A DNA stretch of 64,000 nt from assembly GCA_963713285.1 (NCBI GenBank), contig CAVQLA010000014.1, positions 140,566 through 204,565 on the forward strand, written 5' to 3'. Below, one piece after another: positions 1 through 64,000 of this stretch. A program made the position numbers and the translations under genes. Positions within the stretch are counted from its first letter, which is position 1; each line of letters begins with the position of its first letter. Source of the DNA: an uncultured Chloroflexia bacterium (lineage in GTDB: Bacteria > Chloroflexota > Limnocylindria > Limnocylindrales > CSP1-4). A model generated the notes under the pieces. That model had not been told where the DNA came from. It ran no database searches and saw only the letters and a list, made by a program, of their open reading frames with translations.

Positions 1-1020
1 GACACGGGACAGCACTGGGACGAGGCCATGGCCGGCACGTTCTTCGCCGAGCTCGGCCTCCCGCGGCCGGACCACACCCTGGGCGTCGGCGGGGGCGGGC
101 ACGCGGAGCAGACGGCCCGCATGCTGGTCGCCCTCGAGCCGGTCCTGCTGGCGGAGCGACCGGACGCGGTGCTCGTCTACGGCGACACGAACTCCACCCT
201 GGCCGGCGCGCTCGCGGGGGCCAAGCTCGGGATCCCCGTCGCTCACGTGGAAGCCGGCCTGCGCAGCTTCGACCGCCGCATGCCGGAGGAGATCAACCGG
301 GTCGTCGCCGACCATCTCGCGCGCTGGTGCTTCGCCCCGACGCCGGCGGCCGTGGCCAACCTCGCCGCCGAGGGGATCCGCGAGGGTGTCATCGAGGTCG
401 GCGACCTGATGCAGGATCTTGCCGCCCGGGTGAGCGCGGAGGTCCGCGAGGCGGCCGTCGCGGCAGCGATCGGGGAGGCGCTCGGCCTGGACCTGGCTCC
501 GGGCGCGTACCTCTTCGCCACGGTCCACCGGGCCGAGAACCGCGAGCCGGCGGCCCTGGCGGCCTGGGCGGCCCTCCTCGGTGACGCCGCCCGACCCGAC
601 CGACCCGTCGTCCTGGCGCTCCACCCGGGGACGGCGGCGGCCCTCGACGCCGCCGGCGTGGACCTGCCGCCCGACGTGCGGGTGGTCGCTCCCCAGGGCT
701 ACCGGACGACCCTGGCTCTCCAGCTTCACGCGGCGGCCGTCCTCACCGATTCGGGAGGGGTCCAGCGCGAGGCCGCGTGGCTCGGCGTGCCCTGCCTCGT
801 CCTCCGCGGGACCACCGAGTGGGTCGAGGCGGTCGCCGGGTCGGGGGGCCGGATGGTCGTGGTCGGCCTCGACCGCGCGCGGGCGGCGGCCGAGCTCGCG
901 CGCCTCGCGCCGGTGGACCGGGCCCCGGGGCTGGCGCGCGAGCGGGCCCGGGGGCTCGACCTGGCCCCGTCCGGCGCCGCCTTGGCGATCACCCGGGCGC
1001 TGGCGGAGCCGGCGGCGTGA
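1..1020 (+). CDS. wecB: UDP-N-acetylglucosamine 2-epimerase, non-hydrolysing (WecB/MnaA family); 5' end lies outside the window
   Basis: Frame-1 translation from nt 1 reads DTGQHWDEAMAGTFFAELGLPRPDHTLGVGGGGHAEQTARML...HVEAGLRSFDRRMPEEINRVVADHLA, the conserved Epimerase_2 core. There is no start codon in the window. Stop TGA at 1018-1020. Confidence 0.85.
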   Translation, partial: DTGQHWDEAMAGTFFAELGLPRPDHTLGVGGGGHAEQTARMLVALEPVLLAERPDAVLVYGDTNSTLAGALAGAKLGIPVAHVEAGLRSFDRRMPEEINRVVADHLARWCFAPTPAAVANLAAEGIREGVIEVGDLMQDLAARVSAEVREAAVAAAIGEALGLDLAPGAYLFATVHRAENREPAALAAWAALLGDAARPDRPVVLALHPGTAAALDAAGVDLPPDVRVVAPQGYRTTLALQLHAAAVLTDSGGVQREAAWLGVPCLVLRGTTEWVEAVAGSGGRMVVVGLDRARAAAELARLAPVDRAPGLARERARGLDLAPSGAALAITRALAEPAA

Positions 1021-2519
1021 CGGGCGCCGCGGCCGGGTCCGCGGGCACGTCCGCGTCGGCGGGCCCCGCGTCGGCGCCCCCCTCGTCTGCCGGCCCCTCG
1101 GCGGCGGGCGCGCCGGCGACGGGTGCTGCGCCGGTGCCGCAGCGCCTCACGCTCGTGCTGCCGTCCACGGCGGAGTTCGACTCCCGCACCTACCGGATCG
1201 CCAGCGCCGCGGCCGCCCGTGGCCACGCCGTCATGGTGCTCGCCCGCCGCAAGCCCGGGCTCCCGGCCGAGGAGCGGCACCCGGCCGGGTACACGATCCT
1301 CCGCGTGCCCTTCGCCGCGATCGACGGGCTGCCGATGCCGCGCCTGGTCTACGGGGCGCGGGTCGGCGTCCGGCGGCTCCACGCGTGGCGGACGGGCTCC
1401 CCGTACCGACCTCCGACGGCGCCCGGGCAGATCGCCGCCCCCGGGTCACCCGGGGTGGTCGCGGTGACCGCGGTGGCCGCGGCCCCGCCGGCAACCACGC
1501 CCGGCGTGCCCGGACGCCGCGCCTCGCTGCCTCGGCGGGCCGCCGCGGGTCTCGTGCGGCGCCTCGCGATCCCGCTCACGATCCGCTCCCAGGGCCGCTG
1601 GTCGCGCGCCGTGGCCCCGCCCGCCGACCTGTACCACGGCATGGCGTACATGGGGATCCCGATCGCCCTCGGGCTCGCGAAGCGTGACCGCGCGCGGGTC
1701 GTCTACGACGCGCGCGACATCTACCTGGACGCCGCGAACCTCGCCCGGATGACGGGCCCGATGCGGACCCTCCTCGCCCGCGCCGAGCGCGGCTGGGCAC
1801 GCGACGCCGATCGCGTCGTCACCGTCAACCGGCCGTACGCGGAGGTGATGGCCGACCGCTTCGGCGTGCCGCTCCCGCTCATCGTGCTCAACTGCAGCTA
1901 TCGCTTCGACCCGCCGGAGCCTCGGCCGAGACGCCTCCACGAGGCGCTCGGCCTCGAGGCGGCCACGCGAGTCGTCCTCTACCAGGGGGGCTTCAGTCGC
2001 GATCGCGGCATCGAGGAGCTCATCGCGGCGATCCCCTCCGTCCCCGGGGCAATCCTCGTGCTGCTGGGCTACGGCGTGCTCGAGGAGCAGCTGCGGGCCG
2101 CTGCGGCGGCCTCCCTCGGCCGCATCCACGTCCTGCCGGCGGTCGCCCCCACCGAGCTCCTCGCCTGGGTCGCCTCCGCCGACGTCGTCGCCATGCCCAT
2201 CCAGCCCACGACGCTCAACCATCGCCTGACCACGCCGAACAAGCTCTTCGAGGCCATGGCCGCCGGCGTGCCGGTCGTCGCCTCGGACCTGCCCGGGATG
2301 GCGCCGATCGTGCGCGAGACGGGATGCGGGGTCGTGTGCGACCCGACCGACCCGGCCGCGATCGCGGCGGCCCTCCGCGAGATCCTCTCCGCGTCGCCGG
2401 CCGACCTCGACGCCTATCGCCGCCGGGCGCTCGCGGCTGCGCACGGCTCCTACAGCTGGGAGACGCAGGTCGCGCTCCTCTTCGAGGAGTACGGCCGCCT
2501 GACGGGAAGGCCGTGGTGA
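1017..2519 (+). CDS. Glycosyltransferase, GT4 family (GT-B fold)
   Basis: C-terminal motifs: RVVLYQGGFSRDRGIEELIAA...TTPNKLFEAMAAGVPVVASDLPG. Candidate start is GTG 1017, overlapping the wecB stop (GTGA). The N-terminus is low-complexity, so the true start may lie further downstream. Confidence 0.7.
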   Translation: MTGAAAGSAGTSASAGPASAPPSSAGPSAAGAPATGAAPVPQRLTLVLPSTAEFDSRTYRIASAAAARGHAVMVLARRKPGLPAEERHPAGYTILRVPFAAIDGLPMPRLVYGARVGVRRLHAWRTGSPYRPPTAPGQIAAPGSPGVVAVTAVAAAPPATTPGVPGRRASLPRRAAAGLVRRLAIPLTIRSQGRWSRAVAPPADLYHGMAYMGIPIALGLAKRDRARVVYDARDIYLDAANLARMTGPMRTLLARAERGWARDADRVVTVNRPYAEVMADRFGVPLPLIVLNCSYRFDPPEPRPRRLHEALGLEAATRVVLYQGGFSRDRGIEELIAAIPSVPGAILVLLGYGVLEEQLRAAAAASLGRIHVLPAVAPTELLAWVASADVVAMPIQPTTLNHRLTTPNKLFEAMAAGVPVVASDLPGMAPIVRETGCGVVCDPTDPAAIAAALREILSASPADLDAYRRRALAAAHGSYSWETQVALLFEEYGRLTGRPW

Positions 2520-3880
2520 CGGCCCGCGCCCGTCCCCGCGCCGTGCTCCTCGTGGCCAACGCGGCCGCCCCGTACTCCCGCGGCCTGCGGGTCGCGCGAA
2601 GCCTGGCCGCGGCCGGCTACGACGTCGAGATCGCGGCGGTCGCCGAGGGAGACCACCCGCTGGAGGAGCGCGACGGGGCGGTGGTGGTGAGGCGCTACCG
2701 GCCTCGCGGGCCGTGGGTGCGCCGGGCCACTCCCCCGCCGGGTCCGGCACACGGCCTCCGCCGCTGGATCATCCGGGCCCACCGGGCGCTGGGGCGGGTC
2801 GTCCCGCCGCTCCGCCGGTTCCCTGCGCCGACGCCCGAGGCGATCGCCAAGATCGCCTGGTGGCCGGTCCACGTGCGCGGCTGGTGGGCGGCGCTCGATG
2901 CCGACCTGCCGCCGGCCGACCTGTACCACGCCTTCGGGATCCTGACGATCGACGTCGCGAACCGCCTCGCCGCCCGCGCTCGCGCCGAGGGGTTCGCCGG
3001 CCGGGTGGTGTACGACGTCATCGACGTGATCCTCGACTCCAACAACTACAGCAGCGTGCCGGCCCCCATCCTCGCCTGGTACCGCCGGCGCGAGCGGCGC
3101 TGGGTCGGCCGGGCCGACGCGATCGTCACGGTGAACGAGCCGATCGCCCAGCACCTCGAGCGGGCCTGGTCGCTGCGCACGCCGCCGACGGTGCTCCTCA
3201 ACTGCCAGCCCCGCTGGACGCCGCCGGAGCCGCGTCCCGACCACATCCGCGCCGCGACCGGGATCCCGCCGGAGCGGCGGATCGTCCTGTGGCTCGGCCG
3301 GCTGGGCCGCGAGCGCGGCCTGGACGAGGCGGCGGAGGCGGTCCTGCGGCTGGACGACGCCGCGCTCGTCATGCTCGGCTGGGGCCCCTGGGCCGACCAG
3401 CTGCGCGAGCGCGACCATGACCCGCGCTTCGCCGGGCACCACTTCACGCTGCCGCCCGTCCATCCCGACGAGGTCCCGGCCTGGACCGCGTCGGCCGACG
3501 TCTCGGTGATCGCCGTCCCCGCCAACTCGCTGAACCAGCGCCTCTCGACGCCGAACAAGTTCTGGGAGTCGCTGACCGCCGGCACCCCGATCGTGCTGGG
3601 GCGCGACCTGGAGGTGATGCGCGCGATCCTCGAGGCGGACGACCTCGGGCGCACCGCGGACCCCGGGGACCCGGACGACCTCGCCCGGGCCGTGCGGGAG
3701 ATCCTGGACCGCGAGCCGGAGGCCCGCGCGGCGATGCGAGGACGCTGTCTCCGCGTCAGCCGGGAGCGCTACAACTGGGAGACCGCGGTCATCCCGTACC
3801 TCGATCTCGTCGGCCGCCCGGACGGCGGCCCCCGGCGGGACGAGCTCCCGGCCGCCCCGGGTCCGCGTCTCAGCGCTTGA
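2516..3880 (+). CDS. Glycosyltransferase, GT4 family
   Basis: GTG 2516 overlaps the upstream stop (GTGA). Reads VTARARPRAVLLVANAAAPYSRG... Has the GT-B C-terminal motif STPNKFWESLTAGTPIV. Confidence 0.75.
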   Translation: MTARARPRAVLLVANAAAPYSRGLRVARSLAAAGYDVEIAAVAEGDHPLEERDGAVVVRRYRPRGPWVRRATPPPGPAHGLRRWIIRAHRALGRVVPPLRRFPAPTPEAIAKIAWWPVHVRGWWAALDADLPPADLYHAFGILTIDVANRLAARARAEGFAGRVVYDVIDVILDSNNYSSVPAPILAWYRRRERRWVGRADAIVTVNEPIAQHLERAWSLRTPPTVLLNCQPRWTPPEPRPDHIRAATGIPPERRIVLWLGRLGRERGLDEAAEAVLRLDDAALVMLGWGPWADQLRERDHDPRFAGHHFTLPPVHPDEVPAWTASADVSVIAVPANSLNQRLSTPNKFWESLTAGTPIVLGRDLEVMRAILEADDLGRTADPGDPDDLARAVREILDREPEARAAMRGRCLRVSRERYNWETAVIPYLDLVGRPDGGPRRDELPAAPGPRLSA

Positions 3881-4766
3881 TCGTCCCGCCGTAGCGCGCG
3901 ATCTGGGCGGCCTTCTCGGCGCGCTCCCGCGCCGAGTGCTCCTGGTGGATCGCGACGACGTCGGCGGGATCGCCCTCGGCGGCGATCCGCCCGTGCTCCA
4001 GCATGATCGCCCGGTTGCAGTACTCGGTGACCCACTGCATGTCGTGGGTGACGAGCACGATCGCCTTCGCCGACCGGACCAGCTCCAGCACCCGGGCCTT
4101 CGACTTCGCGCGGAAGACCTGGTCGCCCGTCGCGAGGACCTCGTCGAGCAGCAGCACGTCCGGGTCGACCGAGGTCGCGATCGAGAAGCCGAGCCTCGCC
4201 CGCATCCCCGACGAGTACGTCTTGATGGGGGCGTCGATGAACTCGCCGAGGTCGGCGAAGGCGACGATCGGCTCGAGGCGCTCCTCGACCTCGGCCTTCG
4301 TCATGCCCAGGAAGGCTCCGGCGAGCCGGACGTTCTCGCGCCCGGTCAGGTCCTGGTCGAAGCCAGCCCCCAGGGTCAGGAGGCTCGAGATGCGGCCGTG
4401 GACGAGGATCGAGCCCTCGGACGGCATCAGGATGCCCGCGAGCGCCTGCAGGAGGGTGCTCTTCCCCGCACCGTTGGGCCCGATGACCGCGAGCGACTCG
4501 CCGTTGGTGAGGCGGAACGAGACGTCCCGGAGCGCCCAGAACTCGCGGGCCCGCGAGCGGTCGCGCCGGGCGAAGTGGGCGAAGGTCTCGCGGAGGGTCG
4601 TCTTGCGGGTGAAGCGGAGGTTGTAGCGGATCCCGAGCCCGCCGACGTCGATCGCCGGCGATCCGCCGGCCGTCCACGGCGGAGCCGCGTCGTGGTCGTG
4701 GCGGGTGATCTCCCCGAGATCCCGCGCGTCCGCCGGTCCGACGCGCGGGGGTGCCGGCTGCGCCAT
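3870..4766 (-). CDS. wzt: ABC transporter ATP-binding protein of a polysaccharide/teichoic-acid exporter (Wzt/TagH/KpsT-like), 298 aa, no C-terminal carbohydrate-binding domain
   Basis: Walker A GPNGAGKST, ABC signature YSSGMRARLGFS, Walker B LLLDEVLATGD. The start ATG overlaps the stop of the upstream permease (ATGA). The long N-terminal extension in the ORF track is spurious. Confidence 0.85.
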   Translation of the reverse strand: MAQPAPPRVGPADARDLGEITRHDHDAAPPWTAGGSPAIDVGGLGIRYNLRFTRKTTLRETFAHFARRDRSRAREFWALRDVSFRLTNGESLAVIGPNGAGKSTLLQALAGILMPSEGSILVHGRISSLLTLGAGFDQDLTGRENVRLAGAFLGMTKAEVEERLEPIVAFADLGEFIDAPIKTYSSGMRARLGFSIATSVDPDVLLLDEVLATGDQVFRAKSKARVLELVRSAKAIVLVTHDMQWVTEYCNRAIMLEHGRIAAEGDPADVVAIHQEHSARERAEKAAQIARYGGTIKR

Positions 4767-5653
4767 CACAGCACCTTCGCGAACGACGGCTCGAGGCGCT
4801 TGAAGGTGGCGATGGCCACGAGCACCAGCCCGAGCGACACCACGAGCAGGGCGCCGAGCGCGGCCCAGTCCGGGAGGAGCGGCCCACCCTCCGGCGTCCC
4901 GTAGATCACGGCGCGATAGGCCTCGAACAGGATCGCGAACGGGTTGATCCTCAGCAGCGTGAGGATCACCGGGTACTGCTGGAGCAGGTCGCTCTCCTCG
5001 AGCAGCGCGATGGAGTAGAGGCCGGGAGAGAGGTAGAACCAGAGGCGCAGCGCATGCCGGGCGATGTTCCCCACGTCGCGCACGAACACGTTGAGGGCGG
5101 CCAGCACGAGCCCCAGGGCCAGGGTGAACACCAGCTGGACGACCGCGATGACCGGGATCAGGAGGAGCGTGAGGCTGAGGCGGTCGCGGTAGAGCAGGAG
5201 CAGGAGGCCCATGAGCGGGATCATCCCGAAGGCGAAGTTGACGACGCCGGCGAAGATGCCCGCCACGGGCAGCACGATCTTCGGGAACTGGAGCTGGCGG
5301 ATCAGGCTGCCCTGGCTCACGACCGAGGTGATCGAGTCGCCGACGCTGCTGGTGAACCACTTCCAGGGGAGGATCGCGGCGAAGATGAAGAGCGGGTAGT
5401 CCGGCTGCGGACGGGCGAAGATCACCGAGACGAGGATCACGTAGACGGCCATCTGCAGGAGGGGATCCAGCACCCACCAGACGTTGCCGAGCACCGTGTC
5501 GGCGCCCTTCTTGCGGAGGTCCGCCTGGACGAGGTAGCGGATCAGCTGCCGGCGCGAGAGGGCCTCGCGGATCCCTTCGACGACGAGTCCGGGGATGCCG
5601 GGCCGGATCGCCGAGTTCTGGACGGTGACGGGCTGCGCGGCGGGAGCGGACAT
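4766..5653 (-). CDS. wzm: ABC-2 type polysaccharide exporter permease (Wzm/TagG-like)
   Basis: 295 aa with six predicted TM helices and an ABC-2 permease architecture. Immediately upstream of, and coupled to, the ATPase gene. Confidence 0.8.
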   Translation of the reverse strand: MSAPAAQPVTVQNSAIRPGIPGLVVEGIREALSRRQLIRYLVQADLRKKGADTVLGNVWWVLDPLLQMAVYVILVSVIFARPQPDYPLFIFAAILPWKWFTSSVGDSITSVVSQGSLIRQLQFPKIVLPVAGIFAGVVNFAFGMIPLMGLLLLLYRDRLSLTLLLIPVIAVVQLVFTLALGLVLAALNVFVRDVGNIARHALRLWFYLSPGLYSIALLEESDLLQQYPVILTLLRINPFAILFEAYRAVIYGTPEGGPLLPDWAALGALLVVSLGLVLVAIATFKRLEPSFAKVL

Positions 5654-6234
5654 GGGCGGCGGAAGGGTAGCACAGGATCCCGGGCGCGCCGGGCCGGCCG
5701 CCTGGGTGGCCGTCCCGGCCCCGTGCCCCGCGCACCGGCCATCCTCGCCTTTGACCAGACTATCTACTCACCAGCGCCATCCTCCAGCACGGAGGTCACG
5801 CTGAAGTGCGGGTTCGCGTTGAGTCGCACGTTCAGGACTGGCGATCCTGACGAGACTATCTGTTCAGACCGCCACGAACTGCCACGCGAAGCCGGGCGCC
5901 GCCGCAGTCGACGACCCACCGGCCCGCTGCTCCGCCGGCGGCCACACCGCGCCAACGCGGACGGCCCACGGCCGCACCCGAGCGCCGCGCACCGGGGAGC
6001 CAGCCGCCGCCCACGACTCACGGCACTCCACGGCCACGCCGCGCCGCCGCCGAGCACCCCGGGCGACGCACGCGCGTCGCCACCGGGCGCCACCAGCAGC
6101 AGGCTCCACCGGTGCCGACCGCCAGGATCACGGAGCCGACGCGGTGACAGAGTCACGGAGCGTCACGAGGGGGCCGCCGGGGTAGCATTCGATCGATGCG
6201 TTCACGTGGCGCCGGCGGCGCCCGGCCGGTCTGC

Positions 6235-7422
6235 ATGATCACCCACTCCTACTACGAGGAGGATGCCCGCGTGCGGCGGGCCGCCGAGACCCTGGTCCTG
6301 GCCGGCCACCCCGTGGACGTCTTCGCGCTGCGGCGTCCGGGCGACTCGCCCGAGGCGATGCTCGAGGGTGTCCGGCTCCACCGGCTCGACGTGCGGCGCC
6401 ACCAGGGCGCCGGCATCGCGACCTACATGGCGGAGTACCTCGCGTTCCTGGTGCGGGCCACGTTCGCGGTCACGGCCAGCCACCGCCGGCGGCGGTATGG
6501 GCTCGTCCACGTGAACACGCTGCCGGACTTCCTCGCGTTCGCCGGCCTGCCGCTGCGCCTGGCTGCCGGCGTCCCGATCCTCCTGGACCTCCACGAGGCG
6601 ATGCCCGAGTTCTTCCGGGCGCGCTTCCCGGCGCGTGCCTCGCGGCTTGCCCACGAGGCGCTGCTGCTCCAGGAGCGCGCCTCGATCGCCATCGCCGCCG
6701 CGGTCGTGACGGTCAACGACGCGCTCGTCGAGCGCCTGGTGGAGCAGGGCGTGCAGCCGGCGAAGGTCACCGTGATCCTCAACGCCCCCGACCTCCGCCG
6801 GTTCGACCCTGCGGCGCACGCCACGCGCACCTTCGCGGAGGATGGCGTGCTGCGCCTCGTGTACGCCGGTGCGCTCACTCCCACGTACGAGCTCGACGTG
6901 GTCGTCGACGCCGTCGAGCTGCTCGGGCGCCTGCGCCCGGAGCTTCGGGTCACGCTCGACCTCTACGGGCGGGGCGACAGTGAGACCGCCCTCGGCGAGC
7001 GGGTGCGCGCCCACGGGCTCGCGGATCGCATCCGGCTCCACGGCCGCATCCCGCTGGAGGACGTGCCGGCCGCCATCGCGGCCGCCGACATCGGGCTGGC
7101 GCCCACCGCGCGCACCCCCTTCACGGACATGTCGCTCTCCACGAAGCTCTTCGAGTACGCGGCGATGGGCAAGCCGGTCATCGCCAGCTCCCTGCCGACC
7201 GTGGACCGGTACTTCCCGCAGGGGACCGTGGCTCACTACGCTCCGGGGGACCCCGAGGACCTGGCGCGGGCCATCCTGGCGCTGGTCGACGATCCGATCG
7301 CCCGCGAGGCCGGCCGGGCGGCGACGGGTCGGCGGGCCGCGGAGCTCTCGTGGGACGGGCAGGCGGCGCGCTACCTTGCGCTCGTCGAGCGTCTCTGTGC
7401 CGGCCGGGGGACGCGCCGGTGA
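6235..7422 (+). CDS. Glycosyltransferase, GT4 family
   Basis: MITHSYYEEDARVRRAAETLVLAGHPVDVF... with GT-B C-terminal motif TKLFEYAAMGKPVIASSLP. ATG at 6235; an in-frame upstream codon at 6196 is also possible. Divergent from wzm. Confidence 0.75.
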   Translation: MITHSYYEEDARVRRAAETLVLAGHPVDVFALRRPGDSPEAMLEGVRLHRLDVRRHQGAGIATYMAEYLAFLVRATFAVTASHRRRRYGLVHVNTLPDFLAFAGLPLRLAAGVPILLDLHEAMPEFFRARFPARASRLAHEALLLQERASIAIAAAVVTVNDALVERLVEQGVQPAKVTVILNAPDLRRFDPAAHATRTFAEDGVLRLVYAGALTPTYELDVVVDAVELLGRLRPELRVTLDLYGRGDSETALGERVRAHGLADRIRLHGRIPLEDVPAAIAAADIGLAPTARTPFTDMSLSTKLFEYAAMGKPVIASSLPTVDRYFPQGTVAHYAPGDPEDLARAILALVDDPIAREAGRAATGRRAAELSWDGQAARYLALVERLCAGRGTRR

Positions 7423-7612
7423 CCGGTCCCGGGGTGGGTCGCGACCGCCCGGCCTCCCGGGAAGGCGCGCGAGGCGGCAGAATGCGGGCTCGACCGGCAA
7501 CCGGTCGCCGGCCGGCCGGCGCGACGTCGTCCCCCGACGCGTCGGCCGCGGCGCCGCGCGGGACAGCACCGGCCGAGCGCCCGGGTTCGGGCGGCATGCC
7601 ACGGGAGGTCAG

Positions 7613-8929
7613 GTGATCCAGGAAGCATCGCCCGCGGATCGGCGCATCGCCGTCGTCGGGCTCGGGTATGTCGGTCTGCCGCTTGCCCTGGCGTTCGTCG
7701 AATCGGGCACCACCGTGGCCGGGCTCGACGCCAGCCCGAGCCGCGTGGCCGAGCTGGCCGCCGGGCACTCGCCGATCGAGGACGTCCCCGACGCGCGGCT
7801 GGCGGCGGCCCTCGCGGCCGGCTTCCGGCCGGTCGGGCCCGAGCCCTCCGAGATCGCCGCGGCGGACGCGGTCTTCGTCTGCGTCCCGACGCCCGTCACG
7901 GCCACCAAGGACCCCGACCTCGGGCCCGTGCTGGCGGCGGCGGAGCTCGTGCGGGCGGGGCTCCGGGCGGGGCAGCTGGTGGTCCTCCAGTCCACGACCT
8001 TCCCGGGCACGACCACGGGCGCCTTCCGCGCCGCCCTCGAGCGCGAGAGCGGGCTCGTCGCGGGCGTCGACTTCGACCTCGCCTTCGCCCCCGAGCGCGT
8101 CAACCCGGGCGACCCGGCCAGCTCCGGCAAGGCCGTGCCACGGCTGGTCGGCGGCCTCACGCCGCCCGCCACGACCCGCGCGGCCGCCCTGCTGCGCCGC
8201 ATCAACGACACCGTGGTCGAGCTCTCGTCGCCGGACGCCGCGGAGCTCGCGAAGCTCCACGAGAACGTGTTCCGGAACGTCAACATCGCCCTCGTCAACG
8301 AGCTCGCCCTCCTGTGCGAGCGGATGGGCCTCGACGTCTGGGAGATCATCGACGCGGCGGCCACGAAGCCGTTCGGGTTCATGAAGTTCACGCCCGGCCC
8401 CGGCGTCGGCGGCCACTGCATCCCCGTGGACCCGTACTACCTCGCGTGGCGTGCCCGCGAGTTCGACTTCAACGACCGCTTCGTCGAGCTCGCCGCCGAC
8501 GTCAACGTCGGCATGCCGCGCCACGTGGTCGACCTTGCCGCCGAGGCGCTCAACGACCGGGCACGCGCGCTGCGTGGCGCCCGGGTGGGGGTCGTCGGCG
8601 TGGCCTTCAAGCCCAACGTCGGCGACGCCCGCGAGTCGCCGGCTGCCGACGTCCTGGCCGGGCTGCGCGAGCGCGGCGCCGACGTCCGCTACCACGATCC
8701 GCACGTGGAGCGCTTCCGCGACGGCGCCGGCACCGAGAGCACGTCGGTGCCCCTCGCGGACCTGCTCGGCTGGGCCGAGATCGTCATCGTCGTGACCCCC
8801 CACGCCGCCGTGGACTGGGAGGCCGTCTACGGGCGGGCCGACCTCGTCCTCGACACCGTCAACTCCTCGCGCGGCCACCCGGTCCGCCCCCGCCAGGTCC
8901 TCCGCCTGGGTGCGGGGTGGAGCACCTGA
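7613..8929 (+). CDS. Nucleotide-sugar dehydrogenase (UDP-glucose/GDP-mannose dehydrogenase family; WecC/Cap5O-like UDP-ManNAc dehydrogenase is plausible)
   Basis: N-terminal Rossmann motif IAVVGLGYVGLPLALAF and catalytic-Cys motif GGHCIPVDP. GTG 7613 is preceded by GGGAGG. Confidence 0.85.
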   Translation: MIQEASPADRRIAVVGLGYVGLPLALAFVESGTTVAGLDASPSRVAELAAGHSPIEDVPDARLAAALAAGFRPVGPEPSEIAAADAVFVCVPTPVTATKDPDLGPVLAAAELVRAGLRAGQLVVLQSTTFPGTTTGAFRAALERESGLVAGVDFDLAFAPERVNPGDPASSGKAVPRLVGGLTPPATTRAAALLRRINDTVVELSSPDAAELAKLHENVFRNVNIALVNELALLCERMGLDVWEIIDAAATKPFGFMKFTPGPGVGGHCIPVDPYYLAWRAREFDFNDRFVELAADVNVGMPRHVVDLAAEALNDRARALRGARVGVVGVAFKPNVGDARESPAADVLAGLRERGADVRYHDPHVERFRDGAGTESTSVPLADLLGWAEIVIVVTPHAAVDWEAVYGRADLVLDTVNSSRGHPVRPRQVLRLGAGWST

Positions 8930-10950
8930 CGGTGGCCTCGCGACTGGTGCTGGTCGCCGCCGCCGAGGCGGCACCGCGCCCGGCGCCGGACGCGCGCGTC
9001 GTGGTCCTCGACACCGCCTGGACGCCGGGACCGGGCGACCGCGCGGACCTGGTCCCGCTGCGCCCGGCGGTGGCCGCCGCCCTGGAGCGGGAGGACCTGA
9101 TCGACCGGGCCATCGACCTCGTGGACGCCTGGGCCGCGCGCCTCGCCCTCGCCGAGCGGTCCACGTTCCGGGGCGTCAGCTGGTGGCCTCGCCGCGAGGC
9201 CTGGAAGTGGCTCGTCGGGAGCCTGCAGTGGCGCTCGATCCTCGACGAGGTGCTCCGCGACGCGGCGGCCATCGGCGTCGCGATCGACGAGCTGGTCGTG
9301 CCGCCCGGCGACGAGGCGCTCGCGCGCGCCGCCGCCGCCCTCGCCGCGGAGCATGGCCTGCAGGCGACCCGGGATGCCGGGGAGGGCCCGGCCGGGAGCG
9401 CCGCCGACGACCCGGGGGGCGACCCGCCCGGGGTCGCCGCTGCCGCCGCGTCCGGCCTGGGCGACCGGGTCCTCTGGCGCCTGGGCCGGCATCCGCGCCA
9501 GGTCCGCAAGCGCGAGCTCGACCGCCGCGCCGCGTTCCTGGCCGCCCGTGCCGAGCGCCTCGCGGCGGCGGGCGGGGGGCGCCTGCTCGTCATCACCGTG
9601 CCGCGGGTCCACCAGCGGATCGGCGGTGGCGACGCGCCGCTCGTCGACCCGTTCCTCGGCCCGGTGGTCGATCGCCTCCGGGGGACACGGCTCGACCCGA
9701 TCACGATCGCCCTCGGGCTCGACCGCGGCGACGACGCGGCATGGCCGGCGATCGAGGCCGACGAGCGGCTGCTCGCGGAGGCGTTCCTCCCGGCCCGCTG
9801 GTCCACCCTCGAGGACGACACGGCCGCGGCGGCGGCCGCGGCGGCGATCGGCCGAGCGCTCGACGAGGTGACGCCCGCCGACGCGGAAGGGGGAGACCTC
9901 GGCCATCTCGGCGCGGGCCTGCTCGAGGAGGTGCGCCGCGACGCCCGGACCCTCCTGGCCGCCCGGCTGCGGAAGGCGCTCCGGTTCGAGCGGTTCCTGC
10001 GCGAGCTCCGGCCGGCCGGGCTCCTCCTCTACAACGAGTACGGGCGGCTCGACTGGCTGGCGGGAGCGCGCTGGGCCGGGGTGCCGGTCGTCGCCGTCCA
10101 GCACGGCATCATCATCCCGGGCCACGTCGGCTACCGCCACGCCCGCCATCCCGGCCTCGTCCTCCCCGCCCGCACCTGCGTGTTCGGGCCGTACGAGGCG
10201 GGCGTCCTCCGCGACCACGGCGGCTACGCACCCGGGGAGGTCGTCGTCACCGGCTCGCCGCGGCCGGCGGCCGGGGTCGATGCGGCCTCGGCCGGGCCGC
10301 GGGCCGGCCTGCCGGCGGGCGCGCCCGCTCCGGCAGGCGTGCCCGCTGACGATGCCGGGCGGGCGCGCGAGCGCGACGACGTCCGGCGCGAGCTCGGCGT
10401 CGCCGACGGGGATCGCCTGCTCGTGATCTCCACGACCCGCGACCCGGACCTGCGACGGTTCCACCAGGACCATGCGTTCGCCCGCCTCCTGGACGGTCCG
10501 CTGCCCGGCGTGCACCTCGTCTTCAAGCAGCACCCCGCCGAGCCCGACCGCGGCGACTACGAGCGCCTGGTGGCGGGCCTGGCCCGCGCCGGCGGCTATC
10601 CGCCCCCGCCCGTCTCCGTCGTCCGCGACGTCGACCTCTACCGCCTCCTCCGGGCGGCCGACGCCCACCTCGGCCTCTACTCCACCGTCCTCACCGACGC
10701 CGTCGTGGCGGGAACCCCGAACCTCGTGGCGATCACCCAGGCCCGGGCCGACCTCCTCGGCTACGTCGCGGCAGGCGTCGCCGCGCCGGTTCGGACGCAC
10801 GCCGATCTGCGGGCCGCGCTGGAGGCGCCCCCGGTGCCCGATCCGGCCGCGCGCCGGGCGTTCCTCGACGACCACTTCCTGCCCGGCGATGGGACGGCCC
10901 GGATCGCCGACGCGGTGCTCGCCGTAACGGAGCTGGAGGTCCGCGGATGA
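8917..10950 (+). CDS. TagB/TagF- or KpsC/KpsS-like GT-B transferase with a K-x-HP motif; candidate CMP-keto-acid or polyol-phosphate transferase
   Basis: C-terminal half carries HLVFKQHPAEP and LGLYSTVLTDAVVAGTPNLVAI, which match the CDP-glycerol glycerophosphotransferase / capsule_synth pattern. GTG 8917 overlaps the dehydrogenase stop. Confidence 0.55.
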   Translation: MEHLTVASRLVLVAAAEAAPRPAPDARVVVLDTAWTPGPGDRADLVPLRPAVAAALEREDLIDRAIDLVDAWAARLALAERSTFRGVSWWPRREAWKWLVGSLQWRSILDEVLRDAAAIGVAIDELVVPPGDEALARAAAALAAEHGLQATRDAGEGPAGSAADDPGGDPPGVAAAAASGLGDRVLWRLGRHPRQVRKRELDRRAAFLAARAERLAAAGGGRLLVITVPRVHQRIGGGDAPLVDPFLGPVVDRLRGTRLDPITIALGLDRGDDAAWPAIEADERLLAEAFLPARWSTLEDDTAAAAAAAAIGRALDEVTPADAEGGDLGHLGAGLLEEVRRDARTLLAARLRKALRFERFLRELRPAGLLLYNEYGRLDWLAGARWAGVPVVAVQHGIIIPGHVGYRHARHPGLVLPARTCVFGPYEAGVLRDHGGYAPGEVVVTGSPRPAAGVDAASAGPRAGLPAGAPAPAGVPADDAGRARERDDVRRELGVADGDRLLVISTTRDPDLRRFHQDHAFARLLDGPLPGVHLVFKQHPAEPDRGDYERLVAGLARAGGYPPPPVSVVRDVDLYRLLRAADAHLGLYSTVLTDAVVAGTPNLVAITQARADLLGYVAAGVAAPVRTHADLRAALEAPPVPDPAARRAFLDDHFLPGDGTARIADAVLAVTELEVRG

Positions 10951-12710
10951 CCCTGCCGGTGCTCTTCCTGGTCCCGGCGCGCGGCGGCAGTGTCCGCGTC
11001 CCGGGGAAGAACCTGCGATCGGTGGCGGGCATCCCCCTCGTGGCGCACGGCGTGCGGATCGCGCGGGCGGCAGCGGCCCGAACCCCGGGCGGTCCCCACG
11101 CGGTGGCCTGCAGCACGGACGACCCCGCCATCGCGGCCGTCGCCCGCGCGTGGCATGCGGAGATCCCCTTCGAGCGCCCGGCCGCGCTCGCCGGGCCCGA
11201 CGCGTCGTCGGTCGACGTGGCCCTCCACGCCCTGGAGACCCTCGCGGCCCGCGGGCGCCGGTTCCGCGCCATCGTGCTCGTCCAGCCGACCTCACCCCTC
11301 GCCGATCCCGGCGATATCGCCGCGGCGGTCGCCGCGCTCGACGCCGACGGGGCGCCCGTCACGAGCGTCGTCGCCGCTCACCCGGTGGCCTGGCACGTCG
11401 CGCTCGACGCGGACCGGCGCCTGCGCCCGGTCGACGGAGATGCCCGCCACCTCCTGGCGGGGGCCTTCTACGCCATCACGCCCGGGGAGCTGGCGACGGC
11501 CCGGGCCTTCGTCGTTCCCGGCCGGACGCGCGGGCTGGAGGTGGCGGCCGCGACGGCGGTCGACATCGACACGGAGAACGACCTCGCCGTCGCCCGGGCG
11601 CTCGCGGCCTCGCGCCCCGTGCCGCCCGTCGCACTGGCGGGCCGCTCGATCGGGGATGGCCCCTGCTTCGTGATCGCCGAGGGCGGCGTCAACCACGACG
11701 GCGACCCGGCGCGCGCCCACCGGCTCGTCGACGCGGCGGCCGACGCGGCGGCCGACGCCGTGAAGTTCCAGGCGTTCGACCCGGCGCTCCTCGCCGCGGC
11801 CGGCGCCCCGCTGGCCGACTACCAGCGGGCGGCGGGCGAGACCGGGGCCGACCAGCGGGCGATGCTGGCCCGGCTCGCGCTTCCCGCCGGGGCGTGGCCC
11901 GGCCTCCGCGACCACGCCCACGACCGCGGCCTCGTCTTCCTGGCGAGCCCCTTCGACGAGCCGTCGGCGGACCTCCTGGAGGCGCTCGGGATCCCGGCGT
12001 TCAAGGTTGGCTCGGGCGAGCTCACGAACCTCCCGTTCCTCGAGCGGCTGGCGGGCGTCGGGCGGCCGCTCCTCGTCTCCACGGGGATGGCCACGCTGGT
12101 CGAGGTGGCCGATGCCCTCGACGCGATCGCGGGCAGCGGCGACCCGCCGGTGGCGCTTCTCCACTGCGTCTCCGCCTACCCGGCCGACCCGGCGGAGGCG
12201 AACCTCCGCGCGATCGCCACGTTGCGCGCCGCCTTCGGCCGCCCGTCCGGCTGGTCCGACCACACCCCAGGGATCGAGCTGCCCACGGCGGCGGCGGCCC
12301 TGGGCGCCGACCTCCTCGAGAAGCACCTGACGCTCGATCGGTCGCTGCCGGGTCCGGACCACCGGGCGTCGCTCGAGCCGGCCGAGATGACGGCCCTCGT
12401 CCGGGCCGTGCGCACCGTCGAGGTGGCCCGGGGCGACGGCGAGAAGGCGCCGTCCGCGGCGGAGCTGGCCGTGGCGGCGGTGGCCCGCAAGAGCCTCCAC
12501 TGGGCCCGGGCCCTCGCGGCCGGGGCCGCGGTCACGCCGGCCGACCTCGTCGCCCAGCGACCCGGGACGGGGCTGCCGCCCGGCGAGCGCGACCTCGTGA
12601 TCGGGCGCCGCACGAGGCGGCCCGTGCCGGCCGGCAGCCTCGTGACGCTCGCCGACGTCGAGGGCGACGTCGGGGCCGGCGTCGGGGCCGGCGGGGAGCC
12701 GCCCGCATGA
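10947..12710 (+). CDS. Bifunctional fusion: N-terminal CMP-nonulosonate cytidylyltransferase (NeuA/LegF-like) and C-terminal nonulosonate synthase (NeuB/LegI-like, PEP-dependent, with SAF domain)
   Basis: N-terminus LFLVPARGGSVRVPGKNL matches the CTP_transf_3 family. The C-terminal half has FVIAEGGVNHDGD...ADAVKFQAFD, FKVGSGELTNLPFLE and SDHTPGIELP (NeuB motifs), plus a SAF-like tail. ATGA overlap with the upstream gene. Confidence 0.85.
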   Translation: MTLPVLFLVPARGGSVRVPGKNLRSVAGIPLVAHGVRIARAAAARTPGGPHAVACSTDDPAIAAVARAWHAEIPFERPAALAGPDASSVDVALHALETLAARGRRFRAIVLVQPTSPLADPGDIAAAVAALDADGAPVTSVVAAHPVAWHVALDADRRLRPVDGDARHLLAGAFYAITPGELATARAFVVPGRTRGLEVAAATAVDIDTENDLAVARALAASRPVPPVALAGRSIGDGPCFVIAEGGVNHDGDPARAHRLVDAAADAAADAVKFQAFDPALLAAAGAPLADYQRAAGETGADQRAMLARLALPAGAWPGLRDHAHDRGLVFLASPFDEPSADLLEALGIPAFKVGSGELTNLPFLERLAGVGRPLLVSTGMATLVEVADALDAIAGSGDPPVALLHCVSAYPADPAEANLRAIATLRAAFGRPSGWSDHTPGIELPTAAAALGADLLEKHLTLDRSLPGPDHRASLEPAEMTALVRAVRTVEVARGDGEKAPSAAELAVAAVARKSLHWARALAAGAAVTPADLVAQRPGTGLPPGERDLVIGRRTRRPVPAGSLVTLADVEGDVGAGVGAGGEPPA

Positions 12711-13867
12711 CGCGCCGGGTCGCCGTTCTCACGACCGGCCGCCAGGACTGGGGCCTCCTGCGCTCCACGTGCGTGGCGCTCCGCGACGCGCACGGCGCCG
12801 AGGTCCTGGTGCTGGCCGGGGGGATGCACCTGAGCGGGCGCCACGGCAGGCCGATCGCGGCGGTGCGCGAGGACGGCTTCGAGCCGGCGGCGGAGATGCC
12901 CTGGCTGGGCGTCGACGCCGCCGCGGACCCCCCGGCCCACCGCCAGGCGGGCGCGGCGCTGGTGGCCGTGGGCGACGCGCTCGCCCGCCTGGACCCCGAT
13001 GCGCTCGTCGTCGCCGGGGATCGCCTCGAGACGGCCGCCGCCGCGCTGGCCGCGACCGTGGGACGCGTCCCCCTCGTCCATCTCCACGGCGGCGAGCAGA
13101 CGGGCGGCGCCTTCGACGACGCCCTGCGCCACGCGATCACGAAGCTGGCCCACCTCCACCTCGTCAGCCACGCCGAGCACGCCCGCCGCGTGATCGCCCT
13201 GGGCGAGGATCCCGCGACGGTGCACGTGATCGGACCCCCCGGGGTCGACGCCCTGGCGCGCCCGGACCTCCCCGGCCGAGCGGAGCTGGAGGCCGACCTC
13301 GGGATCGCCCTCGCGCCCCCGCTGGTCGTCGTCACCGTGCACCCGGCGACGCTCGACGCGGACCCCGCCGCGGTCGCTGCCCCGGTCGTGGCGGCGATGG
13401 GCGCCGTCGCGGCGACCTATGTCGTCACCCTGCCCAACAGCGATCCCGGCGGCGACGCGATCCGGGCTGCGCTCCTGGCGCACGCCGCCGGGCGCCCCGG
13501 CACGGTCGCCGTCGTCCCGGCGCTCGGCGAGCGTCGCTACTGGGGCCTCCTGCGCCTCGCCGACGCGATGCTCGGCAACAGCTCGAGCGCGATCGTCGAG
13601 GCGCCGGCGGTCGACCTCCCCGCGGTCGACGTCGGGGACCGCCAGGAGGGCCGCCGCCGGGAGGCCAACGTCATCCACGCCCTGTCCGACCCGGACGCCG
13701 TGGAGCGCGCCCTTCGCCGGGCGCTCGAGCCCGGGTACCGGGCGGCCGTCCGCGCTGCCCGCCCGCCCCTCGCCGACGGCCGGGCCGGCGAGCGTGCCGC
13801 CCGTATCATCGCGGCATGGCAGCCCTCCCGACCGCCGCGCAAGGCGCCCATCCCGGTGGACGGGTGA
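12707..13867 (+). CDS. Hydrolysing UDP/GDP-N-acetylglucosamine 2-epimerase (NeuC/LegG-like)
   Basis: MTRRVAVLTTGRQDWG...HLHGGEQTGGAFDDALRHAITKLAHLHL, the Epimerase_2 hydrolysing subtype. ATGA overlap with the upstream gene. Confidence 0.85.
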   Translation: MTRRVAVLTTGRQDWGLLRSTCVALRDAHGAEVLVLAGGMHLSGRHGRPIAAVREDGFEPAAEMPWLGVDAAADPPAHRQAGAALVAVGDALARLDPDALVVAGDRLETAAAALAATVGRVPLVHLHGGEQTGGAFDDALRHAITKLAHLHLVSHAEHARRVIALGEDPATVHVIGPPGVDALARPDLPGRAELEADLGIALAPPLVVVTVHPATLDADPAAVAAPVVAAMGAVAATYVVTLPNSDPGGDAIRAALLAHAAGRPGTVAVVPALGERRYWGLLRLADAMLGNSSSAIVEAPAVDLPAVDVGDRQEGRRREANVIHALSDPDAVERALRRALEPGYRAAVRAARPPLADGRAGERAARIIAAWQPSRPPRKAPIPVDG

Positions 13868-14529
13868 TGCCGCGGCGGCTGGTGGTCCTGGGCGGGGGCG
13901 AGCACGCCCGGGTCGTCGTCGACGCGGCGCGGTCCGCCGTCCCCGGCTGGGATGTCGTCGGGATCGTCGATCCGGGAGCCGCGGAGCGCACGCGGACGCT
14001 CCTCGCGGTCGAGCACCTGGGCGACGACGCGGCGTTCGCCGCCGCGCTGGACGGGATGCGGCCGGCCGAGCGACCGCACCTCGTGCTGGGGCTGGGCGCG
14101 ATGGGCGATCCCGCGGCGCGCCGTGCCCTGGTCGCCCGCTACGAGGGCCGCGCGCCGTGGGCCACGCTCGTCCACGGGGCCGCCTGGGTCGCCCCGTCGG
14201 CCACCCTCGGGCCGGGCGCCGTCATCCTCGCGGGTGCCGTGGTCAACGCGGGCGCCGACGTCGGCGACCACGCTGTCGTCAACAGCGGCGCGATCCTCGA
14301 GCACGACGCGGTCCTCGGCGCGTTCGCCCAGCTGGCGCCGGGCGCGGTCGTCGGCGGCGCCGCGGTCGTCGAGGCGGACGCCTACGTCGCGATCGGCGCG
14401 CTCGTGCGCGACCACGTGACCGTGGGCCGCGGCGCGGTGGTGGGAATGGGCGCGGCCGTCGTGGCCGACGTGCCGGAGGATGCGGTCGTCGTCGGCGTCC
14501 CGGCCCGGCGCCGAGAGGCGTCCCGGTGA
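13867..14529 (+). CDS. Hexapeptide-repeat sugar N/O-acetyltransferase (NeuD/LegH/PglD-like)
   Basis: N-terminal Rossmann-like LVVLGGGEHARVVVD, followed by left-handed beta-helix hexapeptide repeats (GAVVNAGADVGDHAVVNSGAILEHD...). ATG overlaps the NeuC stop. Confidence 0.8.
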   Translation: MPRRLVVLGGGEHARVVVDAARSAVPGWDVVGIVDPGAAERTRTLLAVEHLGDDAAFAAALDGMRPAERPHLVLGLGAMGDPAARRALVARYEGRAPWATLVHGAAWVAPSATLGPGAVILAGAVVNAGADVGDHAVVNSGAILEHDAVLGAFAQLAPGAVVGGAAVVEADAYVAIGALVRDHVTVGRGAVVGMGAAVVADVPEDAVVVGVPARRREASR

Positions 14530-15569
14530 GCGACCGGATCAGCCCGGCCCTCGTGCCCGTCGAGGGCTCACTCCGCGATGCCATGCGGGCGCTCGACGTG
14601 GGCGCCCTGCGCATCGCCCTCGTCGTCGACGGGGAGGGGCGGCTCGTCGGCGTGACCACCGACGGCGACGTCCGCCGCGCGCTCCTCTCCGGCGTCCGCC
14701 TCGACGATCCCCTCGGCCCGCACGTGACGCGCGCGTTCACGGCCGTCACGCCGCGCGACGGCCGGGCCGACGTGATCGACCTGATGCGGGCCCGGCACAT
14801 CGGGGCCGTCCCGGTCCTCGACGACGCCGGCCGGCCGGTGGCGCTCCACCTCCTGGACGAGGCCCTGGCCCCGGCGGAGCGCACGACCTGGGCGGTGGTG
14901 ATGGCCGGCGGCCGGGGCGTCCGCCTCCGTCCCCTCACCGAGAACGTCCCCAAGCCGATGCTGCGCGTCGCCGGGCGGCCGATCCTCGAGCGGATCGTCC
15001 TGCACCTCGTCGGTCACGGCATCACCCGGATCCACCTCGCCATCGGCTACCTCGGGGACAGGATCGAGGAGCACTTCGCGGACGGCAGCCGCTTCGGGGC
15101 CCGGATCTCGTACCTCCGCGAGGACGAGCCGCTGGGCACCGGCGGCGCCCTCGGCCTCCTGCCCGAGCTGCCCCGCGAGCCGCTCCTCGTGATGAACGGC
15201 GACCTCGTCACCCAGGCCGACCTGGGCGCCCTGCTCGACGTCCACGCCGCGCGGGGAGACGTCGCGACGATCGGCGTCCGGCGCTACGTCCACGCCGTCC
15301 CGTTCGGCTGCGTCGAGCGCGCCGGGGACCGCATCGTCGGGCTCGAGGAGAAGCCGACGCTCACGCGCGACGTGAACACCGGCATCTACGCCCTGGCGCC
15401 CGGGCTCGTCGCGCGGGTCGAGCGCGGGCGGCCGGTCGGGATGCCCGACCTCATCGGCGATGCCCTCGCGCGCGGCGAGCCCGTGGGCGCCTTCGAGATC
15501 GAGGACGACTGGATCGACGTCGGGCAGCGCGAGCAGCTCGACCGCGCCCGCGGAGGTGGCGACGCATGA
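14526..15569 (+). CDS. CBS-domain sugar-phosphate nucleotidyltransferase (PtmE-like, putative GlcN/GlcNAc-1-P guanylyltransferase)
   Basis: Tandem CBS pair (LRIALVVDGEGRLVGVTTDGDVRRAL...) followed by an NTP_transferase core WAVVMAGGRGVRLRPLTENVPKPML. GTG overlaps the upstream stop. Confidence 0.8.
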   Translation: MSDRISPALVPVEGSLRDAMRALDVGALRIALVVDGEGRLVGVTTDGDVRRALLSGVRLDDPLGPHVTRAFTAVTPRDGRADVIDLMRARHIGAVPVLDDAGRPVALHLLDEALAPAERTTWAVVMAGGRGVRLRPLTENVPKPMLRVAGRPILERIVLHLVGHGITRIHLAIGYLGDRIEEHFADGSRFGARISYLREDEPLGTGGALGLLPELPREPLLVMNGDLVTQADLGALLDVHAARGDVATIGVRRYVHAVPFGCVERAGDRIVGLEEKPTLTRDVNTGIYALAPGLVARVERGRPVGMPDLIGDALARGEPVGAFEIEDDWIDVGQREQLDRARGGGDA

Positions 15570-16559
15570 CCCTGCGCGACGTGCCCGTGCTCGTCACCGG
15601 CGCGGACGGCTTCATCGGCAGCCACCTCGTGGAGCGCCTTGTCGCGGAGGGCGCCCGCGTGCGGGCGTTCTGCCTCTACACGTCCCGCGGGAGCTGGGGC
15701 TGGCTCGACGAGGCCCCGCCGGACGTGCGCGCCGCGCTCGACGTGCGGCTCGGGGACGTCCGCGACGCCCGCTTCGTCGCCGAGGCGACGGACGGCGTCG
15801 AGGTGGTCTTCCACCTCGCGGCGCTCATCGCGATCCCGTACTCGTACACGGCGCCCGAATCGTTCGTCGACACGAACGTTCGCGGCACCCTCAACGTCCT
15901 CGAGGCGGCCCGAAGGACGGCGGTCCGGCGCGTGATCGTCACGAGCACCAGCGAGGTCTACGGCACGCCGGAGATCCTCCCGATCACCGAGGCCCACCCG
16001 CTCAACGCGCAGTCCCCGTACGCGGCGACCAAGGTGGCGGCCGACCAGCTGGCGCTTGCCTACCACCGCAGCTACGGGGTGCCGGCCGTCATCCTCCGGC
16101 CGTTCAACACGTACGGCCCGCGCCAGTCCGCGCGGGCCGTCCTGCCCACGATGCTCCGCCAGCTGCTCGCCGGCCGGACCCAGGTGCGCCTGGGCCGCCT
16201 GGATCCGCGCCGCGACCTCACGTACGTCGCCGACACCGTGGACGGGTTCGTCCGCGCGGCGACGGCGGCAGGGATCGACGGCGCGACGATCCAGCTCGGG
16301 ACGGGCGGCACCGAGTCGATCGCGGAGCTGTTCGCGCGTGCCTGCCGCCTGCTCGGCGTCGACGCGGTCGCGGTCGAGGATGCCGGGCGCCTGCGGCCCG
16401 ACGCCAGCGAGGTCCTGGCCCTGCAAGTCGGACCCGTCCCGGGCCCGGGAGCTGCTCGGCTGGACGGCGACGACCAGCCTGGACGCGGGCCTCCGGGAGA
16501 CCATCGCCTGGCTCCGCGCCCACCCCGAGCCCGGCGACGTCGACCGTGTCCAGCTCTGA
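15566..16559 (+). CDS. NAD-dependent sugar nucleotide 4,6-dehydratase/epimerase (LegB-like SDR), apparent +1 frameshift near nt 16430
   Basis: MTLRDVPVLVTGADGFIGSHLV..., YxxxK in PYAATKVAAD. The reading frame switches after EVLALQ to continue DPSRARELLGWTATTSLDAGLRETIAWLRAHPE and ends at 16559. ATGA overlap with the upstream gene, GGAGG RBS. Confidence 0.7.
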
Positions 16560-17703
16560 CGCTCGCCGGCGGATCCCGCTCGCGGAGCCGACGCTGGGGG
16601 GCAACGCCGAGCGCTACCTGCGCGAGTGCCTCGCCACGAACTTCGTCTCTTCGGTGGGGCCGTTCGTCGAGCGTTTCGAGCGCGAGTTCGCCGCCGCCGT
16701 CGGCAGCCGCCACGCCGTCGCGTGCTCCTCGGGCACGGCCGCCCTCCACCTGGCGATGCGGGTCCTCGACGTCGGGCCCGGCGACGAGGTCTTCGTCCCG
16801 ACCCTGACCTTCGTCGCCTCCGCCAACCCGATCCGCTACGAACGCGCGACCCCGGTCCTCGTCGACGTCGAGGAGGAGACCCTCAACCTGGACCCCGGCA
16901 TCGTCGCCGACGAGCTCGCCCGCCGGGCTCGCCTGGGCCTGCGGCAGCCCAGGGCGATCGAGGTCGTCCACCTCGTGGGCCACCCCGCGGACATCGTCCC
17001 GCTCCTCGATGCCGCCGCGCGCCACGGGGTGCCGGTCATCGAGGACGCCTCCGAGGCGCTCGGGGCGACGTACCGGGGCGGGAGCCTCGACGGGCGCTCC
17101 GTGGGCACGCTGGGGCGCGTCGGCTGTTTCAGCTTCAACGGCAACAAGATCATCACCACCGGCGGCGGGGGGATGGTGACGACCGACGACGAGGCCCTCG
17201 CCCGGCGCGCGCGCCACCTCTCGACGCAGGCCCGGCTTCCCGGCCGGGCGTACGACCACGACGAGGTCGGGTACAACTACCGGCTCACCAACCTCGCCGC
17301 GGCCCTCGGGGTGGCGCAGCTCGAGCTGCTCCCCGACCTCCTCGCCGCCCGGCGGGCCGTGGCCTCCCGCTACGACACGGCGCTCGCGGCGGCGCCCCTC
17401 CTGCGCCCCGCTCCGCGGGCGCCGTGGGCCGATCCCAGCTTCTGGCTCTACACCGCCCGGCTGGCGGCACCCGACGCCGCGGTGCGCGACCGGGTGCTGG
17501 ATGCCCTCGCGGCCCGCGCCATCGACGCCCGGCCGATCTGGACGCCGATCCACGCCCTGGCGCCGTACGCGGATGCGCCGCGCCTCGGCGGCGCGGTCGC
17601 CGAGCGGATCTTCGCCGCGGCGCTCAGCCTGCCCTCGTCCTCGTCGCTCGCCCCTGCCGACCAGGACCGCGTGGTGGAGGCGCTGCGCGTCGCGCTCGCC
17701 TGA
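16546..17703 (+). CDS. DegT/DnrJ/EryC1/StrS-family PLP-dependent sugar aminotransferase (LegC/PseC-like)
   Basis: IPLAEPTLGGNAERYLRECLATNFVSSVGPFVERFE..., with the PLP-lysine region FSFNGNKIITTGGGGMV. Confidence 0.85.
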   Translation: MSSSDARRRIPLAEPTLGGNAERYLRECLATNFVSSVGPFVERFEREFAAAVGSRHAVACSSGTAALHLAMRVLDVGPGDEVFVPTLTFVASANPIRYERATPVLVDVEEETLNLDPGIVADELARRARLGLRQPRAIEVVHLVGHPADIVPLLDAAARHGVPVIEDASEALGATYRGGSLDGRSVGTLGRVGCFSFNGNKIITTGGGGMVTTDDEALARRARHLSTQARLPGRAYDHDEVGYNYRLTNLAAALGVAQLELLPDLLAARRAVASRYDTALAAAPLLRPAPRAPWADPSFWLYTARLAAPDAAVRDRVLDALAARAIDARPIWTPIHALAPYADAPRLGGAVAERIFAAALSLPSSSSLAPADQDRVVEALRVALA

Positions 17704-17850
17704 GCCCGGCCCGCCCGCGTTGCCGCTTCTTCACCGGGACCACATCGCCCGGCCACCCGGCCACGCGCCCGGGGTGCGGTACGATGCGCCGGGCCCGCCA
17801 CCGTGGCGCCGCGCCCCGGAGCACCCGACCACCAACCGACAAGAGGCACC

Positions 17851-19584
17851 ATGACCTTCCGCGCTCGCCCGACGACGCGGACCGGCCGCCGCAGCGGCTA
17901 CGAGTCCGAGTCCCGGCGGAACCTCTACTTCAACATCGGATTCGGCGCCGTCGTCGTCCTCGCCGTCCTGCTGCTGGTCGGCGCGGCCGCGGCCAGCTGG
18001 TACGACGAGCACCTGGCCCCGGTGGCCCGGGTCAACGGGGAGACGATCACGAAGGACGGCCTGCGCGCGGCGATCGCCCTCGAGACGTTCCGGCTCGACA
18101 CCCTGGAGTCCCGGACGCGCGAGAAGGCCACCGCCGGCCGCATGTCCGCCGCCCAGGGCCAGCAGCTGCTCAACTACATCGCCGAGCAGCAGCAGCAGGT
18201 CGCGAGCGTGGCCTACGAGCGCGAGATCGACACGACGCTCCTCCTGCAGCTGGCGCCCAAGCAGGGCGTCGAGGTGTCGGACGCCGAGATCGACGCCCAG
18301 ATCACCGAGGACGCCACGACACCGGAGAGCCGCCACACCTACCAGGTCCAGGTGGTCCCGGAGGTCAGCACCGGCGCCACCGACCCGACCGCCGAGCAGA
18401 TCGAGGCGGCGCGCAAGAAGGCCGAAGGGCTCCGCGCCGACCTCGAGGGCGGCAAGGCGTGGGAGGACGTCGTCGCGGCGTCCGGCGACGCGGATGCGGC
18501 CGAGACGGACGGCGACCTCTACTTCATCGACGAGCGCTCGACCTCGCCCGACAAGGCATTCGTCGAGGCGATCTTCGCCCTCGCGGCGCCCGGCTACACC
18601 GACGTCGTCGAGGGCGCCGACGGCGTCTTCCGCATCGGCCGGATGACCGAGATCGCACCCGCCGTCGTCGACCCGAACTACCTCCAGGATGCCGAGGACG
18701 CCGGCGTCGACGAGGCCACCTACCGCCGCTCCGCGGAGGCGATCGTCGCGGTCGACAAGATCGAGGCCGACCTCCTCGCCGAGGTCGTCGAGAAGCCGTC
18801 CGAGCAGCGGCGAGCCGGCGAGATCGCCCTCGAGAACAACGGCGGCGACCCGATCGCGCCCGGAGCGGTCCTCGTGAAGCACCTGCTCTACTCGCCCGCC
18901 GACGACCCCGGCGGAGCCGCCGAGCTCGCCGCCGACGACCCGGCGTGGAAGGCGGCGGAGGAGGAGGCCCGGAAGGCCTTCGACGACCTGAAGGCCGGCA
19001 ACCAGCGCTTCGTGGATCTCGCGCCCGGCAGCGACGACGCCACGTCGGCGGCGGCGAACGGGTTCCTGCCGTACTTCGCCAAGGACGACCCAACCGCGCA
19101 GCTCGACCCTGCCTTCTCCGCCGCGATCTTCGCCGAGGGCCTCGAGCCCGGCCAGCTCCTCGAGCCGGTCAAGACCGCCTTCGGCTGGCACGTGATCCAG
19201 TTCGTCACCACGGACGGCCCGGCCGTCCGGTCGCAGGCCGTCCTCGCCGAGGCCTCGCAGCCGGGCGCCGACTTCGCGGCGCTCGCCGCGGAGCATTCCA
19301 TCGCGGCGTCGGCCGTCGACGGCGGCGACCTGGGCTGGATCGCGCGCTACCAGCTCGCCCGCGAGGTGGAAGAGCCGATCTTCGCGACCCAGGCGAAGGG
19401 CTTCACCGAGGCCGTCGCCGGCAGCGAGGGCCTGGTCTTCTACACGGTGAGCGAGATCGCCACCCGGCTGCCCGACCCGGAGCAGGTCACGACCCTGGAA
19501 GCCAGCGCGTTCAGCAACTGGTACCAGGGGATCAAGAACGATCCCGACCAGACGACCATCGAGCGGCTCCTCTCGGCCGCCTGA
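17851..19584 (+). CDS. Membrane-anchored peptidyl-prolyl cis-trans isomerase (PrsA/SurA-like, parvulin domain)
   Basis: N-terminal TM segment (NLYFNIGFGAVVVLAVLLLVGAAAA) and a parvulin core GWHVIQFV. AAGAGG RBS lies 4 nt before the ATG. Confidence 0.8.
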   Translation: MTFRARPTTRTGRRSGYESESRRNLYFNIGFGAVVVLAVLLLVGAAAASWYDEHLAPVARVNGETITKDGLRAAIALETFRLDTLESRTREKATAGRMSAAQGQQLLNYIAEQQQQVASVAYEREIDTTLLLQLAPKQGVEVSDAEIDAQITEDATTPESRHTYQVQVVPEVSTGATDPTAEQIEAARKKAEGLRADLEGGKAWEDVVAASGDADAAETDGDLYFIDERSTSPDKAFVEAIFALAAPGYTDVVEGADGVFRIGRMTEIAPAVVDPNYLQDAEDAGVDEATYRRSAEAIVAVDKIEADLLAEVVEKPSEQRRAGEIALENNGGDPIAPGAVLVKHLLYSPADDPGGAAELAADDPAWKAAEEEARKAFDDLKAGNQRFVDLAPGSDDATSAAANGFLPYFAKDDPTAQLDPAFSAAIFAEGLEPGQLLEPVKTAFGWHVIQFVTTDGPAVRSQAVLAEASQPGADFAALAAEHSIAASAVDGGDLGWIARYQLAREVEEPIFATQAKGFTEAVAGSEGLVFYTVSEIATRLPDPEQVTTLEASAFSNWYQGIKNDPDQTTIERLLSAA

Positions 19585-19596
19585 GCGGAGCAGGGC

Positions 19597-20829
19597 GTGC
19601 TCGATGACCTGCTTGCCGAGGCGCGGCGTCGCTGGGGGCTCGACCCGGCGGACGGCCTGGCGATCGTGCCCGCCGAACGGCTGATCGCGACGCCCCTGGA
19701 GCCCTCCCGGCCGGTGCTCGTCGTCCCGCTGGCGATGCTGCGGACGCCGATCCCGGCCGATCCGCCGGTGCCGCTCCCGGGTCGCCACGGCCCGGCCGGC
19801 CGCGACCCCCTCGCGGTGCTGCAGCGCCTCTATCCGCCCGACCACCCGGTCGGGCGTCTCGGCGCGGCGGAGGGGACGACGATCGGCGACCTGGCGGCGG
19901 AGGATCTGGCGGCGCCTCTCTACCTGGCGCCCGTCGCTCCGGAGCTCGCCGCCGCCTCGCCCTGGGGAATGCCCTGGATCTCGGACCGGCTCCGGGCCCC
20001 GGACGGCTGCCCGTGGGATCGCGAGCAGACCCACGAGTCGCTCCGCAACCACCTCCTCGAGGAGGCCTACGAGGTCTACGACGCGCTGGCGGGCGGCGCC
20101 ACGCCGGAGCTCGCCGCGGAGCTCGGCGATCTCTGGCTGCAGGTCGTGCTCCACGCGCAGCTGGCCGCCGAGGCGGGCGTCTTCGACCTGGCCGACGTCC
20201 AGGCGGCGATCGCCGGCAAGATCGTCCGGCGCCACCCGCACGTCTTCGGCGACGCGCAGGTCCGCACGGCGACCGACGTCAACCGCCAGTGGGAGCGGAT
20301 CAAGCAGGCGGAGCGGGCCGAGGCGGCCGCCGCGTCGGCGGCCGCCTCGGGCGACGGGTCCGCGCCGCGGCCCAAGAGCGCCCTCGACGGCGTGAGCCGC
20401 GCGATGCCGGCGCTCGCCGCCAGCCAGGAGATGCAGGAGCGCGCGGCGCACCTCGGCTACGACTGGCCGTCGATCGACGGGATCCTCGAGAAGGTGGCGG
20501 AGGAGCTCGGCGAGCTGGCCGCGGCCGAGGGCTCGGCCGCCCGGGCGGAGGAGCTCGGCGACCTGCTGATGGTCGTCGTCAACCTGGCGCGCCATCACGA
20601 CGTCGAGGCGGAGGCGGCGCTGCGCGCGGCCAACGACAAGTTCCGGCAGCGTTTCGGCATCGTCGAGAGGCTGGCGGCGGAGCGCGGCGTCGCCCTGCGC
20701 GACCTCTCGTTCGGCGAGCTGGACGAGCTGTGGGACGCGGCGAAGGCCGAGATCTCCGCCGCGGCGCAGGCGGAGCCGCCGGCCGCCGCGCCGGCACGCG
20801 ACAATGGACCCCAGGAGGTGCCGCGATGA
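19597..20829 (+). CDS. mazG: MazG-family nucleoside triphosphate pyrophosphohydrolase (long form)
   Basis: [27 protein letters not shown], and a second EExxE-type repeat [21 protein letters not shown]. Confidence 0.8.
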
Positions 20830-21560
20830 CGATCGGCAACCGGGCGCAGCTGCGCCCGTCGGGCCGCCGGCCGGACGAGCTGCGGCCCGTGACGATGACG
20901 CTCGGCGTGCAGAAGTGGGCCGAGGGGTCCTGCCGCATCCGCGTCGGCGACACCGAGGTCCTGTGCGCGGCCACGATCGAGGACCGGGTCCCGCCCCACC
21001 TGCGCGGCAAGGGGAGTGGCTGGGTCACCGCCGAGTACTCCATGCTGCCGCGCTCCACCGCGGAGCGGACCCAGCGCGAGGCGACGGCCGGCAAGGTGGG
21101 CGGGCGGACCCACGAGATCCAGCGCCTCATCGGGCGCTCCCTGCGCGGGGTGGTCGACCTGGGCCGCCTCGGCGAGCGGACCGTCACGGTGGACTGCGAC
21201 GTCCTCCAGGCCGACGGCGGCACGCGCACCGCCAGCATCACCGGCGGCTACGTGGCGCTGGCGGTGGCCCTGACCACGTACGGCATGGAGCGGCTGCTGG
21301 TCGGGAAGGTGGCCGCCGTCTCGGTCGGCATCCACGAGGGCGTCGCGCTGCTCGACCTCGACTACGCGGAGGACAAGGTCGCCGAGGTCGACTTCAACGT
21401 CGTCGGCACGGACGCCGGGCGCTACGTCGAGCTGCAGGGCACGGCCGAGGGCAAGGCCTTCTCGCGGGACGACCTGGGCCTGCTCCTGGACCTCGCCGGC
21501 ACCGGGCTCGCGCGGCTCTTCGAGGCCCAGGCCGCCGCCCTCGCCACCGTGGCGCGGTGA
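20826..21560 (+). CDS. rph: Ribonuclease PH
   Basis: [38 protein letters not shown]...[27 protein letters not shown] overlap with mazG. Confidence 0.9.
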
Positions 21561-22225
21561 CCGCCGCCCGCTCCGCCCCGGCGCCCGATCCCGGGCCGCG
21601 ACCCCGGCTGCTCGTCGCGACGCGGTCGCGCCACAAGCTCGCCGAGCTGCGCGACCTCCTCCACCTGCAGCACGCCGAGCTGGTCGACCTCGACGACGTC
21701 GGGATCCCCGACGAGGTGGAGGAGACCGGGGCCACGTTCGCCGCGAACGCCGCCCTCAAGGCGCGCTTCTACGCCCGCCGGTCGGGGCTGCCGACGCTCG
21801 CCGACGACTCCGGCCTGGAGGTGGACGCGCTCGGCGGCGGGCCGGGCGTTCGCACGCGGCGCTACGCCGGCGAGGACGCGACCGACCGGGACAACAACGT
21901 GAAGCTCCTGGCCGCGCTCCGGGGCCTGCCGCCGGAGCGGCGCGGCGCACGCTACCGCTGCGTCCTGGCGCTCGCCCTGCCTGACGGCGCGGGCCCGCGG
22001 GGTGGGCTGCCGGTGACGCTGGCGCGCGGCACGTTCGAAGGGCGGATCGGCACGCACCCGCGCGGCACGAACGGCTTCGGCTACGACCCGATCTTCGAGC
22101 CGGCCACGGAGCCGCCGGGCGGCGCGACGGTCGGGGAGTGGCCGGCGGAGCGCAAGCAGGCCGTCTCGCACCGCGCCCGCGCGGCCCGCCGGATGGCGCC
22201 CCACCTCGCGCGCGAGGGCTTCTGA
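21557..22225 (+). CDS. rdgB: Non-canonical purine NTP pyrophosphatase (RdgB/Ham1 family)
   Basis: [18 protein letters not shown]...[13 protein letters not shown]...[13 protein letters not shown] overlap with rph. Confidence 0.85.
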
Positions 22226-22310
22226 CGGCGATCGGGCTACACTCCACACCGGCCGTGCCGCCGCGTGCGACGGCGGCCCGAGTGCCGCACACCGGAGTCT
22301 CGCCCAGCTC

Positions 22311-24486
22311 GTGACCTCCTCCCACGTCCGGCCCGCCGCGGATGCGCCCGACGGCTTCCGGCCGGACATCGAGGGCCTCCGCGCCGTTGCGATCGTCCTC
22401 GTCCTCCTCTACCACGCGTCCGTCCCCGGCTTCGCCGGCGGGTACGTCGGCGTCGACGTCTTCTTCGTCCTCTCCGGCTTCCTGATCACCGGGCTCCTCC
22501 TGCGGGAGGTGCGCCGCACGGGGACGATCTCGCTGCCGAGGTTCTACGCCCGGCGGGCCCGGCGCCTCCTCCCGGCGTCGGCCCTCGTGCTCCTCGTCAC
22601 GGTCGTCGCCTCGGCCGTCATGCTGCCGCCGCTGAGCGTCCCGGACGTCGCGCGCGACGCGGCCTCGGCATCGCTCTACGTCTCGAACATGCGCTTCGCC
22701 CTCCAGGCCACCGACTACCTGCAGGCGGAGCTCGCCCCGTCGCCGATCCTGCACTTCTGGTCGCTGAGCGTGGAGGAGCAGTTCTACGTCTTCTGGCCGG
22801 CGATCGTCCTCCTCCTCGCCCGCGCCGGCGGCGACGTCGGCCGGCGGATCGCCGTCGCCACCGGGTTCATCGCCGTCGTCTCCTTCGGGCTGGCGCTCTG
22901 GCTCACCACCGCCAACCAGCCGTGGGCGTTCTTCTCGCTGCCGACGCGCGCCTGGGAGCTGAGCCTGGGGGCGTTCCTCGCGATCGGGGCGACCCAGCTC
23001 GCCCGGATCCCCGCGCGGCCCGCCGCGATCGCGGCCTGGGCCGGCCTCGGCATGGTGGCGCTGTCCGGCATCGTCCTGGACACCGGCACGCCCTTCCCCG
23101 GGGTCGCGGCGCTCCTCCCGACCGTCGGCAGCGCCCTCGTGATCGCGGGCGGCTTCACCCAGAGCCCGCTCGCGCCGGGCCGCTGGCTCTCGATGGCGAT
23201 CCCCCGGTTCCTGGGCCGCATCTCGTACTCCCTCTACCTGTGGCACTGGCCGCTGCTCGTCCTGCCCGCCGCGGCGCTCGGCGCCGAGCTGCCGTGGTGG
23301 GCCCGCGGCGCTCTCGTCGCCGTCGCGATCGGCCTGGCCGCGGCCACTCAGCGCTGGGTGGAGGATCCCCTGCGCCACGGCCGCGGCATCGGGACCATCC
23401 CGCGACGCAACCTCGCGATGGCGGGGGCCCTGACGCTCGTCGTTGCCGTCACCTCGCTCGGGGTGGGCGCCCGGGCCACGAACGCGCTGGCCGGGTCCGC
23501 CTCGTCCGACGCCACCGCCGACGAGCAGGCCCTCGACGAAATCCTGGGCGGCCTCGCCTCGTCGCCGCCGGGCCCAACCGAGGAACCTGGTGCCACAGCC
23601 CAGCCGTCCTCCACGCCCGCCCCCTCGTCCGCGCCGGCCACGCCCGCGTTGCCCGCCACGACCGGGGGCCCGCTCCCGCCGGGCCTGCGCCCGTCGCTTG
23701 CCGAGGCGCGCGACGACCTGCCCGCGCCCTACGTGGACGGCTGCCACGTTTCCGCGGAGGGGACCGAATCCGCGGCGTGCACCTACGGCGACCCGGCGGC
23801 GACGCGGACCGTCGTGATGTTCGGCGACAGCCACGCGCTCAGCTGGTTCCCGGCCGTCGACCGCCTGGCGGGGGAGCAGGGCTGGCGCTTCGTGAACCTG
23901 ACGAAGTCGGCCTGCTCGTCGGTCGACATCGGCCAGTGGAACGGGAACCTCAAGCGGGTCTACACGGAGTGCGACGCCTGGCGCGAGAGCGCCCTGCGGC
24001 GCATCGAGGCGGAACGTCCGGCGCTGGTCCTCGTGACGAACAGCCGGTCGTTCTCCGCCGTCGGACCGGACGGCACGCTCCTCGAGGGCCCCGAGCGGAC
24101 GGCGGCCTGGCGCGCGGGCATCGCCCGCACGCTGGGGCGGCTGGAGGCGGCCGCCGACCAGGTGGTCCTCATCGCCGACACCCCGCGCTCCATCGTCGAC
24201 GTGCCGGTCTGCCTGTCCGAGCATCCCGACGACACCCTCGCCTGTGCGACCCCGGTCGAGCGGGCGATGAGCCCGGCGTGGCTGGCGGAGGAGCAGGCGG
24301 CCGCCGCGAGCGCCGGGGTCGGCTTCGTCGATCCGACCCGCTGGGTCTGCCCGTCCGGCCCCTGCCCGGCGGTCATCGGCAACTTCATGGTGTTCCGCGA
24401 CGAGCACCACCTCGCGCCGCCCTTCGCGTCGGCCCTGTCGCGGGCGCCTCGGCGACGCGCTGACGATCCTCGTGGCCCAGCGCTAG
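22311..24486 (+). CDS. Acyltransferase-3 (OafA/OatA-like) membrane O-acyltransferase with C-terminal SGNH hydrolase domain; apparent +1 frameshift near nt 24447
   Basis: N-terminal FRPDIEGLRAVAIVLVLLYHA and a ten-TM acyltransferase-3 core. C-terminal SGNH motifs VVMFGDSHAL and LIADTP. The frame-0 ORF runs on through antisense sdhB as a 1046-aa artefact. A switch to frame +1 at about 24447 gives the tail ...SRALGDALTILVAQR with stop TAG at 24484-24486. Confidence 0.65.
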
Positions 24487-24530
24487 GCGCCCGGCCCCGG
24501 ACGCCCCGGTGCTCCCCCCGCGGGGTGCCC

Positions 24531-25364
24531 TCAGTCCGCCGTAACCGTTCGCGGCGGGGCTGCCGGGATCTCCTCGCGCCGCGCGCCGTGGGGCGCCTCG
24601 GCAACCGCGGCCGGCTGCCTCCGCCTGCGCAGCCGCAGCAGGTCGGACACCAGCTCCCGCTTCATCAGCTGGATCGCCTTGGCCGGGTCCACGCCCTTGG
24701 GGCAGACCTGGGAGCACTCGCCGGCGAAGTGGCAGCGCCACGGGCCGCTCCCGCCGGAGAGCACCTCGCGCCGGGCGCCGAAGCCGCCGTCGCGCGTGTC
24801 GCTGTTGTAGCGGTGGGCCTGGCCCAGGGGCATCGGCCCGGCGTACTGGGGGTCCGTGGCCACGGTGGGACAGGCCGCCATGCAGCAGCCGCACTTGATG
24901 CAGTAGCTGAACTGCAGGTACTGCTCCAGCTCGTGCGGCGTCTGCCAGTACTCCCCACTCGGGTCGTCCTGCTCACCCGTGTCGTCGCGGAGCAGGTACG
25001 GCAGGAGCTCGCGGTGGGTCTCGAACATCGGGGAAAGGTCGGGGACCAGGTCCTTGATGATCGCGAAGTTGGGCAGCGGCCCCACGGCCACGACGTCGCT
25101 GTTCAGCTCGCCGATCTGCGTGTTGCAGGCCAGCCGCGGCCGGCCGTTGATGAGCATCCCGCACGAGCCGCAGATGCCCATCCGGCACGAGGAGCGCCAG
25201 GCGAGGCTCGGGGCGGACTGCTCCTTCACCTTCCAGAGGCCGTCCAGCACGGTCATCCCGGGCAGGACCTCGATCCGGTAGTCCTCCCAGTGGGGCTCGC
25301 GGTCCTTCCCGGGCTCGAACCGACGGACGTGGAAGGTGACGGATCTCACGCTCGCGTCGGCCAC
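24531..25364 (-). CDS. sdhB: Succinate dehydrogenase/fumarate reductase iron-sulfur subunit
   Basis: 2Fe-2S CRMGICGSCGM, 4Fe-4S CIKCGCCMAACP, 3Fe-4S CHFAGECSQVCP. GTG start at 25364 directly after the sdhD stop. Confidence 0.9.
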   Translation of the reverse strand: MADASVRSVTFHVRRFEPGKDREPHWEDYRIEVLPGMTVLDGLWKVKEQSAPSLAWRSSCRMGICGSCGMLINGRPRLACNTQIGELNSDVVAVGPLPNFAIIKDLVPDLSPMFETHRELLPYLLRDDTGEQDDPSGEYWQTPHELEQYLQFSYCIKCGCCMAACPTVATDPQYAGPMPLGQAHRYNSDTRDGGFGARREVLSGGSGPWRCHFAGECSQVCPKGVDPAKAIQLMKRELVSDLLRLRRRRQPAAVAEAPHGARREEIPAAPPRTVTAD

Positions 25365-25365
25365 G

Positions 25366-25746
25366 TCAGCCCCCCACCATCGGCGCCGCGCCCGGCGCGG
25401 CGAGGGCCGCCCAGGTCCCGAAGGCGAACAGGGCAAGGCCGAGCACCGTGAGCCCGACGTTGATCGTCCTCCGCAGGCCGGCGCCGGGGTTGAGCTCCAT
25501 CAGGATGTTGCGAAACCCGTAGAACCCGTGGTACAGCGCCGCCCCCAGCAGGAGCACGTACGTCACCGTGAAGAAGACGCTCCCCGCCCGGGCGGCGACG
25601 CTCTCCCACTCGACCGGCTCCGCGCCGGCCGTGCCGAAGATCCCGAGCGTCTGGTCGAGATGCATGATCGCCATGTGCAGGCCGAGGAGGACGAGGATCA
25701 CCACGCCTGCGCCGATGTGCCAGGTCCAGAGGGTCCGGTCGCGCAT
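25366..25746 (-). CDS. sdhD: Succinate dehydrogenase hydrophobic membrane anchor subunit
   Basis: 126 aa with three TM helices and a His-containing helix (LHMAIMH). Confidence 0.75.
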   Translation of the reverse strand: MRDRTLWTWHIGAGVVILVLLGLHMAIMHLDQTLGIFGTAGAEPVEWESVAARAGSVFFTVTYVLLLGAALYHGFYGFRNILMELNPGAGLRRTINVGLTVLGLALFAFGTWAALAAPGAAPMVGG

Positions 25747-25758
25747 CGTTCCGCCCCC

Positions 25759-26193
25759 CTACGCCAGCACGAAGAAGTCGAGGCCGCCCCAGAGGGCGAT
25801 CACGGCGGCGATCATCAGCACGGCCCGCGCCAGCCTCCGCTGCCGGCCCACCGAGGTCGCGTAGGGGTAGACGGGCTCGATCGGGCGCCCGACGGCGTAG
25901 CCGAGCTCGATGATCGCGAGCCGGACCCCGTTGACGGCGTGGAAGGCGAAGGCCGCGAAGACCAGGTACTCCCCGATCATGAACAGCGGTCCGGAGACCA
26001 CTCCCATCGCCTGGTCCCAGGCCTCCGGTCCAAGCGCCCGCGACGAGGTGACGAAGATGTGCATGACGAAGTACGCCAGCAGGCCGAGGCCGGTGAGCCG
26101 GTGGAGCGTGTAGAGGTAGCGCTCGAAGCCCCACCGGCCGCCGCCGACCCAGCCCCGGATGCCCAGCCGATTCGGATGTCCGCGGGATGCCAT
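25759..26193 (-). CDS. sdhC: Succinate dehydrogenase cytochrome b subunit
   Basis: 144 aa with three TM helices and a heme-ligand His in LAYFVMHIF. GGAGG RBS. Only the C-terminal 144 aa of the 618-aa ORF-track entry are real. Confidence 0.75.
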   Translation of the reverse strand: MASRGHPNRLGIRGWVGGGRWGFERYLYTLHRLTGLGLLAYFVMHIFVTSSRALGPEAWDQAMGVVSGPLFMIGEYLVFAAFAFHAVNGVRLAIIELGYAVGRPIEPVYPYATSVGRQRRLARAVLMIAAVIALWGGLDFFVLA

Positions 26194-26207
26194 GGTGTCC
26201 TCCGGGC

Positions 26208-27923
26208 CTAGTACTTGCGCTCGACCGGCTTCCACATGTCGATCGTCACCGGCTTGTGCTCGAACCGGGGACCGTCGGGCGCGTGGAAGGCGAGCGTGTG
26301 CTTGAGCCAGCTCTCGTCGTCGCGGGTGGGGAAGTCCCGCCGGGCGTGGGCGCCGCGGGACTCCTCGCGGGCCAGCGCCCCGGCCACGGTCACCTCGGCC
26401 AGGTCCACGAGGTTCTCCAGCTCGAGGGCGTGGATGAGGTTGGAGTTGTAGACCCGCGACGTGTCGGCGACCGGCGCCCGCTGCGCGCGGCCGCGGACCT
26501 CGCGGACCTGCTGCAGCGCCGTCGCCAGGTCCTGGCCGTTGCGGAAGACGCCGACGCACGTGTCCATCGTCTCGCGCAGCTCGCGGCGCAGCGCGTAGAG
26601 GTTCTCGTCGCCGGTTCGTGCCAGCACCTGCCGGACGCGGTCCTCGGCCCGCCCCACCTGGTCCACGGGCAGTGGCGCGGCGGCCGCCAGCCCGGGCAGC
26701 GCCGCGGCGATCTCGCGCCCGGCGATGCCGCCCCAGACCAGGCACTCGGCCGTCGAGTTCGAGCCCAGCCGGTTCGCGCCGTGCAGCGAGACGCAGGCTG
26801 CCTCGCCGGCGGCCCAGATGCCGGCCACCCGCGTCTGGCCCGTGATGTCGGTCTCGATGCCGCCCATCGAGTAGTGCGCCACGGGGCGGATCGGGATGGG
26901 CTTCTCGATCGGGTCGAGCCCCAGGAACTTGATGGTCACCTCGCGGATCAGCGGCAGCCGCGTGTTGATGCGGTCGGCGCCGAGGTGGGTGAGGTCGAGC
27001 TCCAGGTAGTCCTGCCCGTCGGGGGTCTTGAAGCCGCGCCCGGCGAGGATCTCCTCGGTCTCGGCGCGCGAGACCATGTCGCGCGGTGCCAGCTCCATGA
27101 GCTTGGGCGCGTAGCCCGCCATGAACCGTTCGCCCGTGTTGTTCCTCAGGTAGCCGCCCTCGCCGCGGCAGGCCTCGGTCATGAGGATGCCGTTCGGCAC
27201 CAGGCCGGTCGGGTGGAACTGCAGGAACTCCATGTCCTCCAGCGGCAGGCCGGCCCGGTAGGCCATCGCCATGCCATCGCCCGTCACCGTCTGGGAGTAC
27301 GTCGTGAAGCCGTACAGGCAGCCGCCGCCGCCCGACGCGATCAGCAGCGCCCTGCCGCGGATCGCGACGGTCTCGCCGGTGCCCGTGTCCAGGCCGACCA
27401 GGCCGGCGAACGCACCGTCGTTCACCAGGATGTCGGTGACGAAGAGCTCGTCGTAGCGGGTGAACGTGCGGTAGCGCTGCAGCTGGTCGTACAGCGTCTG
27501 CATCTCGAAGAAGCCGGTCTTGTCGGCCGCCAGCGTCGCCCGCGGGTAGCTGTGCCCGCCGAACGGGCGCTGGGAGATGTAGCCGTCGGGGTCGCGCGTC
27601 CAGGGGATGCCCCAATGGTCGAGCTGGTCGATCTCCTTGGGGATCGTGTCGACGAAGGTCCGCACCACGTCCTGGTCGGCCAGGAAGTCCGAGCCCTTGA
27701 CCGTGTCCCAGGCGTGCAGCTCGCGGGAATCGCCCAGGTCCTCGCGCAGGACGGCCGCCGTGCCGCCCTCGGCGCAGACCGAGTGCGCCCGCATGAGCTG
27801 GACCTTCGACACGATCCCGATGTCGACCTTGCCCTCGAGGCGCCGGGAGATCTCCACGGCAGCACGCAGCCCGGCCAGCCCTGCTCCCAGGATCACGACG
27901 TCGTGCTGCAGCTCACGATCCAT
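26208..27923 (-). CDS. sdhA: Succinate dehydrogenase/fumarate reductase flavoprotein subunit
   Basis: FAD motif VVILGAGLAGLRAA, covalent-FAD histidine region RAHSVCAEGG, active-site HPTGL and RLGSNS. Confidence 0.9.
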   Translation of the reverse strand: MDRELQHDVVILGAGLAGLRAAVEISRRLEGKVDIGIVSKVQLMRAHSVCAEGGTAAVLREDLGDSRELHAWDTVKGSDFLADQDVVRTFVDTIPKEIDQLDHWGIPWTRDPDGYISQRPFGGHSYPRATLAADKTGFFEMQTLYDQLQRYRTFTRYDELFVTDILVNDGAFAGLVGLDTGTGETVAIRGRALLIASGGGGCLYGFTTYSQTVTGDGMAMAYRAGLPLEDMEFLQFHPTGLVPNGILMTEACRGEGGYLRNNTGERFMAGYAPKLMELAPRDMVSRAETEEILAGRGFKTPDGQDYLELDLTHLGADRINTRLPLIREVTIKFLGLDPIEKPIPIRPVAHYSMGGIETDITGQTRVAGIWAAGEAACVSLHGANRLGSNSTAECLVWGGIAGREIAAALPGLAAAAPLPVDQVGRAEDRVRQVLARTGDENLYALRRELRETMDTCVGVFRNGQDLATALQQVREVRGRAQRAPVADTSRVYNSNLIHALELENLVDLAEVTVAGALAREESRGAHARRDFPTRDDESWLKHTLAFHAPDGPRFEHKPVTIDMWKPVERKY

Positions 27924-28495
27924 CGAGGAACCTCATGCGACCTTGCTCCGTCGGGCGGCGGCTGCCACCGCGGGAGGCCCAGCCGGCTCAGGGTAGGCCA
28001 GCGTCACCCATCGGAGAGGTGCCGATGGCCTCGTTCCGTTGGGCCTGCGGTCACGAGGTCCGCTGCGGCCGAGATCGACGCGCCGGCTCCCGGCCGGAGT
28101 CCTCCATCACCATCCTGACGGGCGGCTGCCGGCTCCGAGCCGAGGGAACCGGCCGGTCTCTGCCGCTGCCAACGCGGCGACCGCGGCGATGGCGACGCCG
28201 ATCGCGAGCACGATCACCCCCGCCACGAGAAGGTAGCGTCGCATCTCCAAGCCCTCCGCGATCGGCTGTGCGGGTCGGTCTCGCCAGTGGCTCGGCGCGG
28301 TCCCGGTGGCCGGAACGTGGGCCGCGTCGAGACTCTCCGCACCGGTCACGTTGGGGGCAGCTCGCGCGCCTGGCGAGAGGCGAACGGCCCATGGCTTCGC
28401 GGACCGGCCGGCGGCCGTCGAGCATTCTCGAACCCGCGAGACGCGTGGTCCCTCACGGGTTCACGAGCCAGGGAGGCGGTCCGGTTGGAGGCGCG

Positions 28496-29467
28496 TCAGT
28501 TGACCCACCCGCAGGCAGCGAGCGATGCCGGCTCGTACCAGATGCGCTCGCGGGCGATCTCCCCGTTCTCGGCCTCGAGCACGACACCCACCCTCACGTC
28601 GCACGCCCCACCGTCCGGTCCTGCCGCACGGATCGCGAAGAGCCCGGCTGTGTCACCCGAGCCCGGCTCGGCGAAGCCCTGGAGCAGTTCCCACCGTGCC
28701 GCCGGCGAACCTGACCGACCGAAGAGCCGCGCGGCCGCCTCGCCGATCGCGGCGCGTCCGACGGCGTTGTCGACGAACAGGCCGTCCTCGCGCGTCGCCG
28801 ACCCGGCGTAGAGCGCGGCGACGGCCTCCGGGTCACCCGACGACCACGCGGTCGCGTACGCGTCGAGCAGGGCGGCATCGACCTCGGTGAACCGGTAGTC
28901 GTGGGTGCGGGTCGGGTCGATCAGGAGCTCCCAGGTGGCGATGCGGTCGCCGCGCGTCGTGAAGACGTGGAGCTCCAGGTCGATCAGCGGATCCAGGGCC
29001 GAGTAGGTCGCCTCGTCGACCACCAGCCCCCCGGCGCTCCCGAGGTAGGTGTCGAGGATGGCGACGCGGAAGCCCGTGGCGGTCTCGAGCTGACCACCGG
29101 CGAGCTCGACCATCGCCTCGACGCCGTCCCATTCCATCGAGCCGGAGGACAGGTGGACGTCGTCCGTGTACAGCCCGCGCATCGTCTCCGAGTCGCCTGC
29201 GCTCCAGGCCTCCGCGAAGTGCGCGGCGACCGCATCGAAGGCGGCGGCGTCGGCCGTGACCGCGGCGGCGGTGGGCGGGACTCCCAGCGTCGCCTGCGCG
29301 GCCGGCGTGACCGTCGGCGCGGGCGTGGGAGCCGGTGTCCCGGTCGGAGCCTCCGTCGGGACCGGCGTCGGAGTCGCCGGCGCGGGCGTCGTCGCGGCGG
29401 CGCCGCAGGCCGCCGCCAGACTGCCGGCCAGCGCGAGCGAGGCCAGCGAGCGAGCGATCGAGCGCAT
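28496..29467 (-). CDS. Secreted lipoprotein of unknown function (Ala/Pro/Thr-rich linker, two related C-terminal repeats)
   Basis: Start ATG at 29465-29467 preceded by GGGGAGG. Signal peptide with lipobox LAAAC|G. Last gene of the sigma/anti-sigma operon. Confidence 0.6.
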   Translation of the reverse strand: MRSIARSLASLALAGSLAAACGAAATTPAPATPTPVPTEAPTGTPAPTPAPTVTPAAQATLGVPPTAAAVTADAAAFDAVAAHFAEAWSAGDSETMRGLYTDDVHLSSGSMEWDGVEAMVELAGGQLETATGFRVAILDTYLGSAGGLVVDEATYSALDPLIDLELHVFTTRGDRIATWELLIDPTRTHDYRFTEVDAALLDAYATAWSSGDPEAVAALYAGSATREDGLFVDNAVGRAAIGEAAARLFGRSGSPAARWELLQGFAEPGSGDTAGLFAIRAAGPDGGACDVRVGVVLEAENGEIARERIWYEPASLAACGWVN

Positions 29468-29487
29468 GGCGATGACCTCCCCTGGTT

Positions 29488-30858
29488 CTACGGCGCCGAA
29501 CTCGACCTTGCCTCGGGCTCGAGCAGCCACTGCCACCGGCCGGTCGCGCTGAACGCGGCCATGCCGCCACCCGTGCCTCGACAGACGACCCGTGCGTTGA
29601 GCGCATCGCCGACCGGCGTCCTCGAGTCGCACCAGCCCGTCGCCCCGGCTCGGCCTTCGGTTGACCAGTCGTAGAGCGTCGTCCAGGCGTGGAGCCCAGC
29701 GTCATACCCCTCGAGGCTGGCGTCTCCCGCTCCGAACACGACTTGCCCGAGCTCCTCGTCGAACGCCGCCCCGCTGCCCGACGCGAACCAGCCGTGCCTG
29801 AGCTCGGGCGTGGTCACCCCGGGCACGCGACGCCAGGTGCTCGAGACGGGATCGAAGGTCCACGTCTCCGTGGGCCGACCGTCGGGAGGATCCGCGTACG
29901 CCACGAGCACGTTCGACACCGGGTCATATCCGAGGGCCATGAAGCCGACCGGCAGACCGGCGCCCGCGGGCATCGCCGGGTCCGGCCGCTGGCGCACCGC
30001 CGTCCACGCGTCCACGTCGACGTCGTACCCCCATAGGTCGGTGCCGTCGAAGACGACGACGAGCCCCGAGGGGTCGTGATACACCACGCCGTATCCGCCG
30101 GCCGTTCGATCGGTCACGGGGGCGTCGTCGTGGCGGGTCCAGCGGTTGGCCGAGAGGTCGAAGTCCCAGGTCTGGAGAGGGCCGCCGCCCGATGGCGCCA
30201 CGAGGGCCACGCTGCAATCGGAATCCGCGTCGAACGCCAGCCAGGCGGAAGAGCTCTGCCCCGCGGTCGTCGGGTCGAACGACGCAGCCGCCGGCTCGGA
30301 CGGGCTGGTGACCTGCCAGGTGTTCGTGCACACGTCGAACGTCCACGTCGGGGCCGTGCCGAGCGGCTCGGACAGCAGCACGATGCGGCCGGCCCGGCGG
30401 TCGAACGCCATCGTGTGCTCCAGGGGACCGCTGAGCTGGTCCGGCGGCCGGACCTGGGCGGCCGGCCCAGGGGCGTCCGGATCGGTGCCGGGTGGGCAGG
30501 TCGCGGCCGGCGGCAGCGCGTGCGCCCGCGTCGTCGCGAGCACATTCGTGCCCTGGTCCGCCGCCATCGACGGGCTCGGCGAGGTCGGTGGGACGACGGA
30601 GATCGGCGCGTCCCGCCAGGCCCCGACGAGCAGGGTCGAACCGAGGAGTGCCGCGAGCAGCAGGCCGGCCAACAGCAGCACCAGGGCCGGGCGCGGGACG
30701 GCGACCGGGGGCCAGGAGCCGAGCACCGCTCGCCGGTAGGGATGGGCGTCGGCGAGCCGGCGGGCGATCGCCGCGGCGTCGACCGCCGTCGGGACCTCGT
30801 CGAGGTATCGCCGGTAGGCCGCGGCGAAGCGCGCCTCGAAGACGTCGAGCTCAGGCAT
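29488..30858 (-). CDS. Membrane anti-sigma factor with extracytoplasmic beta-propeller-like (Kelch/YVTN-type) repeats
   Basis: N-terminal cytoplasmic helix, one TM (ALVLLLAGLLLAALLGSTLLV), then repeated blades with TWTFD / TWDFD / TWTFDP motifs. Overlaps the 3' end of the ECF sigma gene by 8 nt. Confidence 0.6.
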   Translation of the reverse strand: MPELDVFEARFAAAYRRYLDEVPTAVDAAAIARRLADAHPYRRAVLGSWPPVAVPRPALVLLLAGLLLAALLGSTLLVGAWRDAPISVVPPTSPSPSMAADQGTNVLATTRAHALPPAATCPPGTDPDAPGPAAQVRPPDQLSGPLEHTMAFDRRAGRIVLLSEPLGTAPTWTFDVCTNTWQVTSPSEPAAASFDPTTAGQSSSAWLAFDADSDCSVALVAPSGGGPLQTWDFDLSANRWTRHDDAPVTDRTAGGYGVVYHDPSGLVVVFDGTDLWGYDVDVDAWTAVRQRPDPAMPAGAGLPVGFMALGYDPVSNVLVAYADPPDGRPTETWTFDPVSSTWRRVPGVTTPELRHGWFASGSGAAFDEELGQVVFGAGDASLEGYDAGLHAWTTLYDWSTEGRAGATGWCDSRTPVGDALNARVVCRGTGGGMAAFSATGRWQWLLEPEARSSSAP

Positions 30859-31396
30859 CGTCGAGCTCCTTCCGGAGGCGGCCCATGACGCGCATCAGGC
30901 GCGCGCGCACGCCGGAGGCCGAGATCCCGAGGAGCGGCGCGATCTCCGCGGAGTCGAGGTCGGCGCCGTAGCGCAACGCGACCAGCGATCGTTCCTCGGG
31001 CGAGAGACGGCGCAGGGCGTTCACCAGGTCGAGCCGGCGGATCTCCGCCGGCGAGTCCACGGTCCGGGGGTCGGGCGGATCGAGATCGATCTCGACGACC
31101 CGTCCCGGGCGCTGGCGGCGAACCAGGTGCCGCGCCTCGTTCGCGGCGACGGCGACGAGCCAGGAGCGGAGGCTGTCCGGCTCCCGCACGGTCCGCAGCT
31201 TGCGCCAGGCGATCAGCCAGGCCGCCTGCACCGCGTCGTCGACCAGCGCCGGATCGCCGCAGATGCCGTAGGCCACGCGGACCATGTCCGGGTGATAGGC
31301 CGCCACGATGCGCGCGAACGCGGCCTCATCCCCCGCGACCGCCTGCTGCAGCGCCGCGGTGATCGCCCCGGTCGTCGTGAGACCCGTCATGCCCAA
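30851..31396 (-). CDS. ECF-type RNA polymerase sigma-70 factor
   Basis: Region 2 (YHPDMVRVAYGICGDPALVDDAVQAAWLIAWRKL) and region 4 (ALRRLSPEERSLVALRYGADLDSAEIA). The start is TTG 31396 or ATG 31390. Confidence 0.85.
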   Translation of the reverse strand: MGMTGLTTTGAITAALQQAVAGDEAAFARIVAAYHPDMVRVAYGICGDPALVDDAVQAAWLIAWRKLRTVREPDSLRSWLVAVAANEARHLVRRQRPGRVVEIDLDPPDPRTVDSPAEIRRLDLVNALRRLSPEERSLVALRYGADLDSAEIAPLLGISASGVRARLMRVMGRLRKELDDA

Positions 31397-31559
31397 GAGA
31401 GGCTTCCCGGGAGGCCTGCTGTTACGCGTCGCCTCGGCGAATCATCGGTCTTGCCCGCCAACCCTAGCGCCGGCCCGCGGAGACCGGCAGAGGCATTCGT
31501 ACCGGTCGCTGGCATACCACGACCCCCGGCGCGGCCACCTGGACCTCCAGCCCCGACGA

Positions 31560-31786
31560 ACCATGCGTTCGCGGCGGCGAACATTCGCGAGCGCAGCCTC
31601 GGCCAGGCCTGGCGCGATCGCGACTACGTCGCGCTGCGCGAACGGTTATTGGACTTCGACTTCGCCCCCTGCGGGACCTGCAACACCTGCGACATTGCCG
31701 ACGAGAACCTGGAGGACTGCTTCGGCAGCCCGACCCCGGCGTGCGGCGGCTGGCCCTGGGCGCAGGGGCTCATCCGCTGCCCCTAG
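31560..31786 (+). pseudogene. Possible 3' remnant of a radical-SAM SPASM/twitch-domain gene (Cys-rich C-terminus without an N-terminal body)
   Basis: Frame reads ...SLGQAWRDRDYVALRERLLDFDFAPCGTCNTCDIADENLEDCFGSPTPACGGWPWAQGLIRCP*. This resembles SPASM C-termini (cf. PqqE ...EIW..S.AF..FRG....PCRSC....GGC.C...). There is no in-frame start, and the upstream sequence in this frame is antisense to the sigma gene. Local GC is slightly lower. Confidence 0.3.
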
Positions 31787-32156
31787 CCTGCGGCGCGATC
31801 GCTTGGGCCGGCTCGCCCCCGCGTCCGCCTGGAGCGATACCAGGCCAGGTACTCGAGCAGCTCCTCCCGTTCGTCGTCCGTGAGATCGGCGAAGAGGGCC
31901 GCCCCCACGGCCTCGACAGGGTTCGCGTCCGACTCGCCGGGCACGTGATAGCCGGAGAGCCGCATGAGCTCCGCGTAGGGCACGGCAAGGGCCCGACCCA
32001 GCTGGTGCAGGACGTGCGGCGAGGGCCGCTTGACCGCGTTGTTCTCGAGCTTGTTGAGGTACGCCGGCGAGATGTCCGCCGCGCGCGCCGCATCGGCGGC
32101 CGACAGCTTGCGAACAAGGCGCGCCTGCCTCAGCACGGCCCCGATCGATGGCGCCA
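31783..32156 (-). CDS. XRE-family helix-turn-helix transcriptional regulator
   Basis: HTH VRKLSAADAARAADISPAYLNKLENN. GTG at 32156 preceded by AAGGAG; the ORF-track start at 32172 lacks an RBS. Confidence 0.75.
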
Positions 32157-32170
32157 CGGCTACTCCTTGC

Positions 32171-32207
32171 ACTACAGTAGATGATGATAACTACAGTTGA
32201 CAATACC
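32171..32207. promoter_or_regulatory. AT-rich operator/promoter element with direct repeat ACTACAGT-N11-ACTACAGT and a -35-like TTGACA
   Basis: ACTACAGTAGATGATGATAACTACAGTTGACAATACC lies in the divergent region between the XRE gene and the 32314 gene, and is strongly AT-rich against the roughly 72% GC background. Confidence 0.5.
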
Positions 32208-32313
32208 ATGCGTCCATGGTTCACTGCAGGCACAGCAGTGGCCGGAGCGTCGCCCGGCGGAGGTCATGAGGCCCCGCTTCCCCGGATGCCTGTGCAGGCA
32301 CACGGAGGCAGTC

Positions 32314-33045
32314 ATGGCCATCGATCAGGTCGACCGGACGGTCGCAGCCCAGGCACCCGCGATACTCGCGGAGCAGGAGACGGTGCCGCCAGTCCCGCCC
32401 GTTTCCTCCAGCCACGACGACCTCGACGCAGGCCCCGAGATGACGGCCCAGGAGCTCGCGAACGAACCCGGCACCACCGCCCCCGCCGACGATCTCGAGA
32501 CGGGCCGGTCGAGCGCCGTCCAGCGCGTGTCGGGCGCGGTGAGGATGGCCCGCACGGGTGTCGTCACGCTGGTCGAGCGGGCGCCCGGAGCCCTGCGCGC
32601 GACAGGCGCCGGGGTGCAGGGAACCACGAGCGCGCTGCAGCGGCTTCCCGACTCGACGCTTCGCTGGCTGGCCGCCGGCTCGGTTGGCCTCGCCGCGGGC
32701 CTCAGGCTCGCCCGTGCGCCGCGGCTGGTCAGGATGGCAGGGACGGCACCCGCGCTGCTCGTGGGCGCGGCCATCGTGCTGCGCCGGACCGAGCCGGCCG
32801 CCCCGGACCGCGAGGACGCCGGCGAGCCGACGGGAGGAAGGACCGAGATGACGGACGAGCACACCAAGGGCGCCATCAGCAAGGCAACGGGGACGGTCGA
32901 GGAGGGCCTCGGCACGCTGACGGGCGACAAGGAACGCCAGGTCCACGGCAAGGCCAAGCAGGTCCAGGGTAAGGCCCAGGAGGCCCTCGGCGACATCGGG
33001 GACGCGGTCGCAGAGGCGACGCACCAGGAGAAGAAGGGCGCCTGA
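32314..33045 (+). CDS. Membrane protein with C-terminal CsbD-like general-stress domain; an internal RBS+ATG at 32848 could also produce a stand-alone CsbD
   Basis: ATG 32314 preceded by ACGGAGG. TM segment around LRWLAAGSVGLAAGL...ALLVGAAIVL. The last 66 aa (MTDEHTKGAISKATGTVEEGLGTLTGDKERQVHGKAKQVQGKAQEALGDIGDA...) are in-frame CsbD and are preceded by GGGAGGAAGG. Confidence 0.6.
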   Translation: MAIDQVDRTVAAQAPAILAEQETVPPVPPVSSSHDDLDAGPEMTAQELANEPGTTAPADDLETGRSSAVQRVSGAVRMARTGVVTLVERAPGALRATGAGVQGTTSALQRLPDSTLRWLAAGSVGLAAGLRLARAPRLVRMAGTAPALLVGAAIVLRRTEPAAPDREDAGEPTGGRTEMTDEHTKGAISKATGTVEEGLGTLTGDKERQVHGKAKQVQGKAQEALGDIGDAVAEATHQEKKGA

Positions 33046-33079
33046 TCCCGCGAACTGGGCCTCCCGGCCGGCATGAGGC

Positions 33080-36000
33080 CTAGCCGAGGACGACCCGGAC
33101 CCGGTGCGTGGCGCCGTCGTCGACGAGCGGGATGGCCGCGCCGCCGCCGGCCAGCACCTGCCCGTCGAGCTCCGACGAAGCGACGCCGCGGCTGACACCG
33201 TTCGGGTTCTCCACGACGATCTCGTACCTGGCAGAGCGATAGCGGAAGTCCATCTCGTAGCTCGGCCAGGCCCGGGGGATGCAGGGATCGACGTGGAGCG
33301 TCGTGCCTCGCAGGCGGAAGCCCAGGATCCCCTCGACGCCGGCCTGGTACATCCAGCCCGCCGACCCCGTGTACCAGGTCCAGCCCCCGCGGCCGACGTG
33401 CGGAGGCTCGGTGTAGACATCGGCCGCCATGACGTACGGCTCGACCTTGTAGCGATGGACCCCGGCCCTCGTGCTGGCGTGGTTGATCGGGTTCAGGATG
33501 GAGAACAGCTCGCCCGCCTTGTCGCCGTCGCCCAGGGCCGCGTAGGCGAGGACCGACCAGATCGCACCGTGGGTGTACTGGCCGCCGTTCTCGCGGATGC
33601 CGGGCAGATACCCCTTGACGTACCCCGGATCCACGTCGGAATGGTCGAACGGCGGGGTGAACAGCAGCACGAGGCCGTCGCCCCGCCGAATGAGGTACTC
33701 CTCCACTGCGGCCATCGCCCGCTCGGCGTGGGCTGGATCGGCGGCTCCCGACAGGACCGCCCAGGACTGGGCGATCGAGTCGATGCGGCACTCCACGTTC
33801 TGGGCGGAGCCGAGCGGGGTGCCATCGTCGAAGAAGGCTCGGCGGTACCAGTCGCCGTCCCAGCCGTGACGCTCGAGGGCCCGCCGCAGGGACTTCATGC
33901 GGGCCCGCCACCGCTCCGCGCGAGGACGATCGCCGCGGGCCTCGGCGATCGGCGCGAAGGCGGCCAGGACGGTGTGCAGGAACCAGGCCAGCCAGACGCT
34001 CTCGCCCCGGCCCTCCGCGCCCACCCGGTTCATGCCGTCGTTCCAGTCGCCCGACCCGATGAGCGGCAGCCCGTGCGCCCCGACGGCGAGGCTCCGGTCG
34101 AGGGCCGCCGCGCAGTGGTCGAACAGCGACGCCGACGCCGACGACGGGTCCGGCTCGAAGTAGGCGTCGGCCTGGTCCGGCTGGAGGGCGGGCCCCTCGA
34201 GGTAGGGGACGGTCTCGTCGAGGACCGACGTGTCGCCCGTCACGGCGAGGTAGCGATCGACCGCGTACGGCAGCCAGAGGCGATCGTCGGAGATCCGGGT
34301 CCGGACGCCCCGATCCGATGGCGGATGCCACCAGTGCTGGACGTCACCCTCGACGAACTGGTGGGCCGCCGCGCGCAGCAGGTGCTCGCGCGCGAGGTCG
34401 CGCCCCGTGGTCACCAGGGCGACGACGTCCTGGAGCTGGTCGCGGAACCCGTAGGCGCCGCCGGCCTGGTAGAACGCCGTCCTGGCCCACAGCCGGCACG
34501 CGAGCGCCTGGTAGATGAGCCAGCGGTTGAGCAGGATGTCCATCGAGCGGTCGGGTGTCCGCACCTGGACGGTGCCCTGCGTGTCATCCCAGAAGGTCGC
34601 GACCCGGTGCAGGCTCGCCTGGTGGTCGGCAGCCCGCGTGCGCCGGACGAGCTCCGCCGCCGCCGCGGCATCGTCCGCCTCGCCCAGCAGGACGAGCACC
34701 TGGGTCCGCGCCCCGTTGGCCAGCTCGAAGCTGGTCTGGAGGGCCGCGCACGGATCCAGCCCGGCGCCGACGGCTCCTCGCAGCCGGGATCCCCGCCCCA
34801 GGGCGGCGGGCCGCTCCGGGGACCCATTGCGGCCCAGGAACTCGGTCCGATCGGCCGTCCACGCCGCCTGGCGTCCGCCGAGGTCGAGGAAGGCGACCCG
34901 GCTGCCGAAGTCGATGTTCCACGGGTTGCGGGCGAGGAGCGCCCCGGACTCCGGCTCGAGGGCCGTGACGATCCTGGCTGCGCCGGCCCCGCGCGAGGTT
35001 CCCAGCGCCCACTCGGCGTAGGCCGTGACCGACAGGTGCCGGGTCCGCCCGGATCGGTTCTCGATCGTCAGCACCGAGATCTTCACGGGGTCGTCGAGCG
35101 GTACGAACTGGACGAGATCGAGGTGGATCCCACCGTGGAGGTGCTCGAAGCGGCTGTATCCGGCGCCGTGCCGGGCGATGTACGTCGACGCGTCGCGACG
35201 GATCGGCTGGATCGTCGGGCTCCACAGGTCGCCGCTCTCGTCATCCCGGACGTAGATCGCCTCGCTTGCCGGGTCGGTGACGGGGTCGTTGGACCACGGC
35301 GTGAGCTGGTTCTCGCGGCTGTTCCCCGACCACGTGTAACCCGCGCCGGACTCGGAGACGAGGAACCCGAACGACGGGTTGGCGATCACGTTCAGCCACG
35401 GTGCCGGCGTGGCCTGTCCCGGGCCGAGCATCGTGACGTACTCGCGGCCGCCGTCCGCGAAGCCGCCGAGGCCGTTGAAGAACTCGAGCTCGGGACGCGG
35501 CGCGGCCGCGTCGCTGCCGGACTCCCTCGAGGGCGGCGGTGCCGGGGGCCGGGCACTCGGCCCGGGACGCTCGAGGCGGATGACCTGGTCGGCGAGCGTG
35601 CCGCGGCGGCTCAGCAGGACGGCCCGGGCGGCGGCCTGGAGGAGCGTGCGGTCCTCGCTGGAGAGCTGGTCGCCGCGCAGGATGTGGACCCCGCCACGGC
35701 CGGGCTGGCCCTCGTGGGCCAGGGTCGACCGGCTGGTCCGCACCAGGGCCTCGAGCGAGTCGTGGAGGTTCTGGGCGTAGGTGGCGCCGTGCTCGTTGAG
35801 GATGACGAGGTCGACGTCGAGGAGCTTCAGCCGCCAGTACTCGTGGGCGCGGAGCAGCTGCCGAACGATGTCGAGGTCCTCGAGCTCGTCGATGCGGACC
35901 ATGACGATCGGCAGGTCGCCGGAGATGCCATGGGCCCAGAGGCCAGGCGCCCCTCGCTCGTTGCGTGCCAGCAGGGCCCCGGACGGTCGCAGCGAGGGGT

Positions 36001-39000
36001 CCGAGAAGAGGATCCGGTTGGCCAGGCGCTGGAAGAGATGGGCTTCGTCGCTCTCGATCCCCAGGTGATGCAGCTGGACCTGGGCCTGCGTCCACGCGAG
36101 GGTCGCCGCCCGCTCGAACGTGGCAGCCTCGCGGTACTTGTCGGCCAGGTCCAGGACCTGCTCGCGGGACTCGGCGACGACCGTGGAGAAGATCGCGTGG
36201 GCGGTCGCGCCCGGAGCGAGCCTGACCCGGCAGCGGAGGCTGAAGATCGGGTCCAGCACCGGGCCGACCGTGTTGGAGAGCGGACGCCCGTCGATCACGG
36301 ACACCGGCGAGCGGACCGACCGGCCCCGGCCCAGGAAGCGGGCGCGATCCGTCTCGTACTGCACGACCCCGTCCGCCTCCCCCTCGACCGCCGCGACATG
36401 CGCGGCCCAGATCGGCTGCTCGTCGCTGGATCGCGGACGGCGGGTCGCCAGGAGGGCGCCGATCTCGGGGGCGAACTCCGTCTGCACGAACAGGTTCTGG
36501 AACGCCGGGTGAGCGACATCCGCCGCCTGGGGCGCGAGGACGATCTCCGCGTAGGACGTCAGCTCGACCTCGCGAGCCTGCGAGCCGAGATTGGTCAACG
36601 AGACGCGGCGGATCTCCGCGTCGTGCTCCGTCGACACGACGATGGTCAGGCCGGTCGCGATGGAGCCGTCCCGACGCGCGAACTCGGCATGCTCCTCCGA
36701 GTAGGTGACCTCGTAGCTGTCCGCCTCGGCGCCGCTGGGCTGGTGCGTCGCGGACCAGACTGCGCCGGTCTGCATGTCGCGCAGGAAGAGGTAGCTGCCC
36801 CACGAGTCGCGTGTCACGTCTTCGCGCCACCGGGTGACGGCCATGTCGCCCCAGCGGCTGTAGCCGGATCCCGCTGCCGTCACCATGACCGCGTACCGCC
36901 CGTTCGAGAGCAGGTGCGAGCGCGGGATTGCGTCGTGGGGCGAGGTGAAGCGCCGGACGACCGGCGGCACGAGCTCGCGCACGTCGGCGGCGCTCTTCAC
37001 CTCTTCCGCCCGCGGCCGCGCCACGAGCACGTCGCGCGGCATCCGCTCCTGGAGCAGCAGCTCCGTGGCCTCGACGACCGGGTCGGCGTGGAAGCGGTCC
37101 ACCATCACGCGGTTGTTGAGGACGTTGCCGAGCGCAACCAGCGCCATCCCCTGGTGGTGCGCCATGTAGCTCTTGACCACCGCCACCGACTCGCCCTCGG
37201 GCAGCCGTCGCGCCGTGTAGTCGAGCGCCTCACGGAATCCGTACCGCCCGCCTGCCCCGGCCTTCGTCAGCCGGGTGAAGTTCCGGACCGCGGCCCCGGG
37301 GTCGACCATCGCCGCAAGGGCGGTCGCGTACGGCGCCACGACCACATCTTCGCTCAGGCCCCGCTTCAGGCCGAGGCCGGGCACCCCGAAGCCCGAGTAC
37401 TGGTACGTCTGCGCGAGGTCGCGCGCGTTGAACGCCGATTCGGAGATGCCCCATGGCACCCCGAGCTCCGCGGCGTAGCTCATCTGGCGCGCCACGACGA
37501 GCTCGTACGTGTGGTCGAGCAGGCTGTTGGCCGGAGCGCGCATGACGAGGGCGGGCATGAGGTACTCGAACATGGACCCCGACCACGAGATGAGGGCCGA
37601 GCCACGGCCGACGGGCGTCAGCGCGCGGCCGAGCCGGAACCAGTGGTCCGGCGCGACATCGCCCTTGGCGATCGCGAGGAAGCTCGCGAGGCGGGCCTCG
37701 GAGGCGAGGAGGTCGTAGTAGCTCGGATCCAGCGTGCCGTCCCGGACCCTGAACCCGATGGAGAAGAGCTTGCGGGTCGGGTCGAACAGGAAGCTGAAGT
37801 CCATCTCCCGGAAGAGCTGCTGGGCCCGGTCGGCGATCGCCTGGAGCCGTCGGACGAGCGTCGCCGCGGCCGGCGATCCTTCGCCGGGCTGCCGGTCCGG
37901 TGGATCGGACAGCTCGGCGATCGTCGGGAAGGCATCCACCGGTGCCAGGGGCCGCAGCAGCGCGAGATCCCGGACGTGGCTGCTCACTGACGCCCGGGCC
38001 GCCTCGGCCCATGTCACGAGATCGCCCTCCTGGCCCTCCTCACGCTCCGCGGTCAGGGCCGCGGCGACGTCCGAGAGGGTCCGGGCGTGGGCGGAGAGCT
38101 CGTCCAGGCGTGCCTCCCAGGCTTCGGGCGAGGCGGGGACGACGGAACCGGCCTCGGCGAGCGGCGCGAGGGCTTCGGCGAGCTGCCGCCGGGTGAGCGT
38201 CTGGCTTCGCCGGTCGTCGCCGATCGCGCCGGCAGCCTGGCGGGCCAGCGCGACCCCGTCGCCGATCCCGGCCAGCGCCGCCGCGACCGGAAGGGGCTGG
38301 TCGATCATCTGGCGGCAGGCATTCGAGAGCGCGAGCAGGTGGCCGGCGAGATTGCCGCTGTCGACCGACGACACGTACTCGGGCTCGAGCCGGTGCAGGT
38401 CGCGGGTGTCGTACCAGTTGTAGAGGTGCCCGCGGAACCGCTCGAGCCTGCCGATGGTCGAGAGGGTCGCCTCCAGGCGCTCGACCATCTCCAGCGTCCC
38501 GATCCAGCCGAGGTCGCGGGCCGTCACGGTCGCCAGCAGGTACATGCCGATGTTCGTCGGCGAGGTGCGATGCTCGACGACCGGCCGGGGATCGTCCTGG
38601 AAGTTGTCCGGCGGCAGCGCGTGATCCTCCGGGCCCACGAAGGTCTCGAAGAACCGCCAGGTCCGGCGCGCGATCAGGCGGAGTGCCCCGACCTCGGCCG
38701 CCGAGAGCTGCTGCGCAGCCGATTCGGGGGGCGGCAGGCTGACCCGGTGGGCGACGAGCGGCGCGACCAGCCACAGGACGACGAACGGTGCGGCGATCCA
38801 GGCCGCGCCCGGCTTGAGGGCGAGGACGAGCACGCCGGTGGCGATCGCGAGCGCGACGCCGCCCGCCATCTGCCGGTAGAACCCGGCGAGGTCGAGGTCG
38901 CGGCTGGCCGTGGCCTGCGCGGCGGTCATCCATTCGAGCAGGTTCCGCCGGGTGACGTACACGCGCGCCAGGGTTCGCAGGATCGCGTCGCCCATCAGCC

Positions 39001-41740
39001 ACGCCTGGTGGGCCAGGAACGTGAGGCCGAGGCCCACGTGGGCCGCGGCAAGCGCGACGTCCTCGCCCAGGGCTCGCAGGTGGCTGCGCTTGGAGATGCC
39101 CTGCCGTTGCGGCAGCAGCCCACCCAGGACGGGCAATGCCGCGGGGACGATCACCGACGCCAGGACGAACGCGGTCCAGGCGCCGGCCGAGACGGACGGG
39201 AGCGTCCAGGCCGCGACGAGCGTGGCCAGCGTGAGCGGGGCGGACAGCGTCCGGCGCAGGTTGTCGACCATCTTCCAGCGCGCGATGCCGGGGATCGAGC
39301 CACGCGGTCGCCGGCCCGTGGCGTCGCGGGCGCGGCCGAGGATCCACGGCAGGAGCTGCCAGTCGCCCCGCGCCCATCGGTGCTGGCGGGACGACGCGAC
39401 CAGGTAGTCGGAGGGGAACTCGTCGAAGAGCTCGACGTCGGTCACCAGCCCCGCCCGGGCGAAGGTGCCCTCGAACAGGTCGTGGCTCAGGAGCGCGTTC
39501 TCGGGAACCCGGTCCGCCATCGCAGCCCCGAAGGCGTCGAGGTCGTAGATCCCCTTGCCCGTGAAGCTCCCCTCGCCGAACAGGTCCTGGTAGACGTCGG
39601 AGACGGCCGATGCATACGGGTCGATCCCGGCCGGCCCGGAGAAGATCCGCTGGAAGCGCGATCCTCCATGCTCCGCCGGGAGCGTCGAGGTGATCCGCGG
39701 CTGGAGGACGCCGTAGCCCTGGGTCACCCGGCCGGCCCGCGCATCGAACGACGCGTGGTTGAGCGGATGGGCGATCGTCCCCACCAGGCGCCCCACCGCG
39801 CCCCGGGGCAGCCGGGTGTCGGCGTCGAGCGTGACGACATAGCGCACGTCCGTCGGCGGGGTCGACGCGGCCCGCCCCGTCGTGAGGATGCCGGTGGTCG
39901 CGGAGCCGCGCAGCAGCGCATTCAGCTCCAGGAGCTTGCCGCGCTTGCGCTCCCAGCCCATCCAGCAGCCCTCGGCCTCGTTCCACGTGCGATTCCGGTG
40001 GAACAGCAGGAACCGGGCGCCTCCCCCGGGCGCCTCCCCGTGGCGCTCGTTGAGCCGGTCGATGGCCGCCGCTGCCGCCGAGAGGAGCTCGTCGTCGCCG
40101 GGGACGTGCTCGGTCGGGGCGTCGAGCCAGTCCGAGAGCAGCGCGAAGCGCAGGTCGCCCTCGCGGTTGCCCAGGTAGTGGACCTCCAGGCCGTGGACCT
40201 GGGCCTCGACGTCCGCTTCGCCGGTGAGGAGCATCGGCACGACGACGAGGGTCCGCAGCCGGACCGGCACGCCGTCGTCCAGGTCGAGCCGGGGCAATGC
40301 CTTCGGGCCCAGCACGTTCGTGACCACGCGGTTGACGACGGCGATGGCGACGTCGGAGGCCGGGCCGAGCGCGAGGATCGCGATCACGACGATGCCGACA
40401 CCCGCGGCGCCTCCGTCCCAGGACAGCAGGATCGGCACGGCCAGGATCAGCGCCGTCACCGCCGCGAACGTCCCCAGGTAGCCGAGGGCTCCGGCTCGCA
40501 CATAGGCGCGCCGCAGCCTGGCTCCCCTGGGCACCCGAACGTGGAGGGCGCGTTCGAACGCGGAGCGGCCGTCCGAGATGAGGTAGTAGCCGGGCTCCCG
40601 GCGTCGACCCGCCAGGGCAGGCTCGTCGTCGCCGGCCGTCGTTGCGGCGTCCGCCATCTCCACGGCCAGCCGGGCGACCTCGACCTCGGTGAGGCCGGAG
40701 CCCCGGGCCAGCACCTCCACGGCGTGCCGGTAGCGATCGCGCGTCGCGAAGTCCATCTCGCCGAACGGACCTCGCGCGCGCAGGACGTCGTCGACCAGGC
40801 TGACGCTCTCGACGAACTCGGCCCAGTCGAACCACGAGATGAGGCGCATGCTCGTGATCACGTTCCGGACCGTCACGTTCATCGTCGCCTGGCGCTGGTG
40901 CTCCAGGCGGACCATCTCCTCGACGGTGGTCCCCGGGGCCGCGAGGAGCTCCTCCAGCCCGCGGAGGGCGGGGGTGACCGCCGGGTCCTGCTCGCGCAGG
41001 CGCTGGAAGAGCTGGACGCGGGCCGCCGTGGGAAGCCCCGTCCGCGCGAGCCGCCGCAGCGACGCCCCCGCGACCTCCGGGCTGTCCTTGCCGAGGCCGA
41101 GGAGGCCGTCGGCGAGCTTGTCTGCCTTCTCGCGCGCCGCTCGGCTGCGCACGATCTGCTCGGCGAGGCGGCGGAGGTTCTCGACCAGGAGGATGCGGAT
41201 GCTGATCGCGATCGCCCACAGCTCGCCGATCGTCAGCGGCTCCACCTCCTGGTAGCTCCGCACCATGCGCCGCAGGCTCTCGGGGTCGAACCGGCTGTCC
41301 GTGTGGGCGATGTAGGCCCAGGCGAGGCCGAGGACCCGCGGGTAACCGGCGAGATGGCCGTCGGCCAGCTTGGGGAGCTCGCGGTAGTAGTCCGGGGGAA
41401 GGTCGTCGCGGATCTCGCGGAGCTGCTCGTCGACGATGGGGAAGTTGTCGACGAGCCATTCGGCGGCCGGCGTGATCGCCCGCTCGTCCTTGATCGCCCG
41501 GGCCAGCACGCGGTACGCGTCGAGCAGGACGCGGCCGTTGTCGGCGATGCGGGGCCCGACGGCCTGCCCCCGGCCGGGCGTGTCCGTGACCGCCTGGGCG
41601 GCGGCCAGGGTCTGGGCGTGCTGCTCCAGCCGCTCCACGCTGAAGAGCTCCGCGAGGATCGGCTCCTCGAGCTCGGCATCCGGGCGAGCTCGTCCGCGAT
41701 CGCGACCGGGCAGGGATCCGAGGGGCTGGTTCGATCTCAT
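33080..41740 (-). CDS. ndvB: Cyclic beta-1,2-glucan synthase (GT84 glycosyltransferase + GH94 phosphorylase domains), 2886 aa
   Basis: N-terminal multi-TM GT region with the QHRW motif (SSRQHRWARGDWQLLPW). C-terminal GH94 / cellobiose-phosphorylase-like region (alpha/alpha toroid, GDWNDGMNRVG). Size and domain order match Cgs/ChvB/NdvB. Confidence 0.85.
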   Translation of the reverse strand: MRSNQPLGSLPGRDRGRARPDAELEEPILAELFSVERLEQHAQTLAAAQAVTDTPGRGQAVGPRIADNGRVLLDAYRVLARAIKDERAITPAAEWLVDNFPIVDEQLREIRDDLPPDYYRELPKLADGHLAGYPRVLGLAWAYIAHTDSRFDPESLRRMVRSYQEVEPLTIGELWAIAISIRILLVENLRRLAEQIVRSRAAREKADKLADGLLGLGKDSPEVAGASLRRLARTGLPTAARVQLFQRLREQDPAVTPALRGLEELLAAPGTTVEEMVRLEHQRQATMNVTVRNVITSMRLISWFDWAEFVESVSLVDDVLRARGPFGEMDFATRDRYRHAVEVLARGSGLTEVEVARLAVEMADAATTAGDDEPALAGRRREPGYYLISDGRSAFERALHVRVPRGARLRRAYVRAGALGYLGTFAAVTALILAVPILLSWDGGAAGVGIVVIAILALGPASDVAIAVVNRVVTNVLGPKALPRLDLDDGVPVRLRTLVVVPMLLTGEADVEAQVHGLEVHYLGNREGDLRFALLSDWLDAPTEHVPGDDELLSAAAAAIDRLNERHGEAPGGGARFLLFHRNRTWNEAEGCWMGWERKRGKLLELNALLRGSATTGILTTGRAASTPPTDVRYVVTLDADTRLPRGAVGRLVGTIAHPLNHASFDARAGRVTQGYGVLQPRITSTLPAEHGGSRFQRIFSGPAGIDPYASAVSDVYQDLFGEGSFTGKGIYDLDAFGAAMADRVPENALLSHDLFEGTFARAGLVTDVELFDEFPSDYLVASSRQHRWARGDWQLLPWILGRARDATGRRPRGSIPGIARWKMVDNLRRTLSAPLTLATLVAAWTLPSVSAGAWTAFVLASVIVPAALPVLGGLLPQRQGISKRSHLRALGEDVALAAAHVGLGLTFLAHQAWLMGDAILRTLARVYVTRRNLLEWMTAAQATASRDLDLAGFYRQMAGGVALAIATGVLVLALKPGAAWIAAPFVVLWLVAPLVAHRVSLPPPESAAQQLSAAEVGALRLIARRTWRFFETFVGPEDHALPPDNFQDDPRPVVEHRTSPTNIGMYLLATVTARDLGWIGTLEMVERLEATLSTIGRLERFRGHLYNWYDTRDLHRLEPEYVSSVDSGNLAGHLLALSNACRQMIDQPLPVAAALAGIGDGVALARQAAGAIGDDRRSQTLTRRQLAEALAPLAEAGSVVPASPEAWEARLDELSAHARTLSDVAAALTAEREEGQEGDLVTWAEAARASVSSHVRDLALLRPLAPVDAFPTIAELSDPPDRQPGEGSPAAATLVRRLQAIADRAQQLFREMDFSFLFDPTRKLFSIGFRVRDGTLDPSYYDLLASEARLASFLAIAKGDVAPDHWFRLGRALTPVGRGSALISWSGSMFEYLMPALVMRAPANSLLDHTYELVVARQMSYAAELGVPWGISESAFNARDLAQTYQYSGFGVPGLGLKRGLSEDVVVAPYATALAAMVDPGAAVRNFTRLTKAGAGGRYGFREALDYTARRLPEGESVAVVKSYMAHHQGMALVALGNVLNNRVMVDRFHADPVVEATELLLQERMPRDVLVARPRAEEVKSAADVRELVPPVVRRFTSPHDAIPRSHLLSNGRYAVMVTAAGSGYSRWGDMAVTRWREDVTRDSWGSYLFLRDMQTGAVWSATHQPSGAEADSYEVTYSEEHAEFARRDGSIATGLTIVVSTEHDAEIRRVSLTNLGSQAREVELTSYAEIVLAPQAADVAHPAFQNLFVQTEFAPEIGALLATRRPRSSDEQPIWAAHVAAVEGEADGVVQYETDRARFLGRGRSVRSPVSVIDGRPLSNTVGPVLDPIFSLRCRVRLAPGATAHAIFSTVVAESREQVLDLADKYREAATFERAATLAWTQAQVQLHHLGIESDEAHLFQRLANRILFSDPSLRPSGALLARNERGAPGLWAHGISGDLPIVMVRIDELEDLDIVRQLLRAHEYWRLKLLDVDLVILNEHGATYAQNLHDSLEALVRTSRSTLAHEGQPGRGGVHILRGDQLSSEDRTLLQAAARAVLLSRRGTLADQVIRLERPGPSARPPAPPPSRESGSDAAAPRPELEFFNGLGGFADGGREYVTMLGPGQATPAPWLNVIANPSFGFLVSESGAGYTWSGNSRENQLTPWSNDPVTDPASEAIYVRDDESGDLWSPTIQPIRRDASTYIARHGAGYSRFEHLHGGIHLDLVQFVPLDDPVKISVLTIENRSGRTRHLSVTAYAEWALGTSRGAGAARIVTALEPESGALLARNPWNIDFGSRVAFLDLGGRQAAWTADRTEFLGRNGSPERPAALGRGSRLRGAVGAGLDPCAALQTSFELANGARTQVLVLLGEADDAAAAAELVRRTRAADHQASLHRVATFWDDTQGTVQVRTPDRSMDILLNRWLIYQALACRLWARTAFYQAGGAYGFRDQLQDVVALVTTGRDLAREHLLRAAAHQFVEGDVQHWWHPPSDRGVRTRISDDRLWLPYAVDRYLAVTGDTSVLDETVPYLEGPALQPDQADAYFEPDPSSASASLFDHCAAALDRSLAVGAHGLPLIGSGDWNDGMNRVGAEGRGESVWLAWFLHTVLAAFAPIAEARGDRPRAERWRARMKSLRRALERHGWDGDWYRRAFFDDGTPLGSAQNVECRIDSIAQSWAVLSGAADPAHAERAMAAVEEYLIRRGDGLVLLFTPPFDHSDVDPGYVKGYLPGIRENGGQYTHGAIWSVLAYAALGDGDKAGELFSILNPINHASTRAGVHRYKVEPYVMAADVYTEPPHVGRGGWTWYTGSAGWMYQAGVEGILGFRLRGTTLHVDPCIPRAWPSYEMDFRYRSARYEIVVENPNGVSRGVASSELDGQVLAGGGAAIPLVDDGATHRVRVVLG

Positions 41741-41927
41741 GGTCCGCCGTCAGCGCAGGGCCTGACCTGGTCAGCCCTCGCCTCGACGGGGGGAGACCTG
41801 GCGATCATAGCGACCGCCCCCCGGATGCACGAGCGAGCCTGTCGAGGCGCGGGGGTCGATGCCCGGCGGGGAGCCGGTTGCGACGGCGGCCAGGGTGGGG
41901 CCCGGGAGGCACCCGGGTCACCCGCGA

Positions 41928-42965
41928 TCAGGGAGCGGGCGTCGCCTCGGGCGTCGGTGTCGGCGTCGGGTCTGGCGTGGGTGACGGTGTCGTGTCTGGT
42001 GGCGGCGTCGGTGACGGCGTCGCGTCTGGAGTCGGTGACGGCGTCGCGTCTGGAGTCGGTGTCGGCGTCGGGTCTGGTGTCGGCGTCGGGTCTGGTGTCG
42101 GCGTCGGTGTAGGTGTTGGCGTCGGGCGAGGTCTCGGCGTCGGCCGAGGCGTCGGTGTCGGTGTCGGTACTGGGGTCGGCGGCAGCGTCGCCTCCGGTGT
42201 CGGCGTCGGGGTCGGGTCCGGGGTGACCTCGGGCGTGGGGGTCGGCTCCGGGGTGAGCTCGGGCGTCGGGGTCGGCTCGGGCGAAGGGGTCGCCTCGGGT
42301 GTCGCCTCGGGTGTCGGCGTCACCTCCATCGACGGAGGGGGCGTGACCGTGTCGGGCCCCGTCCCCGGGTTCTGTTTCGGGTCCGGCGCCGGCGTGGGAT
42401 CGGGCGTTGTGACGGGCATCTCGCCGGGGGCCCTCGAGCCGTCCTGGGATCGCAGCTCGCAGTTCTCGAAGCGGTCCTTCGCCGTGCCGTAGCAGGCGTC
42501 CGCGTTCCCGGCGCCGCCGTCGAGCAGGTCCCTTCCGTTGCCGCCCTCGATCATGTCGTCGTCGCCGCCACCGTGGAGCGTGTCGGCGCCCTCGCCGCCC
42601 AGCAGCACGTCCTTTCCGTTCCCGCCGACTAGGCTGTCGTTGCCCTCCCCGCCGACCAGGCAGTCCTTGCCGTTGCCGCCGTCGATCGTGTCGTCGCCGC
42701 CGAGCCCGAAGACGAGCGCGCCCCCGTTGCCGGCGACGAGGTCATCGTCTCCCGACGTTCCGACGATGACCTGGGCGAACTCCATGTCGGCGCATTCGGG
42801 CGGCACGGCCGGCGTGGGAGTCGGTTCGGGAATCTGCGCGATGAGCTGCAGGGCGAACGTGATCGAGTCCGAGAAGTAGGCCGACGAGCTCCCGATGCCC
42901 ACGGCCAATCCCGCGACGACCAGGCCGGCTACCGCGAGGCGCAGGTGGCGTGGGCCTCTACGCAT
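41928..42965 (-). CDS. Secreted SipW-cognate protein with RTX-like Gly/Asp calcium-binding-type repeats and a Pro/Thr-rich tandem-repeat C-terminal tail
   Basis: N-terminus ...[18 protein letters not shown] (AYFSD-type SipW-cognate signal). Middle region [59 protein letters not shown]. The C-terminal ~150 aa are (T/P)PTP(E/D)(A/P)TP repeats. AAGGAG RBS. Confidence 0.7.
41931..42380. repeat. Tandem degenerate short repeats (GTCGGTGTCGGCGTCGGG-like units) encoding the Pro/Thr-rich tail
   Basis: Visible periodic ggcgtcggtgtcggcgtcgggtctgg... units. This is a coding low-complexity repeat, not a CRISPR array (no spacers, no constant repeat). Confidence 0.7.
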
Positions 42966-43503
42966 CGGGGTTCGGCTCCTTGCCGCTCACCGGGACGGCG
43001 GCCGCGCGTCGACGACGGATCGTGCTCACCTCGTCACCGATGGTGCGCACCTGCCCGAGGATGAGCACACCGAGCGTCGCGATGAGAACGCCGAAGAACA
43101 CGATCGGTTGGTGCAACACATAGAGCAGGTATCCGAGGTAGGGGACGCTGAGCCGGACGGTCCCGAGGACGTCCGAGGACGAGCGGGGCGTCACGTCGAC
43201 GCTGTTGTTCGCGTCGCCCTTTGTCTGGAATGACGCCGATCCGACGGCGACTACGCGATGGGTGACGATGCCCTCGGTCGCATCATGGAACATCACGACC
43301 GCCCCGACCTCGGGGACCAGCTCGGTCCGGTCGACCACGACGACGCTGCCGAGGTGGATGGCGGGCTCCATGCTCCCGCCGCTCACCACGCGCACGTCAT
43401 ATGGCGAGATGCGCGGCAGCGCGAGCACGACGACGACCGCGACGAGCAGCGCCAGGAAGGCGCCCTGGATCGCCGACCGGGTGAAGCGCAACACACCGCG
43501 CAC
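42958..43503 (-). CDS. sipW: Type I signal peptidase of the SipW subtype (archaeal/ER-like S26B)
   Basis: Catalytic SGGSMEP motif preceded by a TM ([15 protein letters not shown]). GTG at 43503 preceded by GAGGAG; the ORF-track start at 43563 is probably too long. Confidence 0.8.
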
Positions 43504-43575
43504 GGTTCCGACTCCTCGTGGTCCGACTGCGGGAAGGGCGGGATGGCCCGCCCCTCCCTTCACGACGGACGCGGC

Positions 43576-44121
43576 TCAGTGCGGGGTGGTCCCCGTGATG
43601 GTGCCGGTGATCGTGAACCCGGTGTAGCCCTGCAGGTTGTTCTGATTCAGTTGGTCGGCTGCTGCGTTCCAATGGAGGCGCAGGACGGCGTAGGAGGTGG
43701 CTCCGACAGCCAGCGTCGGGCCGAGCGACTGCGGGTTGTTCGGGACGAGGTAGGCGCTAAGGAGGTAGTCCGTCCCGTAGCCGGTGCAGTCGGGGGTGGG
43801 GTTGATGCTGAGATCCAGCGCATTCTGGACGGCGAGGGCCAACCTATCCGCAGGGGGCGTGCTGAGCGTCAAGGTCACGTCCAGCGCGTAGTCCCCGGTA
43901 TTGTGGATTCGAATGCACGTGTACTCGTCGAAGCCGGGACCAACCATCAGCGGCGAGCCGGTGAGGGTGCCGTCGACCTGGGCCACGTCGAGATCGGCGG
44001 TGCCGGTCGTGAGCGTGAACCCGGGCCCTGCCTGCTGGACCTGGAAGTAGGCGGCAGTCGCGAAGACGCCGACGCCGAGGAGCGCGGAGATGACGAACAA
44101 CGATGCGAGAAGCTTTCGCAC
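43576..44121 (-). CDS. TasA/camelysin-like SipW-cognate secreted protein
   Basis: Signal peptide MRKLLASLFVISALLGVGVFATAAYFQVQ (AYF SipW-cognate motif), followed by a beta-rich domain. GTG 44121 preceded by GAGGGA. Confidence 0.7.
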   Translation of the reverse strand: MRKLLASLFVISALLGVGVFATAAYFQVQQAGPGFTLTTGTADLDVAQVDGTLTGSPLMVGPGFDEYTCIRIHNTGDYALDVTLTLSTPPADRLALAVQNALDLSINPTPDCTGYGTDYLLSAYLVPNNPQSLGPTLAVGATSYAVLRLHWNAAADQLNQNNLQGYTGFTITGTITGTTPH

Positions 44122-44511
44122 GATTAATCCCTCGGTGAGCACCGCGGGCTGCGGATACTTGGCAGCGACGGCGGTGCGGACAGACGCTCGGTCAGCGGAT
44201 CGCGTCGGTCCGAGACCTCAGGTGCCGTGGTCGCCGGCGTCTGCTCGGCGACACGGGTGCGCGGCCACCGCGTGGGCACTCGCGGCCGGCTCTCCCTCGG
44301 GATGTCACGGGGACCAGGTGCCACCTGGTCGGAGGAACGCCGGCCGAACGTACTAGGTGATTCGACCTAGGGATATACCGCTTGTCCGATTCCGGTTCGG
44401 CGATCGCCCTGGCGGTGCCTCAAAGCACCGGCTCTCGGCCGGGTCAGCAACCGGAGGAAGGGCGCCCTGTGGCGCGGCGACCACCGCGCGCGGTCGCCGG
44501 CCGCCCGCTCG

Positions 44512-45213
44512 TCAGAGAGCCGGAGCGCCGTCCGGGGCGGCCACTTCAACCAGTCGGGCGAGCCCCTCCTCGTCGAGGACGATGATCCCGCCGCCCCGTT
44601 CGCGCTTCACGAGGCCGTCTGCTTCCAGTCGGCTCAGCGTCCGGTACATCATCACGCGGCTCGTGCCGATCATGGCCGCCAGGTCGGCGCGCAGCGCGAC
44701 CGGGTGGGGCGTGTCGAAGATCACCTTCCCGTACCGAAGGAGAATGGCGGCCATCCGCTGGCGCGCGCTCGCGAAGGACCGTTCGTCGAGCCGCACATTG
44801 AGGACCACCGCGAAATCCGAGGCCAGGTCGAGCAGGCCCACGGCCAGCCCGGCGTCCTGGAGCGCGAGCTCGCGCATGAAGACCGGATCCCACGTCGCCC
44901 ACGTCCCGTCGCTCAACGCGACGAGCTCGTACAGCGCGTCGGCGGTCGGGTCGCTGATCGAGCGGAGTCCGCCGAAATAGCCAGGGCCCGCGATCAGCGC
45001 TGCGTACACCTGTCCCGTCTCCACCACGCGGCGGTTCATGACGTGCCCGTCGAGCACGACGAACGGGGGCAGCTGGATCCCCCTCGAGTGCAACAGGTCA
45101 CGGCGAGAGAAGGCCTGCAGGCGAGCCCCCCGCTCCAGGCGACGCAGCGTGCTGGCTTCCATGCCTGGGAGAAGCCGTGCCAGGTGATCACCAACTGGTT
45201 CGATCGCACCCAT
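44512..45213 (-). CDS. Crp/Fnr-family transcriptional regulator (cNMP-binding domain + C-terminal HTH)
   Basis: cNMP-binding beta-roll (FSRRDLLHSRGIQLPPFVVLDGHV...) and HTH RADLAAMIGTSRVMMYRTLSRLEADGLV. ATG at 45211-45213. Confidence 0.8.
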   Translation of the reverse strand: MGAIEPVGDHLARLLPGMEASTLRRLERGARLQAFSRRDLLHSRGIQLPPFVVLDGHVMNRRVVETGQVYAALIAGPGYFGGLRSISDPTADALYELVALSDGTWATWDPVFMRELALQDAGLAVGLLDLASDFAVVLNVRLDERSFASARQRMAAILLRYGKVIFDTPHPVALRADLAAMIGTSRVMMYRTLSRLEADGLVKRERGGGIIVLDEEGLARLVEVAAPDGAPAL

Positions 45214-45585
45214 GGAGGCCCTCTTCGAGTACGGCCGATGGCACCGAGCCTGGATTCCGACTCGCAGGTGAACTTTGACATTGCCGGCGTTGGAAAGAAA
45301 GGTACGTTGCGATCTACGACGGTCCCGCCGCCTTCGTGCCCGGGCGCGATGGGAACGCCGCGCGCCAGGCTCCACGGGCCTGGGGTCCCGCAGGGGGGGA
45401 GCCTGGCGCGGCGAGGCGAGATGCGCGAGGAGGTGGTCGCGGGCGTGGCATCGGGAACAGCTGTCCGGGTCGTGCGGGCCAGGGGCGACGCTCGCCGGGC
45501 AAGATCGCAGGCGCCCGACCCGACTCAGGCCGGGCCTGCATTTGCGGATGTCTTGCCGGTGTCTTCCACCGTGGGAGGATGAGCC

Positions 45586-46380
45586 ATGATTCCCGGCCTC
45601 GTGAGCGACCCGGAGGTCGAGGCGCACCGCGCGCTGGTGCTCCACGATCGCCCGCTGGTCGTGGACCTGATCGAGCTGACGCTGAACCACGGCATCTTCG
45701 TCGTCCGGGCCGCGAGCAGCCTGGCAGACGCCGAGGCGATCCTGGACGAGTGGCGCCCGCACCTCGCCGTCATCGACATGGACCACGACGACAGCACGGC
45801 GCTGCTCCAGCGTATCGGCGCCTCGAACACCTTGACCCGCAGCGTGACGCCGGCCCTGGGCCTGACCCGGCGCGGCGACCTCAAGACCAAGCTGCGGGCC
45901 TTCGAGCTCGGCGTCGACGACATCCTGACGGTGCCGTTCTCACCTGAGGAGCTCCTGGCCCGGTCGATCGTCATCACCCGTCGCGCCTCAGGGACCGACC
46001 GACCCATCGTGCCGACGATCAGGCTCGGCGAGATCGAGATCGACATCCTCAGCCGCCAGGTGCGGGCCGGCGACTCGGTCATCCACCTGAGCGGCATCGA
46101 GCAGAGCCTGCTGTACCTCCTCGCGAGTCGCGGCGGACGCGTCGTCACGCGCGAGGAGATCCTCGACGCCGTCTGGGGCACCGACTTCCTGACCGAGAGC
46201 AACATCGTGGATCGCCACGTTCGCAGCCTGCGGGTCAAGCTGCAGAACGACTACCGGCATCCGCGCTTCATCGCCACGGTCCCCGGCCAGGGGTACCGTT
46301 TCATCCCCACCTTCACGAACACGGGCTGGGGTGCCGGGGTCGAGCCGGTGGGGCGGCCGCCCGAGCGGCGTCGCAACTGA
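45586..46380 (+). CDS. OmpR-family response regulator (orphan; receiver domain with atypical acidic pocket)
   Basis: Receiver VIDMDHDD...K in LKTKLRAFELGVDDILTVPF. Winged-helix DNA-binding domain ...VIHLSGIEQSLLYLLASRGGRVVTREEILDAVWG...GQGYRF. No histidine kinase adjacent. Confidence 0.8.
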   Translation: MIPGLVSDPEVEAHRALVLHDRPLVVDLIELTLNHGIFVVRAASSLADAEAILDEWRPHLAVIDMDHDDSTALLQRIGASNTLTRSVTPALGLTRRGDLKTKLRAFELGVDDILTVPFSPEELLARSIVITRRASGTDRPIVPTIRLGEIEIDILSRQVRAGDSVIHLSGIEQSLLYLLASRGGRVVTREEILDAVWGTDFLTESNIVDRHVRSLRVKLQNDYRHPRFIATVPGQGYRFIPTFTNTGWGAGVEPVGRPPERRRN

Positions 46381-46517
46381 GCGTCGCAGGGTCATTCGCC
46401 CGTCGCCCGCGGGCTTCCGGGTAACGGCATGCGACCGGTGGCCCGAGGAGGCGGACGACCGGGCGAACGCTCCTCCGCGGGTACGATCAGCAGGACGGCG
46501 GCGGCGCTCGGCAGGGG

Positions 46518-46534
46518 ATCCCCCGGACATGACG
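46518..46534. promoter_or_regulatory. Perfect 8-N1-8 palindrome CATGACGG-A-CCGTCATG (copy 1)
   Basis: Read directly from the sequence. Lies 138 nt after the response-regulator stop and about 140 nt upstream of the 29-aa peptide ORF. Confidence 0.5.
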
Positions 46535-46674
46535 GACCGTCATGACGCGCCGATGGCGGCGCGACACACTGGCATCGCGAAGGCGTCGTCGCGCTGAGGC
46601 ATCACGCACGTGAGCGCGATCCCCACCCCGACGACCGGCGGAACGGCCTTGCCAGTCCGGAACGGGAGATCGTC

Positions 46675-46764
46675 ATGAATACCAGAAGCGGTGGCATCGG
46701 GATCATCGGCGTGATCGTCATCGTGGTGGTGATCCTCTTCGTGCTCGGCGTCATCAACCTGTGA
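46675..46764 (+). CDS. Small hydrophobic peptide (29 aa, single TM; type-I-toxin-like or small membrane protein)
   Basis: ATG preceded by GGGAG. MNTRSGGIGIIGVIVIVVVILFVLGVINL*. Codon usage is atypical for this genome (AAT, AGA, AGC). Not in the ORF track because of its length. Confidence 0.4.
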   Translation: MNTRSGGIGIIGVIVIVVVILFVLGVINL

Positions 46765-46889
46765 GCACAGGGGGCGGCCGCGTGTCGCCGTGGCTCGGCC
46801 TGAGAGTGCCGGGTTTCGGGCCGAGCCTCGGGCGCGCCGAATGATCGCTGGAACGCGGCATCGTGCCCCGCCCGCCGGAGGATCGTGAA

Positions 46890-47783
46890 ATGTCGTTCAA
46901 CCCCGGCGCAAAGCTCGATCCATCTCAGGTCGAGGACGTCCGCGGGTCGCGGATCGGGAGGCGTGGACTGACCGTCGGCGGCGGCGGGATCGGGCTCGTC
47001 GTCGCCCTCGTGTGGGTCCTCCTGGGAGGCAGCCCGTCGACCGGCGGGACACTCGGCAGCCTGGTCGACCAGACGGTCGGCGGTGGCGCCGGCGAGCCGG
47101 CGCCGGCCAGCACTGCCCTCGCCAACGAGTGCAGGACCGGTGCCGACGCGAACGCCCGGGACGACTGCCGGATCGTCGGCTACATCAACAGCATCCAGGC
47201 CTACTGGACCAGCGAGTTCGCCGCCTCGGGCCAGCGCTACGTCGGGGCGAAGACCACCTTCTTCACCGAGCAGATCAGCACCGGCTGCGGCGTCGCGTCG
47301 TCGGCCAGCGGTCCGTTCTACTGCCCGAGCGACACGTCCGTCTACATCGACCTCGGCTTCTTCGACGAGCTGCGCTCGAAGTTCGGGGCCCAGGGAGGCC
47401 CGTTCGCGCAGGCATACATCCTGGCTCATGAGTACGGCCACCACGTCCAGGATCTCGTCGGAACGCTCTCGGGCGGGACAAGCCAGGAGGGGGAGGCCGG
47501 GCAGTCGGTCCGGACCGAGCTCCAGGCCGACTGCTACGCTGGCGTCTGGGCGAACCACGCGGCCGCGACCAACTACCTCGTGCCGCTCACGGGCGCGGAC
47601 ATTGCCGACGCCCTCGATGCCGCGAGGGCCGTCGGAGACGACCGGATCCAGAAGGAGATGCAGGGCCAGGTCAACCCCGAGACCTGGACCCACGGCTCGT
47701 CCACCCAGCGCCAGAAGTGGTTCACGATCGGCTACGAGTCCGGGTTGCCGGATCGCTGCGACACGTTCAGCGGTAGCCCCTGA
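46890..47783 (+). CDS. Putative neutral zinc metallopeptidase (YpfJ-like), membrane-anchored
   Basis: N-terminal TM ([16 protein letters not shown]), HEYGHH zinc-binding motif, and conserved Cys pairs. Confidence 0.8.
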
Positions 47784-47846
47784 GACCAGGAGGGACGGAG
47801 CGGCCGACGAGCTGGACGGGCTCGTCGGCCGCCGATGTCGGGACGA

Positions 47847-48233
47847 CTACGCCGGGACGAAGTGGTCGGCCTCGTCGCCGTCGGCCTCGGCCTTCGTGCG
47901 GTGGATCGTGCCCGGCGCGTGCTGCGGCGGTGCATACACCGTGTAGAGGCGGAGGTCGCCGGACCCGGAGTTGACGAAGTTGTGGCGTGTTCCCGCCGGG
48001 ACGTGGACGAGACGGTCGGGTCCCACCGGACTCTCCTGGCCATCGAGAGTGGCGACTCCCTCACCCTGGACGAACGCGAGGACCTGGTCCACGTGCTCGT
48101 GGGTCTCCTCGCCGATCTCGCCCCCGGGCGGGATGCTCATCACGACGACCTGGGCGTTCGCCCCCGTCGAGAGGACCTGTCGGAAGAAGGCGTTCGCCTT
48201 TGCGGCTGCGACGATGTCGACGTTGAATGCCAT
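47847..48233 (-). CDS. Cupin-domain protein
   Basis: Cupin motifs G(X)5HxH-like (ETHEHVDQVLAFVQGEG) and GxxxxxPxGxxH (VHVPAGTRHNF). ATG at 48231-48233 preceded by GAGAGG. Confidence 0.65.
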   Translation of the reverse strand: MAFNVDIVAAAKANAFFRQVLSTGANAQVVVMSIPPGGEIGEETHEHVDQVLAFVQGEGVATLDGQESPVGPDRLVHVPAGTRHNFVNSGSGDLRLYTVYAPPQHAPGTIHRTKAEADGDEADHFVPA

Positions 48234-48370
48234 GTTGCACCTCTCGTGGTGGGCCGCCGACGCACGGTCGCCACCTTCAGGACGAAGTCCCGCGCCATCC
48301 GGCAACCGGTGACGCTCGGCTGGATGGGTGGACAGACAGGGCCGGCCCGGCCACGGTCACAGGTGTCGGG

Positions 48371-48778
48371 TCAGGCCGGCTGGCGCCGGAAGATGCCGAC
48401 GGCCCACAGCACGATGAGCTCGATGACCGTCCAGCCGACGAGGGCCACGACGGCGGCGACGTCGAGCGTCGATCCCGCGGCGTTGAGGGAGTCCGTCCGG
48501 AGGATCCCCTCGAACGGGGCGACGAAGACCTGGCTGACGTCGAGGATGCCAGCCACGAGGGCGTTCGCCTCCCGCGCGTCCAGGAGCAGCAGGACGATCC
48601 GCGCCCCGATGACGAGCTGGATCAGCCCGAAGACGAGGACGACGATCCGCCGGGCCATCTCGGAGCCCCCGGGGCCCGTCCTGGTGATGCGCCGGCTGTC
48701 GGTCCGCACGGTTTCCTGGCCCGCGGGGGTGATGGGTGCCTGGGTGACGACCGTCCGGTCGACCTGGTCGATGGCCAT
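48371..48778 (-). CDS. YggT-family small membrane protein
   Basis: ARIVLLLLDAREANALVAGILDVSQVFVAPFEGILRTDSL...LDVAAVVALV matches the YggT pattern (R.LL.W....N.....I...T.P.L.P.R..IP...G.DLSP). ATG at 48776-48778. Confidence 0.65.
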   Translation of the reverse strand: MAIDQVDRTVVTQAPITPAGQETVRTDSRRITRTGPGGSEMARRIVVLVFGLIQLVIGARIVLLLLDAREANALVAGILDVSQVFVAPFEGILRTDSLNAAGSTLDVAAVVALVGWTVIELIVLWAVGIFRRQPA

Positions 48779-48874
48779 GGTGTTCTCCGTGTGCCTGTGG
48801 GGCATCCGGGGGAAGCGGGTGTACCCGCACCCCGTGGGATGCTGCTCCCGAGTGTCACCCGGAGCTGACCAATC

Positions 48875-48895
48875 GTCATGACGGCCCGTCATGAC
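48875..48895. promoter_or_regulatory. Near-perfect palindrome GTCATGACGG-C-CCGTCATGAC (copy 2 of the CATGACGG-N-CCGTCATG motif)
   Basis: Read directly from the sequence. Lies in the divergent intergenic region between the YggT-family gene (-) and the GlsB/YeaQ gene (+). Confidence 0.5.
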
Positions 48896-49004
48896 ACGGC
48901 GGGTCTCCCACGGGACACTGGCAGTCGCCTCGACCCTCCGCCGGGGGTGTTCTGCTGAAGCCGAGCACCGACGCGGCGGCGGAAGGCGGGATCCGGAGGG
49001 CCAC

Positions 49005-49271
49005 ATGGGGATCATCGCCTGGATCGTCGTCGGCGCGATCGCCGGCGTCATCGCCACCTTCATCACGGGGACCCGGGCGGGCATCGTGATGACGGTCGTT
49101 CTCGGCATCGTCGGAGCGCTCGTCGGCGGCTTCCTTGCCGGTGCCTTGTTCGGCGTCAAGGATCCGACCGGCTTCAACCTCGAGACGATCGTGGTGGCCG
49201 TGATCGGCGCGGTCATCGTCGTCTTCGTCGCCGGCCTGCTGGGCCTCGGTGGGGGCCGAAGGACGGCTTGA
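49005..49271 (+). CDS. GlsB/YeaQ/YmgE-family stress membrane protein (transglycosylase-associated protein)
   Basis: MGIIAWIVVGAIAGVIATFITGTRAGIVMTVVLGIVGALVGGFLAGALFG. GGAGGG RBS. Confidence 0.8.
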   Translation: MGIIAWIVVGAIAGVIATFITGTRAGIVMTVVLGIVGALVGGFLAGALFGVKDPTGFNLETIVVAVIGAVIVVFVAGLLGLGGGRRTA

Positions 49272-49306
49272 CCCTCATCGACAAGACGGTTTGACCCTCA
49301 TCGACA
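49267..49306. promoter_or_regulatory. Perfect 16-bp direct repeat TTGACCCTCATCGACA x2 (23-bp spacing) immediately upstream of csbD
   Basis: Copies at 49268-49283 and 49291-49306. Each contains a -35-like TTGAC. The element ends 24 nt before the csbD ATG. Confidence 0.5.
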
Positions 49307-49329
49307 GCAGACGCAGGAGAACGTTCGAC

Positions 49330-49527
49330 ATGGCAGACGAGCACACCAAGGGCGCCATCAGCAAGGCCACGGGCAAGGTCGAGGAAGGGCTCGGCAAGCT
49401 GACCGGCAACAAGGAGCAGGAGCTCCACGGCAAGGTCAAGCAGGTCCAGGGGGCAGGGCAGCAGACCCTGGGCGACATCCAGGACGCCGTCCGGGGGCCC
49501 AAGGACAAGGACAAGGAAGAGGCCTGA
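49330..49527 (+). CDS. csbD: CsbD-family general stress protein
   Basis: MADEHTKGAISKATGKVEEGLGKLTGNKEQELHGKVKQVQGAGQQTLGDIQDAV... AGGAGA RBS. Confidence 0.8.
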   Translation: MADEHTKGAISKATGKVEEGLGKLTGNKEQELHGKVKQVQGAGQQTLGDIQDAVRGPKDKDKEEA

Positions 49528-49600
49528 CCGCCTGGCCAGCGCATGACCGGCTGCCAGCGACAGGCGTCATGCCCACGATGCCACCCGCGGAGGCACGCGA

Positions 49601-49807
49601 ATGCCCGCGATTCGAGCTCCTGAGGCGTTTCGACCCTCGATCCTGGCTCCGATCGCCGGCGAGCCTGTCGGGCTCGCCGGCCCCGCCCTCCTGCTGATCG
49701 CGTCGGTCGCGCTGCGCAGCCTCGCCCTCATCGCGATCGCGGGGCTTCTGATCCTCATGGTCCTCCCTGCGGTGCTCGCTGTGGCTGCCGAGGCGACCGC
49801 CGCCTGA
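49601..49807 (+). CDS. Possible small membrane protein (68 aa)
   Basis: ATG preceded by GGAGG. Two hydrophobic segments (LLLIASVALRSLALIAIAGLLILMVLPAVLAVAA). No similarity was recognised, so coding status is uncertain. Confidence 0.3.
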   Translation: MPAIRAPEAFRPSILAPIAGEPVGLAGPALLLIASVALRSLALIAIAGLLILMVLPAVLAVAAEATAA

Positions 49808-50027
49808 GCCGCGCGCAGCAGGACGAGCCGAGAGCCGAGTCAACGTCGACGAGAACGACCACGCTCGACGAAGGAAGACGACGCGGCAGCCCGCATCGTG
49901 AGGCTGCGCATCTGCCGCGATGAGCACGTTGGTGGAGCCCAACCAGATGACGGGGCGTAATGACACCCCGTCCGTCGCGGACGACAGTGGACGAACGAAC
50001 GGCGGACCGCCCGTCTCTTCGATCGGG

Positions 50028-50043
50028 TCGCACGATCGTGCGA
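50028..50043. promoter_or_regulatory. Perfect 16-bp palindrome TCGCACGATCGTGCGA
   Basis: Read directly from the sequence. Lies 55 nt upstream of the 50098 start codon, in a locally lower-GC stretch. Confidence 0.45.
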
Positions 50044-50097
50044 GTGGCACGCATTCGCGGCAGCCGCGCCTGGCGGTTCAACCAGAAGGAGAGACAG

Positions 50098-50355
50098 ATG
50101 ATTGACAAGCCACCGCCGGCGCCCGTGATGCCCGGCGACTTCGCGTCCGGGGAGCGGACCGACACCCCGACACCGGAGGAAGCGCGGGAGGAGGCCCTCC
50201 AGGGCGACTTCGCCTCTGGCGAGCGGTCCGAGCTCCCGACACAGGAGGAAGTGCTCGAGGAGGGCCTCCACGGCGACTTCGCCGCTGGCGAGCGCACGGA
50301 GCCCCTCACCCCGGAGGACGACACTGCGGGGACCTTCGCCGACACCAGCCGCTAG
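50098..50355 (+). CDS. Small acidic repeat protein (85 aa; three 23-aa GDFA(S/A)GER...PT.EE repeats), predicted disordered
   Basis: AAGGAGAGACAG precedes the ATG. Reads MIDKPPPAPVMP, then GDFASGERTDTPTPEEAREEALQ / GDFASGERSELPTQEEVLEEGLH / GDFAAGERTEPLTPEDDTAGTFADTSR. Confidence 0.5.
   Translation: MIDKPPPAPVMPGDFASGERTDTPTPEEAREEALQGDFASGERSELPTQEEVLEEGLHGDFAAGERTEPLTPEDDTAGTFADTSR
50134..50340. repeat. 3 x 69-bp tandem direct repeat (ggcgacttcgc...ggcgagcg...) inside the 50098 gene
   Basis: Repeat units start at 50134, 50203 and 50272 (period 69 bp). Confidence 0.8.
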
Positions 50356-50778
50356 ATCGTTCGCCAGGCGCCCGCCGCCGCCCCCCGCCGCCCCCCGGCG
50401 GCCCCGCCCCGTGAATGCGCGGAGCCCCGGCCAGTTGAGCCGGGGCTCTGTTCGTTGGGGCCGTGGTTGGCTGCGGCCGGCTGCGCCTACAGGATGCTCT
50501 GGCCGGTCCGCCGGTCGAGTGCCGTTCAGCCGGCACCGGGCCCGACGAGCAGCTACTCGGTTCTCACCAGGGGGTTCTCGACGAGAACGGAGCCGTAGGT
50601 GAGGGTGCGCTGGCGCTTCGTCGGGTCGGCGGTGTCGACCGCGTAGCCCGCGTAGCGCTCGAGGAGCGACGGGGCAGTACTTGTTCGTCCTGCCACAAAG
50701 GCCCGGTGGTCATCTGGGCACCGCCACCTCGGCGCGGTACGGTGGTCACGATCACGCGCAGCCAAGGGGGGACCGAGA

Positions 50779-51531
50779 GTGCCGGATCAGCGTCCCGGGC
50801 GGACGGCAGCCCGACCACATGTCATCCGGATGGTTCTCGTCGAGAAGCACGCCCTGGTGCGCGCCCTGCTGCGGGAGATCGTCGGGGGGCAGCCCGACAT
50901 CGACATCGTCGCCGAGGTCGCCGACGTCGAGGACGCGATCGAGATCATCCGGGACGAGACACCCGATGTCGTCCTCGTCGATACGGACGTACCGATCTCC
51001 CTGGTGGTCCCGGCGGTCCAGCGGCTGAAGCGTGAATGCCCGGGCTCGCCGGTCGTCCTCCTGGGTCATCGCCGCAACGACGACGATCTCTTCGCGGCAC
51101 TTCAGGCTGGAGTCGCTGCCCACGTTCTCGACGACGCCCGGCCGAGTGAGCTTCTCCGTACCATCCGCGCCGCGGCCGCGGGCGAGTATCCGATCGACGC
51201 CGCCGTCGCGGCGCGGCCGGTCGTGGCGCGCCACGTGCTGGAGGCATTTCGGGACGCGTCGCTTCTCGGCGAGGTCGCGTCGGCCGACCTCGCGGCAACC
51301 GCCTTCACGCCGCTGTCGCCACGCGAGATGGAGGTCCTGGAGGCGATCGCGCAGGGCCTGACGAACAGGGCCGTCGGCGAGGCGCTGTCGATCAGCGAGC
51401 GCACCGTCAAGAACCACGTGTCGAGCATCCTGCGCAAGCTTGCGGTCAACGGCCGCACGCAGGCCGTGCTGTTCGCGCTGAAGAAGAGCTGGATCGGCAT
51501 CTCGGACGCGCCGCCGCTCCGTCGCAACTGA
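50779..51531 (+). CDS. NarL/LuxR-family response regulator (orphan; receiver with VEKH in place of the usual DD pocket)
   Basis: Receiver RMVLVEKHALVRALL...VVLVDTDVP. C-terminal LuxR HTH LSPREMEVLEAIAQGLTNRAVGEALSISERTVKNHVSSILRKL. The start is at 50779 or ATG 50830. Confidence 0.8.
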   Translation: MPDQRPGRTAARPHVIRMVLVEKHALVRALLREIVGGQPDIDIVAEVADVEDAIEIIRDETPDVVLVDTDVPISLVVPAVQRLKRECPGSPVVLLGHRRNDDDLFAALQAGVAAHVLDDARPSELLRTIRAAAAGEYPIDAAVAARPVVARHVLEAFRDASLLGEVASADLAATAFTPLSPREMEVLEAIAQGLTNRAVGEALSISERTVKNHVSSILRKLAVNGRTQAVLFALKKSWIGISDAPPLRRN

Positions 51532-52277
51532 GACCTCACCAGGCCCCCAGCCGATGCGGGCTCGCGGGCACCGATGACGTCGGGCCCCGTCGCCCTGCGT
51601 CGGGCGCGGCCGCCCTGGGCCGGTCCACAGGCCGGCCCGCCGCTCAGCCTGCGCTCGCCGCCTCGTCGTCGAGGCCCGCGACGCGCCATCGTCCGAGCTC
51701 GGCGACCTCGCGCATCGAGATCAGTCGCTGGACCTCGTCCATGGTCCAGGCTGTGTCGCCGACCAGGATGTCGGCGAGCAAGGCGAGAGCCGCCTCTTCT
51801 GCGGCAGGGCGCGCCGGTGGGCGGCGTTCAGGGTGGGGATGCGGGCCGGTGGCCCGCGGCGGCCGGATGCGCGGAGGGGGGCACGCGCTGCCCGGGGATC
51901 GGCGGTTGCGTTGTCGGTTCATGGTCCAGGCCCGTGCATGTCGGGATGACATGGACGCGCGGACGGGCACGCACGGCCCGCTCACGCACGAGCCGAAGGG
52001 GTCGCGCCACGGCGCGGGCGCCCGAGGAGGGCTGGCCGGCGCGGAGCGAGATGAACGAGCGATGAACGATCGATGAGTGCGAGGCCTGTCGTCCGCGCCC
52101 GCGGCGACGATCCATCTTCGGTTGTGCGATGACGGTACATCGGCTCGCGCGAATTGCCACAGGTCCGAGGCATCCGGCCCCGAGATGTGGTGCGCGCTGG
52201 CACTCGATGCGGCCGATGCCCGGGCGCGGCCAGGGGCCCCTCCGTTCCGAGGGGCGCGGCGCCGTCGAGGCGTGTCG

Positions 52278-54635
52278 TCAGCGGAACGGGAACCCGGCCT
52301 CGGCCAGGCTCTGCGGCGTCACGAGCGGCGACGCCTCGCCGAAGACGCGACGGAGAAGGAAGTACTCGGGCAGGGGCCGGTCGTCCGTGACCAGGGGACC
52401 CGAGCCCGCGAACGAGGCGACCTGCCCTCCGTCGAGCCAGATGAGGCCGGGGATCGCCTCCGTCCAGCCGTCCACGGTCTTCTGCGGCGAGTCGTAGGCC
52501 CCGGAGATGTCCTCCAGGATGCCCGGCCGGGCCAGCACCTCGCGCACGGTCGCGTCGGCGAACGCCATCGGCAGGTCCGAGCCCAGCATGAAGAACCCGT
52601 AGCCACCCGGGCCCCGCAGCACCAGGACCTGCGGGAAGACGGAGGCGAACGTCCGGACGTGGGCCCGGAACTCGTCGATCGTCTGGCCGTACGGCACCCA
52701 CTGCATCATGATCCCGCCCGGGTTCAGGCGGTCGTGGCCGGCCCGGTAGTACTCCAGCGACGAGATCACGGAGACCCCGGAGCTCTCGATCGGCGGCGGC
52801 GGGTCGGTGACGACGATGTCGTACCGGCTCTCGGTGAGCGCCATGAAGTTGCGGCCGTCGGTCACCACCACGCGCCCGTTCGGGCTCGCGAGGATCTGCG
52901 CCGCGTCGGGGTAGTAGTAGCCGAACATCGTCGGGACGGACGGCACCAGCTCCACGGCATCGGTCCGCAGGCCCGCGATGACACCCGACCGGAACGCCGA
53001 TCCCATCCCGAAGGCGACCGTCAGGGCGCTCGTCGACTCCGGCCTGAGCATCAGCGGCAGGATCGGCATGAGCTTGGCATCCACCGTGAGCAGGGTCATC
53101 GACGTGCCCGTCACCCACAGCTCCGGGTACCCGGCGATCATGCCGGCCTGGACCGACGCGATCTCGTCCTCCCGGCTCGCGAAGAGCTCCCCCTTGGCCG
53201 CCTCGATCCTCGCCACCGTCGGGTCCACGAGGATGCCGCTCGTCGCGAGCGCGACGACGAGGACCACCGCCGTCCCCGTGCCGAGGCCGTACGTCGTGAG
53301 GCGCCCCAGGGCGGACCGGATCGGCGCCTTGTACGCGAGGACGATGCCCAGGCCCACGTTGACGAGGGCGATGAGGCCGATCGCGTCGGGCGAGCCGATG
53401 GCCGGGATGACGAAGAACGGGACCACGAAGGTCCCGACGATGGCGCCGACCGTGTTCGCCGCGAGCAGCAGGCCGGCGCTCGTCGCCACCTTGCCCTCCC
53501 GGCCGGCGACCAGCGCGGAGGAGGCCGGGAAGCTCAGGCCCATGATGATCGTGACCGGGAGGACCACGACCAGGACCCGCCAGAACAGGACGCTGATCAC
53601 GCCGTCGATGCGGCCCCATTCGAGGGTGAACTCGACGGGCTGGGACAGCACGAAGGCGACCCCCGCGAGCGCCAGGAAGCCGACGATCACGTTGGTCCGC
53701 GCGAGCAGGGCCACCGGGTGCCGGATCCGTCGCCGGAGCACGGTGAACAGCACGGCGCCGATCGCGATCCCGGCCAGGAAGACCACCAGGATCAACGTGA
53801 AGACGTACGTGTAGTTGCCGGTCCCCGAGGCGAGGAGCCGGGTCCACAGGACCTGGTAGGCGAGGGAGGTCAGGCCGGAGACGAACGCGACGACGAGCGC
53901 GAGCCGGGGCCGCGGGTCCTGGTCGGCGACCTCGTCCGGGATGGCCGGCGGTCCGGGTGCCGGCTCGCCGCGCGCGACCGCCTCGCCGCGCGCGACCGCC
54001 TCGGACGCCGTCGCCCGCCGCCGGAGGTCGAGGACGACCGCCATCAGCCCCGCGAGCGCGGAGCAGGCGGCCCCCACGACCAGGGTCTCGGTGAGCCCGA
54101 CGATCTCGATCAGCACCAGGCCCGCCGCCGCGGCGCCGAGGATCGCCCCGATCGTGTTCGCCGCGTACAGCCGACCGAACGCCGAGCTCAGGTGGGCCGC
54201 GTCCCGCGAGAGGTAGCGCGTGAGCGTCGGCAGCGTCGCCCCCATGAGGATCGTCGCCGGCGCCAGCGCGAGGAGGGCCAGCCCGAAGCGGACGAGGGCG
54301 AGAGCCTGGGGCGCCCCCTCGAGCGACGCGAAGGCGCCGCGGTAGACGTCGCCGATGAGCTGGAACGTGAACGGCGTCAGGAGGACGACGACGACCAGGA
54401 TCCCCTCGAGCACGCCGTAGAGGCGGAGCGGGCGCCGCACCCGGTCGGCGAAGCGCCCGCCGGCCCAGGAGCCGATCGCCATGCCGCCGAAGAACCCGGT
54501 GAGGATCGTCGAGACGGCCTGGGTGGTGTTGCCGAAGACGAGGACGAGCTGGCGCGACCACACCACCTCGTACATGAGGCCGGCCGCGCCGGACAGGATG
54601 AAGATGGCGAGGATCGGCCAGCGTCGAGAGGTCAC
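52278..54635 (-). CDS. Fused MFS-like membrane domain / spermidine-synthase-like (polyamine aminopropyltransferase) protein
   Basis: About 12 TM helices over the first ~500 aa. Then a Spermine_synth-like domain (…YDIVVTDPPPPIESSGVSVISSLEYYRAGHDRLNPGGIMMQW…). Confidence 0.85.
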   Translation of the reverse strand: MTSRRWPILAIFILSGAAGLMYEVVWSRQLVLVFGNTTQAVSTILTGFFGGMAIGSWAGGRFADRVRRPLRLYGVLEGILVVVVLLTPFTFQLIGDVYRGAFASLEGAPQALALVRFGLALLALAPATILMGATLPTLTRYLSRDAAHLSSAFGRLYAANTIGAILGAAAAGLVLIEIVGLTETLVVGAACSALAGLMAVVLDLRRRATASEAVARGEAVARGEPAPGPPAIPDEVADQDPRPRLALVVAFVSGLTSLAYQVLWTRLLASGTGNYTYVFTLILVVFLAGIAIGAVLFTVLRRRIRHPVALLARTNVIVGFLALAGVAFVLSQPVEFTLEWGRIDGVISVLFWRVLVVVLPVTIIMGLSFPASSALVAGREGKVATSAGLLLAANTVGAIVGTFVVPFFVIPAIGSPDAIGLIALVNVGLGIVLAYKAPIRSALGRLTTYGLGTGTAVVLVVALATSGILVDPTVARIEAAKGELFASREDEIASVQAGMIAGYPELWVTGTSMTLLTVDAKLMPILPLMLRPESTSALTVAFGMGSAFRSGVIAGLRTDAVELVPSVPTMFGYYYPDAAQILASPNGRVVVTDGRNFMALTESRYDIVVTDPPPPIESSGVSVISSLEYYRAGHDRLNPGGIMMQWVPYGQTIDEFRAHVRTFASVFPQVLVLRGPGGYGFFMLGSDLPMAFADATVREVLARPGILEDISGAYDSPQKTVDGWTEAIPGLIWLDGGQVASFAGSGPLVTDDRPLPEYFLLRRVFGEASPLVTPQSLAEAGFPFR

Positions 54636-54853
54636 CGGGCGTGAGGACGCACGCGCCCGGGCGACGGGCGCGTGGCACGAGTCGGGCGCGGGTTCGGCGG
54701 CACGGCCGGAAGTATGCAGCCCGATGCAGGCCCGGGCAGTGCCGTTCGCGACGACGACACTTTCGTGAGCGCCGTCGCGACGGCGTCAACCAGGTGGTCA
54801 GGGGTGCTCAGATCGGCCCGAGCGCCGCGGGTGATGCCCGGCTCACCCCGGAG

Positions 54854-55210
54854 TCACGGCTTGGCGTAGTCCGTCGCGCCGGAGAAGTCGACCACGACGA
54901 CCGGCTCGCTGCCGACGACCCACGCGTCGTGACCGGCCGGGAGCGACGAGATCCCGCCCGGGCCCACGTCGAACTCGGTGCCATCGGACATTCGGACGTG
55001 GAGCGTCCCCGACGCGTGGTACTGGAGGTGGGGCGCCTCGCACCACTCCGTCCCGGCGGCCGGCTTGACGTCCTCGGACCAGCGCCAGCCCGGCTCCAGC
55101 ACGAGCCGGCCGATCACCCCGGCTGAGGTGTTGAGGATCTCGGCCCGGCCGTGTCCGAAGGTGCGAACCTCGTCCGGCTTGGAGAAGTCTGGGTGCTCGA
55201 CCGTGCGCAT
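54854..55210 (-). CDS. Cupin-domain protein
   Basis: MRTVEHPDF...; cupin beta-barrel motifs (GHGRAEILNTSAGVIGRLVLEPGWRWSEDVKP...HLQYHASGTLHVRMSDGTEFDVGPG). ATG 55210 preceded by AAGGGGGG. Confidence 0.6.
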   Translation of the reverse strand: MRTVEHPDFSKPDEVRTFGHGRAEILNTSAGVIGRLVLEPGWRWSEDVKPAAGTEWCEAPHLQYHASGTLHVRMSDGTEFDVGPGGISSLPAGHDAWVVGSEPVVVVDFSGATDYAKP

Positions 55211-55822
55211 GAGGCGCCCCCCTTGAAGCGTGAGGCGGGTCGGACTCGCCATTGGCCCCGCGCGACGATCTAGGCGACCGTGTTGGGACGCCGCGCTGGT
55301 GGGAACCCAGAGTCCCCGTGCCCCCCACCTTGATGCCGGAATGTTCCGCCGGGTTCATGAGAGCGTCATGAGAACGTGACTCCCCGGGCCGACCGGGCCG
55401 GGAGGATCGGGCACGCGGGCGCGGAGCGGGTCAGCATCCCGACGATCTCGTCGAGAGAGCGCGGTGTTCGCCGCGCAACGAGCCGGGCGATCCGCCAGGG
55501 ATCTCCTCGCGTCCGGGCGAGCCGGTGCGGATCAAGGCGCGGCCACAGAAGGAGGGCCTGTCGGCGGCAGGCGCGTGCGGCCTCGCGACGGGACACCGAG
55601 CCGGCGTCGATCCGCCAGCGGATCGGCATCCCGAGCGCGCCGAGGTCGCCCCCACGGTTGATCGCTGGACGTGTCGGCGGGGCGAGTCCGGTGGACGGGA
55701 TCGGCTGACCTGCGGTCACGGCGGGCATCTCCGGAGCGGCTCGTCGCCCGCCGGTCGCCTCGGGGGGCGGTCGAGGTTCACGATGATCGAGGAGCCGGGA
55801 TGTGACGACGATGAGAGCCGGC

Positions 55823-57136
55823 TCAGGCCGGGATCCAGAACCAGAACCGGGCGCCGCCCCCCTGGCGATCCTCGTAGCCGATGGTCCCGCCGTGTGCGTG
55901 GACGGCGGCCGCCGCGGTGGCCAGGCCCAGCCCGGAGCCGGGCGACCCGGCCGGCCGCGCCCTGGCGAACGGCTCGAACAGCGACGAGCGGAAGTCCGGT
56001 GAGACGCCCGGCCCTCGGTCGAGCACCTCCACGCGAAGGACACGCGTCGCCTCGCGGAGGCCGAGCTCGGCAGTCAGCTCGACGGCAGACTCCGCCGGCG
56101 CGAAGCGCGCGGCGTTGGCGAGCAGGTTGGCGATCGCCTGGACCAGGCGCGATGGATCGACGTGGACCAGGACGTCGGGAGCCGTGACCTCGATTGCCAC
56201 GTTGCGGGCCGAGGCGGACGCGGTCACGAGCTCCACGCCGCCCTGGATCAGCTGCGGCAGGCGCACGTCCTCGCAATCGAGCCGTCGCCCGTCCGGCTCG
56301 GCGGCCGCCAGGCGCAGGAGGCCGTTGGCGAGCTCACTCAGGCGGACCGCGTCCGCGTGAGCGGCCTCGACTGCTGCCCGCAGGGCCGGCCCATCGGCTG
56401 GATGGCGCAGCGCGAGCTCGAGCTCGGTCCGGAGTGCCGCCAGCGGCGTCCGGAGATCGTGCGAGGCGCCGACGACGAACGCGCGCTGGCGCCGGACGGA
56501 TGCCTCGACTCGCGCGAGCATCCGGTTCAGGGTCCGGGCGAGCGCTCCCAGCTCGTCGTCGCCCTCGACCCCGACCAGCCGGCGGTCGAGCTCGCTGCTC
56601 CCGATCGCGTCGGCCTCGCGAGCGAGGCGCGAGACGGGAGCAAGGGCCCGCCCGACCAGCCACCAGCCCCCGAGCACGGAGAGGACGACCAGCGCGCCGC
56701 CGGCGACGGCCATCGTCTCCGCGAGGCTGCGGAGGTTCCGATCGATCTCTGCGAGGGTGCTGCCGGCGACCACGGTCCGGCCGTCCGGTGCCGGCACCGC
56801 GTAGACGGCGTCGCTCGCCCCGTCCCGGACCTGGAGCGTGGAGAGGCCCGGCGAGGGCGGCGCCACGGCCGGTGCGCCGGCGGTCGCGTGGACCAGGCTG
56901 CCAGAGGGGTCCAGGATCACGATGTAGATGCCGCGCGGAAGCGTGCCCGGATCAGGTTGACCCTTGGGGTCGACCTCCAGGAGGTCGACCGTTGCCATCG
57001 CGGTCGCCTGGAGGACCTCGTCGAGGCCGCGCCGGAGGGCGGCCCCGTAGAGCAGCCAGAAGACGACGGCCACGACCAGCAGCGTCGCCGTGAAGGCGAG
57101 GGCATTCCAGGCCGTGAGGCGGAGCCGAAGCGTCAC
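55823..57136 (-). CDS. Sensor histidine kinase (HisKA + HATPase_c) with periplasmic sensor domain
   Basis: Two TM helices flank a ~130-aa extracytoplasmic domain. H-box VGASHDLRTPLAAL. N/G boxes LANAARFAP...LDRGPGV...GSGLGLA. Start overlaps the RR stop. Confidence 0.85.
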   Translation of the reverse strand: MTLRLRLTAWNALAFTATLLVVAVVFWLLYGAALRRGLDEVLQATAMATVDLLEVDPKGQPDPGTLPRGIYIVILDPSGSLVHATAGAPAVAPPSPGLSTLQVRDGASDAVYAVPAPDGRTVVAGSTLAEIDRNLRSLAETMAVAGGALVVLSVLGGWWLVGRALAPVSRLAREADAIGSSELDRRLVGVEGDDELGALARTLNRMLARVEASVRRQRAFVVGASHDLRTPLAALRTELELALRHPADGPALRAAVEAAHADAVRLSELANGLLRLAAAEPDGRRLDCEDVRLPQLIQGGVELVTASASARNVAIEVTAPDVLVHVDPSRLVQAIANLLANAARFAPAESAVELTAELGLREATRVLRVEVLDRGPGVSPDFRSSLFEPFARARPAGSPGSGLGLATAAAAVHAHGGTIGYEDRQGGGARFWFWIPA

Positions 57137-57891
57137 GGTTGATCCGCCGCCCTCGCCCGGCGCGCGCGGCGGCCGCGCCTCTTCAGCGGCGTGCGCGGCG
57201 GACGCGCCGCGGCGGCCCCGTCGACCACCCGGAGGACATAGCCGACGCCCCGGGCGGTTTCGATCCGGGGCGCGGAGGGGTGCGGTGCCAGCTTGGTCCG
57301 CAGGTACCGGACGTACACGTCGACGACGTTCGAGGTCCCGTCATACGCCCAGTCCCAGACGCGCTCGATGATCTCGGTCCGCGTCAGCACGTCCCCCGCG
57401 CGGCGGACGAAGAGCTCCAGGAGCGCGTACTCGCGCGGGGACAGGCCCAGGGGCACACCGTCGACCTCGACGGCCCGGGTGGCTGGATCGATGGTGAGCG
57501 TGCCGGCCACCAGGATCGTGGGGCGCTCCGGCGCGCCCCGCCGGGCCAGCGCCCGCAGCCGCGCGCTCAGCTCCGCGAACGCGAACGGCTTCACGAGGTA
57601 GTCGTCGGCCCCGACGTCGAGCCCGCGCACGCGATCGCTCACGGCGTCCCGGGCGGTGAGCATGAGGACGGGTGTCCAGACCCCCGCGCGACGGATCTCG
57701 CCGCACAGGTCGAAGCCGTCCCCGTCGGGGAGCATCACGTCCAGGACGAGGACGTCGTAGGGGTTCTCGGTCGCCAGCCATCGTCCGTCCTCGACCCGCG
57801 CAGCCACGTCGACCGCGTGCCCCTCCGCCCGCAGGCCTCGCTGGAGCAGCCCCGCGAGTCGGATGTCGTCTTCGAGCAGCAGCAGGCGCAT
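57133..57891 (-). CDS. OmpR-family response regulator
   Basis: MRLLLLEDDIRLAGLL...VLVLDVMLPDGDGFDL...LTARDAVSDRVRGLDVGADDYLVKPF, and winged helix ...LSPREYALLELF...GVGYVL. Confidence 0.9.
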   Translation of the reverse strand: MRLLLLEDDIRLAGLLQRGLRAEGHAVDVAARVEDGRWLATENPYDVLVLDVMLPDGDGFDLCGEIRRAGVWTPVLMLTARDAVSDRVRGLDVGADDYLVKPFAFAELSARLRALARRGAPERPTILVAGTLTIDPATRAVEVDGVPLGLSPREYALLELFVRRAGDVLTRTEIIERVWDWAYDGTSNVVDVYVRYLRTKLAPHPSAPRIETARGVGYVLRVVDGAAAARPPRTPLKRRGRRARRARAADQP

Positions 57892-58255
57892 GGCCGAACC
57901 CCCGGCGCTATGGTGCGCCCCGGACGGCAAACGGGTTGTCCGCGACGGGTGAGGTTCTTGAGCCAGGGGCACGAGGTGGCAGCGCCCGCGGACCGTCCTC
58001 TCATGCGGAGGCCCCCGGCGGTCCTCCGTCGCCGCGCTCCCCCCCCAGTTGCGGAGCGGGCGACAGAGTTGCGCCGGGGGCCGTGGGGTGCGGCCCCGGT
58101 TCCCGGGTACCGGCCCGGAGGAGAGCCGGGTGGCGGAGCCAGTGGCCGCGTTGAATGCCCCGGACGGACCATGCCGCACCGTTGATTAAAGAACCATGAG
58201 AGCGAGAACGCGGACGGCCCCCCGGGGTGCAGCTTCCCGATGCCGGGGGTCGGGA

Positions 58256-58567
58256 TCAGGCGCGGCGGGATCCAGCGCCAGCCCTGCCCCGAACCGGGTG
58301 CAACATCGCCACCTTGCAGACGACGGTCAGGCCGCCCCCGTCCGAGACGAGGGCCACTCTGCCGATGCTCCCGTCTGGAAGGAGGCATCGGACGTCCGTC
58401 TTCGACTGGATGTCGGCGATGGTCGCCCGGGCGAGCGCTCGATCCCGGTGCACCCACGCGGCGGAGCGGCCCTCTGCGCTCGGCGGAAGCTCCTCCGGCT
58501 CGCGATGCTTCGCTGGCGACGCCCGCCGGCCGGCCAGGTACATCCACACGACAGCAGCCAGACTCAT
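58256..58567 (-). CDS. Hypothetical small protein, paralogue A (conserved C-x-LPDG-x-IGR...GG..T.VC.VA motif)
   Basis: ...DVRCLLPDGSIGRVALVSDGGGLTVVCKVA... No family recognised. Coding is inferred from paralogy with the 58638 gene. Confidence 0.4.
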   Translation of the reverse strand: MSLAAVVWMYLAGRRASPAKHREPEELPPSAEGRSAAWVHRDRALARATIADIQSKTDVRCLLPDGSIGRVALVSDGGGLTVVCKVAMLHPVRGRAGAGSRRA

Positions 58568-58637
58568 GTGCGGGACCTCCCGTGCACCGTCAGCGGGTAG
58601 GACCGACGAGCGTGATCGCCGGCAGGCACGGCCATGG

Positions 58638-58910
58638 TTACGCGACCCGGCAGACCAGGGTCCACTCGCCTCCGTTCAGGACGACCGCTGTCCGACCGAT
58701 CCGCCCGTCAGGAAGTCGACATGGGTAGCTCGCATGCCGGTTCCGCCCCACGATCCGCATCGTCGCGGCGAGGAGCCTCGTCCGGATCGCCGGCCGCTCG
58801 GCCTGCGTCTCGCGCAGGGCGCGATGGTGAGCGTGGCGCCGCTCTTCGCCGCGGTGGCGGTCTTCCTCGAAGGTGTCGGCGAGATGGTGCAGAAGCATGG
58901 TAACCCCCAA
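58638..58910 (-). CDS. Hypothetical small protein, paralogue B
   Basis: ...ASYPCRLPDGRIGRTAVVLNGGEWTLVCRVA* shares a roughly 30-aa C-terminal motif with the 58256 gene. Confidence 0.4.
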   Translation of the reverse strand: MGVTMLLHHLADTFEEDRHRGEERRHAHHRALRETQAERPAIRTRLLAATMRIVGRNRHASYPCRLPDGRIGRTAVVLNGGEWTLVCRVA

Positions 58911-59098
58911 TCCCCCCGGCGCGGCTCGCCTGGTTCGCGGGACGGCAGACCAGGGAGGATCGCCTCAGGGTCGCCCGCGCATCGTTGGAGGACGATGAGA
59001 AGGGTCGGACGAGGCCCCTACGCCGCCAGGGGAGCAGGGCGCCCGGGTGACCCGAGGTTGGGCGTTCAGGTGGCCCCGGTGACGACCCCCGGGTGCCT

Positions 59099-59290
59099 GC
59101 TGGAGCAGCTCGACCGCGTCGGTCAGGCCCCACGTGGCGACGATGGCCTGCATCGTGCCGTCGGCGTACATCGCGTCGATGGCCTCGGCGACGGTGTCCT
59201 TCGTGCCCGCGTCGCCCTTGCGGATGGCGATCCCGAGGGGCTGCGGGTCGAGCGCCGGTCGGACCGCCCGGAGCCCGGCACCCGCCGGAA
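59099..59290 (-). pseudogene. Gene fragment: C-terminal piece of a polar-amino-acid ABC transporter substrate-binding protein (family 3 SBP)
   Basis: ...LRAVRPALDPQPLGIAIRKGDAGTKDTVAEAIDAMYADGTMQAIVATWGL... matches SBP_bac_3 C-termini (GIAVRKGD...ADGT...I..KWGL). There is no N-terminal domain, signal peptide or partner ABC genes. Embedded in an otherwise junk ORF. Confidence 0.5.
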
Positions 59291-59406
59291 CCGACGCGCG
59301 GTCGAGCGGCTCAGGGGCGCCCGGCCCGGCGTCGCGTAGGATTCGGCGGGGATCCGCGCCGCTGCGATCCCCGCCGTCACCAGCCGCCTCAGGAAGGTCG
59401 CACCCG

Positions 59407-60264
59407 ATGATCCGCGAGGGAGCCGAGCGCTCGCTGCTGCTCGTCACGGTCTCGTTCGCCATCGCCGTGGTGGGCACCCGCTGGTTCCTCCAGGCGACCG
59501 GCTACCCGCAGGTCGGGGGCGGCGAGCTGCACGTCGCTCACATGCTCTGGGGCGGCCTGGCGCTCGTGATCGCGGCCCTGCTCGGCCTCGTCGTCAGCGC
59601 GTCGTGGGTGCCGCCGGTCACCGCGATCCTCGCGGGCGCGGGCACCGGGCTGTTCATCGACGAGGTGGGCAAGTTCATCACCGCCTCCAACGACTACTTC
59701 TATCCTCTCGCCGCGCCGCTCATCTACGGGCTCCTGCTGGCGTTCGCGCTGGTCTTCCTCCTCGTCCGCCACCGGCGCGGGGGAGCGCCTGCCGTCGGAC
59801 GGCCGGCACGCGTGTCCGCGTGGGAGGAGGCCCACCTGTCCCGGCGACGGTATCGACGCCTGCTGGTGGCGCTGCTCCTGGTGGTCGGGCTTGCATGGCT
59901 GGCGTCCCTCGTGCTCTTCGTCGCGCTCGACGCCGCGACCCTTCGTGACCTGATCGAGTCCATCGCCAGGGTCCCGGGCGACCGGGTGGAACGGCCGACG
60001 GAGCCGGCGTTCTACCTCCTCGAGGCGGCCGTTCTCGGGGTCGGCGGGTTGCTGCTGGTGACGGCTGCCGTCGTCCTGGCGCGCGGGCGCGAAGCCCTCG
60101 GTGTCGCCATCGCCACGGTCGGGCTCGTCATCGCCCTCACGGCCGGTGCCCTCTTGAGCCTCTACGTGGAGCAGGTGTCCGCCATCGGCTCCACGATCGG
60201 GCATGCCCTGCTGCTGTTCGCCGTCGTCCACTACCGCAACCGGTTCCTCGCGGGCGAGCGGTGA
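59407..60264 (+). CDS. Hypothetical integral membrane protein (~8 TM)
   Basis: ATG 59407 preceded by AGGAAGG. Continuous hydrophobic helices. Family not recognised. Confidence 0.6.
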   Translation: MIREGAERSLLLVTVSFAIAVVGTRWFLQATGYPQVGGGELHVAHMLWGGLALVIAALLGLVVSASWVPPVTAILAGAGTGLFIDEVGKFITASNDYFYPLAAPLIYGLLLAFALVFLLVRHRRGGAPAVGRPARVSAWEEAHLSRRRYRRLLVALLLVVGLAWLASLVLFVALDAATLRDLIESIARVPGDRVERPTEPAFYLLEAAVLGVGGLLLVTAAVVLARGREALGVAIATVGLVIALTAGALLSLYVEQVSAIGSTIGHALLLFAVVHYRNRFLAGER

Positions 60265-61033
60265 AGGCACCGATGATGGTGCGGTTCGTGAGCACGAAGA
60301 GGGTCTCGACCCGGTGGATGGCAGTGGGTTCGGCGACACCCGAGGATGCGGCGACGACGAGGCCGGAGATTGGATCGTAGGCCCAGGGCCTCGCGTAGGG
60401 CGGAGCAAGCCCCTTCTCGGTCCACGTGTCGGCCTGGAGGTCGTAGGCCCACACCTTCCCGGTGCTCCGGTTGACGGCGATCGTCACCTGTGAGTCGATG
60501 TCGTAGACCGGCCGGTCCCAGCCATTCATGCCATCCGGTTCCCGGTCGGGATGCATGCGCGTCCAGGTGTTCGTGCAGACGTCGAACGTCCACGTCTCGA
60601 CGGCGTCGTCGACGCCCACGAGGGCAACCAGCCTGCCCGCACGGCGGTCGAACGCCATCGACAAGTCAGGAACCCCCAACGGCCGGGCCTGGTCGGCCGG
60701 CCCGGGCTTGTCGGGGTCCGTCCCGGGCGGACATTCGAACACCTCGCCGACGGGCGGCACCACGGCCGGGAGCTTCGGCTCCCCCTGCGAGCCGACGAAC
60801 AGCATCCCGCCGACCAGCGCGGCCAGCAGGCCCGCCAACAGGAGCAGCGCCCAGGCAGCCCGTGGGATCGCGATCCCGCGCCACCCGACGACGGCCGCGA
60901 ACCCGTGGCGGCGGGGCTCTCCTTCGGCGATTCGGTGGGCCAGGCTTGCCGGGTCAAGCTCGGACGAGACGCTCCCGACGTAGCCGCGGATCGCGGCGTG
61001 GAGGCGGGCTTCGAAGGCGTCGCGCTCAGTCAT
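60137..61033 (-). CDS. Membrane anti-sigma factor, paralogue of the 29488-30858 gene (shorter beta-propeller-like ectodomain; C-terminus uncertain)
   Basis: N-terminus MTERDAFEARLHAAIRGYVG... and a TM segment parallel the first anti-sigma. Shared ectodomain motifs (PPGTDPD.PGPA.Q.RP, MAFDRRAGR.V, TWTFDVCTNTW). The last ~40 aa are Arg-rich and overlap the convergent membrane-protein gene. Confidence 0.55.
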   Translation of the reverse strand: MTERDAFEARLHAAIRGYVGSVSSELDPASLAHRIAEGEPRRHGFAAVVGWRGIAIPRAAWALLLLAGLLAALVGGMLFVGSQGEPKLPAVVPPVGEVFECPPGTDPDKPGPADQARPLGVPDLSMAFDRRAGRLVALVGVDDAVETWTFDVCTNTWTRMHPDREPDGMNGWDRPVYDIDSQVTIAVNRSTGKVWAYDLQADTWTEKGLAPPYARPWAYDPISGLVVAASSGVAEPTAIHRVETLFVLTNRTIIGAFTARPRGTGCGSGRRRTAAGHARSWSRWRTPAPRRGSRGHRP

Positions 61034-61568
61034 CGCCGAGCTCCTTCCGCAGCCGGTCGAGCAGCCGGGAGAGCCGTGTCCGCACGCCCGACGGGGAGAT
61101 GCCGAGGACCGGGCCCAGCTCGGTCGAGTCCAGGTCCGCCGCGTAGCGGAGGGCGACGAGCGCCCGGTCCTCCGGCTTCAGGTGGCGCAGGGCGTTGGCG
61201 AGGTCGACGTGGTCGATCCCGACGGTGGGGTCGGTCCCCGGGGATGGGTCGGCCGCGACCTTGAGCTCCACGACCCCGTGCCGCTGCTCCCGCTTGAGGA
61301 ACTTGCGCGCCTCGTTGGCGGCGACCGCGACGAGCCAGGGTCGAAGGCGCTCCGGGTCACGCAGCGAGGGGAGCTTCCGCCAGGCGATCCACCAGGCCGC
61401 CTGGGCGGCGTCCTCAGCCAGGCTCTCGTCGCCGCAGATGACGTAGGCGACCCGGACCAGGTCGAGGTGGTAGGCACCGACGATCCGGGCGAAGGCGAGC
61501 TCATCGCCCGCGATGGCGCGCTCCACCGTGGTGGCGATCGCGGCGCTGTCGAGGGCGAGGCTCGTCAT
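61026..61568 (-). CDS. ECF-type RNA polymerase sigma factor, paralogue of the 30851-31396 gene
   Basis: MTSLALDSAAIATTVERAIAGDELAFARIVGAYHLDLVRVAYVICGDESLAEDAAQAAWWIAWRKL...LRHLKPEDRALVALRYAADLDSTEL. ATG at 61566-61568. Overlaps the anti-sigma start by 8 nt. Confidence 0.85.
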   Translation of the reverse strand: MTSLALDSAAIATTVERAIAGDELAFARIVGAYHLDLVRVAYVICGDESLAEDAAQAAWWIAWRKLPSLRDPERLRPWLVAVAANEARKFLKREQRHGVVELKVAADPSPGTDPTVGIDHVDLANALRHLKPEDRALVALRYAADLDSTELGPVLGISPSGVRTRLSRLLDRLRKELGDD

Positions 61569-61639
61569 GACATAGAGATACCGGCAGGGCGCCCAGGTGT
61601 CCCATCGTGCTTCGGGGCGGGCCCGGGCGCCAGTGCCGT

Positions 61640-61941
61640 TGGGCCGGCATCTCTGCGACGTCGTGTTGCAGGTCTGGCCCTCGGGCGACCAAGCATCGGC
61701 TCCCATGCTCGTGGAACCGAGCGGCCGTCGAGCGACATCGACCTGCTGGTCATCGGCCGCGTCGATCGGACGGCCCTCTCGGAGCGGCTCGTCGAGGGTG
61801 GAGCAGGAGCTGGGACGCGACGTGAACGTGGTCGCGTACACGCGGGGGGAGCTCGCCGACCTCGTGTCGGCCGGCGACCCGTTCATCTCGGACGTGCTGG
61901 CGGGCCCGCGCACGCGCGTCACCGTCGCAGAGGATCGCTGA
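61640..61941 (+). pseudogene. Degraded nucleotidyltransferase gene (MNT/Pol-beta superfamily, antitoxin-like), frameshifted near 61796, no canonical start found
   Basis: Frame 0 reads ...LGRPSIGSHARGTERPSSDIDLLVIGRVDRTALSERLVE. After a +1 shift at the GGG run (61796-61798) it continues VEQELGRDVNVVAYTRGELADLVSAGDPFISDVLAGPRTRVTVAEDR*. Together these match the GSxARG...SD(I/V)DLLV nucleotidyltransferase fold. Confidence 0.4.
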
Positions 61942-62184
61942 TGCGTTGCCGGGACCTCGAGGAGCTCGTGGCGCTGGGCCAGCTGGAGAGGAAGCCGCCG
62001 GATCCGCAGCGTGTCCACGCAATACCCCATTTCGGCGAGCCGGAGCGGAGCGCCCGGTGCGGGCACACGCACCTCCGCGGTCCTCCCGCCGAGCTGCGGC
62101 GTGTCACACTCGCGGCGGCGGAACGTTCACGGAGGGCCACGTGCGCAGAGTTCGACCGGCAGAGGAAGCGCGAGGTGATCGCCG

Positions 62185-62571
62185 GTGACGTTCGAGGCTG
62201 CGATGGAAGCCGTCGTGAGAGGCTTCGAGATCGCCGGGATCGCCATTCTCGCGGTCGGCTCGCTGCGTGCGGCGGTGGTGGCCGCGGCGGCGTTGATTCG
62301 CGGCGAGCGGGCGGGGGTGTACGAGCGGACCCGTGTCCAGGTGGGGCAGGCCATCCTCCTCGGCCTCGAGGTGTTGATCATCGCCGACATCGTCCAGACG
62401 GTGACGATCGACCCGACCATCGAGAGCGCCGCCACCCTCGGCATCATCGTGCTGGTTCGGACGTTCCTGAGCTTCTCGCTGGAGATCGAGCTCGAGGGCG
62501 TCGTGCCGTGGCGCCGACGCGACTCGCAACGCGAGAGCCGTCACGCCGAGAAGCCGGCCGCGTCGGTCTGA
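62185..62571 (+). CDS. DUF1622-family small membrane protein
   Basis: VTFEAAMEAVVRGFEIAGIAILAVGSL...LLGLEVLIIADIVQTV...IIVLVRTFLSFSLEIELEG matches the DUF1622 pattern. Start is GTG 62185 or ATG 62203. Confidence 0.7.
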   Translation: MTFEAAMEAVVRGFEIAGIAILAVGSLRAAVVAAAALIRGERAGVYERTRVQVGQAILLGLEVLIIADIVQTVTIDPTIESAATLGIIVLVRTFLSFSLEIELEGVVPWRRRDSQRESRHAEKPAASV

Positions 62572-62727
62572 CGCGGAGACGACGGACGAGTCGTCCCGTC
62601 CTCCGAGGAGGGTGGAGTGCCCGCCGGCGGCGGGTCCGGGGATCGCGTGATGCGCGCGGCAGTTGCCTTGATCACCCCCGTCGCAGCATGATGCTTGCGA
62701 TGGGGAATGCGATCGGAGGGTCCTCGA

Positions 62728-63246
62728 ATGGCTGATCACCAGGTGGTCCTGGGCATCTTCCCGAACGAGGCTGCCGCGGACGCGGCCGTCGAATCGCTCA
62801 AGAGCTGGGATCAGGCGACGGACGAGATCAAGCTCAGCGCGATCGGCGTCCTCGTCACCGATGAGCACGGCGATCTCAAGCAGCAGAAGCTGGGTGCGCG
62901 AAGCGGCAGGAAGGGCGCCGGCATCGGGCTCGTCCTGGCCGTGATCGCACCGCCGACGCTGCTCGCCGGGGTGGTCGGGGGCGGCATCCTCGGTCACTTC
63001 CACCACAAGGGGCTGGGCCTGCGCTTCGAGGACGAGGAGCGAATCGGCGCCGAGATCGTGGGTGGCAAGGCGGCCGTGGGCGTCCTCGCCACGGACGCCG
63101 AAGCGGGCGCCATCGCCGGCAAGCTCGCCGAGCTGGGCGGCGCCGTCGAGCTCTTCGAGGTCACCACGGAGGCGCTCGATGCTGTCGCGGACGCCGCGCA
63201 GGCGGAGCCCGAGGCCGCACCCGAGACCCCGACCGCCACGGACTGA
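62728..63246 (+). CDS. DUF1269-like membrane/stress protein (Gly-zipper region)
   Basis: ATG 62728 preceded by GGAGGG. MADHQVVLGIFPNEAAADAAVESLK...GAGIGLVLAVIAPPTLLAGVVGGGILGHFHHKGLG. Confidence 0.6.
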   Translation: MADHQVVLGIFPNEAAADAAVESLKSWDQATDEIKLSAIGVLVTDEHGDLKQQKLGARSGRKGAGIGLVLAVIAPPTLLAGVVGGGILGHFHHKGLGLRFEDEERIGAEIVGGKAAVGVLATDAEAGAIAGKLAELGGAVELFEVTTEALDAVADAAQAEPEAAPETPTATD

Positions 63247-63604
63247 TCGAAGCCAATCCACGGTCGACGGCGGCATCCTGCGGTTCGAGCGCTGTAGGCC
63301 AGGCTTCTGGGCGTCGCCCGGGAAGCATGCGTTTCGCGAGCATGGACCGGCCGGGGTGTGGCGCAGTGGTAGCGCACGTGCTTCGGGAGCCGCTGGGGCC
63401 TATGCGGCGTAGGGTCGGCAGTCCTGAGCACGAGTCGCCGAGCGGCGAAGGCACCGACTATCGTGCGGTTCGCGCGCTCCAACCGATCGCGATCCCACCG
63501 TCGGGCGGTGCGAACGGAGTCATGCTCTCTGGGTCCGGTGTCGCCTACCCGTGATCGTCGCCCGTCACGAGTGGCCGTCACTGACGACCGGCCGGCACGA
63601 CGAT

Positions 63605-63633
63605 GGGCGCCCCGAGCGTGGCTCGGGGCGCCC
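63605..63633. terminator. Strong GC hairpin (13-bp perfect stem GGGCGCCCCGAGC / GCTCGGGGCGCCC, loop GTG), candidate bidirectional terminator
   Basis: Read directly from the sequence. Lies between convergent genes (DUF1269-like + strand, ALDH - strand). No U-tract, which is common for high-GC Gram-positives. Confidence 0.5.
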
Positions 63634-63719
63634 AGACGGTCTCGGCCGGCGACCGCAGCGTGAGCCGCAGCGGCGGGCTTGGGGTTCCCGGCAGTCTCGG
63701 CCGCCGGGTTCCAGGGAGG

Positions 63720-64000
63720 TTACGGCCGGCCGGCCGCCATGTCGTATTGCAGATAGACGACGTGGGTTCGCGTGTACTCGAGCACGCCGTACTTGCCGTC
63801 CGCGCCCCCGATCCCTGACTTGCGCCAGCCGGCATGGAACCCCTGCATGTTCTCCATCATGTTCTCGCGATTGACGTACGTCTCCCCGAATCGGAGCTCG
63901 TTACACGCTCGCATGATCACGTCGACGTTCTTGGTGAAGATCGACGAGGCGAGACCGTAGATCGAGTCGTTCGCCCAGGCAATCGCTTCGTCGAGGTCGT
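63720..64000 (-). CDS. Aldehyde dehydrogenase family protein, 3' (C-terminal) portion only; gene continues beyond the window end
   Basis: Reverse-strand translation reads DDLDEAIAWANDSIYGLASSIFTKNVDVIMRACNELRFGETYVNRENMMENMQGFHAGWRKSGIGGADGKYGVLEYTRTHVVYLQ..*, the ALDH C-terminal signature. The ORF track truncates it at an internal Met. Confidence 0.85.
   Translation of the reverse strand, partial: DLDEAIAWANDSIYGLASSIFTKNVDVIMRACNELRFGETYVNRENMMENMQGFHAGWRKSGIGGADGKYGVLEYTRTHVVYLQYDMAAGRP

Follow-up and report, generated by a model that had tools for sequence, protein, structure and literature searches.

Positions 1-17703 of a 64-kb stretch of DNA (the window) probably hold the right-hand part of a conserved locus for a surface glycan, cut off by the window edge, in a Limnocylindria-like member of the Chloroflexota. 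We favor the view that the locus is a gene cluster conserved in an uncultured soil and freshwater lineage of Chloroflexota, and that it directs an acidic, sialic-acid-like surface polymer that would be exported by an ABC transporter. It is an ordinary cluster of its kind, but includes an enzyme of an unclassified family, G8, that probably attaches the sialic-acid-like sugar.

Organization and boundaries of the locus

Given the high GC content of the window (~76%), coding regions were called from third-position GC, 14 of them (G1 to G14) within 1-17703, and were scanned with Pfam and NCBIfam. The components named in the initial annotation (an epimerase, three GT4 glycosyltransferases, Wzm/Wzt, a dehydrogenase and a nonulosonic acid (NulO) module) were all found in their assigned places, in agreement with both scans. 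Rather than the two divergent units that it described, the genes form three: G1-G3 on the plus strand, convergent with G4; G5-G4 on the minus strand; and G6-G14 on the plus strand. Starts and stops overlap by 4-14 bp from G7 to G14, which argues for translational coupling along this run.

G5 and G6 diverge from a spacer (5654..6195) that is non-coding, with no coding signal. It had been described as an AT-richer promoter region at 5.65-6.23 kb; this holds for its core alone (5750-5900, 61% GC), which contains two copies of GAC[CG]AGACTATCT, at 5753 and 5849. Neither an Rfam match nor a sigma-70 consensus was found in the 5654-6195 spacer, and a segment of ~500 bp (5674-6173) is absent from the closest relative, L016, which has 14 bp in its place.

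On the right the locus ends exactly at the LegC stop codon (17703), beyond which lie housekeeping genes (a SurA/PrsA-like PPIase, MazG, RNase PH and RdgB); on the left it is simply cut at position 1, where the window starts, and in relatives the cluster continues upstream. A synteny comparison showed the same gene order in L016 (75-93% identity), L029, L001 and L086. The host had been thought to look otherwise Gram-positive, but the homologs come from Chloroflexota (Limnocylindria), not from classical Gram-positive organisms.

The cluster had also been credited with all the components needed to assemble and export a polymer. While cytoplasmic assembly, ABC-2 export, the NulO module and a Wzt without a carbohydrate-binding module all stand as the core of that reading, its completeness is not supported: no priming transferase, ligase or oligosaccharyltransferase was found within the whole 64-kb window, nor, upstream, where a WecA/TagO-like primer and a LytR-CpsA-Psr (LCP) ligase were to be sought, within 10 kb in one close relative.

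Sugar precursors, GT4 enzymes and exporter

G1 (1..1020, plus strand) is a non-hydrolysing NDP-sugar 2-epimerase of the WecB/WbpI type (Pfam Epimerase_2, 2.7e-84). The window edge truncates the gene at the 5' end, given that the match to TIGR00236 wecB (220 bits; cutoff 210) begins at profile position 36; the homologs of G1 are 369-373 aa long, and many are JGI-named 'UDP-GlcNAc3NAcA epimerase'. Because relatives carry WbpD/E/B/A-like genes directly upstream of the G1 homolog (in L087 a hexapeptide acetyltransferase, DegT, GFO_IDH_MocA and a dehydrogenase precede it), the gene first called WecB is probably a WbpI-type epimerase. The same gene order would refine the suggested ManNAc/ManNAcA content of the polymer, ManNAc3NAcA being likelier than plain ManNAc or ManNAcA. 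G7 (7397..8929, plus strand; start at 7397 or, more likely, 7613) is a nucleotide-sugar 6-dehydrogenase with all three UDPG_MGDP_dh domains (TIGR03026, 384 bits; cutoff 190), and is nearest to UDP-ManNAc dehydrogenases, the models for which give 236 and 220 bits without reaching their cutoffs.

The three GT4 glycosyltransferases are G2 (1017..2519, plus strand; 500 aa; Pfam Glyco_trans_1_4 6.8e-23, Glycos_transf_1 1.5e-19), the start of which overlaps the G1 stop; G3 (2513..3880, plus strand; 455 aa; Glycos_transf_1 6.2e-14), which at its 3' end shares 11 bp with the convergent G4; and G6 (6196..7422, plus strand; 408 aa; Glyco_trans_4_4 4.7e-21, Glyco_trans_1_4 1.2e-20). That they might be pseudogenes is ruled out: all three are real and intact, each a single ORF with uniform third-position GC (GC3 0.94-0.96; 0.95 over the entire G2 ORF and 0.96 in G3).

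The exporter comprises G4 (3870..4766, minus strand), a Wzt/TagH-like ABC ATPase (Pfam ABC_tran 1.5e-21), and G5 (4766..5653, minus strand), a Wzm-like ABC-2 permease (Pfam ABC2_membrane, 31.7 bits; cutoff 26.9). The best NCBIfam matches of G4, the galactan exporter Wzt/RfbE (193 bits) and TagH (190 bits), are both below cutoff, and at 298 aa, with no Pfam match to the carbohydrate-binding module Wzt_C, the protein fits the earlier description. G5 (295 aa) has weak NCBIfam matches to Wzm/RfbD and KpsM and five hydrophobic segments in a hydropathy scan.

The legionaminic-acid-type module

The NulO module (G9-G14, 10947-17703, plus strand) covers seven functions and, as judged from its gene families (PtmE-like, LegB, LegC, LegH, LegG and a fused LegF-LegI), is of the legionaminic acid (Leg) type, a specification beyond the initial annotation. 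G9 (10947..12710), the start of which overlaps the G8 stop (ATGA), fuses an N-terminal LegF-like CMP-NulO synthetase (CTP_transf_3, residues 7-136; PseF model, 8-218) to a LegI/NeuB NulO synthase (NeuB, 268.8 bits over 260-500, then SAF). It is followed by G10 (12707..13867), a hydrolysing 2-epimerase of the NeuC/LegG type (TIGR03568 NeuC_NnaA, 325 bits; cutoff 235.9); G11 (13816..14529; alternative start 13864/13867), a LegH-like N-acetyltransferase of the NeuD/PglD type (TIGR03570, 175 bits; cutoff 160.8; also Pfam PglD_N and Hexapep); G12 (14526..15569), a PtmE-like CBS-pair and sugar-1-phosphate nucleotidyltransferase (Pfam CBS; NTP_transferase 1.5e-32); G13 (15566..16559), a LegB-type 4,6-dehydratase; and G14 (16546..17703), a LegC-type PLP aminotransferase (Pfam DegT_DnrJ_EryC1 1.5e-102; TIGR04181 LegC, 398 bits; cutoff 420). 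As neither LegB nor LegC reaches its NCBIfam equivalog cutoff, the product could be a stereoisomer or derivative of Leg.

G13 is broken by a one-base insertion at 16425, a frameshift overlooked in the initial annotation. As read, it matches TIGR04180 LegB with 397 bits over profile positions 1-279 of 297, and its C-terminal 'SDPSRARELLGW...' is found in another frame; the site reads CTGCAAGTCGG in the window and CTGC-AGTCGG in L016. Without base 16425 the protein has 330 aa and matches positions 1-295 of 297 with 412 bits. The insertion is either an assembly error or the mark of a pseudogene, and with the LegB frame broken as read here, the strain may have lost the ability to make Leg. It is possible, if on balance unlikely, that the frameshift is real and the Leg branch dead in the organism, with a polymer that is NulO-free or not made at all and a locus otherwise as described: the insertion removes the conserved C-terminal 44 residues, and the closest relatives, L016 and L086, carry an intact 330-aa LegB. 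On the other hand, the other module genes are intact, with strong codon bias (GC3 0.93-0.97) and nothing to suggest decay; another gene, 8 kb off (22311-24463), likewise seems to lose frame near its end; and split genes abound in related long-read MAG contigs, all of which fits assembly indel errors.

G8 and the NulO genes

G8 (8917..10950, plus strand) encodes an enzyme of 677 aa that has a GT-B fold and belongs to an unclassified family; on its context and its co-evolution with NulO genes we propose it to be a CMP-legionaminic acid glycosyltransferase. It has no Pfam, NCBIfam or PDB sequence match. The Foldseek neighbours of its AlphaFold2 model (pLDDT 88.7) are generic GT-B structures, TarL (1.1e-8) and TagF (1.3e-7) among them, with low TM-scores on the G8 query (0.30-0.38). 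Its invariant residues are E374, Q395-H396-G397, K537-x-H539-P540, D582-x-H584 and S589-T590, and thus include E374 and the HP motif; of the D/E-D/E-G sialyltransferase motif G8 has only a part, reading N-E-Y at that place. The gene lies between those for the dehydrogenase and the CMP-Leg synthetase, translationally coupled to both, and encodes the only non-GT4 transferase in the cluster, which holds no other candidate CMP-NulO transferase.

Among the 48 G8 loci with at least 8 kb on both flanks, 42 have a NulO synthase within 10 kb of the G8-family gene, making it the most frequent G8 neighbour; 15 loci are of Leg type and 26 of pseudaminic acid (Pse) type (L058 was verified by PseC and PseI models), and five complete loci (L019, L026, L028, L062 and L078) have no NulO genes within 10 kb. 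Distant relatives (19-29% identity) on unrelated contigs of 47% GC adjoin PtmE/LegB/LegC or NeuB/CTP_transf_3 genes, beside Wzx flippases. Over the same loci, Leg and Pse types change three times on the G8 tree, as against nine on the dehydrogenase tree and six on the GT4 tree, the latter two being close to random. While this co-evolution could reflect co-transfer of neighbouring genes and not substrate specificity, the linkage in 42 of 48 loci and on the low-GC contigs, and a tree that tracks Leg versus Pse, make G8 most likely a NulO transferase.

The initial annotation had called G8 TagF-like, and it could in principle be a true TagF/TarL-type polyol-phosphate transferase, making a polymer like teichoic acid that is carried by a ManNAc-type linkage unit and exported by a TagGH-like pump, in which case Leg would be transferred by some other enzyme or would serve another glycoconjugate. 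The TarL and TagF fold matches, TagH among the best exporter matches, the five loci without NulO genes, one homolog named 'CDP-glycerol glycerophosphotransferase family protein' by NCBI, and two distant relatives (P0160 and P0177) that pass the PF04464 gathering score (32.7 and 28.7 bits versus 22.1) all point this way. However, G8 itself has no match to PF04464, the Pfam TagF-family model, even at E = 1, UDP-GlcNAc 2-epimerases and GT4 enzymes equal these proteins in fold score to G8, and no TagA/GT26 gene is present. Nor were CDP-glycerol supply genes found: the 1.49 Mb of the window and 85 loci gave no TagD-like and only one TarI-like gene. In view of the strong association and co-evolution of G8 with NulO type, and with no alternative CMP-NulO transferase in the cluster, we regard this reading as improbable and the relation to TagF as a remote one of fold.

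It is also rather unlikely, though less so, that the glycan is not wall-linked, but either transferred to protein (an S-layer or general O-glycan, as in Tannerella and Paenibacillus) or primed on a glycolipid, with a KpsS/KpsC-like G8 starting the chain with an ulosonic acid. Consistent with this, no LCP ligase or PNPT/PHPT primer occurs in the window, nor in the upstream 10 kb of the relative, several G8 relatives have weak Capsule_synth (KpsS/KpsC) matches, and the precedent from Tannerella concerns protein O-glycosylation (PMC5420450). Yet those matches are far below threshold, the window has no oligosaccharyltransferase or Wzy_C/O-antigen-ligase gene, and the occurrence of distant G8-family genes in Wzx/Wzy-type repeat-unit loci fits an in-chain transferase better than a primer-building enzyme.

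Proposed pathway

Taken together, the gene families suggest the following pathway, which we consider probable as an overall explanation. The chain would grow attached to a lipid carrier on the cytoplasmic side, the three GT4 enzymes adding UDP-activated sugars, among them an N-acetylated mannuronic-acid-type sugar supplied by G1 and G7, with the upstream WbpD/E/B/A-like set contributing in relatives. The G9-G14 operon would convert a GDP- or NDP-GlcNAc precursor to CMP-Leg through PtmE-like activation, LegB dehydration, LegC amination, LegH acetylation and hydrolysing epimerisation by LegG, the fused LegF-LegI then carrying out the condensation and the CMP activation. G8, a divergent GT-B enzyme in which the His-Pro motif is invariant, would most likely move Leg from CMP-Leg to the growing chain, its acceptor possibly being a uronic acid residue, and the finished acidic polymer would leave through the Wzm/Wzt ABC-2 transporter.

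Comparison with known systems

TagB-like enzymes of Tannerella forsythia, implicated by gene knock-out in transfer of Pse and Leg derivatives (Tanf_01245 and TFUB4_00887, respectively), possess an HP motif, are encoded beside CMP-NulO genes, and act on ManNAcA (PMC5420450). By published description they resemble G8 in belonging to the GT-B/TagB superfamily, in the HP motif, in lying directly beside CMP-Pse/CMP-Leg genes and in having Pse- and Leg-associated variants, and the window locus likewise would make a ManNAcA-type uronic acid. In contrast to these enzymes (442-445 aa), G8 has an extra N-terminal alpha/beta domain, helical insertions and N-E-Y at the D/E-D/E-G motif; the Tannerella enzymes serve protein O-glycosylation of a diderm. 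Counting against G8 as a Leg transferase, the TagB-like SpsB of B. subtilis, encoded beside Leg genes, was not required for Leg transfer (PMC7439481).

The TagF/TarL/TagB CDP-polyol phosphotransferases (PF04464; PDB 3L7I, 8VA1) have the GT-B fold in common with G8 (Foldseek E 1e-8 to 1e-7), and the loci that encode them, like that of G8, include an ABC-2 exporter. This family also has conserved histidines in the N- and C-terminal halves, as does G8. G8 differs in lacking a PF04464 match and nearby CDP-glycerol/CDP-ribitol synthesis genes, being linked to CMP-NulO synthesis instead.

As in the window, the Klebsiella O2a-type, TagGH and mycobacterial galactan Wzm/Wzt systems, which export O-antigens or cell-wall glycopolymers by a Wzt that lacks a carbohydrate-binding module, combine an ABC-2 permease and a short NBD with GT-rich clusters and no Wzx/Wzy; unlike theirs, the host here is a member of the Chloroflexota with an uncharacterised envelope, and the window has no priming or ligation gene. 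The five families of the WbpA-B-E-D-I pathway to UDP-ManNAc3NAcA in Pseudomonas aeruginosa and Bordetella occur in relatives as one block ending with the G1 homolog; only this last gene falls inside the window, and gene order would indicate its specificity.

Finally, the seven functions of the Campylobacter jejuni CMP-Leg pathway (PtmE, LegB, LegC, LegH, LegG, LegI and LegF) are the same seven as in the window, including the CBS-nucleotidyltransferase (here G12) that marks the GDP-GlcNAc route. The window differs in that LegF and LegI are fused (587 aa), LegB is frameshifted, and both LegB and LegC fall slightly short of the NCBIfam cutoffs; and while the C. jejuni product goes to flagellin, that of the window locus would go to a polymer.

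Gene organization of the locus

At about 76% GC the window carries long spurious ORFs in every frame, and genes were therefore called by third-position GC and codon-position pattern, which gave 14 coding regions (G1-G14) within positions 1-17703. The components named in the initial annotation were each borne out by Pfam and NCBIfam. G1 (1-1020, +) is a sugar epimerase gene matching Epimerase_2 and wecB, and since its profile match begins at position 36 its 5' end is cut by the window edge. Two GT4 genes follow, G2 (1017-2519, +) and G3 (2513-3880, +), and then, on the opposite strand, a Wzt/TagH-like ATPase (G4, 3870-4766, -) and an ABC-2 permease (G5, 4766-5653, -). Beyond a spacer lie a third GT4 gene (G6, 6196-7422, +), a nucleotide-sugar dehydrogenase (G7, 7397 or 7613 to 8929, +), a 677-aa protein with no family match (G8, 8917-10950, +) and a nonulosonic-acid (NulO) module (G9-G14, 10947-17703, +), whose last codon, the stop of the LegC gene at 17703, is the exact right boundary of the locus. 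Pseudogenization of the GT4 genes, which had been named as grounds for abandoning the assignment, is not seen; G2, G3 and G6 are single ORFs with uniform GC3 (0.94-0.96).

Three transcription units were found in place of the two first proposed: G1-G3 rightward, G5-G4 leftward and G6-G14 rightward. The first converges on G4, with 3' ends overlapping by 11 bp. From G7 to G14 every start overlaps the preceding stop by 4-14 bp, indicating translational coupling throughout.

The supposed AT-richer promoter region at 5.65-6.23 kb is a non-coding spacer (5654-6195), AT-richer only in its core (5750-5900, 61% GC). About 500 bp of it (5674-6173) has no counterpart in L016, the closest related locus, which has 14 bp at this point. 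The core contains two copies of GAC[CG]AGACTATCT, at 5753 and 5849 (96 bp apart), a motif absent from every related locus searched, and there are two near-identical 11-mers, CAGGATCCCGG at 5673 and CAGGATCACGG at 6123. This divergent spacer gave no match in sigma-70 or terminator scans, nor did an Rfam scan of 1-24000 find an RNA family. The segment may be a regulatory insert specific to the lineage, or what is left of a mobile element.

Export, priming and the pathway of G1

G5 (ABC2_membrane) and G4 (ABC_tran) lie among the GT4 genes, as in ABC-transporter-dependent glycan loci, and half of the complete related loci (24/48) keep the permease/ATPase pair. Neither a Wzx flippase nor a Wzy polymerase or synthase occurs in 1-17703, where every coding region belongs to another family. 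At 298 aa and with no Wzt_C match, G4 is of the subtype lacking the C-terminal carbohydrate-binding module, as first read.

Genes for a priming transferase (WecA/TagO or WbaP type), an LCP protein or a ligase are absent from the 64-kb window. The initial annotation had suggested looking upstream for a priming transferase and LCP ligase; none was found in the 10 kb upstream of the G1 homolog in the related locus L087. Given that wecA is often encoded outside the polysaccharide locus, the priming transferase may be encoded elsewhere in the genome.

Another nucleotide-sugar dehydrogenase, 36% identical to G7, immediately precedes the G1 homolog in five relatives (L016, L029, L070, L027 and L086). 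In L087, whose G1 homolog is 89% identical, the genes leading up to the epimerase are, in order, a hexapeptide acetyltransferase, a DegT aminotransferase, a GFO_IDH_MocA oxidoreductase and a dehydrogenase; with the epimerase they make up the WbpD/E/B/A/I set for UDP-ManNAc3NAcA synthesis known from Pseudomonas and Bordetella. The window itself holds only G1 of the WbpA/B/E/D/I set, the other genes lying directly upstream of the G1 homolog in L087, L016, L029, L070 and L086. Many G1 homologs moreover bear the JGI label 'UDP-GlcNAc3NAcA epimerase'. The upstream genes of its relatives and these JGI names suggest that G1, first named WecB, is probably an epimerase of the WbpI kind and not simply WecB.

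A probable legionaminic-acid module

By its profile matches the NulO module is probably of the legionaminic (Leg) type. The best model for G13 is LegB (TIGR04180; 412 bits after correction of a frameshift, cutoff 475) and for G14 LegC (TIGR04181; 398 bits, cutoff 420; PseC model 253 bits), with the pseudaminic-acid (Pse) models scoring much lower than those of LegB and LegC. Because both leading scores fall just below the curated cutoffs, the assignment is to a type, the specific stereoisomer not being fixable from sequence. G10 passes the NeuC model (325 bits, cutoff 235.9) and G11 the NeuD/PglD model (175 bits, cutoff 160.8), and G12 combines CBS and NTP_transferase domains, the architecture of PtmE of the GDP-GlcNAc route. 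G9 is a fusion of a cytidylyltransferase (residues 8-218; CTP_transf_3, 48.5 bits) with NeuB plus SAF (residues 240-572; NeuB, 268.8 bits). The hydrolysing 2-epimerase, N-acetyltransferase, NulO synthase and CMP-NulO synthetase of a CMP-Leg pathway are all represented.

In the LegB gene, G13, the coding signal fades near 16400 but the frame stays open to 16807, while the conserved LegB C-terminus 'SDPSRARELLGWTATTSLDAGLRETIAWL' appears in another frame with a stop at 16559. Alignment with the closest relative places CTGCAAGTCGG in the window against CTGC-AGTCGG in L016, and deletion of base 16425 yields a 330-aa protein aligning with positions 1-295 of the 297 in the LegB model. The frameshift could be real and the gene a pseudogene, but we consider an assembly indel quite probable and favor it over decay, because the rest of the NulO module shows no sign of decay, the neighboring gene at 22311-24463 also appears to shift frame near its end, and long-read MAG contigs of relatives (L086 and L087; also L024 and L077) contain many split genes. 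The split genes, together with one called protein (P0313) that reads through a frameshift, caution that data from this source often contain indel errors. The frame of the neighboring gene has no stop before 25451, and because a plausible C-terminus, 'LGDALTILVAQR' followed by a stop, sits in another frame, a second 1-base indel near 24440 is suggested.

Family and fold of G8

G8 has no sequence match in Pfam, NCBIfam or the PDB. Searched against solved structures, a close-family profile gave chance matches only, a wider profile only a marginal match to the CapG epimerase (5e-4), and a distant relative no match. Modelled with AlphaFold2 from 31 homologs, G8 gave a confident structure (pLDDT 88.7, pTM 0.88), whose Foldseek matches in the PDB were exclusively GT-B proteins, namely UDP-GlcNAc 2-epimerases, TarL, TagF and GT4 enzymes (E 5e-9 to 1e-6, with low TM-scores throughout). 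Family members show scattered sub-threshold matches to Glyphos_transf, Capsule_synth, Epimerase_2, DUF6365 and DUF6716. The TagF/TarL family, PF04464, does not match G8 at E up to 1; it gives weak matches in 3 of 31 close homologs and passes threshold only in two distant relatives, P0160 and P0177. The label 'TagF-like' given to G8 is thus fair at the level of the superfamily, since the structural matches are GT-B proteins, but does not extend to membership of the TagF family, since PF04464 fails to match. For CDP-polyol supply near the G8 family, tblastn of the window and 85 loci (1.49 Mb) found no TagD-like and one TarI-like (L068) gene, a scarcity that counts in favor of G8 being a nonulosonic-acid transferase.

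The family is sizeable: in an exhaustive profile search, a limit of E <= 1e-30 gave 288 clusters (50% identity) and one of E <= 1e-10 gave 1,616. Invariant residues are E374, Q395-H396-G397, K537-x-H539-P540, D582-x-H584 and S589-T590. Of these, K537-x-H539-P540 in the C-terminal Rossmann domain is the HP motif of GT-B sialyltransferase-like NulO transferases, present in 31/31 close homologs and 32/32 sequences of the wider alignment. An apparent fusion of a G8-like protein with a CMP-NulO synthetase, P0313, was rejected as a frameshift read-through, its 163 G8-like residues being joined to CTP_transf_3 by an Arg/Pro-rich out-of-frame stretch.

G8 as a candidate nonulosonic-acid transferase

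G8 is the sole non-GT4 transferase in the cluster and is translationally coupled to the CMP-Leg synthetase gene. Among related loci flanked by 8 kb or more on each side, NulO synthase is the commonest neighbor of the family (42/48); by type, 15 loci carry Leg genes and 26 Pse genes, the latter verified for L058 by the PseC and PseI models. Relatives of only 19-29% identity, in unrelated metagenome contigs of 47% GC, also adjoin NulO genes: PtmE/LegB/LegC in L081, a Pse-like set in L082, and NeuB with a cytidylyltransferase in L084, with Wzx flippases alongside. A KpsS/KpsC-like priming role for G8 is given low weight, as these distant relatives occur in Wzx/Wzy repeat-unit loci.

The family also follows the switch between the two sugars. 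Over the same 32 loci, a neighbor-joining tree of G8 requires 3 Leg/Pse label changes, compared with 9 for the dehydrogenase and about 10 expected at random; against other controls the changes are 3 vs 6 (GT4c) and 2 vs 4 (Wzt). For G8, 97-100% of nearest neighbors share the NulO type, against 72-78% for the controls. This co-evolution could, however, stem from co-transfer of the cassette, five complete loci have no NulO genes, and the D/E-D/E-G motif is partial, E374 being invariant with varying flanks ([N/H/D]-E-[Y/G]; N-E-Y in G8). Moreover, SpsB of Bacillus subtilis, also TagB-like, is dispensable for Leg transfer (PMC7439481). Weighing these points, we lean, by a little, towards G8 being a nonulosonic-acid transferase.

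Some loci of the family are compact, with no NulO genes within 10 kb (L028, L019, L026 and L078). L028 lies between MetRS and purine genes and reads dehydrogenase, GT4, GT2-GT1 fusion, G8, methyltransferase, GT2; in L026 and L078 a PPIase gene directly follows the G8 homolog. For members without nearby NulO genes, either these genes lie elsewhere or another donor is used.

Host, chromosomal site and flanking genes

Just 36 word-sharing homologs of G8 were found among 5.8 billion proteins, and a scan of 185,579 species genomes gave 136 relatives, nearly all of them MAGs carrying the label Candidatus Limnocylindria/Limnocylindrales or Chloroflexota/Chloroflexia. At 75-93% protein identity, L016 has the same gene order throughout the locus, PPIase and MazG flank included. 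Because the G8 relatives and this gene order come from that lineage, the host is a Limnocylindria-like member of the Chloroflexota and not, as its appearance had suggested, a classical Gram-positive. Limnocylindria is a class known from MAGs only (PMC10608941).

The genes next after 17703 encode a SurA/PrsA-like PPIase with one N-terminal hydrophobic segment, MazG, RNase PH and RdgB (17851-22225), a block that forms a conserved right-hand flank in Limnocylindria (matched in L016, L029, L001, L035, L026 and L078). The chromosomal site of the glycan locus is therefore constant, and what varies is its Leg or Pse cassette. Horizontally acquired polysaccharide loci usually have a low-GC signature; here the reverse is seen, the cluster having 0.76-0.79 GC per 2 kb (0.70 in the exporter/spacer bin) against 0.69-0.74 over 24000-64000.

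Lying 4.6 kb downstream of the cluster, the gene at 22311-24463 (+) encodes a membrane protein of acyltransferase-3 plus SGNH type that could acylate the glycan; it is related to SucT, the succinyltransferase of mycobacterial arabinogalactan, with a score of 243 bits that falls short of the cutoff. Convergent with this gene is a succinate dehydrogenase/fumarate reductase operon (24531-27896, -) of flavoprotein, two membrane subunits and iron-sulfur subunit. Further on, a 2852-aa protein (33080-41638, -) with GH94 supersandwich and catalytic domains and a glucoamylase-like domain has the predicted architecture of a cyclic beta-1,2-glucan synthase and, on this ground, may represent another envelope or periplasmic glycan system.

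Discussion

As a cluster the locus is an unexceptional example of a well-known class in a little-known lineage, and its sialic-acid-like sugar is predicted to be made by the known Leg route. We hold with fair confidence the overall interpretation, that of a Leg-containing, ABC-exported glycan. For Limnocylindria, a widespread uncultured class, the locus offers an initial genomic outline of envelope chemistry: the predicted polymer would be an exported acidic glycan in which a uronic acid occurs together with a sialic-acid-like sugar.

What goes beyond the routine is G8. To our knowledge, hardly any transferases for legionaminic acid have been described, and the sizeable, unclassified GT-B family of G8 offers a definite, testable candidate for the poorly known Leg/Pse transferases, being consistently beside Leg or Pse genes and with a tree that follows the Leg/Pse switch. 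The chances seem to us evenly balanced that G8 founds an unrecognised glycosyltransferase family of dedicated CMP-Leg/CMP-Pse transferases, serving ABC-exported polymers in Limnocylindria and Wzx/Wzy repeat units in unrelated bacteria. Were this so, it would supply the long-missing transferase for many Leg/Pse-containing polysaccharides, and would further mean that an uncultured class abundant in soil and freshwater is coated with an acidic, sialic-acid-like polymer. The candidate could find use in glycoengineering and in annotating many loci for surface polysaccharides.

In its export the locus resembles ABC-transporter-dependent glycan systems whose Wzt lacks the carbohydrate-binding module, and would work alike. 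For G8, a close precedent is provided by the transferases of Pse and Leg derivatives in Tannerella forsythia, TagB-superfamily proteins that carry the HP motif, are encoded beside CMP-NulO genes and have a ManNAcA residue as their acceptor (PMC5420450).

Follow-up and report, generated by a model that had tools for sequence, protein, structure and literature searches.

A GT-B protein of Limnocylindria-type Chloroflexota as a candidate CMP-nonulosonate glycosyltransferase

Described transferases of related type

To our knowledge, only a handful of legionaminic or pseudaminic acid transferases is known, comprising the Maf proteins, KpsS1 (GT118) and a TagB-like pair of Tannerella. Knowledge of nonulosonate transferases is scarce (PMC5420450). 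The Tannerella forsythia enzymes Tanf_01245 and TFUB4_00887 are TagB-like GT-B proteins with an HP motif, encoded beside CMP-Pse or CMP-Leg genes, and ManNAcA is the acceptor for the Pse or Leg derivatives that they transfer (PMC5420450). The candidate transferase described here shares the GT-B fold, the HP motif and the neighbouring CMP-sugar genes and has a UDP-ManNAc/Glc-type dehydrogenase gene directly upstream. Compared by description, the Tannerella enzymes differ from it in their length (442-445 aa), their D/E-D/E-G motif, their role in protein O-glycosylation and their Bacteroidota hosts. Bacillus subtilis SpsB, a TagB-like protein encoded beside legionaminic acid genes, is dispensable for Leg transfer (PMC7439481). 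Because of this precedent, genomic context together with an HP motif can mislead.

In KpsC and WbbB, the nucleophile of the double displacement is the Asp of the QxxxD motif. An Asp nucleophile is described for the KpsC-type mechanism (PMC12887879). The (K/R)xHP motif is common to sialyltransferases and the retaining Kdo transferases of GT99 and GT107; it is typical of CMP-releasing enzymes and packs against the cytosine (PMC12887879). Acinetobacter baumannii KpsS1 (GT118), as cited in PMC12887879, is a KpsS-related GT-B enzyme with a CMP-nonulosonate donor, a retaining Pse5Ac7Ac transferase with 30% identity to KpsS and a Y-E base motif; by that description, the candidate family is far more distant. 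Since KpsS1 is KpsS-related and uses a CMP-nonulosonate, the superfamily does include nonulosonate transferases.

Gene, locus and family

The gene lies within a window of 64,000 nucleotides, the whole stretch of DNA that was analysed (Table 1). The original prediction had placed its reading frame at 8917-10950. Frame, strand and stop (TGA 10948-10950 in the ORF listing) stand, but the likelier start is GTG 8932, because GGAG lies 9-10 nt upstream of it and P0001, the database protein, is 672 aa long. GC3 in this frame is 0.91-0.97 over ~8950 to ~10750 and ~0.95 overall, and upstream of ~8900 the coding signal in the frame-wise GC3 shifts to a different frame; the ORF is a real gene on these grounds. 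The stop TGA shares an ATGA overlap with the ATG of the CMP-synthetase/NeuB gene, in agreement with the predicted position directly upstream of that ORF.

The window provides a dedicated gene for each of the seven legionaminic-type steps. The genes downstream of the synthetase encode a NeuC-like hydrolysing 2-epimerase, a PglD-like N-acetyltransferase, a CBS+NTP_transferase protein (PtmE-like), a 4,6-dehydratase whose gene looks frameshifted in the window, and a DegT aminotransferase. The other transferases near the candidate in the window are all GT4. Because each pathway step is assigned to a gene and the other nearby transferases are GT4, a nonulosonate transferase is the only function still to be assigned.

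Table 1. Coordinates of the candidate transferase gene, its segments and neighbouring genes in the window
Feature	Position	Strand	Basis or remark
Candidate transferase ORF	8917..10950	+	677 aa + stop from GTG 8917; 672 aa from GTG 8932
Family-specific N-terminal alpha/beta domain + basic helix, residues 1-217	8917..9567	+	Modelled alone, pLDDT 86.5
N-terminal conserved segment	9001..9021	+	Homologue alignment
GT-B N-lobe (acceptor side), residues ~218-450	9568..10266	+	Seven beta-strands in model; fold matches cover both lobes
A-V-Q-H-G-I, Q395-H396-G397 invariant	10093..10110	+	Alignment; H396 is the proposed general base
T-G-S-P-R hinge motif, G446, P448, R449	10249..10263	+	Aligns with G-Y-P-R-I-D of E. 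coli K2 TagF-like polymerase
Low-complexity Ala/Pro/Gly insertion, residues 452-473	10270..10335	+	Disordered; missing from most relatives
GT-B C-lobe, nucleotide-binding Rossmann domain, residues ~479-640	10351..10836	+	Model, fold matches, KpsS profile match
HLVFKQHPAEP, (K/R)xHP motif K537, H539, P540	10513..10545	+	Residues 533-543
ADAHLGLYSTVLTDAVVAGTPNLVAI, invariant D582, H584, S589, T590, N602	10657..10734	+	Conservation alignment, KpsS/K2 comparison
CMP-nonulosonate synthetase (CTP_transf_3) fused to NeuB + SAF domain	10947..12710	+	Translationally coupled to candidate transferase
Rest of legionaminic-acid-type pathway	12707..17703	+	Pfam/ORF annotation
Glycopolymer assembly genes	28..8929	.	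Annotation
WecB-like 2-epimerase	28-1020		
Three GT4 genes	~1017-2519, ~2516-3880, 6196-7422		
ABC-2 exporter	3870-~4770 and 4766-5653	minus	
UDP-ManNAc/Glc dehydrogenase	~7418-8929		Directly upstream of candidate transferase

Members of the family number in the hundreds (676 representative clusters at E ≤ 1e-3), and nearly all come from Limnocylindria-type Chloroflexota, almost only uncultured soil members. Co-occurrence with NeuB-like genes, which the original prediction had named as a check, was evaluated in 48 non-redundant loci whose flanks extend at least 7 kb in both directions. In 44 of these, the gene has a NeuB homologue no more than 10 kb away, and both legionaminic-type and pseudaminic-like clusters are represented. 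The other four (L025, L032, L034 and L068) keep the GT4, GT2, ABC and dehydrogenase context. Across loci, the gene usually adjoins that of a CMP-sugar synthetase, and a UDP-ManNAc/Glc dehydrogenase co-occurs in most. TagD-, TarI- and TarJ-type genes were found neither in the window cluster nor in ten related loci annotated with Pfam (L001-L006, L032, L034 and L068 by Pfam, L025 by synteny with L034); the sole cytidylyltransferase in the annotated loci is CTP_transf_3, of the CMP-ulosonic-acid type.

Many relatives carry a GNAT domain, probably PseH, joined to their C-terminus or their N-terminus; in L001 it is the only PseH candidate, and a separate PseG-like protein is encoded there. These recurrent fusions are a nonulosonate link beyond those in the original prediction. 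Judged by its sequences, the family is distinct, defined by its motifs and associated with Leg-type as well as Pse-like pathways.

Fold, motifs and profile relatives

The AlphaFold (AF2) model of the candidate transferase has a GT-B fold (pLDDT 88.7, pTM 0.88), with two Rossmann-like lobes, an inter-lobe cleft and C-terminal helices crossing back to the N-lobe, which carries a helical insertion at residues ~288-364. Foldseek returned 172 PDB chains at E ≤ 1e-3, the best 50 of which are GT-B glycosyltransferases, TagF/TarL or GT-B-like UDP-sugar 2-epimerases, aligned over 470-560 columns. The best among the matches listed are NeuC/WecB epimerases, GlgM, TarL and TagF (E 5e-9 to 1e-6), NeuC being the top match; the search does not separate the candidate from UDP-sugar GT-B enzymes. 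The GT-B assignment expected from the original prediction is thus borne out, with TagF and TarL among the best matches. Its description of ~400 N-terminal residues as devoid of recognised homology holds for ~217 residues only, residues ~218-450 being the GT-B N-lobe. Residues 1-217 gave no PDB fold match at E ≤ 1e-3 (best 0.028); they contain a disordered linker (156-178) and the invariant residues D32, W72, W90 and W105.

The two motifs first pointed out in this protein, HLVFKQHPAEP and STVLTDAVVAGTPNLVAI (residues 589-606, nt 10681-10734), are both present and nearly invariant across the family. None of K537, H539, P540, S589 and T590 varies among 31 homologues (41-91% identity), and [KR]xHP is kept in 106 of 107 full-length relatives; the protein holds just four Lys, K537 among them. 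By sequence comparison, S589-T590 is the phosphate-binding S-S/T motif. The Q-H-G of the N-lobe sits where KpsC has L-E-D-G and would be the counterpart of W-H-G in TagF-like enzymes (PMC10901376). H396 of this motif is kept in 105 of the 107 relatives and H539 of K-x-H-P in 106. H539 aligns with 'GHH' of the K2 TagF-like polymerase; H396 corresponds to the W-H-G His by motif order only, since hhalign placed that segment out of register when the K2 TagF-like domain was aligned.

The candidate transferase has no match above threshold in Pfam, NCBIfam or PDB sequences, and the family is missing from the Pfam and NCBIfam libraries. In the profile comparison with KpsC/KpsS and TagF that had been suggested for it, the best match is E. 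coli KpsS (GT107; E 4-6e-5), in the C-lobe only and of modest probability. The family profile aligns with KpsS over 87 columns across KxHP...ST (29% identity, E 6e-5, probability 65%), and this comparison was repeated. K537-Q-H539-P540 is aligned with 'IKHHP' of KpsS and with 'VKVHP' and 'YKPHP' of KpsC. The TagF-like polymerase of E. coli K2 has the same motif order but a weaker, non-significant score (E 0.03-0.04). PF05159 (Capsule_synth) gave no match in the window protein and weak matches in 6 of 31 relatives; PF04464 (Glyphos_transf) gave none in the window protein even at E ≤ 10, and weak ones in 3 of 31 (best 4e-5). PF02350 (Epimerase_2) did not match the window protein and matched 2 of 31 relatives weakly, the likeness being in fold only.

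The likeness to KpsS/KpsC (GT107, PF05159) comprises the GT-B fold, the (K/R)xHP and S-T...E/D-A...G-x-P motifs, the best profile match (~5e-5 over 87 columns), a CMP-activated ulosonic-acid donor proposed for both, duplicated modules (P0184 compared with KpsC) and ABC-transporter-dependent polymer loci. In contrast, the window protein falls below the PF05159 threshold, does not have the conserved QxxxD Asp, carries Q-H-G in place of L-E-D-G and has the extra 217-residue N-terminal domain. In place of Kdo, it is predicted to use a 5,7-diamino sugar with nine carbons as donor, and its hosts are Chloroflexota, whereas those of KpsS/KpsC are Gram-negative capsule producers. With the GT-B sialyltransferases (GT38 NeuS, GT52 and GT80), it shares the HP and S-S/T motifs and, as proposed here, a CMP-nonulosonate donor and single-displacement chemistry. 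However, E. coli NeuS gave no significant profile match (E 0.17-0.2), and the D/E-D/E-G base motif was not found, its place being taken by the invariant Q-H-G while the HP motif is kept.

Proposed function and its alternatives

We consider it reasonably probable that the candidate transferase is a glycosyltransferase with a CMP-nonulosonate donor, and that its target is a wall glycopolymer which contains ManNAcA and leaves the cell through an ABC exporter. The fold, the KpsS profile match, the NeuB co-occurrence and the GNAT fusions back the reading of a nonulosonate transferase put forward in the original prediction. Of the two donors allowed there, nonulosonate is favoured and polyol-phosphate disfavoured, because no CDP-glycerol or CDP-ribitol synthesis gene occurs in the loci annotated with Pfam. 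Counting against the nonulosonate reading are the four loci with no NeuB inside 10 kb, the absence of any Pfam, NCBIfam or PDB sequence match for the protein, the fold matches to UDP-sugar enzymes, the C-lobe-only likeness to KpsS, the SpsB precedent and the apparently frameshifted dehydratase gene of the pathway.

The enzyme would be a GT-B glycosyltransferase of the cytoplasm, either soluble or peripheral. As donor it would take the CMP-activated nonulosonic acid that the downstream genes supply, of the legionaminic-acid type in the window, and as acceptor a ManNAcA-containing glycan that the neighbouring GT4 enzymes assemble on a lipid carrier. The CMP moiety would be held by the C-lobe via K537-x-H539-P540 and S589-T590, and H396 in the Q-H-G loop of the N-lobe would deprotonate the acceptor hydroxyl. 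The hydroxyl would then attack the sugar C2 directly as CMP leaves, in an inverting single displacement. The family-specific N-terminal domain of 217 residues, rich in conserved Trp, is proposed to hold the acceptor polymer. The glycan would be exported by the adjacent ABC-2 transporter, and the product may be a wall polymer resembling teichulosonic acid or a wall polymer capped with nonulosonate, through polymerisation or single addition.

The same donor could be used with retention, by a KpsC/WbbB/KpsS1-type mechanism in which a carboxylate forms a covalent sugar-enzyme adduct that the acceptor resolves; this we regard as unlikely. KpsS is the closest sequence-profile relative, and the tandem-module relatives P0184 and P0186 exceed the Capsule_synth cut-off (30.1 and 28.2 vs 20 bits, profile positions 187-277 only). 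The tandem-duplicated modules of P0184 and the tandem paralogues in L003, L006, L026, L036 and L063 recall the two GT107 modules of KpsC (PMC12887879), and KpsS1 (GT118), which is known to transfer Pse, does so with retention (PMC12887879). However, the KpsC segment 'VVDQTFND' aligns with the family's LLVISTTRD (501-509), where V503 and S505 alone are constant and D509 is variable, so that in this low-confidence stretch of the alignment the QxxxD Asp is not kept; the D/E-D/E-G position is again Q-H-G. Retaining chemistry may use a different nucleophile, E374, E427, D582 and D612 being the invariant acidic residues of the family.

An ordinary NDP-sugar GT-B enzyme of the wall-polymer cluster, adding for example ManNAcA or another hexose and linked to NeuB through the shared locus, appears distinctly unlikely. 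It would fit the four loci that keep the gene without NeuB nearby, the UDP-ManNAc/Glc dehydrogenase that likewise co-occurs in most loci, the UDP-sugar-binding top matches of Foldseek, the weak Glyco_transf_4 matches on the N-lobe of 8 of 31 members and the GT4 fusions in the relatives P0085, P0169 and the L068 protein. Yet the invariant KxHP and S-T together with the KpsS match indicate a CMP-linked donor (PMC12887879), and the translational coupling to the CMP-synthetase gene, the GNAT (probable PseH) fusions in both orientations and a family tree partly sorted by nonulosonate pathway type also speak against this reading. Such an enzyme would also leave the cluster without any nonulosonate transferase.

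The resemblance to TagF/TarL/TagB (PF04464) could instead reflect a phosphotransferase that moves polyol-phosphate or sugar-phosphate from a CDP donor and builds phosphodiester bonds into a teichoic-acid-like polymer, which we find very doubtful. The two share the GT-B fold, with TarL and TagF among the best fold matches, and CMP release (predicted here). The order of (W/Q)HG, G(Y/S)PRxD, APT/STT, xHP/xHH and YSS/YST matches that of the E. coli K2 TagF-like domain; the invariant His in (W/Q)-H-G and x-H-P would fit the pattern of TagF H444/H584 and TarL H300/H433, the G-x-P-R-x-D hinge and YS(S/T) follow in the same order, and TagF-like polymerases also have an extra variable N-terminal domain (PMC10901376). 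P0036 is the sole relative above the Glyphos_transf cut-off, and just so (partial match, 23.7 vs 22.1 bits), and P0031 is named CDP-glycerol glycerophosphotransferase family protein by NCBI. Against this stand the window protein's position below the Pfam threshold, the non-significant TagF-like score and the Pfam-annotated loci, whose only cytidylyltransferase is CTP_transf_3 and which hold no CDP-polyol genes; the predicted product is a glycoside, whereas that of TagF/TarL/TagB is a phosphodiester.

That the protein is no transferase but a PseG/LegG analogue, serving nonulosonate biosynthesis as a nucleotide-sugar hydrolase or 2-epimerase, is scarcely credible: NeuC and WecB head the Foldseek list, Epimerase_2 matches relatives weakly, the VQHG and VTGSP segments of P0181 align to CapG and a fusion to probable PseH would fit two consecutive pathway steps, but a NeuC-like gene is already in the window, pseudaminic-like clusters have separate PseG-like proteins, the profile comparison with the PseG-like protein gave no significant match, the family spans both pathway types, whose hydrolases differ, and KxHP and S-T are CMP-type nucleotide-binding motifs.

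Returning to the CMP-nonulosonate transferase, a wider proposal is tentative and, taken as a whole, rather doubtful. The proteins might form a new CAZy-level family combining a KpsS-type CMP lobe with a TagF-type His base and hinge, bridging teichoic-acid polymerases and sialyltransferase-like enzymes in evolution. The enzyme, equipped with an orphan N-terminal domain rich in Trp, might make or cap an anionic wall polymer of the monoderm Chloroflexota (Limnocylindria) that resembles teichulosonic acid and is free of phosphate, and the tandem-module forms might be two-linkage polymerases.

If the proposed function is correct, the family would provide new biocatalysts for nonulosonate glycoconjugates and a test case for how a CMP-dependent GT-B enzyme switches between phosphodiester and glycoside formation. 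Limnocylindria are an abundant uncultured soil lineage, and the enzyme would then offer a first handle on their cell-envelope chemistry.

Reading frame and sequence family

The ORF at 8917-10950 (+), the target of this analysis, probably encodes a CMP-nonulosonate glycosyltransferase, as judged from its sequence, predicted fold and gene neighbourhood. The window has a G+C content of 73%, because of which long spurious ORFs are common in it. In the frame of the target, third-codon-position G+C is 0.91-0.97 from ~8950 to 10750, and 5′ of ~8900 the coding signal moves to another frame, in which the preceding dehydrogenase gene is read. The translated product is 677 residues long and is closed by a TGA that, within the sequence ATGA, overlaps the start ATG of the following gene. 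GTG 8932 appears to be the likelier start, since GGAG lies 9-10 nt upstream of it and P0001, a database protein identical to the target, has 672 residues; residues are numbered here from GTG 8917. The protein has no hydrophobic stretch of transmembrane-helix length, and K537 of the KxHP motif is one of only four lysines. Both motifs named in the original prediction are present, HLVFKQHPAEP at residues 533-543 and STVLTDAVVAGTPNLVAI at residues 589-606.

No match to the target came from NCBIfam, from PDB sequences or, even with E<=10 allowed, from Pfam, and the profile of the family, that is, the target and its homologues, found none among PDB sequences either. Three homologues (P0181, P0161 and P0031), searched against PDB sequences for an alignment to TagF or TarL, gave only a weak alignment to the epimerase CapG. 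A word-indexed search found 36 homologue clusters, each full-length and 41-100% identical, and its repetition with a profile added only P0184. The exhaustive search returned 676 representative clusters at E<=1e-3 (119 at E<=1e-30); tblastn of plasmids found nothing matching. Residues invariant across 31 aligned members are, in the N-terminal domain, D32, W72, W90 and W105, followed by E374, Q395-H396-G397, Y406, G446 and R449, and then by S505, K537, H539-P540, D582, H584, S589-T590 and N602. Among 107 full-length relatives, QHG is found in 105 and [KR]xHP in 106.

A Pfam scan of the 31 members gave sub-threshold matches only, to DUF6365, Glyco_transf_4, Capsule_synth, DUF6716, Glyphos_transf and Epimerase_2. 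The DUF6365 matches, weak and ~25 residues long in 21 of the 31, were judged uninformative. P0184 and P0186 exceed the cut-off of Capsule_synth, with matches in the HP-ST region, and P0036 narrowly exceeds that of Glyphos_transf. It is noted that four family members have weak matches to DUF6716, and that NeuE, encoded in the K1 polysialic acid cluster (UTI89 neuE, 28473-29621 in the E. coli reference locus L085), is named a DUF6716 putative glycosyltransferase in RefSeq; the family profile does not match NeuE significantly by hhalign.

Predicted fold and comparison with known GT-B enzymes

The AlphaFold2 model built with the family alignment (pLDDT 88.7, pTM 0.88) is disordered only in two low-complexity loops, residues 156-178 and 452-473. 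Foldseek against the PDB matched it to GT-B proteins only (E 5e-9 to 1e-6, alignments of 470-560 columns), namely NeuC/WecB 2-epimerases, GlgM, TarL, TagF and several GT4/GT1 enzymes, which bears out the GT-B fold proposed earlier. In the secondary-structure map of the model, the N-lobe (~218-450) has seven strands, with QHG placed after strand 391-394, and the C-lobe spans ~479-640, with terminal helices crossing back. Because the N-lobe begins at ~218, the N-terminal part without homology, previously put at ~400 residues, does exist but is only ~217 residues long. Modelled alone, it folds confidently (pLDDT 86.5), and no PDB fold matches it at E<=1e-3 (best 0.028). An additional N-terminal domain of no consistent fold is found in TagF-like polymerases (PMC10901376), a pattern that the target fits.

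The family was compared by hhalign with KpsC, KpsS, NeuS and NeuE from E. coli UTI89, and with the TagF-like K2 capsule polymerase of E. coli CFT073, whose Pfam assignment was confirmed. KpsS is nearest to the family's C-lobe (E 6e-5, 4e-5 in a second run; probability 65%; 87 columns at 29% identity), the aligned part beginning at the KxHP strand and taking in the S-T helix, in keeping with the TagF/KpsC-like motifs originally claimed. Alignments to NeuS, NeuE (DUF6716) and a PseG-like protein were not significant. The (K/R)xHP motif packs against cytosine and is common to sialyltransferases and to GT99 and GT107, the retaining Kdo transferases (PMC12887879). TagF-like enzymes release CMP and need two invariant histidines, represented by TagF H444 and by TarL H300 (preceded by W299) and H433 (PMC10901376). 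Taken with these facts, the motif set of the family is a signature of GT-B enzymes whose leaving group is CMP.

Three transferase alternatives may be weighed against these comparisons. The first is a retaining mechanism like that of KpsC. The alignments to both KpsC modules are weak (E 0.07-0.16) yet collinear, placing V-Q-H-G on L-E-D-G, LLVISTTRD on VVDQTFND and KQHP on KVHP or KPHP, but the family has no conserved residue to match the Asp of the QxxxD nucleophile motif. The second is an ordinary NDP-sugar transferase, a class to which the UDP-sugar-binding top matches of the model point and the CMP signature does not. The third is a TagF-type phosphotransferase. The family resembles TagF in its N-lobe motif, a β-strand followed by Q-H-G, and in the hinge G-x-P-R-x-D, and alignment to the K2 TagF-like domain (E 0.03-0.04) pairs GSPRxD with GYPRID, STT with APTWR, KQHP with RGHH and LYST with DYSS. 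A greedy alignment is sensible in the C-lobe and mis-registers W-H-G against Q-H-G, so that we infer the equivalence of these two segments; the nearest C-lobe remains that of KpsS.

Gene neighbourhood and fusions

The genes 3′ of the target lie on the same strand and are tightly packed. We take this gene set to be the GDP-linked legionaminic acid pathway as in Campylobacter, from its domain content and established knowledge. Each biosynthetic step toward the CMP-sugar has its own gene in the window, and the cluster holds no other recognisable transferase for the nonulosonate besides the target.

Features of the window around and beyond the target gene
Feature	Position	Strand	Basis
WecB-like epimerase	upstream of target		
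GT4 glycosyltransferases (n=3)	upstream of target		
ABC-2 exporter pair	upstream of target		
UDP-ManNAc/Glc-type dehydrogenase	upstream of target		
Fused 587-aa ORF: CTP_transf_3 CMP-sugar synthetase, NeuB, SAF domain	10947-12710	+	domain content
NeuC-like hydrolysing 2-epimerase	downstream of target	+	domain content
PglD-like N-acetyltransferase	downstream of target	+	domain content
CBS+NTP_transferase protein (PtmE-like)	downstream of target	+	domain content
LegB-like 4,6-dehydratase	15566-16807	+	domain content
DegT aminotransferase	downstream of target	+	domain content
SurA-like PPIase, MazG, RNase PH, Ham1 (conserved block)	17803-22225	+	
AT3 acyltransferase-SGNH fusion, few genes 3′ of cluster	22311-24500	+	
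2889-aa ORF: GH94 supersandwich, GH94 catalytic, glucoamylase-like domains	33080-41749	-	

One genome per GTDB species was scanned, which gave 78 family loci, nearly all in MAGs labelled Chloroflexota, uncultured Chloroflexia or Candidatus Limnocylindria/Limnocylindrales; an organism of this kind is presumably the source of the window. Linkage was evaluated by tblastn of the window proteins against these loci. Non-redundant loci whose two flanks each reach 7 kb or more number 48, and a NeuB homologue lies within the 10-kb flank in 44 of them, so the anticipated co-occurrence with NeuB-like genes holds. In most legionaminic-type loci the CMP-synthetase gene begins 9-212 nt past the stop of the target homologue; a few are arranged otherwise, with the cluster upstream or ~1.2 kb off. 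Pseudaminic-like loci have NeuB, CTP_transf_3, DegT and SDR dehydratases at 1.5-8 kb, and a PseG-like protein is present in those inspected for one (L001/L002, L003). The four exceptions, with no NeuB in that flank (L025, L032, L034, L068), keep the gene within GT4/GT2/ABC/dehydrogenase clusters. A neighbour-joining tree, built without support values, sets legionaminic-type and other loci partly apart, and a split by pathway type is only suggestive.

In many Limnocylindria loci, L001 and L005 included, the PPIase-to-Ham1 block likewise lies 3′ of the glycan cluster; it marks a fixed chromosomal site at which legionaminic-type and pseudaminic-like sets swap. In L032 the PPIase gene directly follows the family gene, as though the locus lacked the nonulosonate block; the same adjacency is seen in L084, whose match covers part of the protein only. 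In L005 and the pseudaminic-like loci the CMP-nonulosonate synthetase and NeuB are called as separate genes, whereas they are fused in the window. The AT3-SGNH fusion protein is of the OafA-like glycan O-acetyltransferase type, and the 2889-aa ORF resembles a cyclic beta-1,2-glucan synthase.

The LegB-like dehydratase is 88% identical to its L005 orthologue over residues 1-290. Beyond residue 290 an Arg/Pro-rich tail looks out of frame, and the expected C-terminus (...PGDVD...) is found in another frame near 16530-16560. There is thus an apparent frameshift at ~16.44 kb, either an assembly error or the mark of a pseudogene; in the latter case the legionaminic-type pathway would be disabled in the source organism.

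The family module bears a fused GNAT (Acetyltransf_3) domain at the C-terminus in P0012, P0039, P0044, P0050, P0056 and P0060 and at the N-terminus in P0052, P0059 and P0082; fusion in both orientations argues for functional coupling of the two. PseH is the N-acetyltransferase of the pseudaminic acid pathway. In L001 (10001-12379) the fused GNAT is the sole PseH candidate and a separate PseG-like hydrolase is also encoded, which again leaves the GT-B module without a biosynthetic role, and the fusion is a gene-fusion link of this module to the pseudaminic acid pathway. That the GT-B domain is itself a PseG/LegG-like hydrolase, an idea raised by the GNAT fusions, was set aside, since pseudaminic-like clusters have separate PseG-like genes and legionaminic-type clusters carry NeuC.

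Fusions to GT4 (P0085, P0169 and the L068 protein) are as expected for multi-domain polymer synthases. In P0184 (1302 aa) the whole module is tandemly duplicated, and P0186 (1885 aa) is a further fused tandem-module form. Tandem paralogue pairs occur in five loci (L003, L006, L026, L036, L063), and L072 carries, on the opposite strand, another copy at a distance of ~7.5 kb. Tandem forms, fused or as adjacent genes, retain QHG and KxHP in both copies. They recall the two GT107 modules of KpsC and hint at two linkages or polymerisation.

Proposed reaction and relation to known transferases

The acceptor of the CMP-nonulosonate glycosyltransferase proposed here would be a ManNAcA-containing glycopolymer, which the ABC transporter would export. 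From the positions of the motifs, H396 might serve as the base, with KxHP and S-T holding CMP, in a single displacement; this mechanism is tentative and is held with less confidence than the donor assignment. The closest functional precedents are the TagB-like Pse/Leg (pseudaminic/legionaminic acid) transferases of Tannerella, which act on ManNAcA (PMC5420450), and KpsS1/GT118 (PMC12887879). Caution comes from B. subtilis SpsB, a TagB-like, HP-bearing protein encoded beside legionaminic acid genes that was dispensable for transferring Leg (PMC7439481). Our literature search found TagF-like enzymes tied to nonulosonic acid transfer only in the Tannerella and Bacillus cases. The function of the target is thus of a known kind. 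What appears new lies in the family: neither Pfam nor NCBIfam models it, no relative of solved structure can be found by sequence, and it joins a hybrid motif set to an orphan N-terminal domain; the lineage that hosts it is uncultured.

Follow-up and report, generated by a model that had tools for sequence, protein, structure and literature searches.

A probable legionaminic-acid-type CMP-nonulosonate cassette among cell-envelope glycan genes of an uncultured Chloroflexota bacterium

Results and Discussion

We analysed a 64-kb stretch of DNA, hereafter the window, and found that positions 10947-17703 very likely represent a legionaminic-acid (Leg)-type CMP-nonulosonate cassette, situated in a locus for a cell-envelope glycan in an uncultured member of the Chloroflexota. 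The cassette is a recognised, widespread unit that corresponds to the known seven-enzyme Leg route. Its gene content, synteny and family assignments, the legB frameshift and the association of the upstream gene g8 with nonulosonate clusters are observed directly; the chemistry is deduced from the homologous pathways of Campylobacter jejuni and Tannerella forsythia, and the nucleotide specificity, the exact product, the donor and acceptor of g8 and the functionality of legB in this organism are inferred. The novelty that an earlier note on this DNA attached to the module was overstated, as both the cassette and its LegF-LegI fusion are frequently encountered in public databases: the fusion is seen in >120 metagenomic protein clusters, and some sources name such proteins N,N'-diacetyllegionaminate synthase.

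Organization of the locus

Six ORFs on the + strand were recovered in 10947-17703 through a GC3 frame plot and Pfam/NCBIfam scans; as the first of them is a LegF-LegI fusion, they supply seven enzymatic functions. The seven consecutive overlapping genes announced in the earlier note are thus reached only if g8, which precedes the cassette, is counted as well. The features of the locus are as follows.

1..1020, + strand: g1, non-hydrolysing UDP-GlcNAc 2-epimerase (WecB), truncated by the window edge
1134-2519 and 2543-3880, + strand: two GT4 glycosyltransferases (Pfam Glyco_trans_1_4 / Glycos_transf_1)
3870-4652 (ATPase) and 4766 to ~5767 (permease), - strand: ABC-2 type polysaccharide exporter (Pfam ABC_tran, ABC2_membrane)
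6229..7422, + strand: g6, GT4 glycosyltransferase (Pfam Glyco_trans_4_4 + Glyco_trans_1_4)
7613..8929, + strand: g7, nucleotide-sugar dehydrogenase, UDP-ManNAc dehydrogenase-like
8932..10950, + strand: g8, 672 aa, unannotated; candidate CMP-nonulosonate (Leg) transferase, divergent TagF/TagB-like GT-B
10947..12710, + strand: legF-legI fusion, 587 aa; CTP_transf_3 + NeuB + SAF
12707..13867, + strand: legG, 386 aa; Epimerase_2 / NeuC
13864..14529, + strand: legH, 221 aa; PglD_N + hexapeptide
14526..15569, + strand: g12, ptmE/legX-type sugar-1-phosphate nucleotidyltransferase, 347 aa; 2xCBS + NTP_transferase
15566..16559, + strand: legB, NAD-dependent NDP-GlcNAc 4,6-dehydratase (SDR); frame broken by a 1-nt insertion
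16546..17703, + strand: legC, 385 aa; PLP-dependent 4-aminotransferase, DegT

Start/stop overlaps of 4 nt (ATGA or GTGA) are present at 12707, 13864, 14526 and 15566, with a further one at 10947, the junction of g8 and the fusion, implying co-translation as one operon together with upstream g7 and g8. The order of the cassette is kept in 7 Chloroflexota genome loci (50-94% protein identity) and 13 metagenome loci, and the arrangement is therefore not a matter of chance; the ABC-2 exporter is also kept in related loci. The closest relatives of the host are Chloroflexota / Candidatus Limnocylindrales MAGs (Limnocylindria-like, with protein identity up to 94%), which replaces the earlier description of a Gram-positive-like, actinobacterial genome. 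Upstream, g1 scores 220 bits with TIGR00236 (cut-off 210), and g7 exceeds the cut-off of TIGR03026 with 385 bits, its top equivalog-type matches being UDP-ManNAc dehydrogenases at 237 and 220 bits, both under their cut-offs. ManNAcA, which may serve as the acceptor sugar, probably originates from g7.

Assignment of the pathway

Screening of each gene with HMMs placed the NeuC and NeuD types over their curated cut-offs, and LegB and LegC scored best over PseB and PseC. LegG reaches 325 bits with TIGR03568 (NeuC_NnaA, cut-off 235.9) as compared to 38 bits for WecB, and 207 bits with Pfam Epimerase_2, congruent with a NeuC-type hydrolysing 2-epimerase distinct from WecB. LegH obtains 175.5 bits with TIGR03570 (cut-off 160.8) and matches PglD_N and Hexapep, with no GNAT match in the Pfam scan, as expected for a left-handed beta-helix (hexapeptide) N-acetyltransferase of the NeuD/PglD kind rather than a GNAT. 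The product of g12 carries two CBS domains (7-~110) followed by an NTP_transferase domain (123-338), an architecture published as the PtmE/LegX marker of Leg and shared by PtmE Cj1329 (bioRxiv 10.1101/2022.03.25.485807). A ManC-type mannose-1-phosphate guanylyltransferase was ruled out for this gene, the model of that family giving 140 bits where its cut-off is 440. The three enzyme types singled out in the earlier note, namely the CBS nucleotidyltransferase, the hydrolysing epimerase and the hexapeptide acetyltransferase, hence all held up, and the same arguments have been used and biochemically validated for T. forsythia (PMC5378307).

LegC scores 398.2 bits with TIGR04181, 22 under the cut-off of 420, with PseC at 253.5 and Pfam DegT at 343 bits. 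Indeed, LegB, LegC, NeuB and the cytidylyltransferase domain are all below the NCBI curated equivalog cut-offs, which is expected for a distant phylum and falls short of formal membership. Within the fusion, a CMP-nonulosonate synthetase makes up the N-terminal part (Pfam CTP_transf_3 at residues ~5-220, 48.5 bits with a cut-off of 22.6), where the PseF model spans 8-218 with 86 bits, under its equivalog cut-off, and where PDB NeuA entries match. The C-terminal part comprises a NeuB TIM barrel (260-500, 268.8 bits) and a SAF domain (517-572, 35.3 bits), and scores 359.9 bits with TIGR03569 NeuB (cut-off 400) versus 238.6 for PseI. The nearest solved structure is SpsE of Bacillus subtilis (1vli, 188.9 bits, 39% identity; NeuB 136 and PseI 135 bits), a protein required for Leg synthesis in that organism (PMC7439481). 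In a quick, unbootstrapped NJ tree anchored by four PDB sequences, of which three have a known product, the synthase joins those of PtmE/LegB/LegC loci, apart from C. jejuni PseI and Neisseria meningitidis NeuB.

Taken with the published marker criteria, the LegB and LegC scores and this rough tree favor a legionaminic-acid-type product over Pse or Neu, as the earlier note had maintained. The Pfam and NCBIfam scans detected no PseB, PseG or GNAT PseH in the cassette, with PseB at 58 bits and PseC below LegC. As a control, the same models call the cassettes of two relatives, L023 and L031, Pse-type, with PseC at 404 versus LegC at 214, PseB at 271 and PseG at 165 bits, the latter over its cut-off. 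In the typing sample for g12, consisting of the loci that were long enough (7 syntenic Chloroflexota genome loci and 38 metagenome loci with a recognisable cassette), homologues are present in every Leg-type locus that extends far enough and absent from every Pse-type one.

A different 5,7-diamino nonulosonate (Pse, or a 4-epi or 8-epi Leg isomer) or plain N-acetylneuraminic acid is a very improbable product. NeuB-family HMMs do not tell LegI and NeuB apart, LegB, LegC and NeuB all score under their curated cut-offs, and relatives carry different nonulosonate (NulO) cassettes at this very locus. Conversely, the Pse-specific enzymes are missing from the cassette and PseC trails LegC by 145 bits, N-acetylneuraminic acid requires neither the dehydratase nor the aminotransferase, the synthase falls apart from PseI and NeuB in the NJ tree, and the cassette lacks the additional epimerase, methyltransferase or ATP-grasp genes of Pse-type cassettes. 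Somewhat less remote, although still distinctly unlikely, is that Leg is made by way of UDP-sugars, the route of Legionella, Acinetobacter and B. subtilis, with the CBS-nucleotidyltransferase producing a UDP- or other NDP-sugar or serving another glycan. Leg is known to arise by either of two nucleotide routes, the UDP one being that of B. subtilis (PMC7439481) and Legionella; the specificity is not readable from sequence, and uridylyltransferases are among the top NCBIfam matches of g12 (MurU 120 bits, archaeal GlmU-like 133 bits). However, UDP routes employ dehydratases of the PglF/SpsM type (PMC7439481) and the enzyme here is of the LegB type, the nucleotidyltransferase is built like PtmE/LegX and strictly follows LegB and LegC in its distribution, PtmE is GTP-specific, and LegB of T. 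forsythia takes GDP-GlcNAc only (PMC5378307). On this basis the Leg pathway is probably GDP-linked. The partner enzymes PgmL, PtmA, PtmF and GlmU, which the earlier note suggested looking for in the rest of the genome, have no counterpart within the 64-kb window, and GDP-GlcNAc supply would thus rest on housekeeping enzymes not seen.

According to the proposed scheme, the PtmE/LegX-type CBS-nucleotidyltransferase would provide a GDP-hexosamine and thereby GDP-GlcNAc, which LegB would dehydrate at C4,6, a retaining reaction with precedent in T. forsythia BFO_1074 (PMC5378307). LegC would then aminate C4 and LegH N-acetylate the product to NDP-2,4-diacetamido-2,4,6-trideoxyglucose, from which LegG would strip the nucleotide while epimerising C2. 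Subsequently, the C-terminal half of the fusion (LegI) would generate Leg5Ac7Ac with PEP, and the N-terminal half (LegF) would activate it to CMP-Leg. The most likely user of CMP-Leg would be g8, placing Leg on a glycan assembled by the neighbouring GT4 enzymes; this acceptor glycan is predicted to hold ManNAcA, from WecB and the dehydrogenase, and to be exported by the adjacent ABC-2 transporter.

In the account of C. jejuni CMP-Leg synthesis given in PMC5378307 after Schoenhofen et al. 2009, the same seven functions are met by the same family at each step, including a nucleotidyltransferase with CBS domains and, instead of PseG, a 2-epimerase of the hydrolysing type. In contrast to C. jejuni, LegF and LegI are fused here into 587 aa, PgmL, PtmA and PtmF are not nearby, and the setting is an ABC-transporter glycan locus of Chloroflexota rather than a flagellar glycosylation island. 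T. forsythia FDC 92A2/UB4 also possesses a Leg cassette with a PtmE homologue, and a PglD-like acetyltransferase in the LegH role (PMC5378307). LegX/PtmE of Brevundimonas subvibrioides has two tandem CBS domains followed by the nucleotidyltransferase, is encoded beside legB, and was proposed as a bioinformatic discriminator between Leg and Pse (bioRxiv 10.1101/2022.03.25.485807), a distinction that it draws in the loci examined here too; LegX serves FlmG flagellin glycosylation there, whereas the window contains no flagellin, Maf or FlmG genes. The sps system of B. subtilis resembles the present one in its synthase, SpsE, and as surface-layer decoration in a monoderm, but proceeds through UDP-sugars, employs the PglF/PseB-like dehydratase SpsM and lacks PtmE (PMC7439481).

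Reading frame of legB

The description of the module as complete is qualified by the state of legB, holding only if the frame break is an assembly error. In a DNA alignment, the window reads CTGCAAGTCGG where five related loci read CTGC-AGTCGG, placing an extra A at ~16425/16426. As written, the legB frame has no stop near 16557 and continues to 16807, so that the frame is not intact. Removal of one A yields a 330-aa LegB with a TGA at 16557-16559, overlapping the legC start (GTG at 16546) by 14 nt, and elevates the TIGR04180 score from 397 to 412 bits (cut-off 475), the match covering model positions 1-295 of 297, with dTDP-glucose dehydratase next at 155 bits and PseB at 58. The motifs GxxGxxG (GADGFIGSH) and YxxxK (YAATK) are present, and L001, L002, L004, L006 and L010 all encode the C-terminal 43 aa in frame.

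It is possible, though we do not consider it probable, that the insertion is real and that legB is a recent pseudogene, in which case the first committed step is impaired, the pathway dead or crippled in this genome and the module not complete. The insertion is part of the given sequence and missing from five relatives, it replaces the last 43 residues, among them the conserved LGW segment, by an out-of-frame tail that overlaps legC by 262 nt, and the LegC protein starting at 16546 was absent from an exact look-up in which the g9, g10 and g12 proteins were found, suggesting that the gene caller of the depositors was disturbed here. Against recent decay, this is the sole frame break seen across the ~22-kb region collinear with L001, the codon bias (GC3 ~0.97) carries on undisturbed in the shifted frame, and every partner gene is intact. 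Moreover, the MAG L001 displays a frame break of its own in a different gene and several L009 genes match as split fragments only, consistent with indel errors in such assemblies.

The candidate transferase g8

No Pfam model, Glyphos_transf included, matches g8, the predicted fold of which is GT-B with TarL and TagF as top functional fold matches. Remote members of the g8 family exceed the Glyphos_transf cut-off (PF04464), thereby linking g8 to that family, and the motifs K-x-H-P and Q-H-G are invariant among its members; GT-B sialyl- and nonulosonyltransferases are defined by an HP motif, a D/E-D/E-G motif and the use of a CMP-nonulosonate donor. NulO clusters of the Leg or Pse type adjoin 38-40 of 45 independently sampled g8 homologues, with five of the 45 having no NulO gene within 3-5.6 kb. 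In L023, the flanking genes are 81-84% identical to those of the window and g8 merely ~44-53%, indicating that g8 is swapped along with the cassette in near relatives. Judged from neighbourhood and fold, g8 is a candidate nonulosonate transferase that probably attaches Leg to the cell surface.

Alternatively, g8 may be a polyol-phosphate transferase of the teichoic-acid type, using CDP-glycerol or CDP-ribitol, with Leg moved by a GT4 or an enzyme encoded elsewhere, which we regard as rather unlikely. The fold matches to TarL and TagF, the distant members over the Glyphos_transf cut-off and one homologue named CDP-glycerol glycerophosphotransferase family protein all lean this way. Nevertheless, g8 itself misses the Pfam model of the TagF/TarL/TagB CDP-polyol phosphotransferases (PF04464; PDB 3l7i, 8va1), and its family adjoins CMP-nonulosonate genes, not CDP-glycerol/ribitol genes: there are no CDP-polyol genes of the TagD/TarI/TarJ type in the window or in the two related loci scanned, L023 and L031, CMP-NulO is the only CMP-linked donor produced next door, and the homologues accompany two or three kinds of NulO cluster and are swapped with the cassette in close relatives. 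The NulO transferases of T. forsythia are likewise TagB-like and act with Pse or Leg on ManNAcA, the acceptor sugar there, the synthesis genes of which adjoin the cassette here; TFUB4_00887 is a GT-B/TagB-like enzyme that bears an HP motif and is conserved in its C-terminal half but variable in its N-terminal half (PMC5420450). The likeness of g8, itself without a detectable Pfam domain, to these enzymes is one of fold, motif and described context only, and in this other phylum the glycan is probably an ABC-exported polymer, not a protein O-glycan.

Returning to g8 as a nonulosonate transferase, we tentatively put forward, at somewhat less than even confidence, that g8 and its ~300 cluster-level relatives form an unannotated TagF/TagB-like GT-B family that transfers or polymerises CMP-Leg/Pse onto an ABC-exported ManNAcA glycopolymer in monoderm Chloroflexota, the transferase and cassette being exchanged as one unit in a fixed slot between the dehydrogenase gene and surA-mazG. 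If so, closely related soil lineages would display different sialic-acid-like surfaces. A comparable replacement is on record for T. forsythia, where in related strains Pse genes occupy the locus that holds Leg genes elsewhere (PMC5378307, PMC5420450).

Gene content of the cassette

With a G+C content of ~76%, the window holds long spurious open reading frames in all frames, and the true frames were picked by a GC3 frame plot. The earlier note had counted seven genes at 10947-17703; we found six, all on the forward strand, with seven enzyme functions among them:

10947-12710, +, g9, LegF-LegI fusion (Pfam CTP_transf_3, NeuB and SAF)
12707-13867, +, g10, LegG (Epimerase_2)
13864-14529, +, g11, LegH (PglD_N and Hexapep)
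14526-15569, +, g12, PtmE/LegX-type protein (two CBS and NTP_transferase)
15566 onward, +, g13, legB (SDR epimerase/dehydratase)
16546-17703, +, g14, legC (DegT aminotransferase)

The overlapping start and stop codons described there are indeed present, as 4-nt ATGA/GTGA overlaps at 12707, 13864, 14526 and 15566, and the junction at 10947 between g9 and the preceding gene, g8, is of the same type. The calls of g9, g10 and g12 are confirmed by the public contig record, which already holds these exact proteins. No sigma-70 promoter or intrinsic terminator was recovered between 5500 and 18000, but such a scan is uninformative at 76% G+C, and the operon boundaries are therefore drawn from the gene overlaps only.

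Assignment to the legionaminic acid pathway

Family scores, synthase grouping and the architecture of g12 all agree with a legionaminic-acid-type (Leg) nonulosonic acid module, as had been claimed, and from sequence this assignment is well supported. Against NCBIfam models, frame-corrected g13 scored 412 bits for LegB (TIGR04180) versus 58 for PseB of the pseudaminic acid (Pse) pathway, g14 398 for LegC (TIGR04181) versus 254 for PseC, and the g9 synthase 360 for NeuB versus 239 for PseI. The LegB, LegC and NeuB scores lie slightly under the NCBI equivalog cut-offs, outside formal membership, which is unsurprising at such a phylum distance. Both TIGR models were, we take it, defined from just such a seven-function Leptospira cassette (NeuABCD homologues, aminotransferase, nucleotidyltransferase and dehydratase). 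Furthermore, g10 matches the NeuC-type hydrolysing epimerase at 325 bits (cut-off 236) versus 38 for WecB, and g11 the NeuD/PglD acetyltransferase at 175.5 bits (cut-off 161). As an internal control, the cassettes of two related loci, L023 and L031, gave Pse-side scores (PseC 404 versus LegC 214; PseB 271; PseG 165, over cut-off), demonstrating that the models discriminate Leg from Pse in this lineage.

The nearest solved structure to the synthase domain is Bacillus subtilis SpsE (189 bits, with NeuB at 136 and PseI at 135), and Leg synthesis in B. subtilis requires spsE (PMC7439481). In a quick, rough neighbor-joining tree, the window synthase groups with synthases of PtmE/LegB/LegC loci, including two Rhodospirillales MAGs, and apart from Campylobacter jejuni PseI and Neisseria meningitidis NeuB.

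In g12, two CBS repeats precede the nucleotidyltransferase, an architecture identical to published PtmE (Cj1329)/LegX and proposed as a marker of the Leg pathway (bioRxiv 10.1101/2022.03.25.485807). PtmE homologues were confined to Leg-type cassettes among all loci examined, and for annotation this domain combination thus tells cassettes of the Leg and Pse types cleanly apart in a distant phylum. A ManC-type mannose-1-phosphate guanylyltransferase was considered for g12 and rejected, on a score of 140 bits (cut-off 440) and the extra CBS pair. The three arguments put forward for a GDP-dependent Leg-like route, namely the CBS-NTP transferase, the hydrolysing epimerase and the hexapeptide acetyltransferase, are sound, and the same reasoning was validated in Tannerella. 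PtmE is GTP-specific and Tannerella forsythia LegB takes GDP-GlcNAc only (PMC5378307, PMC5420450); by analogy, we infer that the present pathway would depend on GDP. No PgmL, PtmA, PtmF or GlmU was detected in the rest of the 64-kb window.

A frame break in legB

The g13 frame is open to 16807, yet its coding signal ends near 16429 and the usual SDR C-terminus (SDPSRARELLGW...VQL*) sits in a different frame from the g13 start. DNA alignment places CTGCAAGTCGG of the window against CTGC-AGTCGG in 5/5 related loci, where both parts of legB are contiguous and in frame. Removal of one A yields a 330-aa LegB that covers positions 1-295 of 297 in the LegB model, with its stop TGA at 16557-16559 overlapping the legC start by 14 nt. 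This is the sole frame break detected over ~22 kb collinear with L001, the closest related MAG. In our judgement, the insertion is somewhat likelier to be an assembly error than the mark of a true pseudogene. With legB frameshifted, the earlier label of a complete module is conditional and would hold only for an assembly error.

Breaks are also seen in the relatives: one interrupts the L001 orthologue (434-1841) of the GT4 gene at 1134-2519 of the window, and several genes of L009 match only in split pieces. Both cases fit indel errors, which suggests that these may be common in such MAG assemblies.

Host and distribution

A high-GC Gram-positive-like genome with actinobacterial-type glycans had been described; this host attribution is wrong, the nearest relatives being Chloroflexota MAGs. 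The closest proteins (85-94% identical) derive from soil and freshwater metagenomes and MAGs named Chloroflexota, and the MAGs returned by a genome-collection scan bear the labels uncultured Chloroflexia and Candidatus Limnocylindrales (phylum Chloroflexota, class Limnocylindria). Gene order is kept in seven related genomes from WecB to Ham1:

5' part: WecB, GT4, GT4; ABC-2 exporter (- strand); GT4, sugar dehydrogenase, g8
3' part: LegFI, LegG, LegH, PtmE, LegB, LegC; SurA-like PPIase, MazG, RNase PH, Ham1

The LegF-LegI fusion recurs at full length in >120 protein clusters at 60-94% identity, several of which their sources already name N,N'-diacetyllegionaminate synthase or SpsE/CMP-NeuAc synthetase, and is carried by every Leg-type locus of this lineage. 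In a Rhodospirillales MAG (L007, 9992-12532), LegF (233 aa) and LegI (351 aa) are instead separated by a 268-aa gene, with PtmE, LegB and LegC 4 kb beyond; the fusion is thus lineage-specific rather than universal. No described LegF-LegI fusion was found in the literature searched, though it is abundant in sequence databases, and neither was a link between nonulosonic acids and Chloroflexi/Chloroflexota.

Limnocylindria-like Chloroflexota are abundant, uncultured bacteria of soil and freshwater, and to our knowledge their envelope chemistry is essentially unknown. Cassettes for Leg are well understood and the one here is itself of an ordinary, known type; the addition is a first documented example in this group, and the modest interest comes from the host phylum and g8.

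g8 as a candidate nonulosonate transferase

The gene 5' of the cassette was without Pfam or NCBIfam match:

8932-10950, +, g8, 672 aa

A word-index search retrieved only 36 close homologues, all hypothetical but one, a CDP-glycerol glycerophosphotransferase family protein. An exhaustive profile search expanded the family to 309 cluster representatives (E <= 1e-30) or 4530 (E <= 1e-3), and distant members score over the cut-off of Glyphos_transf (TagF/TagB). Q-H-G and K-x-H-P motifs are invariant in the family, which is without a transmembrane segment, and the AlphaFold model of g8 is confident (pLDDT 88.5). Against PDB sequences, the profile returned noise only (stathmin-like coiled coils at E > 0.08).

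With homology to g8 as the sole criterion, we selected 80 metagenome loci, 45 of which had flanks long enough to judge. A Leg-type cassette lies beside the g8 homologue in 13 of these and a Pse-type cassette in 25, another two show the opening genes of a Pse-type one, and five are without a nonulosonate gene within 3-5.6 kb. At L023, identity to the window is 81-84% for the flanking dehydrogenase and SurA, about as high as in L001, while the cassette is Pse-like and g8 just ~44-53% identical. With flanks conserved and both cassette and g8 divergent, the two have evidently been exchanged together. Sorting of the g8 C-terminal domain by cassette type was tested and rejected, the identity ranges to window g8 overlapping (~46-60% beside Leg cassettes, with the closest, L001, at 79%; 44-57% beside Pse). 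The N-terminal half is highly variable, too divergent for tblastn comparison.

Two close relatives hold Pse-type cassettes in the same chromosomal slot:

L023, 8009-14579, -
L031, 9954-16564, +

Both encode PseB and PseC together with an additional SDR, a cytidylyltransferase, a NeuB-family synthase, a PseG-like protein and a methyltransferase. An ATP-grasp enzyme is added in the L031 type, and in L031 itself g8 occurs as two paralogues in tandem. The product of the L023-type cassette is uncertain, as its synthases are nearer SpsE than PseI in the neighbor-joining tree.

Leg and Pse transferases are few and ill-defined (PMC5420450). In T. forsythia, the Pse or Leg transferases are strain-specific, TagB/GT-B-like enzymes with an HP motif that share a C-terminal region and use ManNAcA as acceptor (PMC5378307, PMC5420450). 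The g8 family resembles them in its conserved C-terminal and variable N-terminal halves. Moreover, WecB and a UDP-ManNAc-dehydrogenase-like gene (g7) lie directly upstream in the window, and together these enzymes would supply ManNAcA. From cassette association and predicted fold, we propose g8 as the CMP-Leg transferase. A genuine polyol-phosphate transferase, the activity for which the lone named homologue and the Glyphos_transf family are labelled, remains a rival. As a transferase candidate the g8 family is testable, and its natural Leg/Pse swap variants could map donor specificity.

Other features of the window

22311 to ~24413, +, AT3 acyltransferase fused to an SGNH domain, candidate glycan O-acetyltransferase
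24534-27932, -, succinate dehydrogenase/fumarate reductase operon (iron-sulfur subunit, two Sdh_cyt membrane subunits, flavoprotein)
29491-31441, -, ECF sigma factor, then a 468-aa protein weakly matched to Kelch, possible anti-sigma partner
33083-41749, -, giant 2889-aa ORF (GH94 supersandwich, GH94 catalytic, glucoamylase-like and GH65-C domains)
41931-42986, -, RTX calcium-binding repeat protein

The AT3-SGNH gene is located 4.6 kb downstream of the cassette, past surA-mazG-rph-ham1, and in metagenome locus L064 a homologue immediately precedes g8. The 2889-aa ORF resembles proteins of the cyclic beta-1,2-glucan synthase/phosphorylase type. G+C is 75-79% at 1-24000, spanning the glycan locus and adjacent housekeeping genes, versus 69-73% at 24000-64000.
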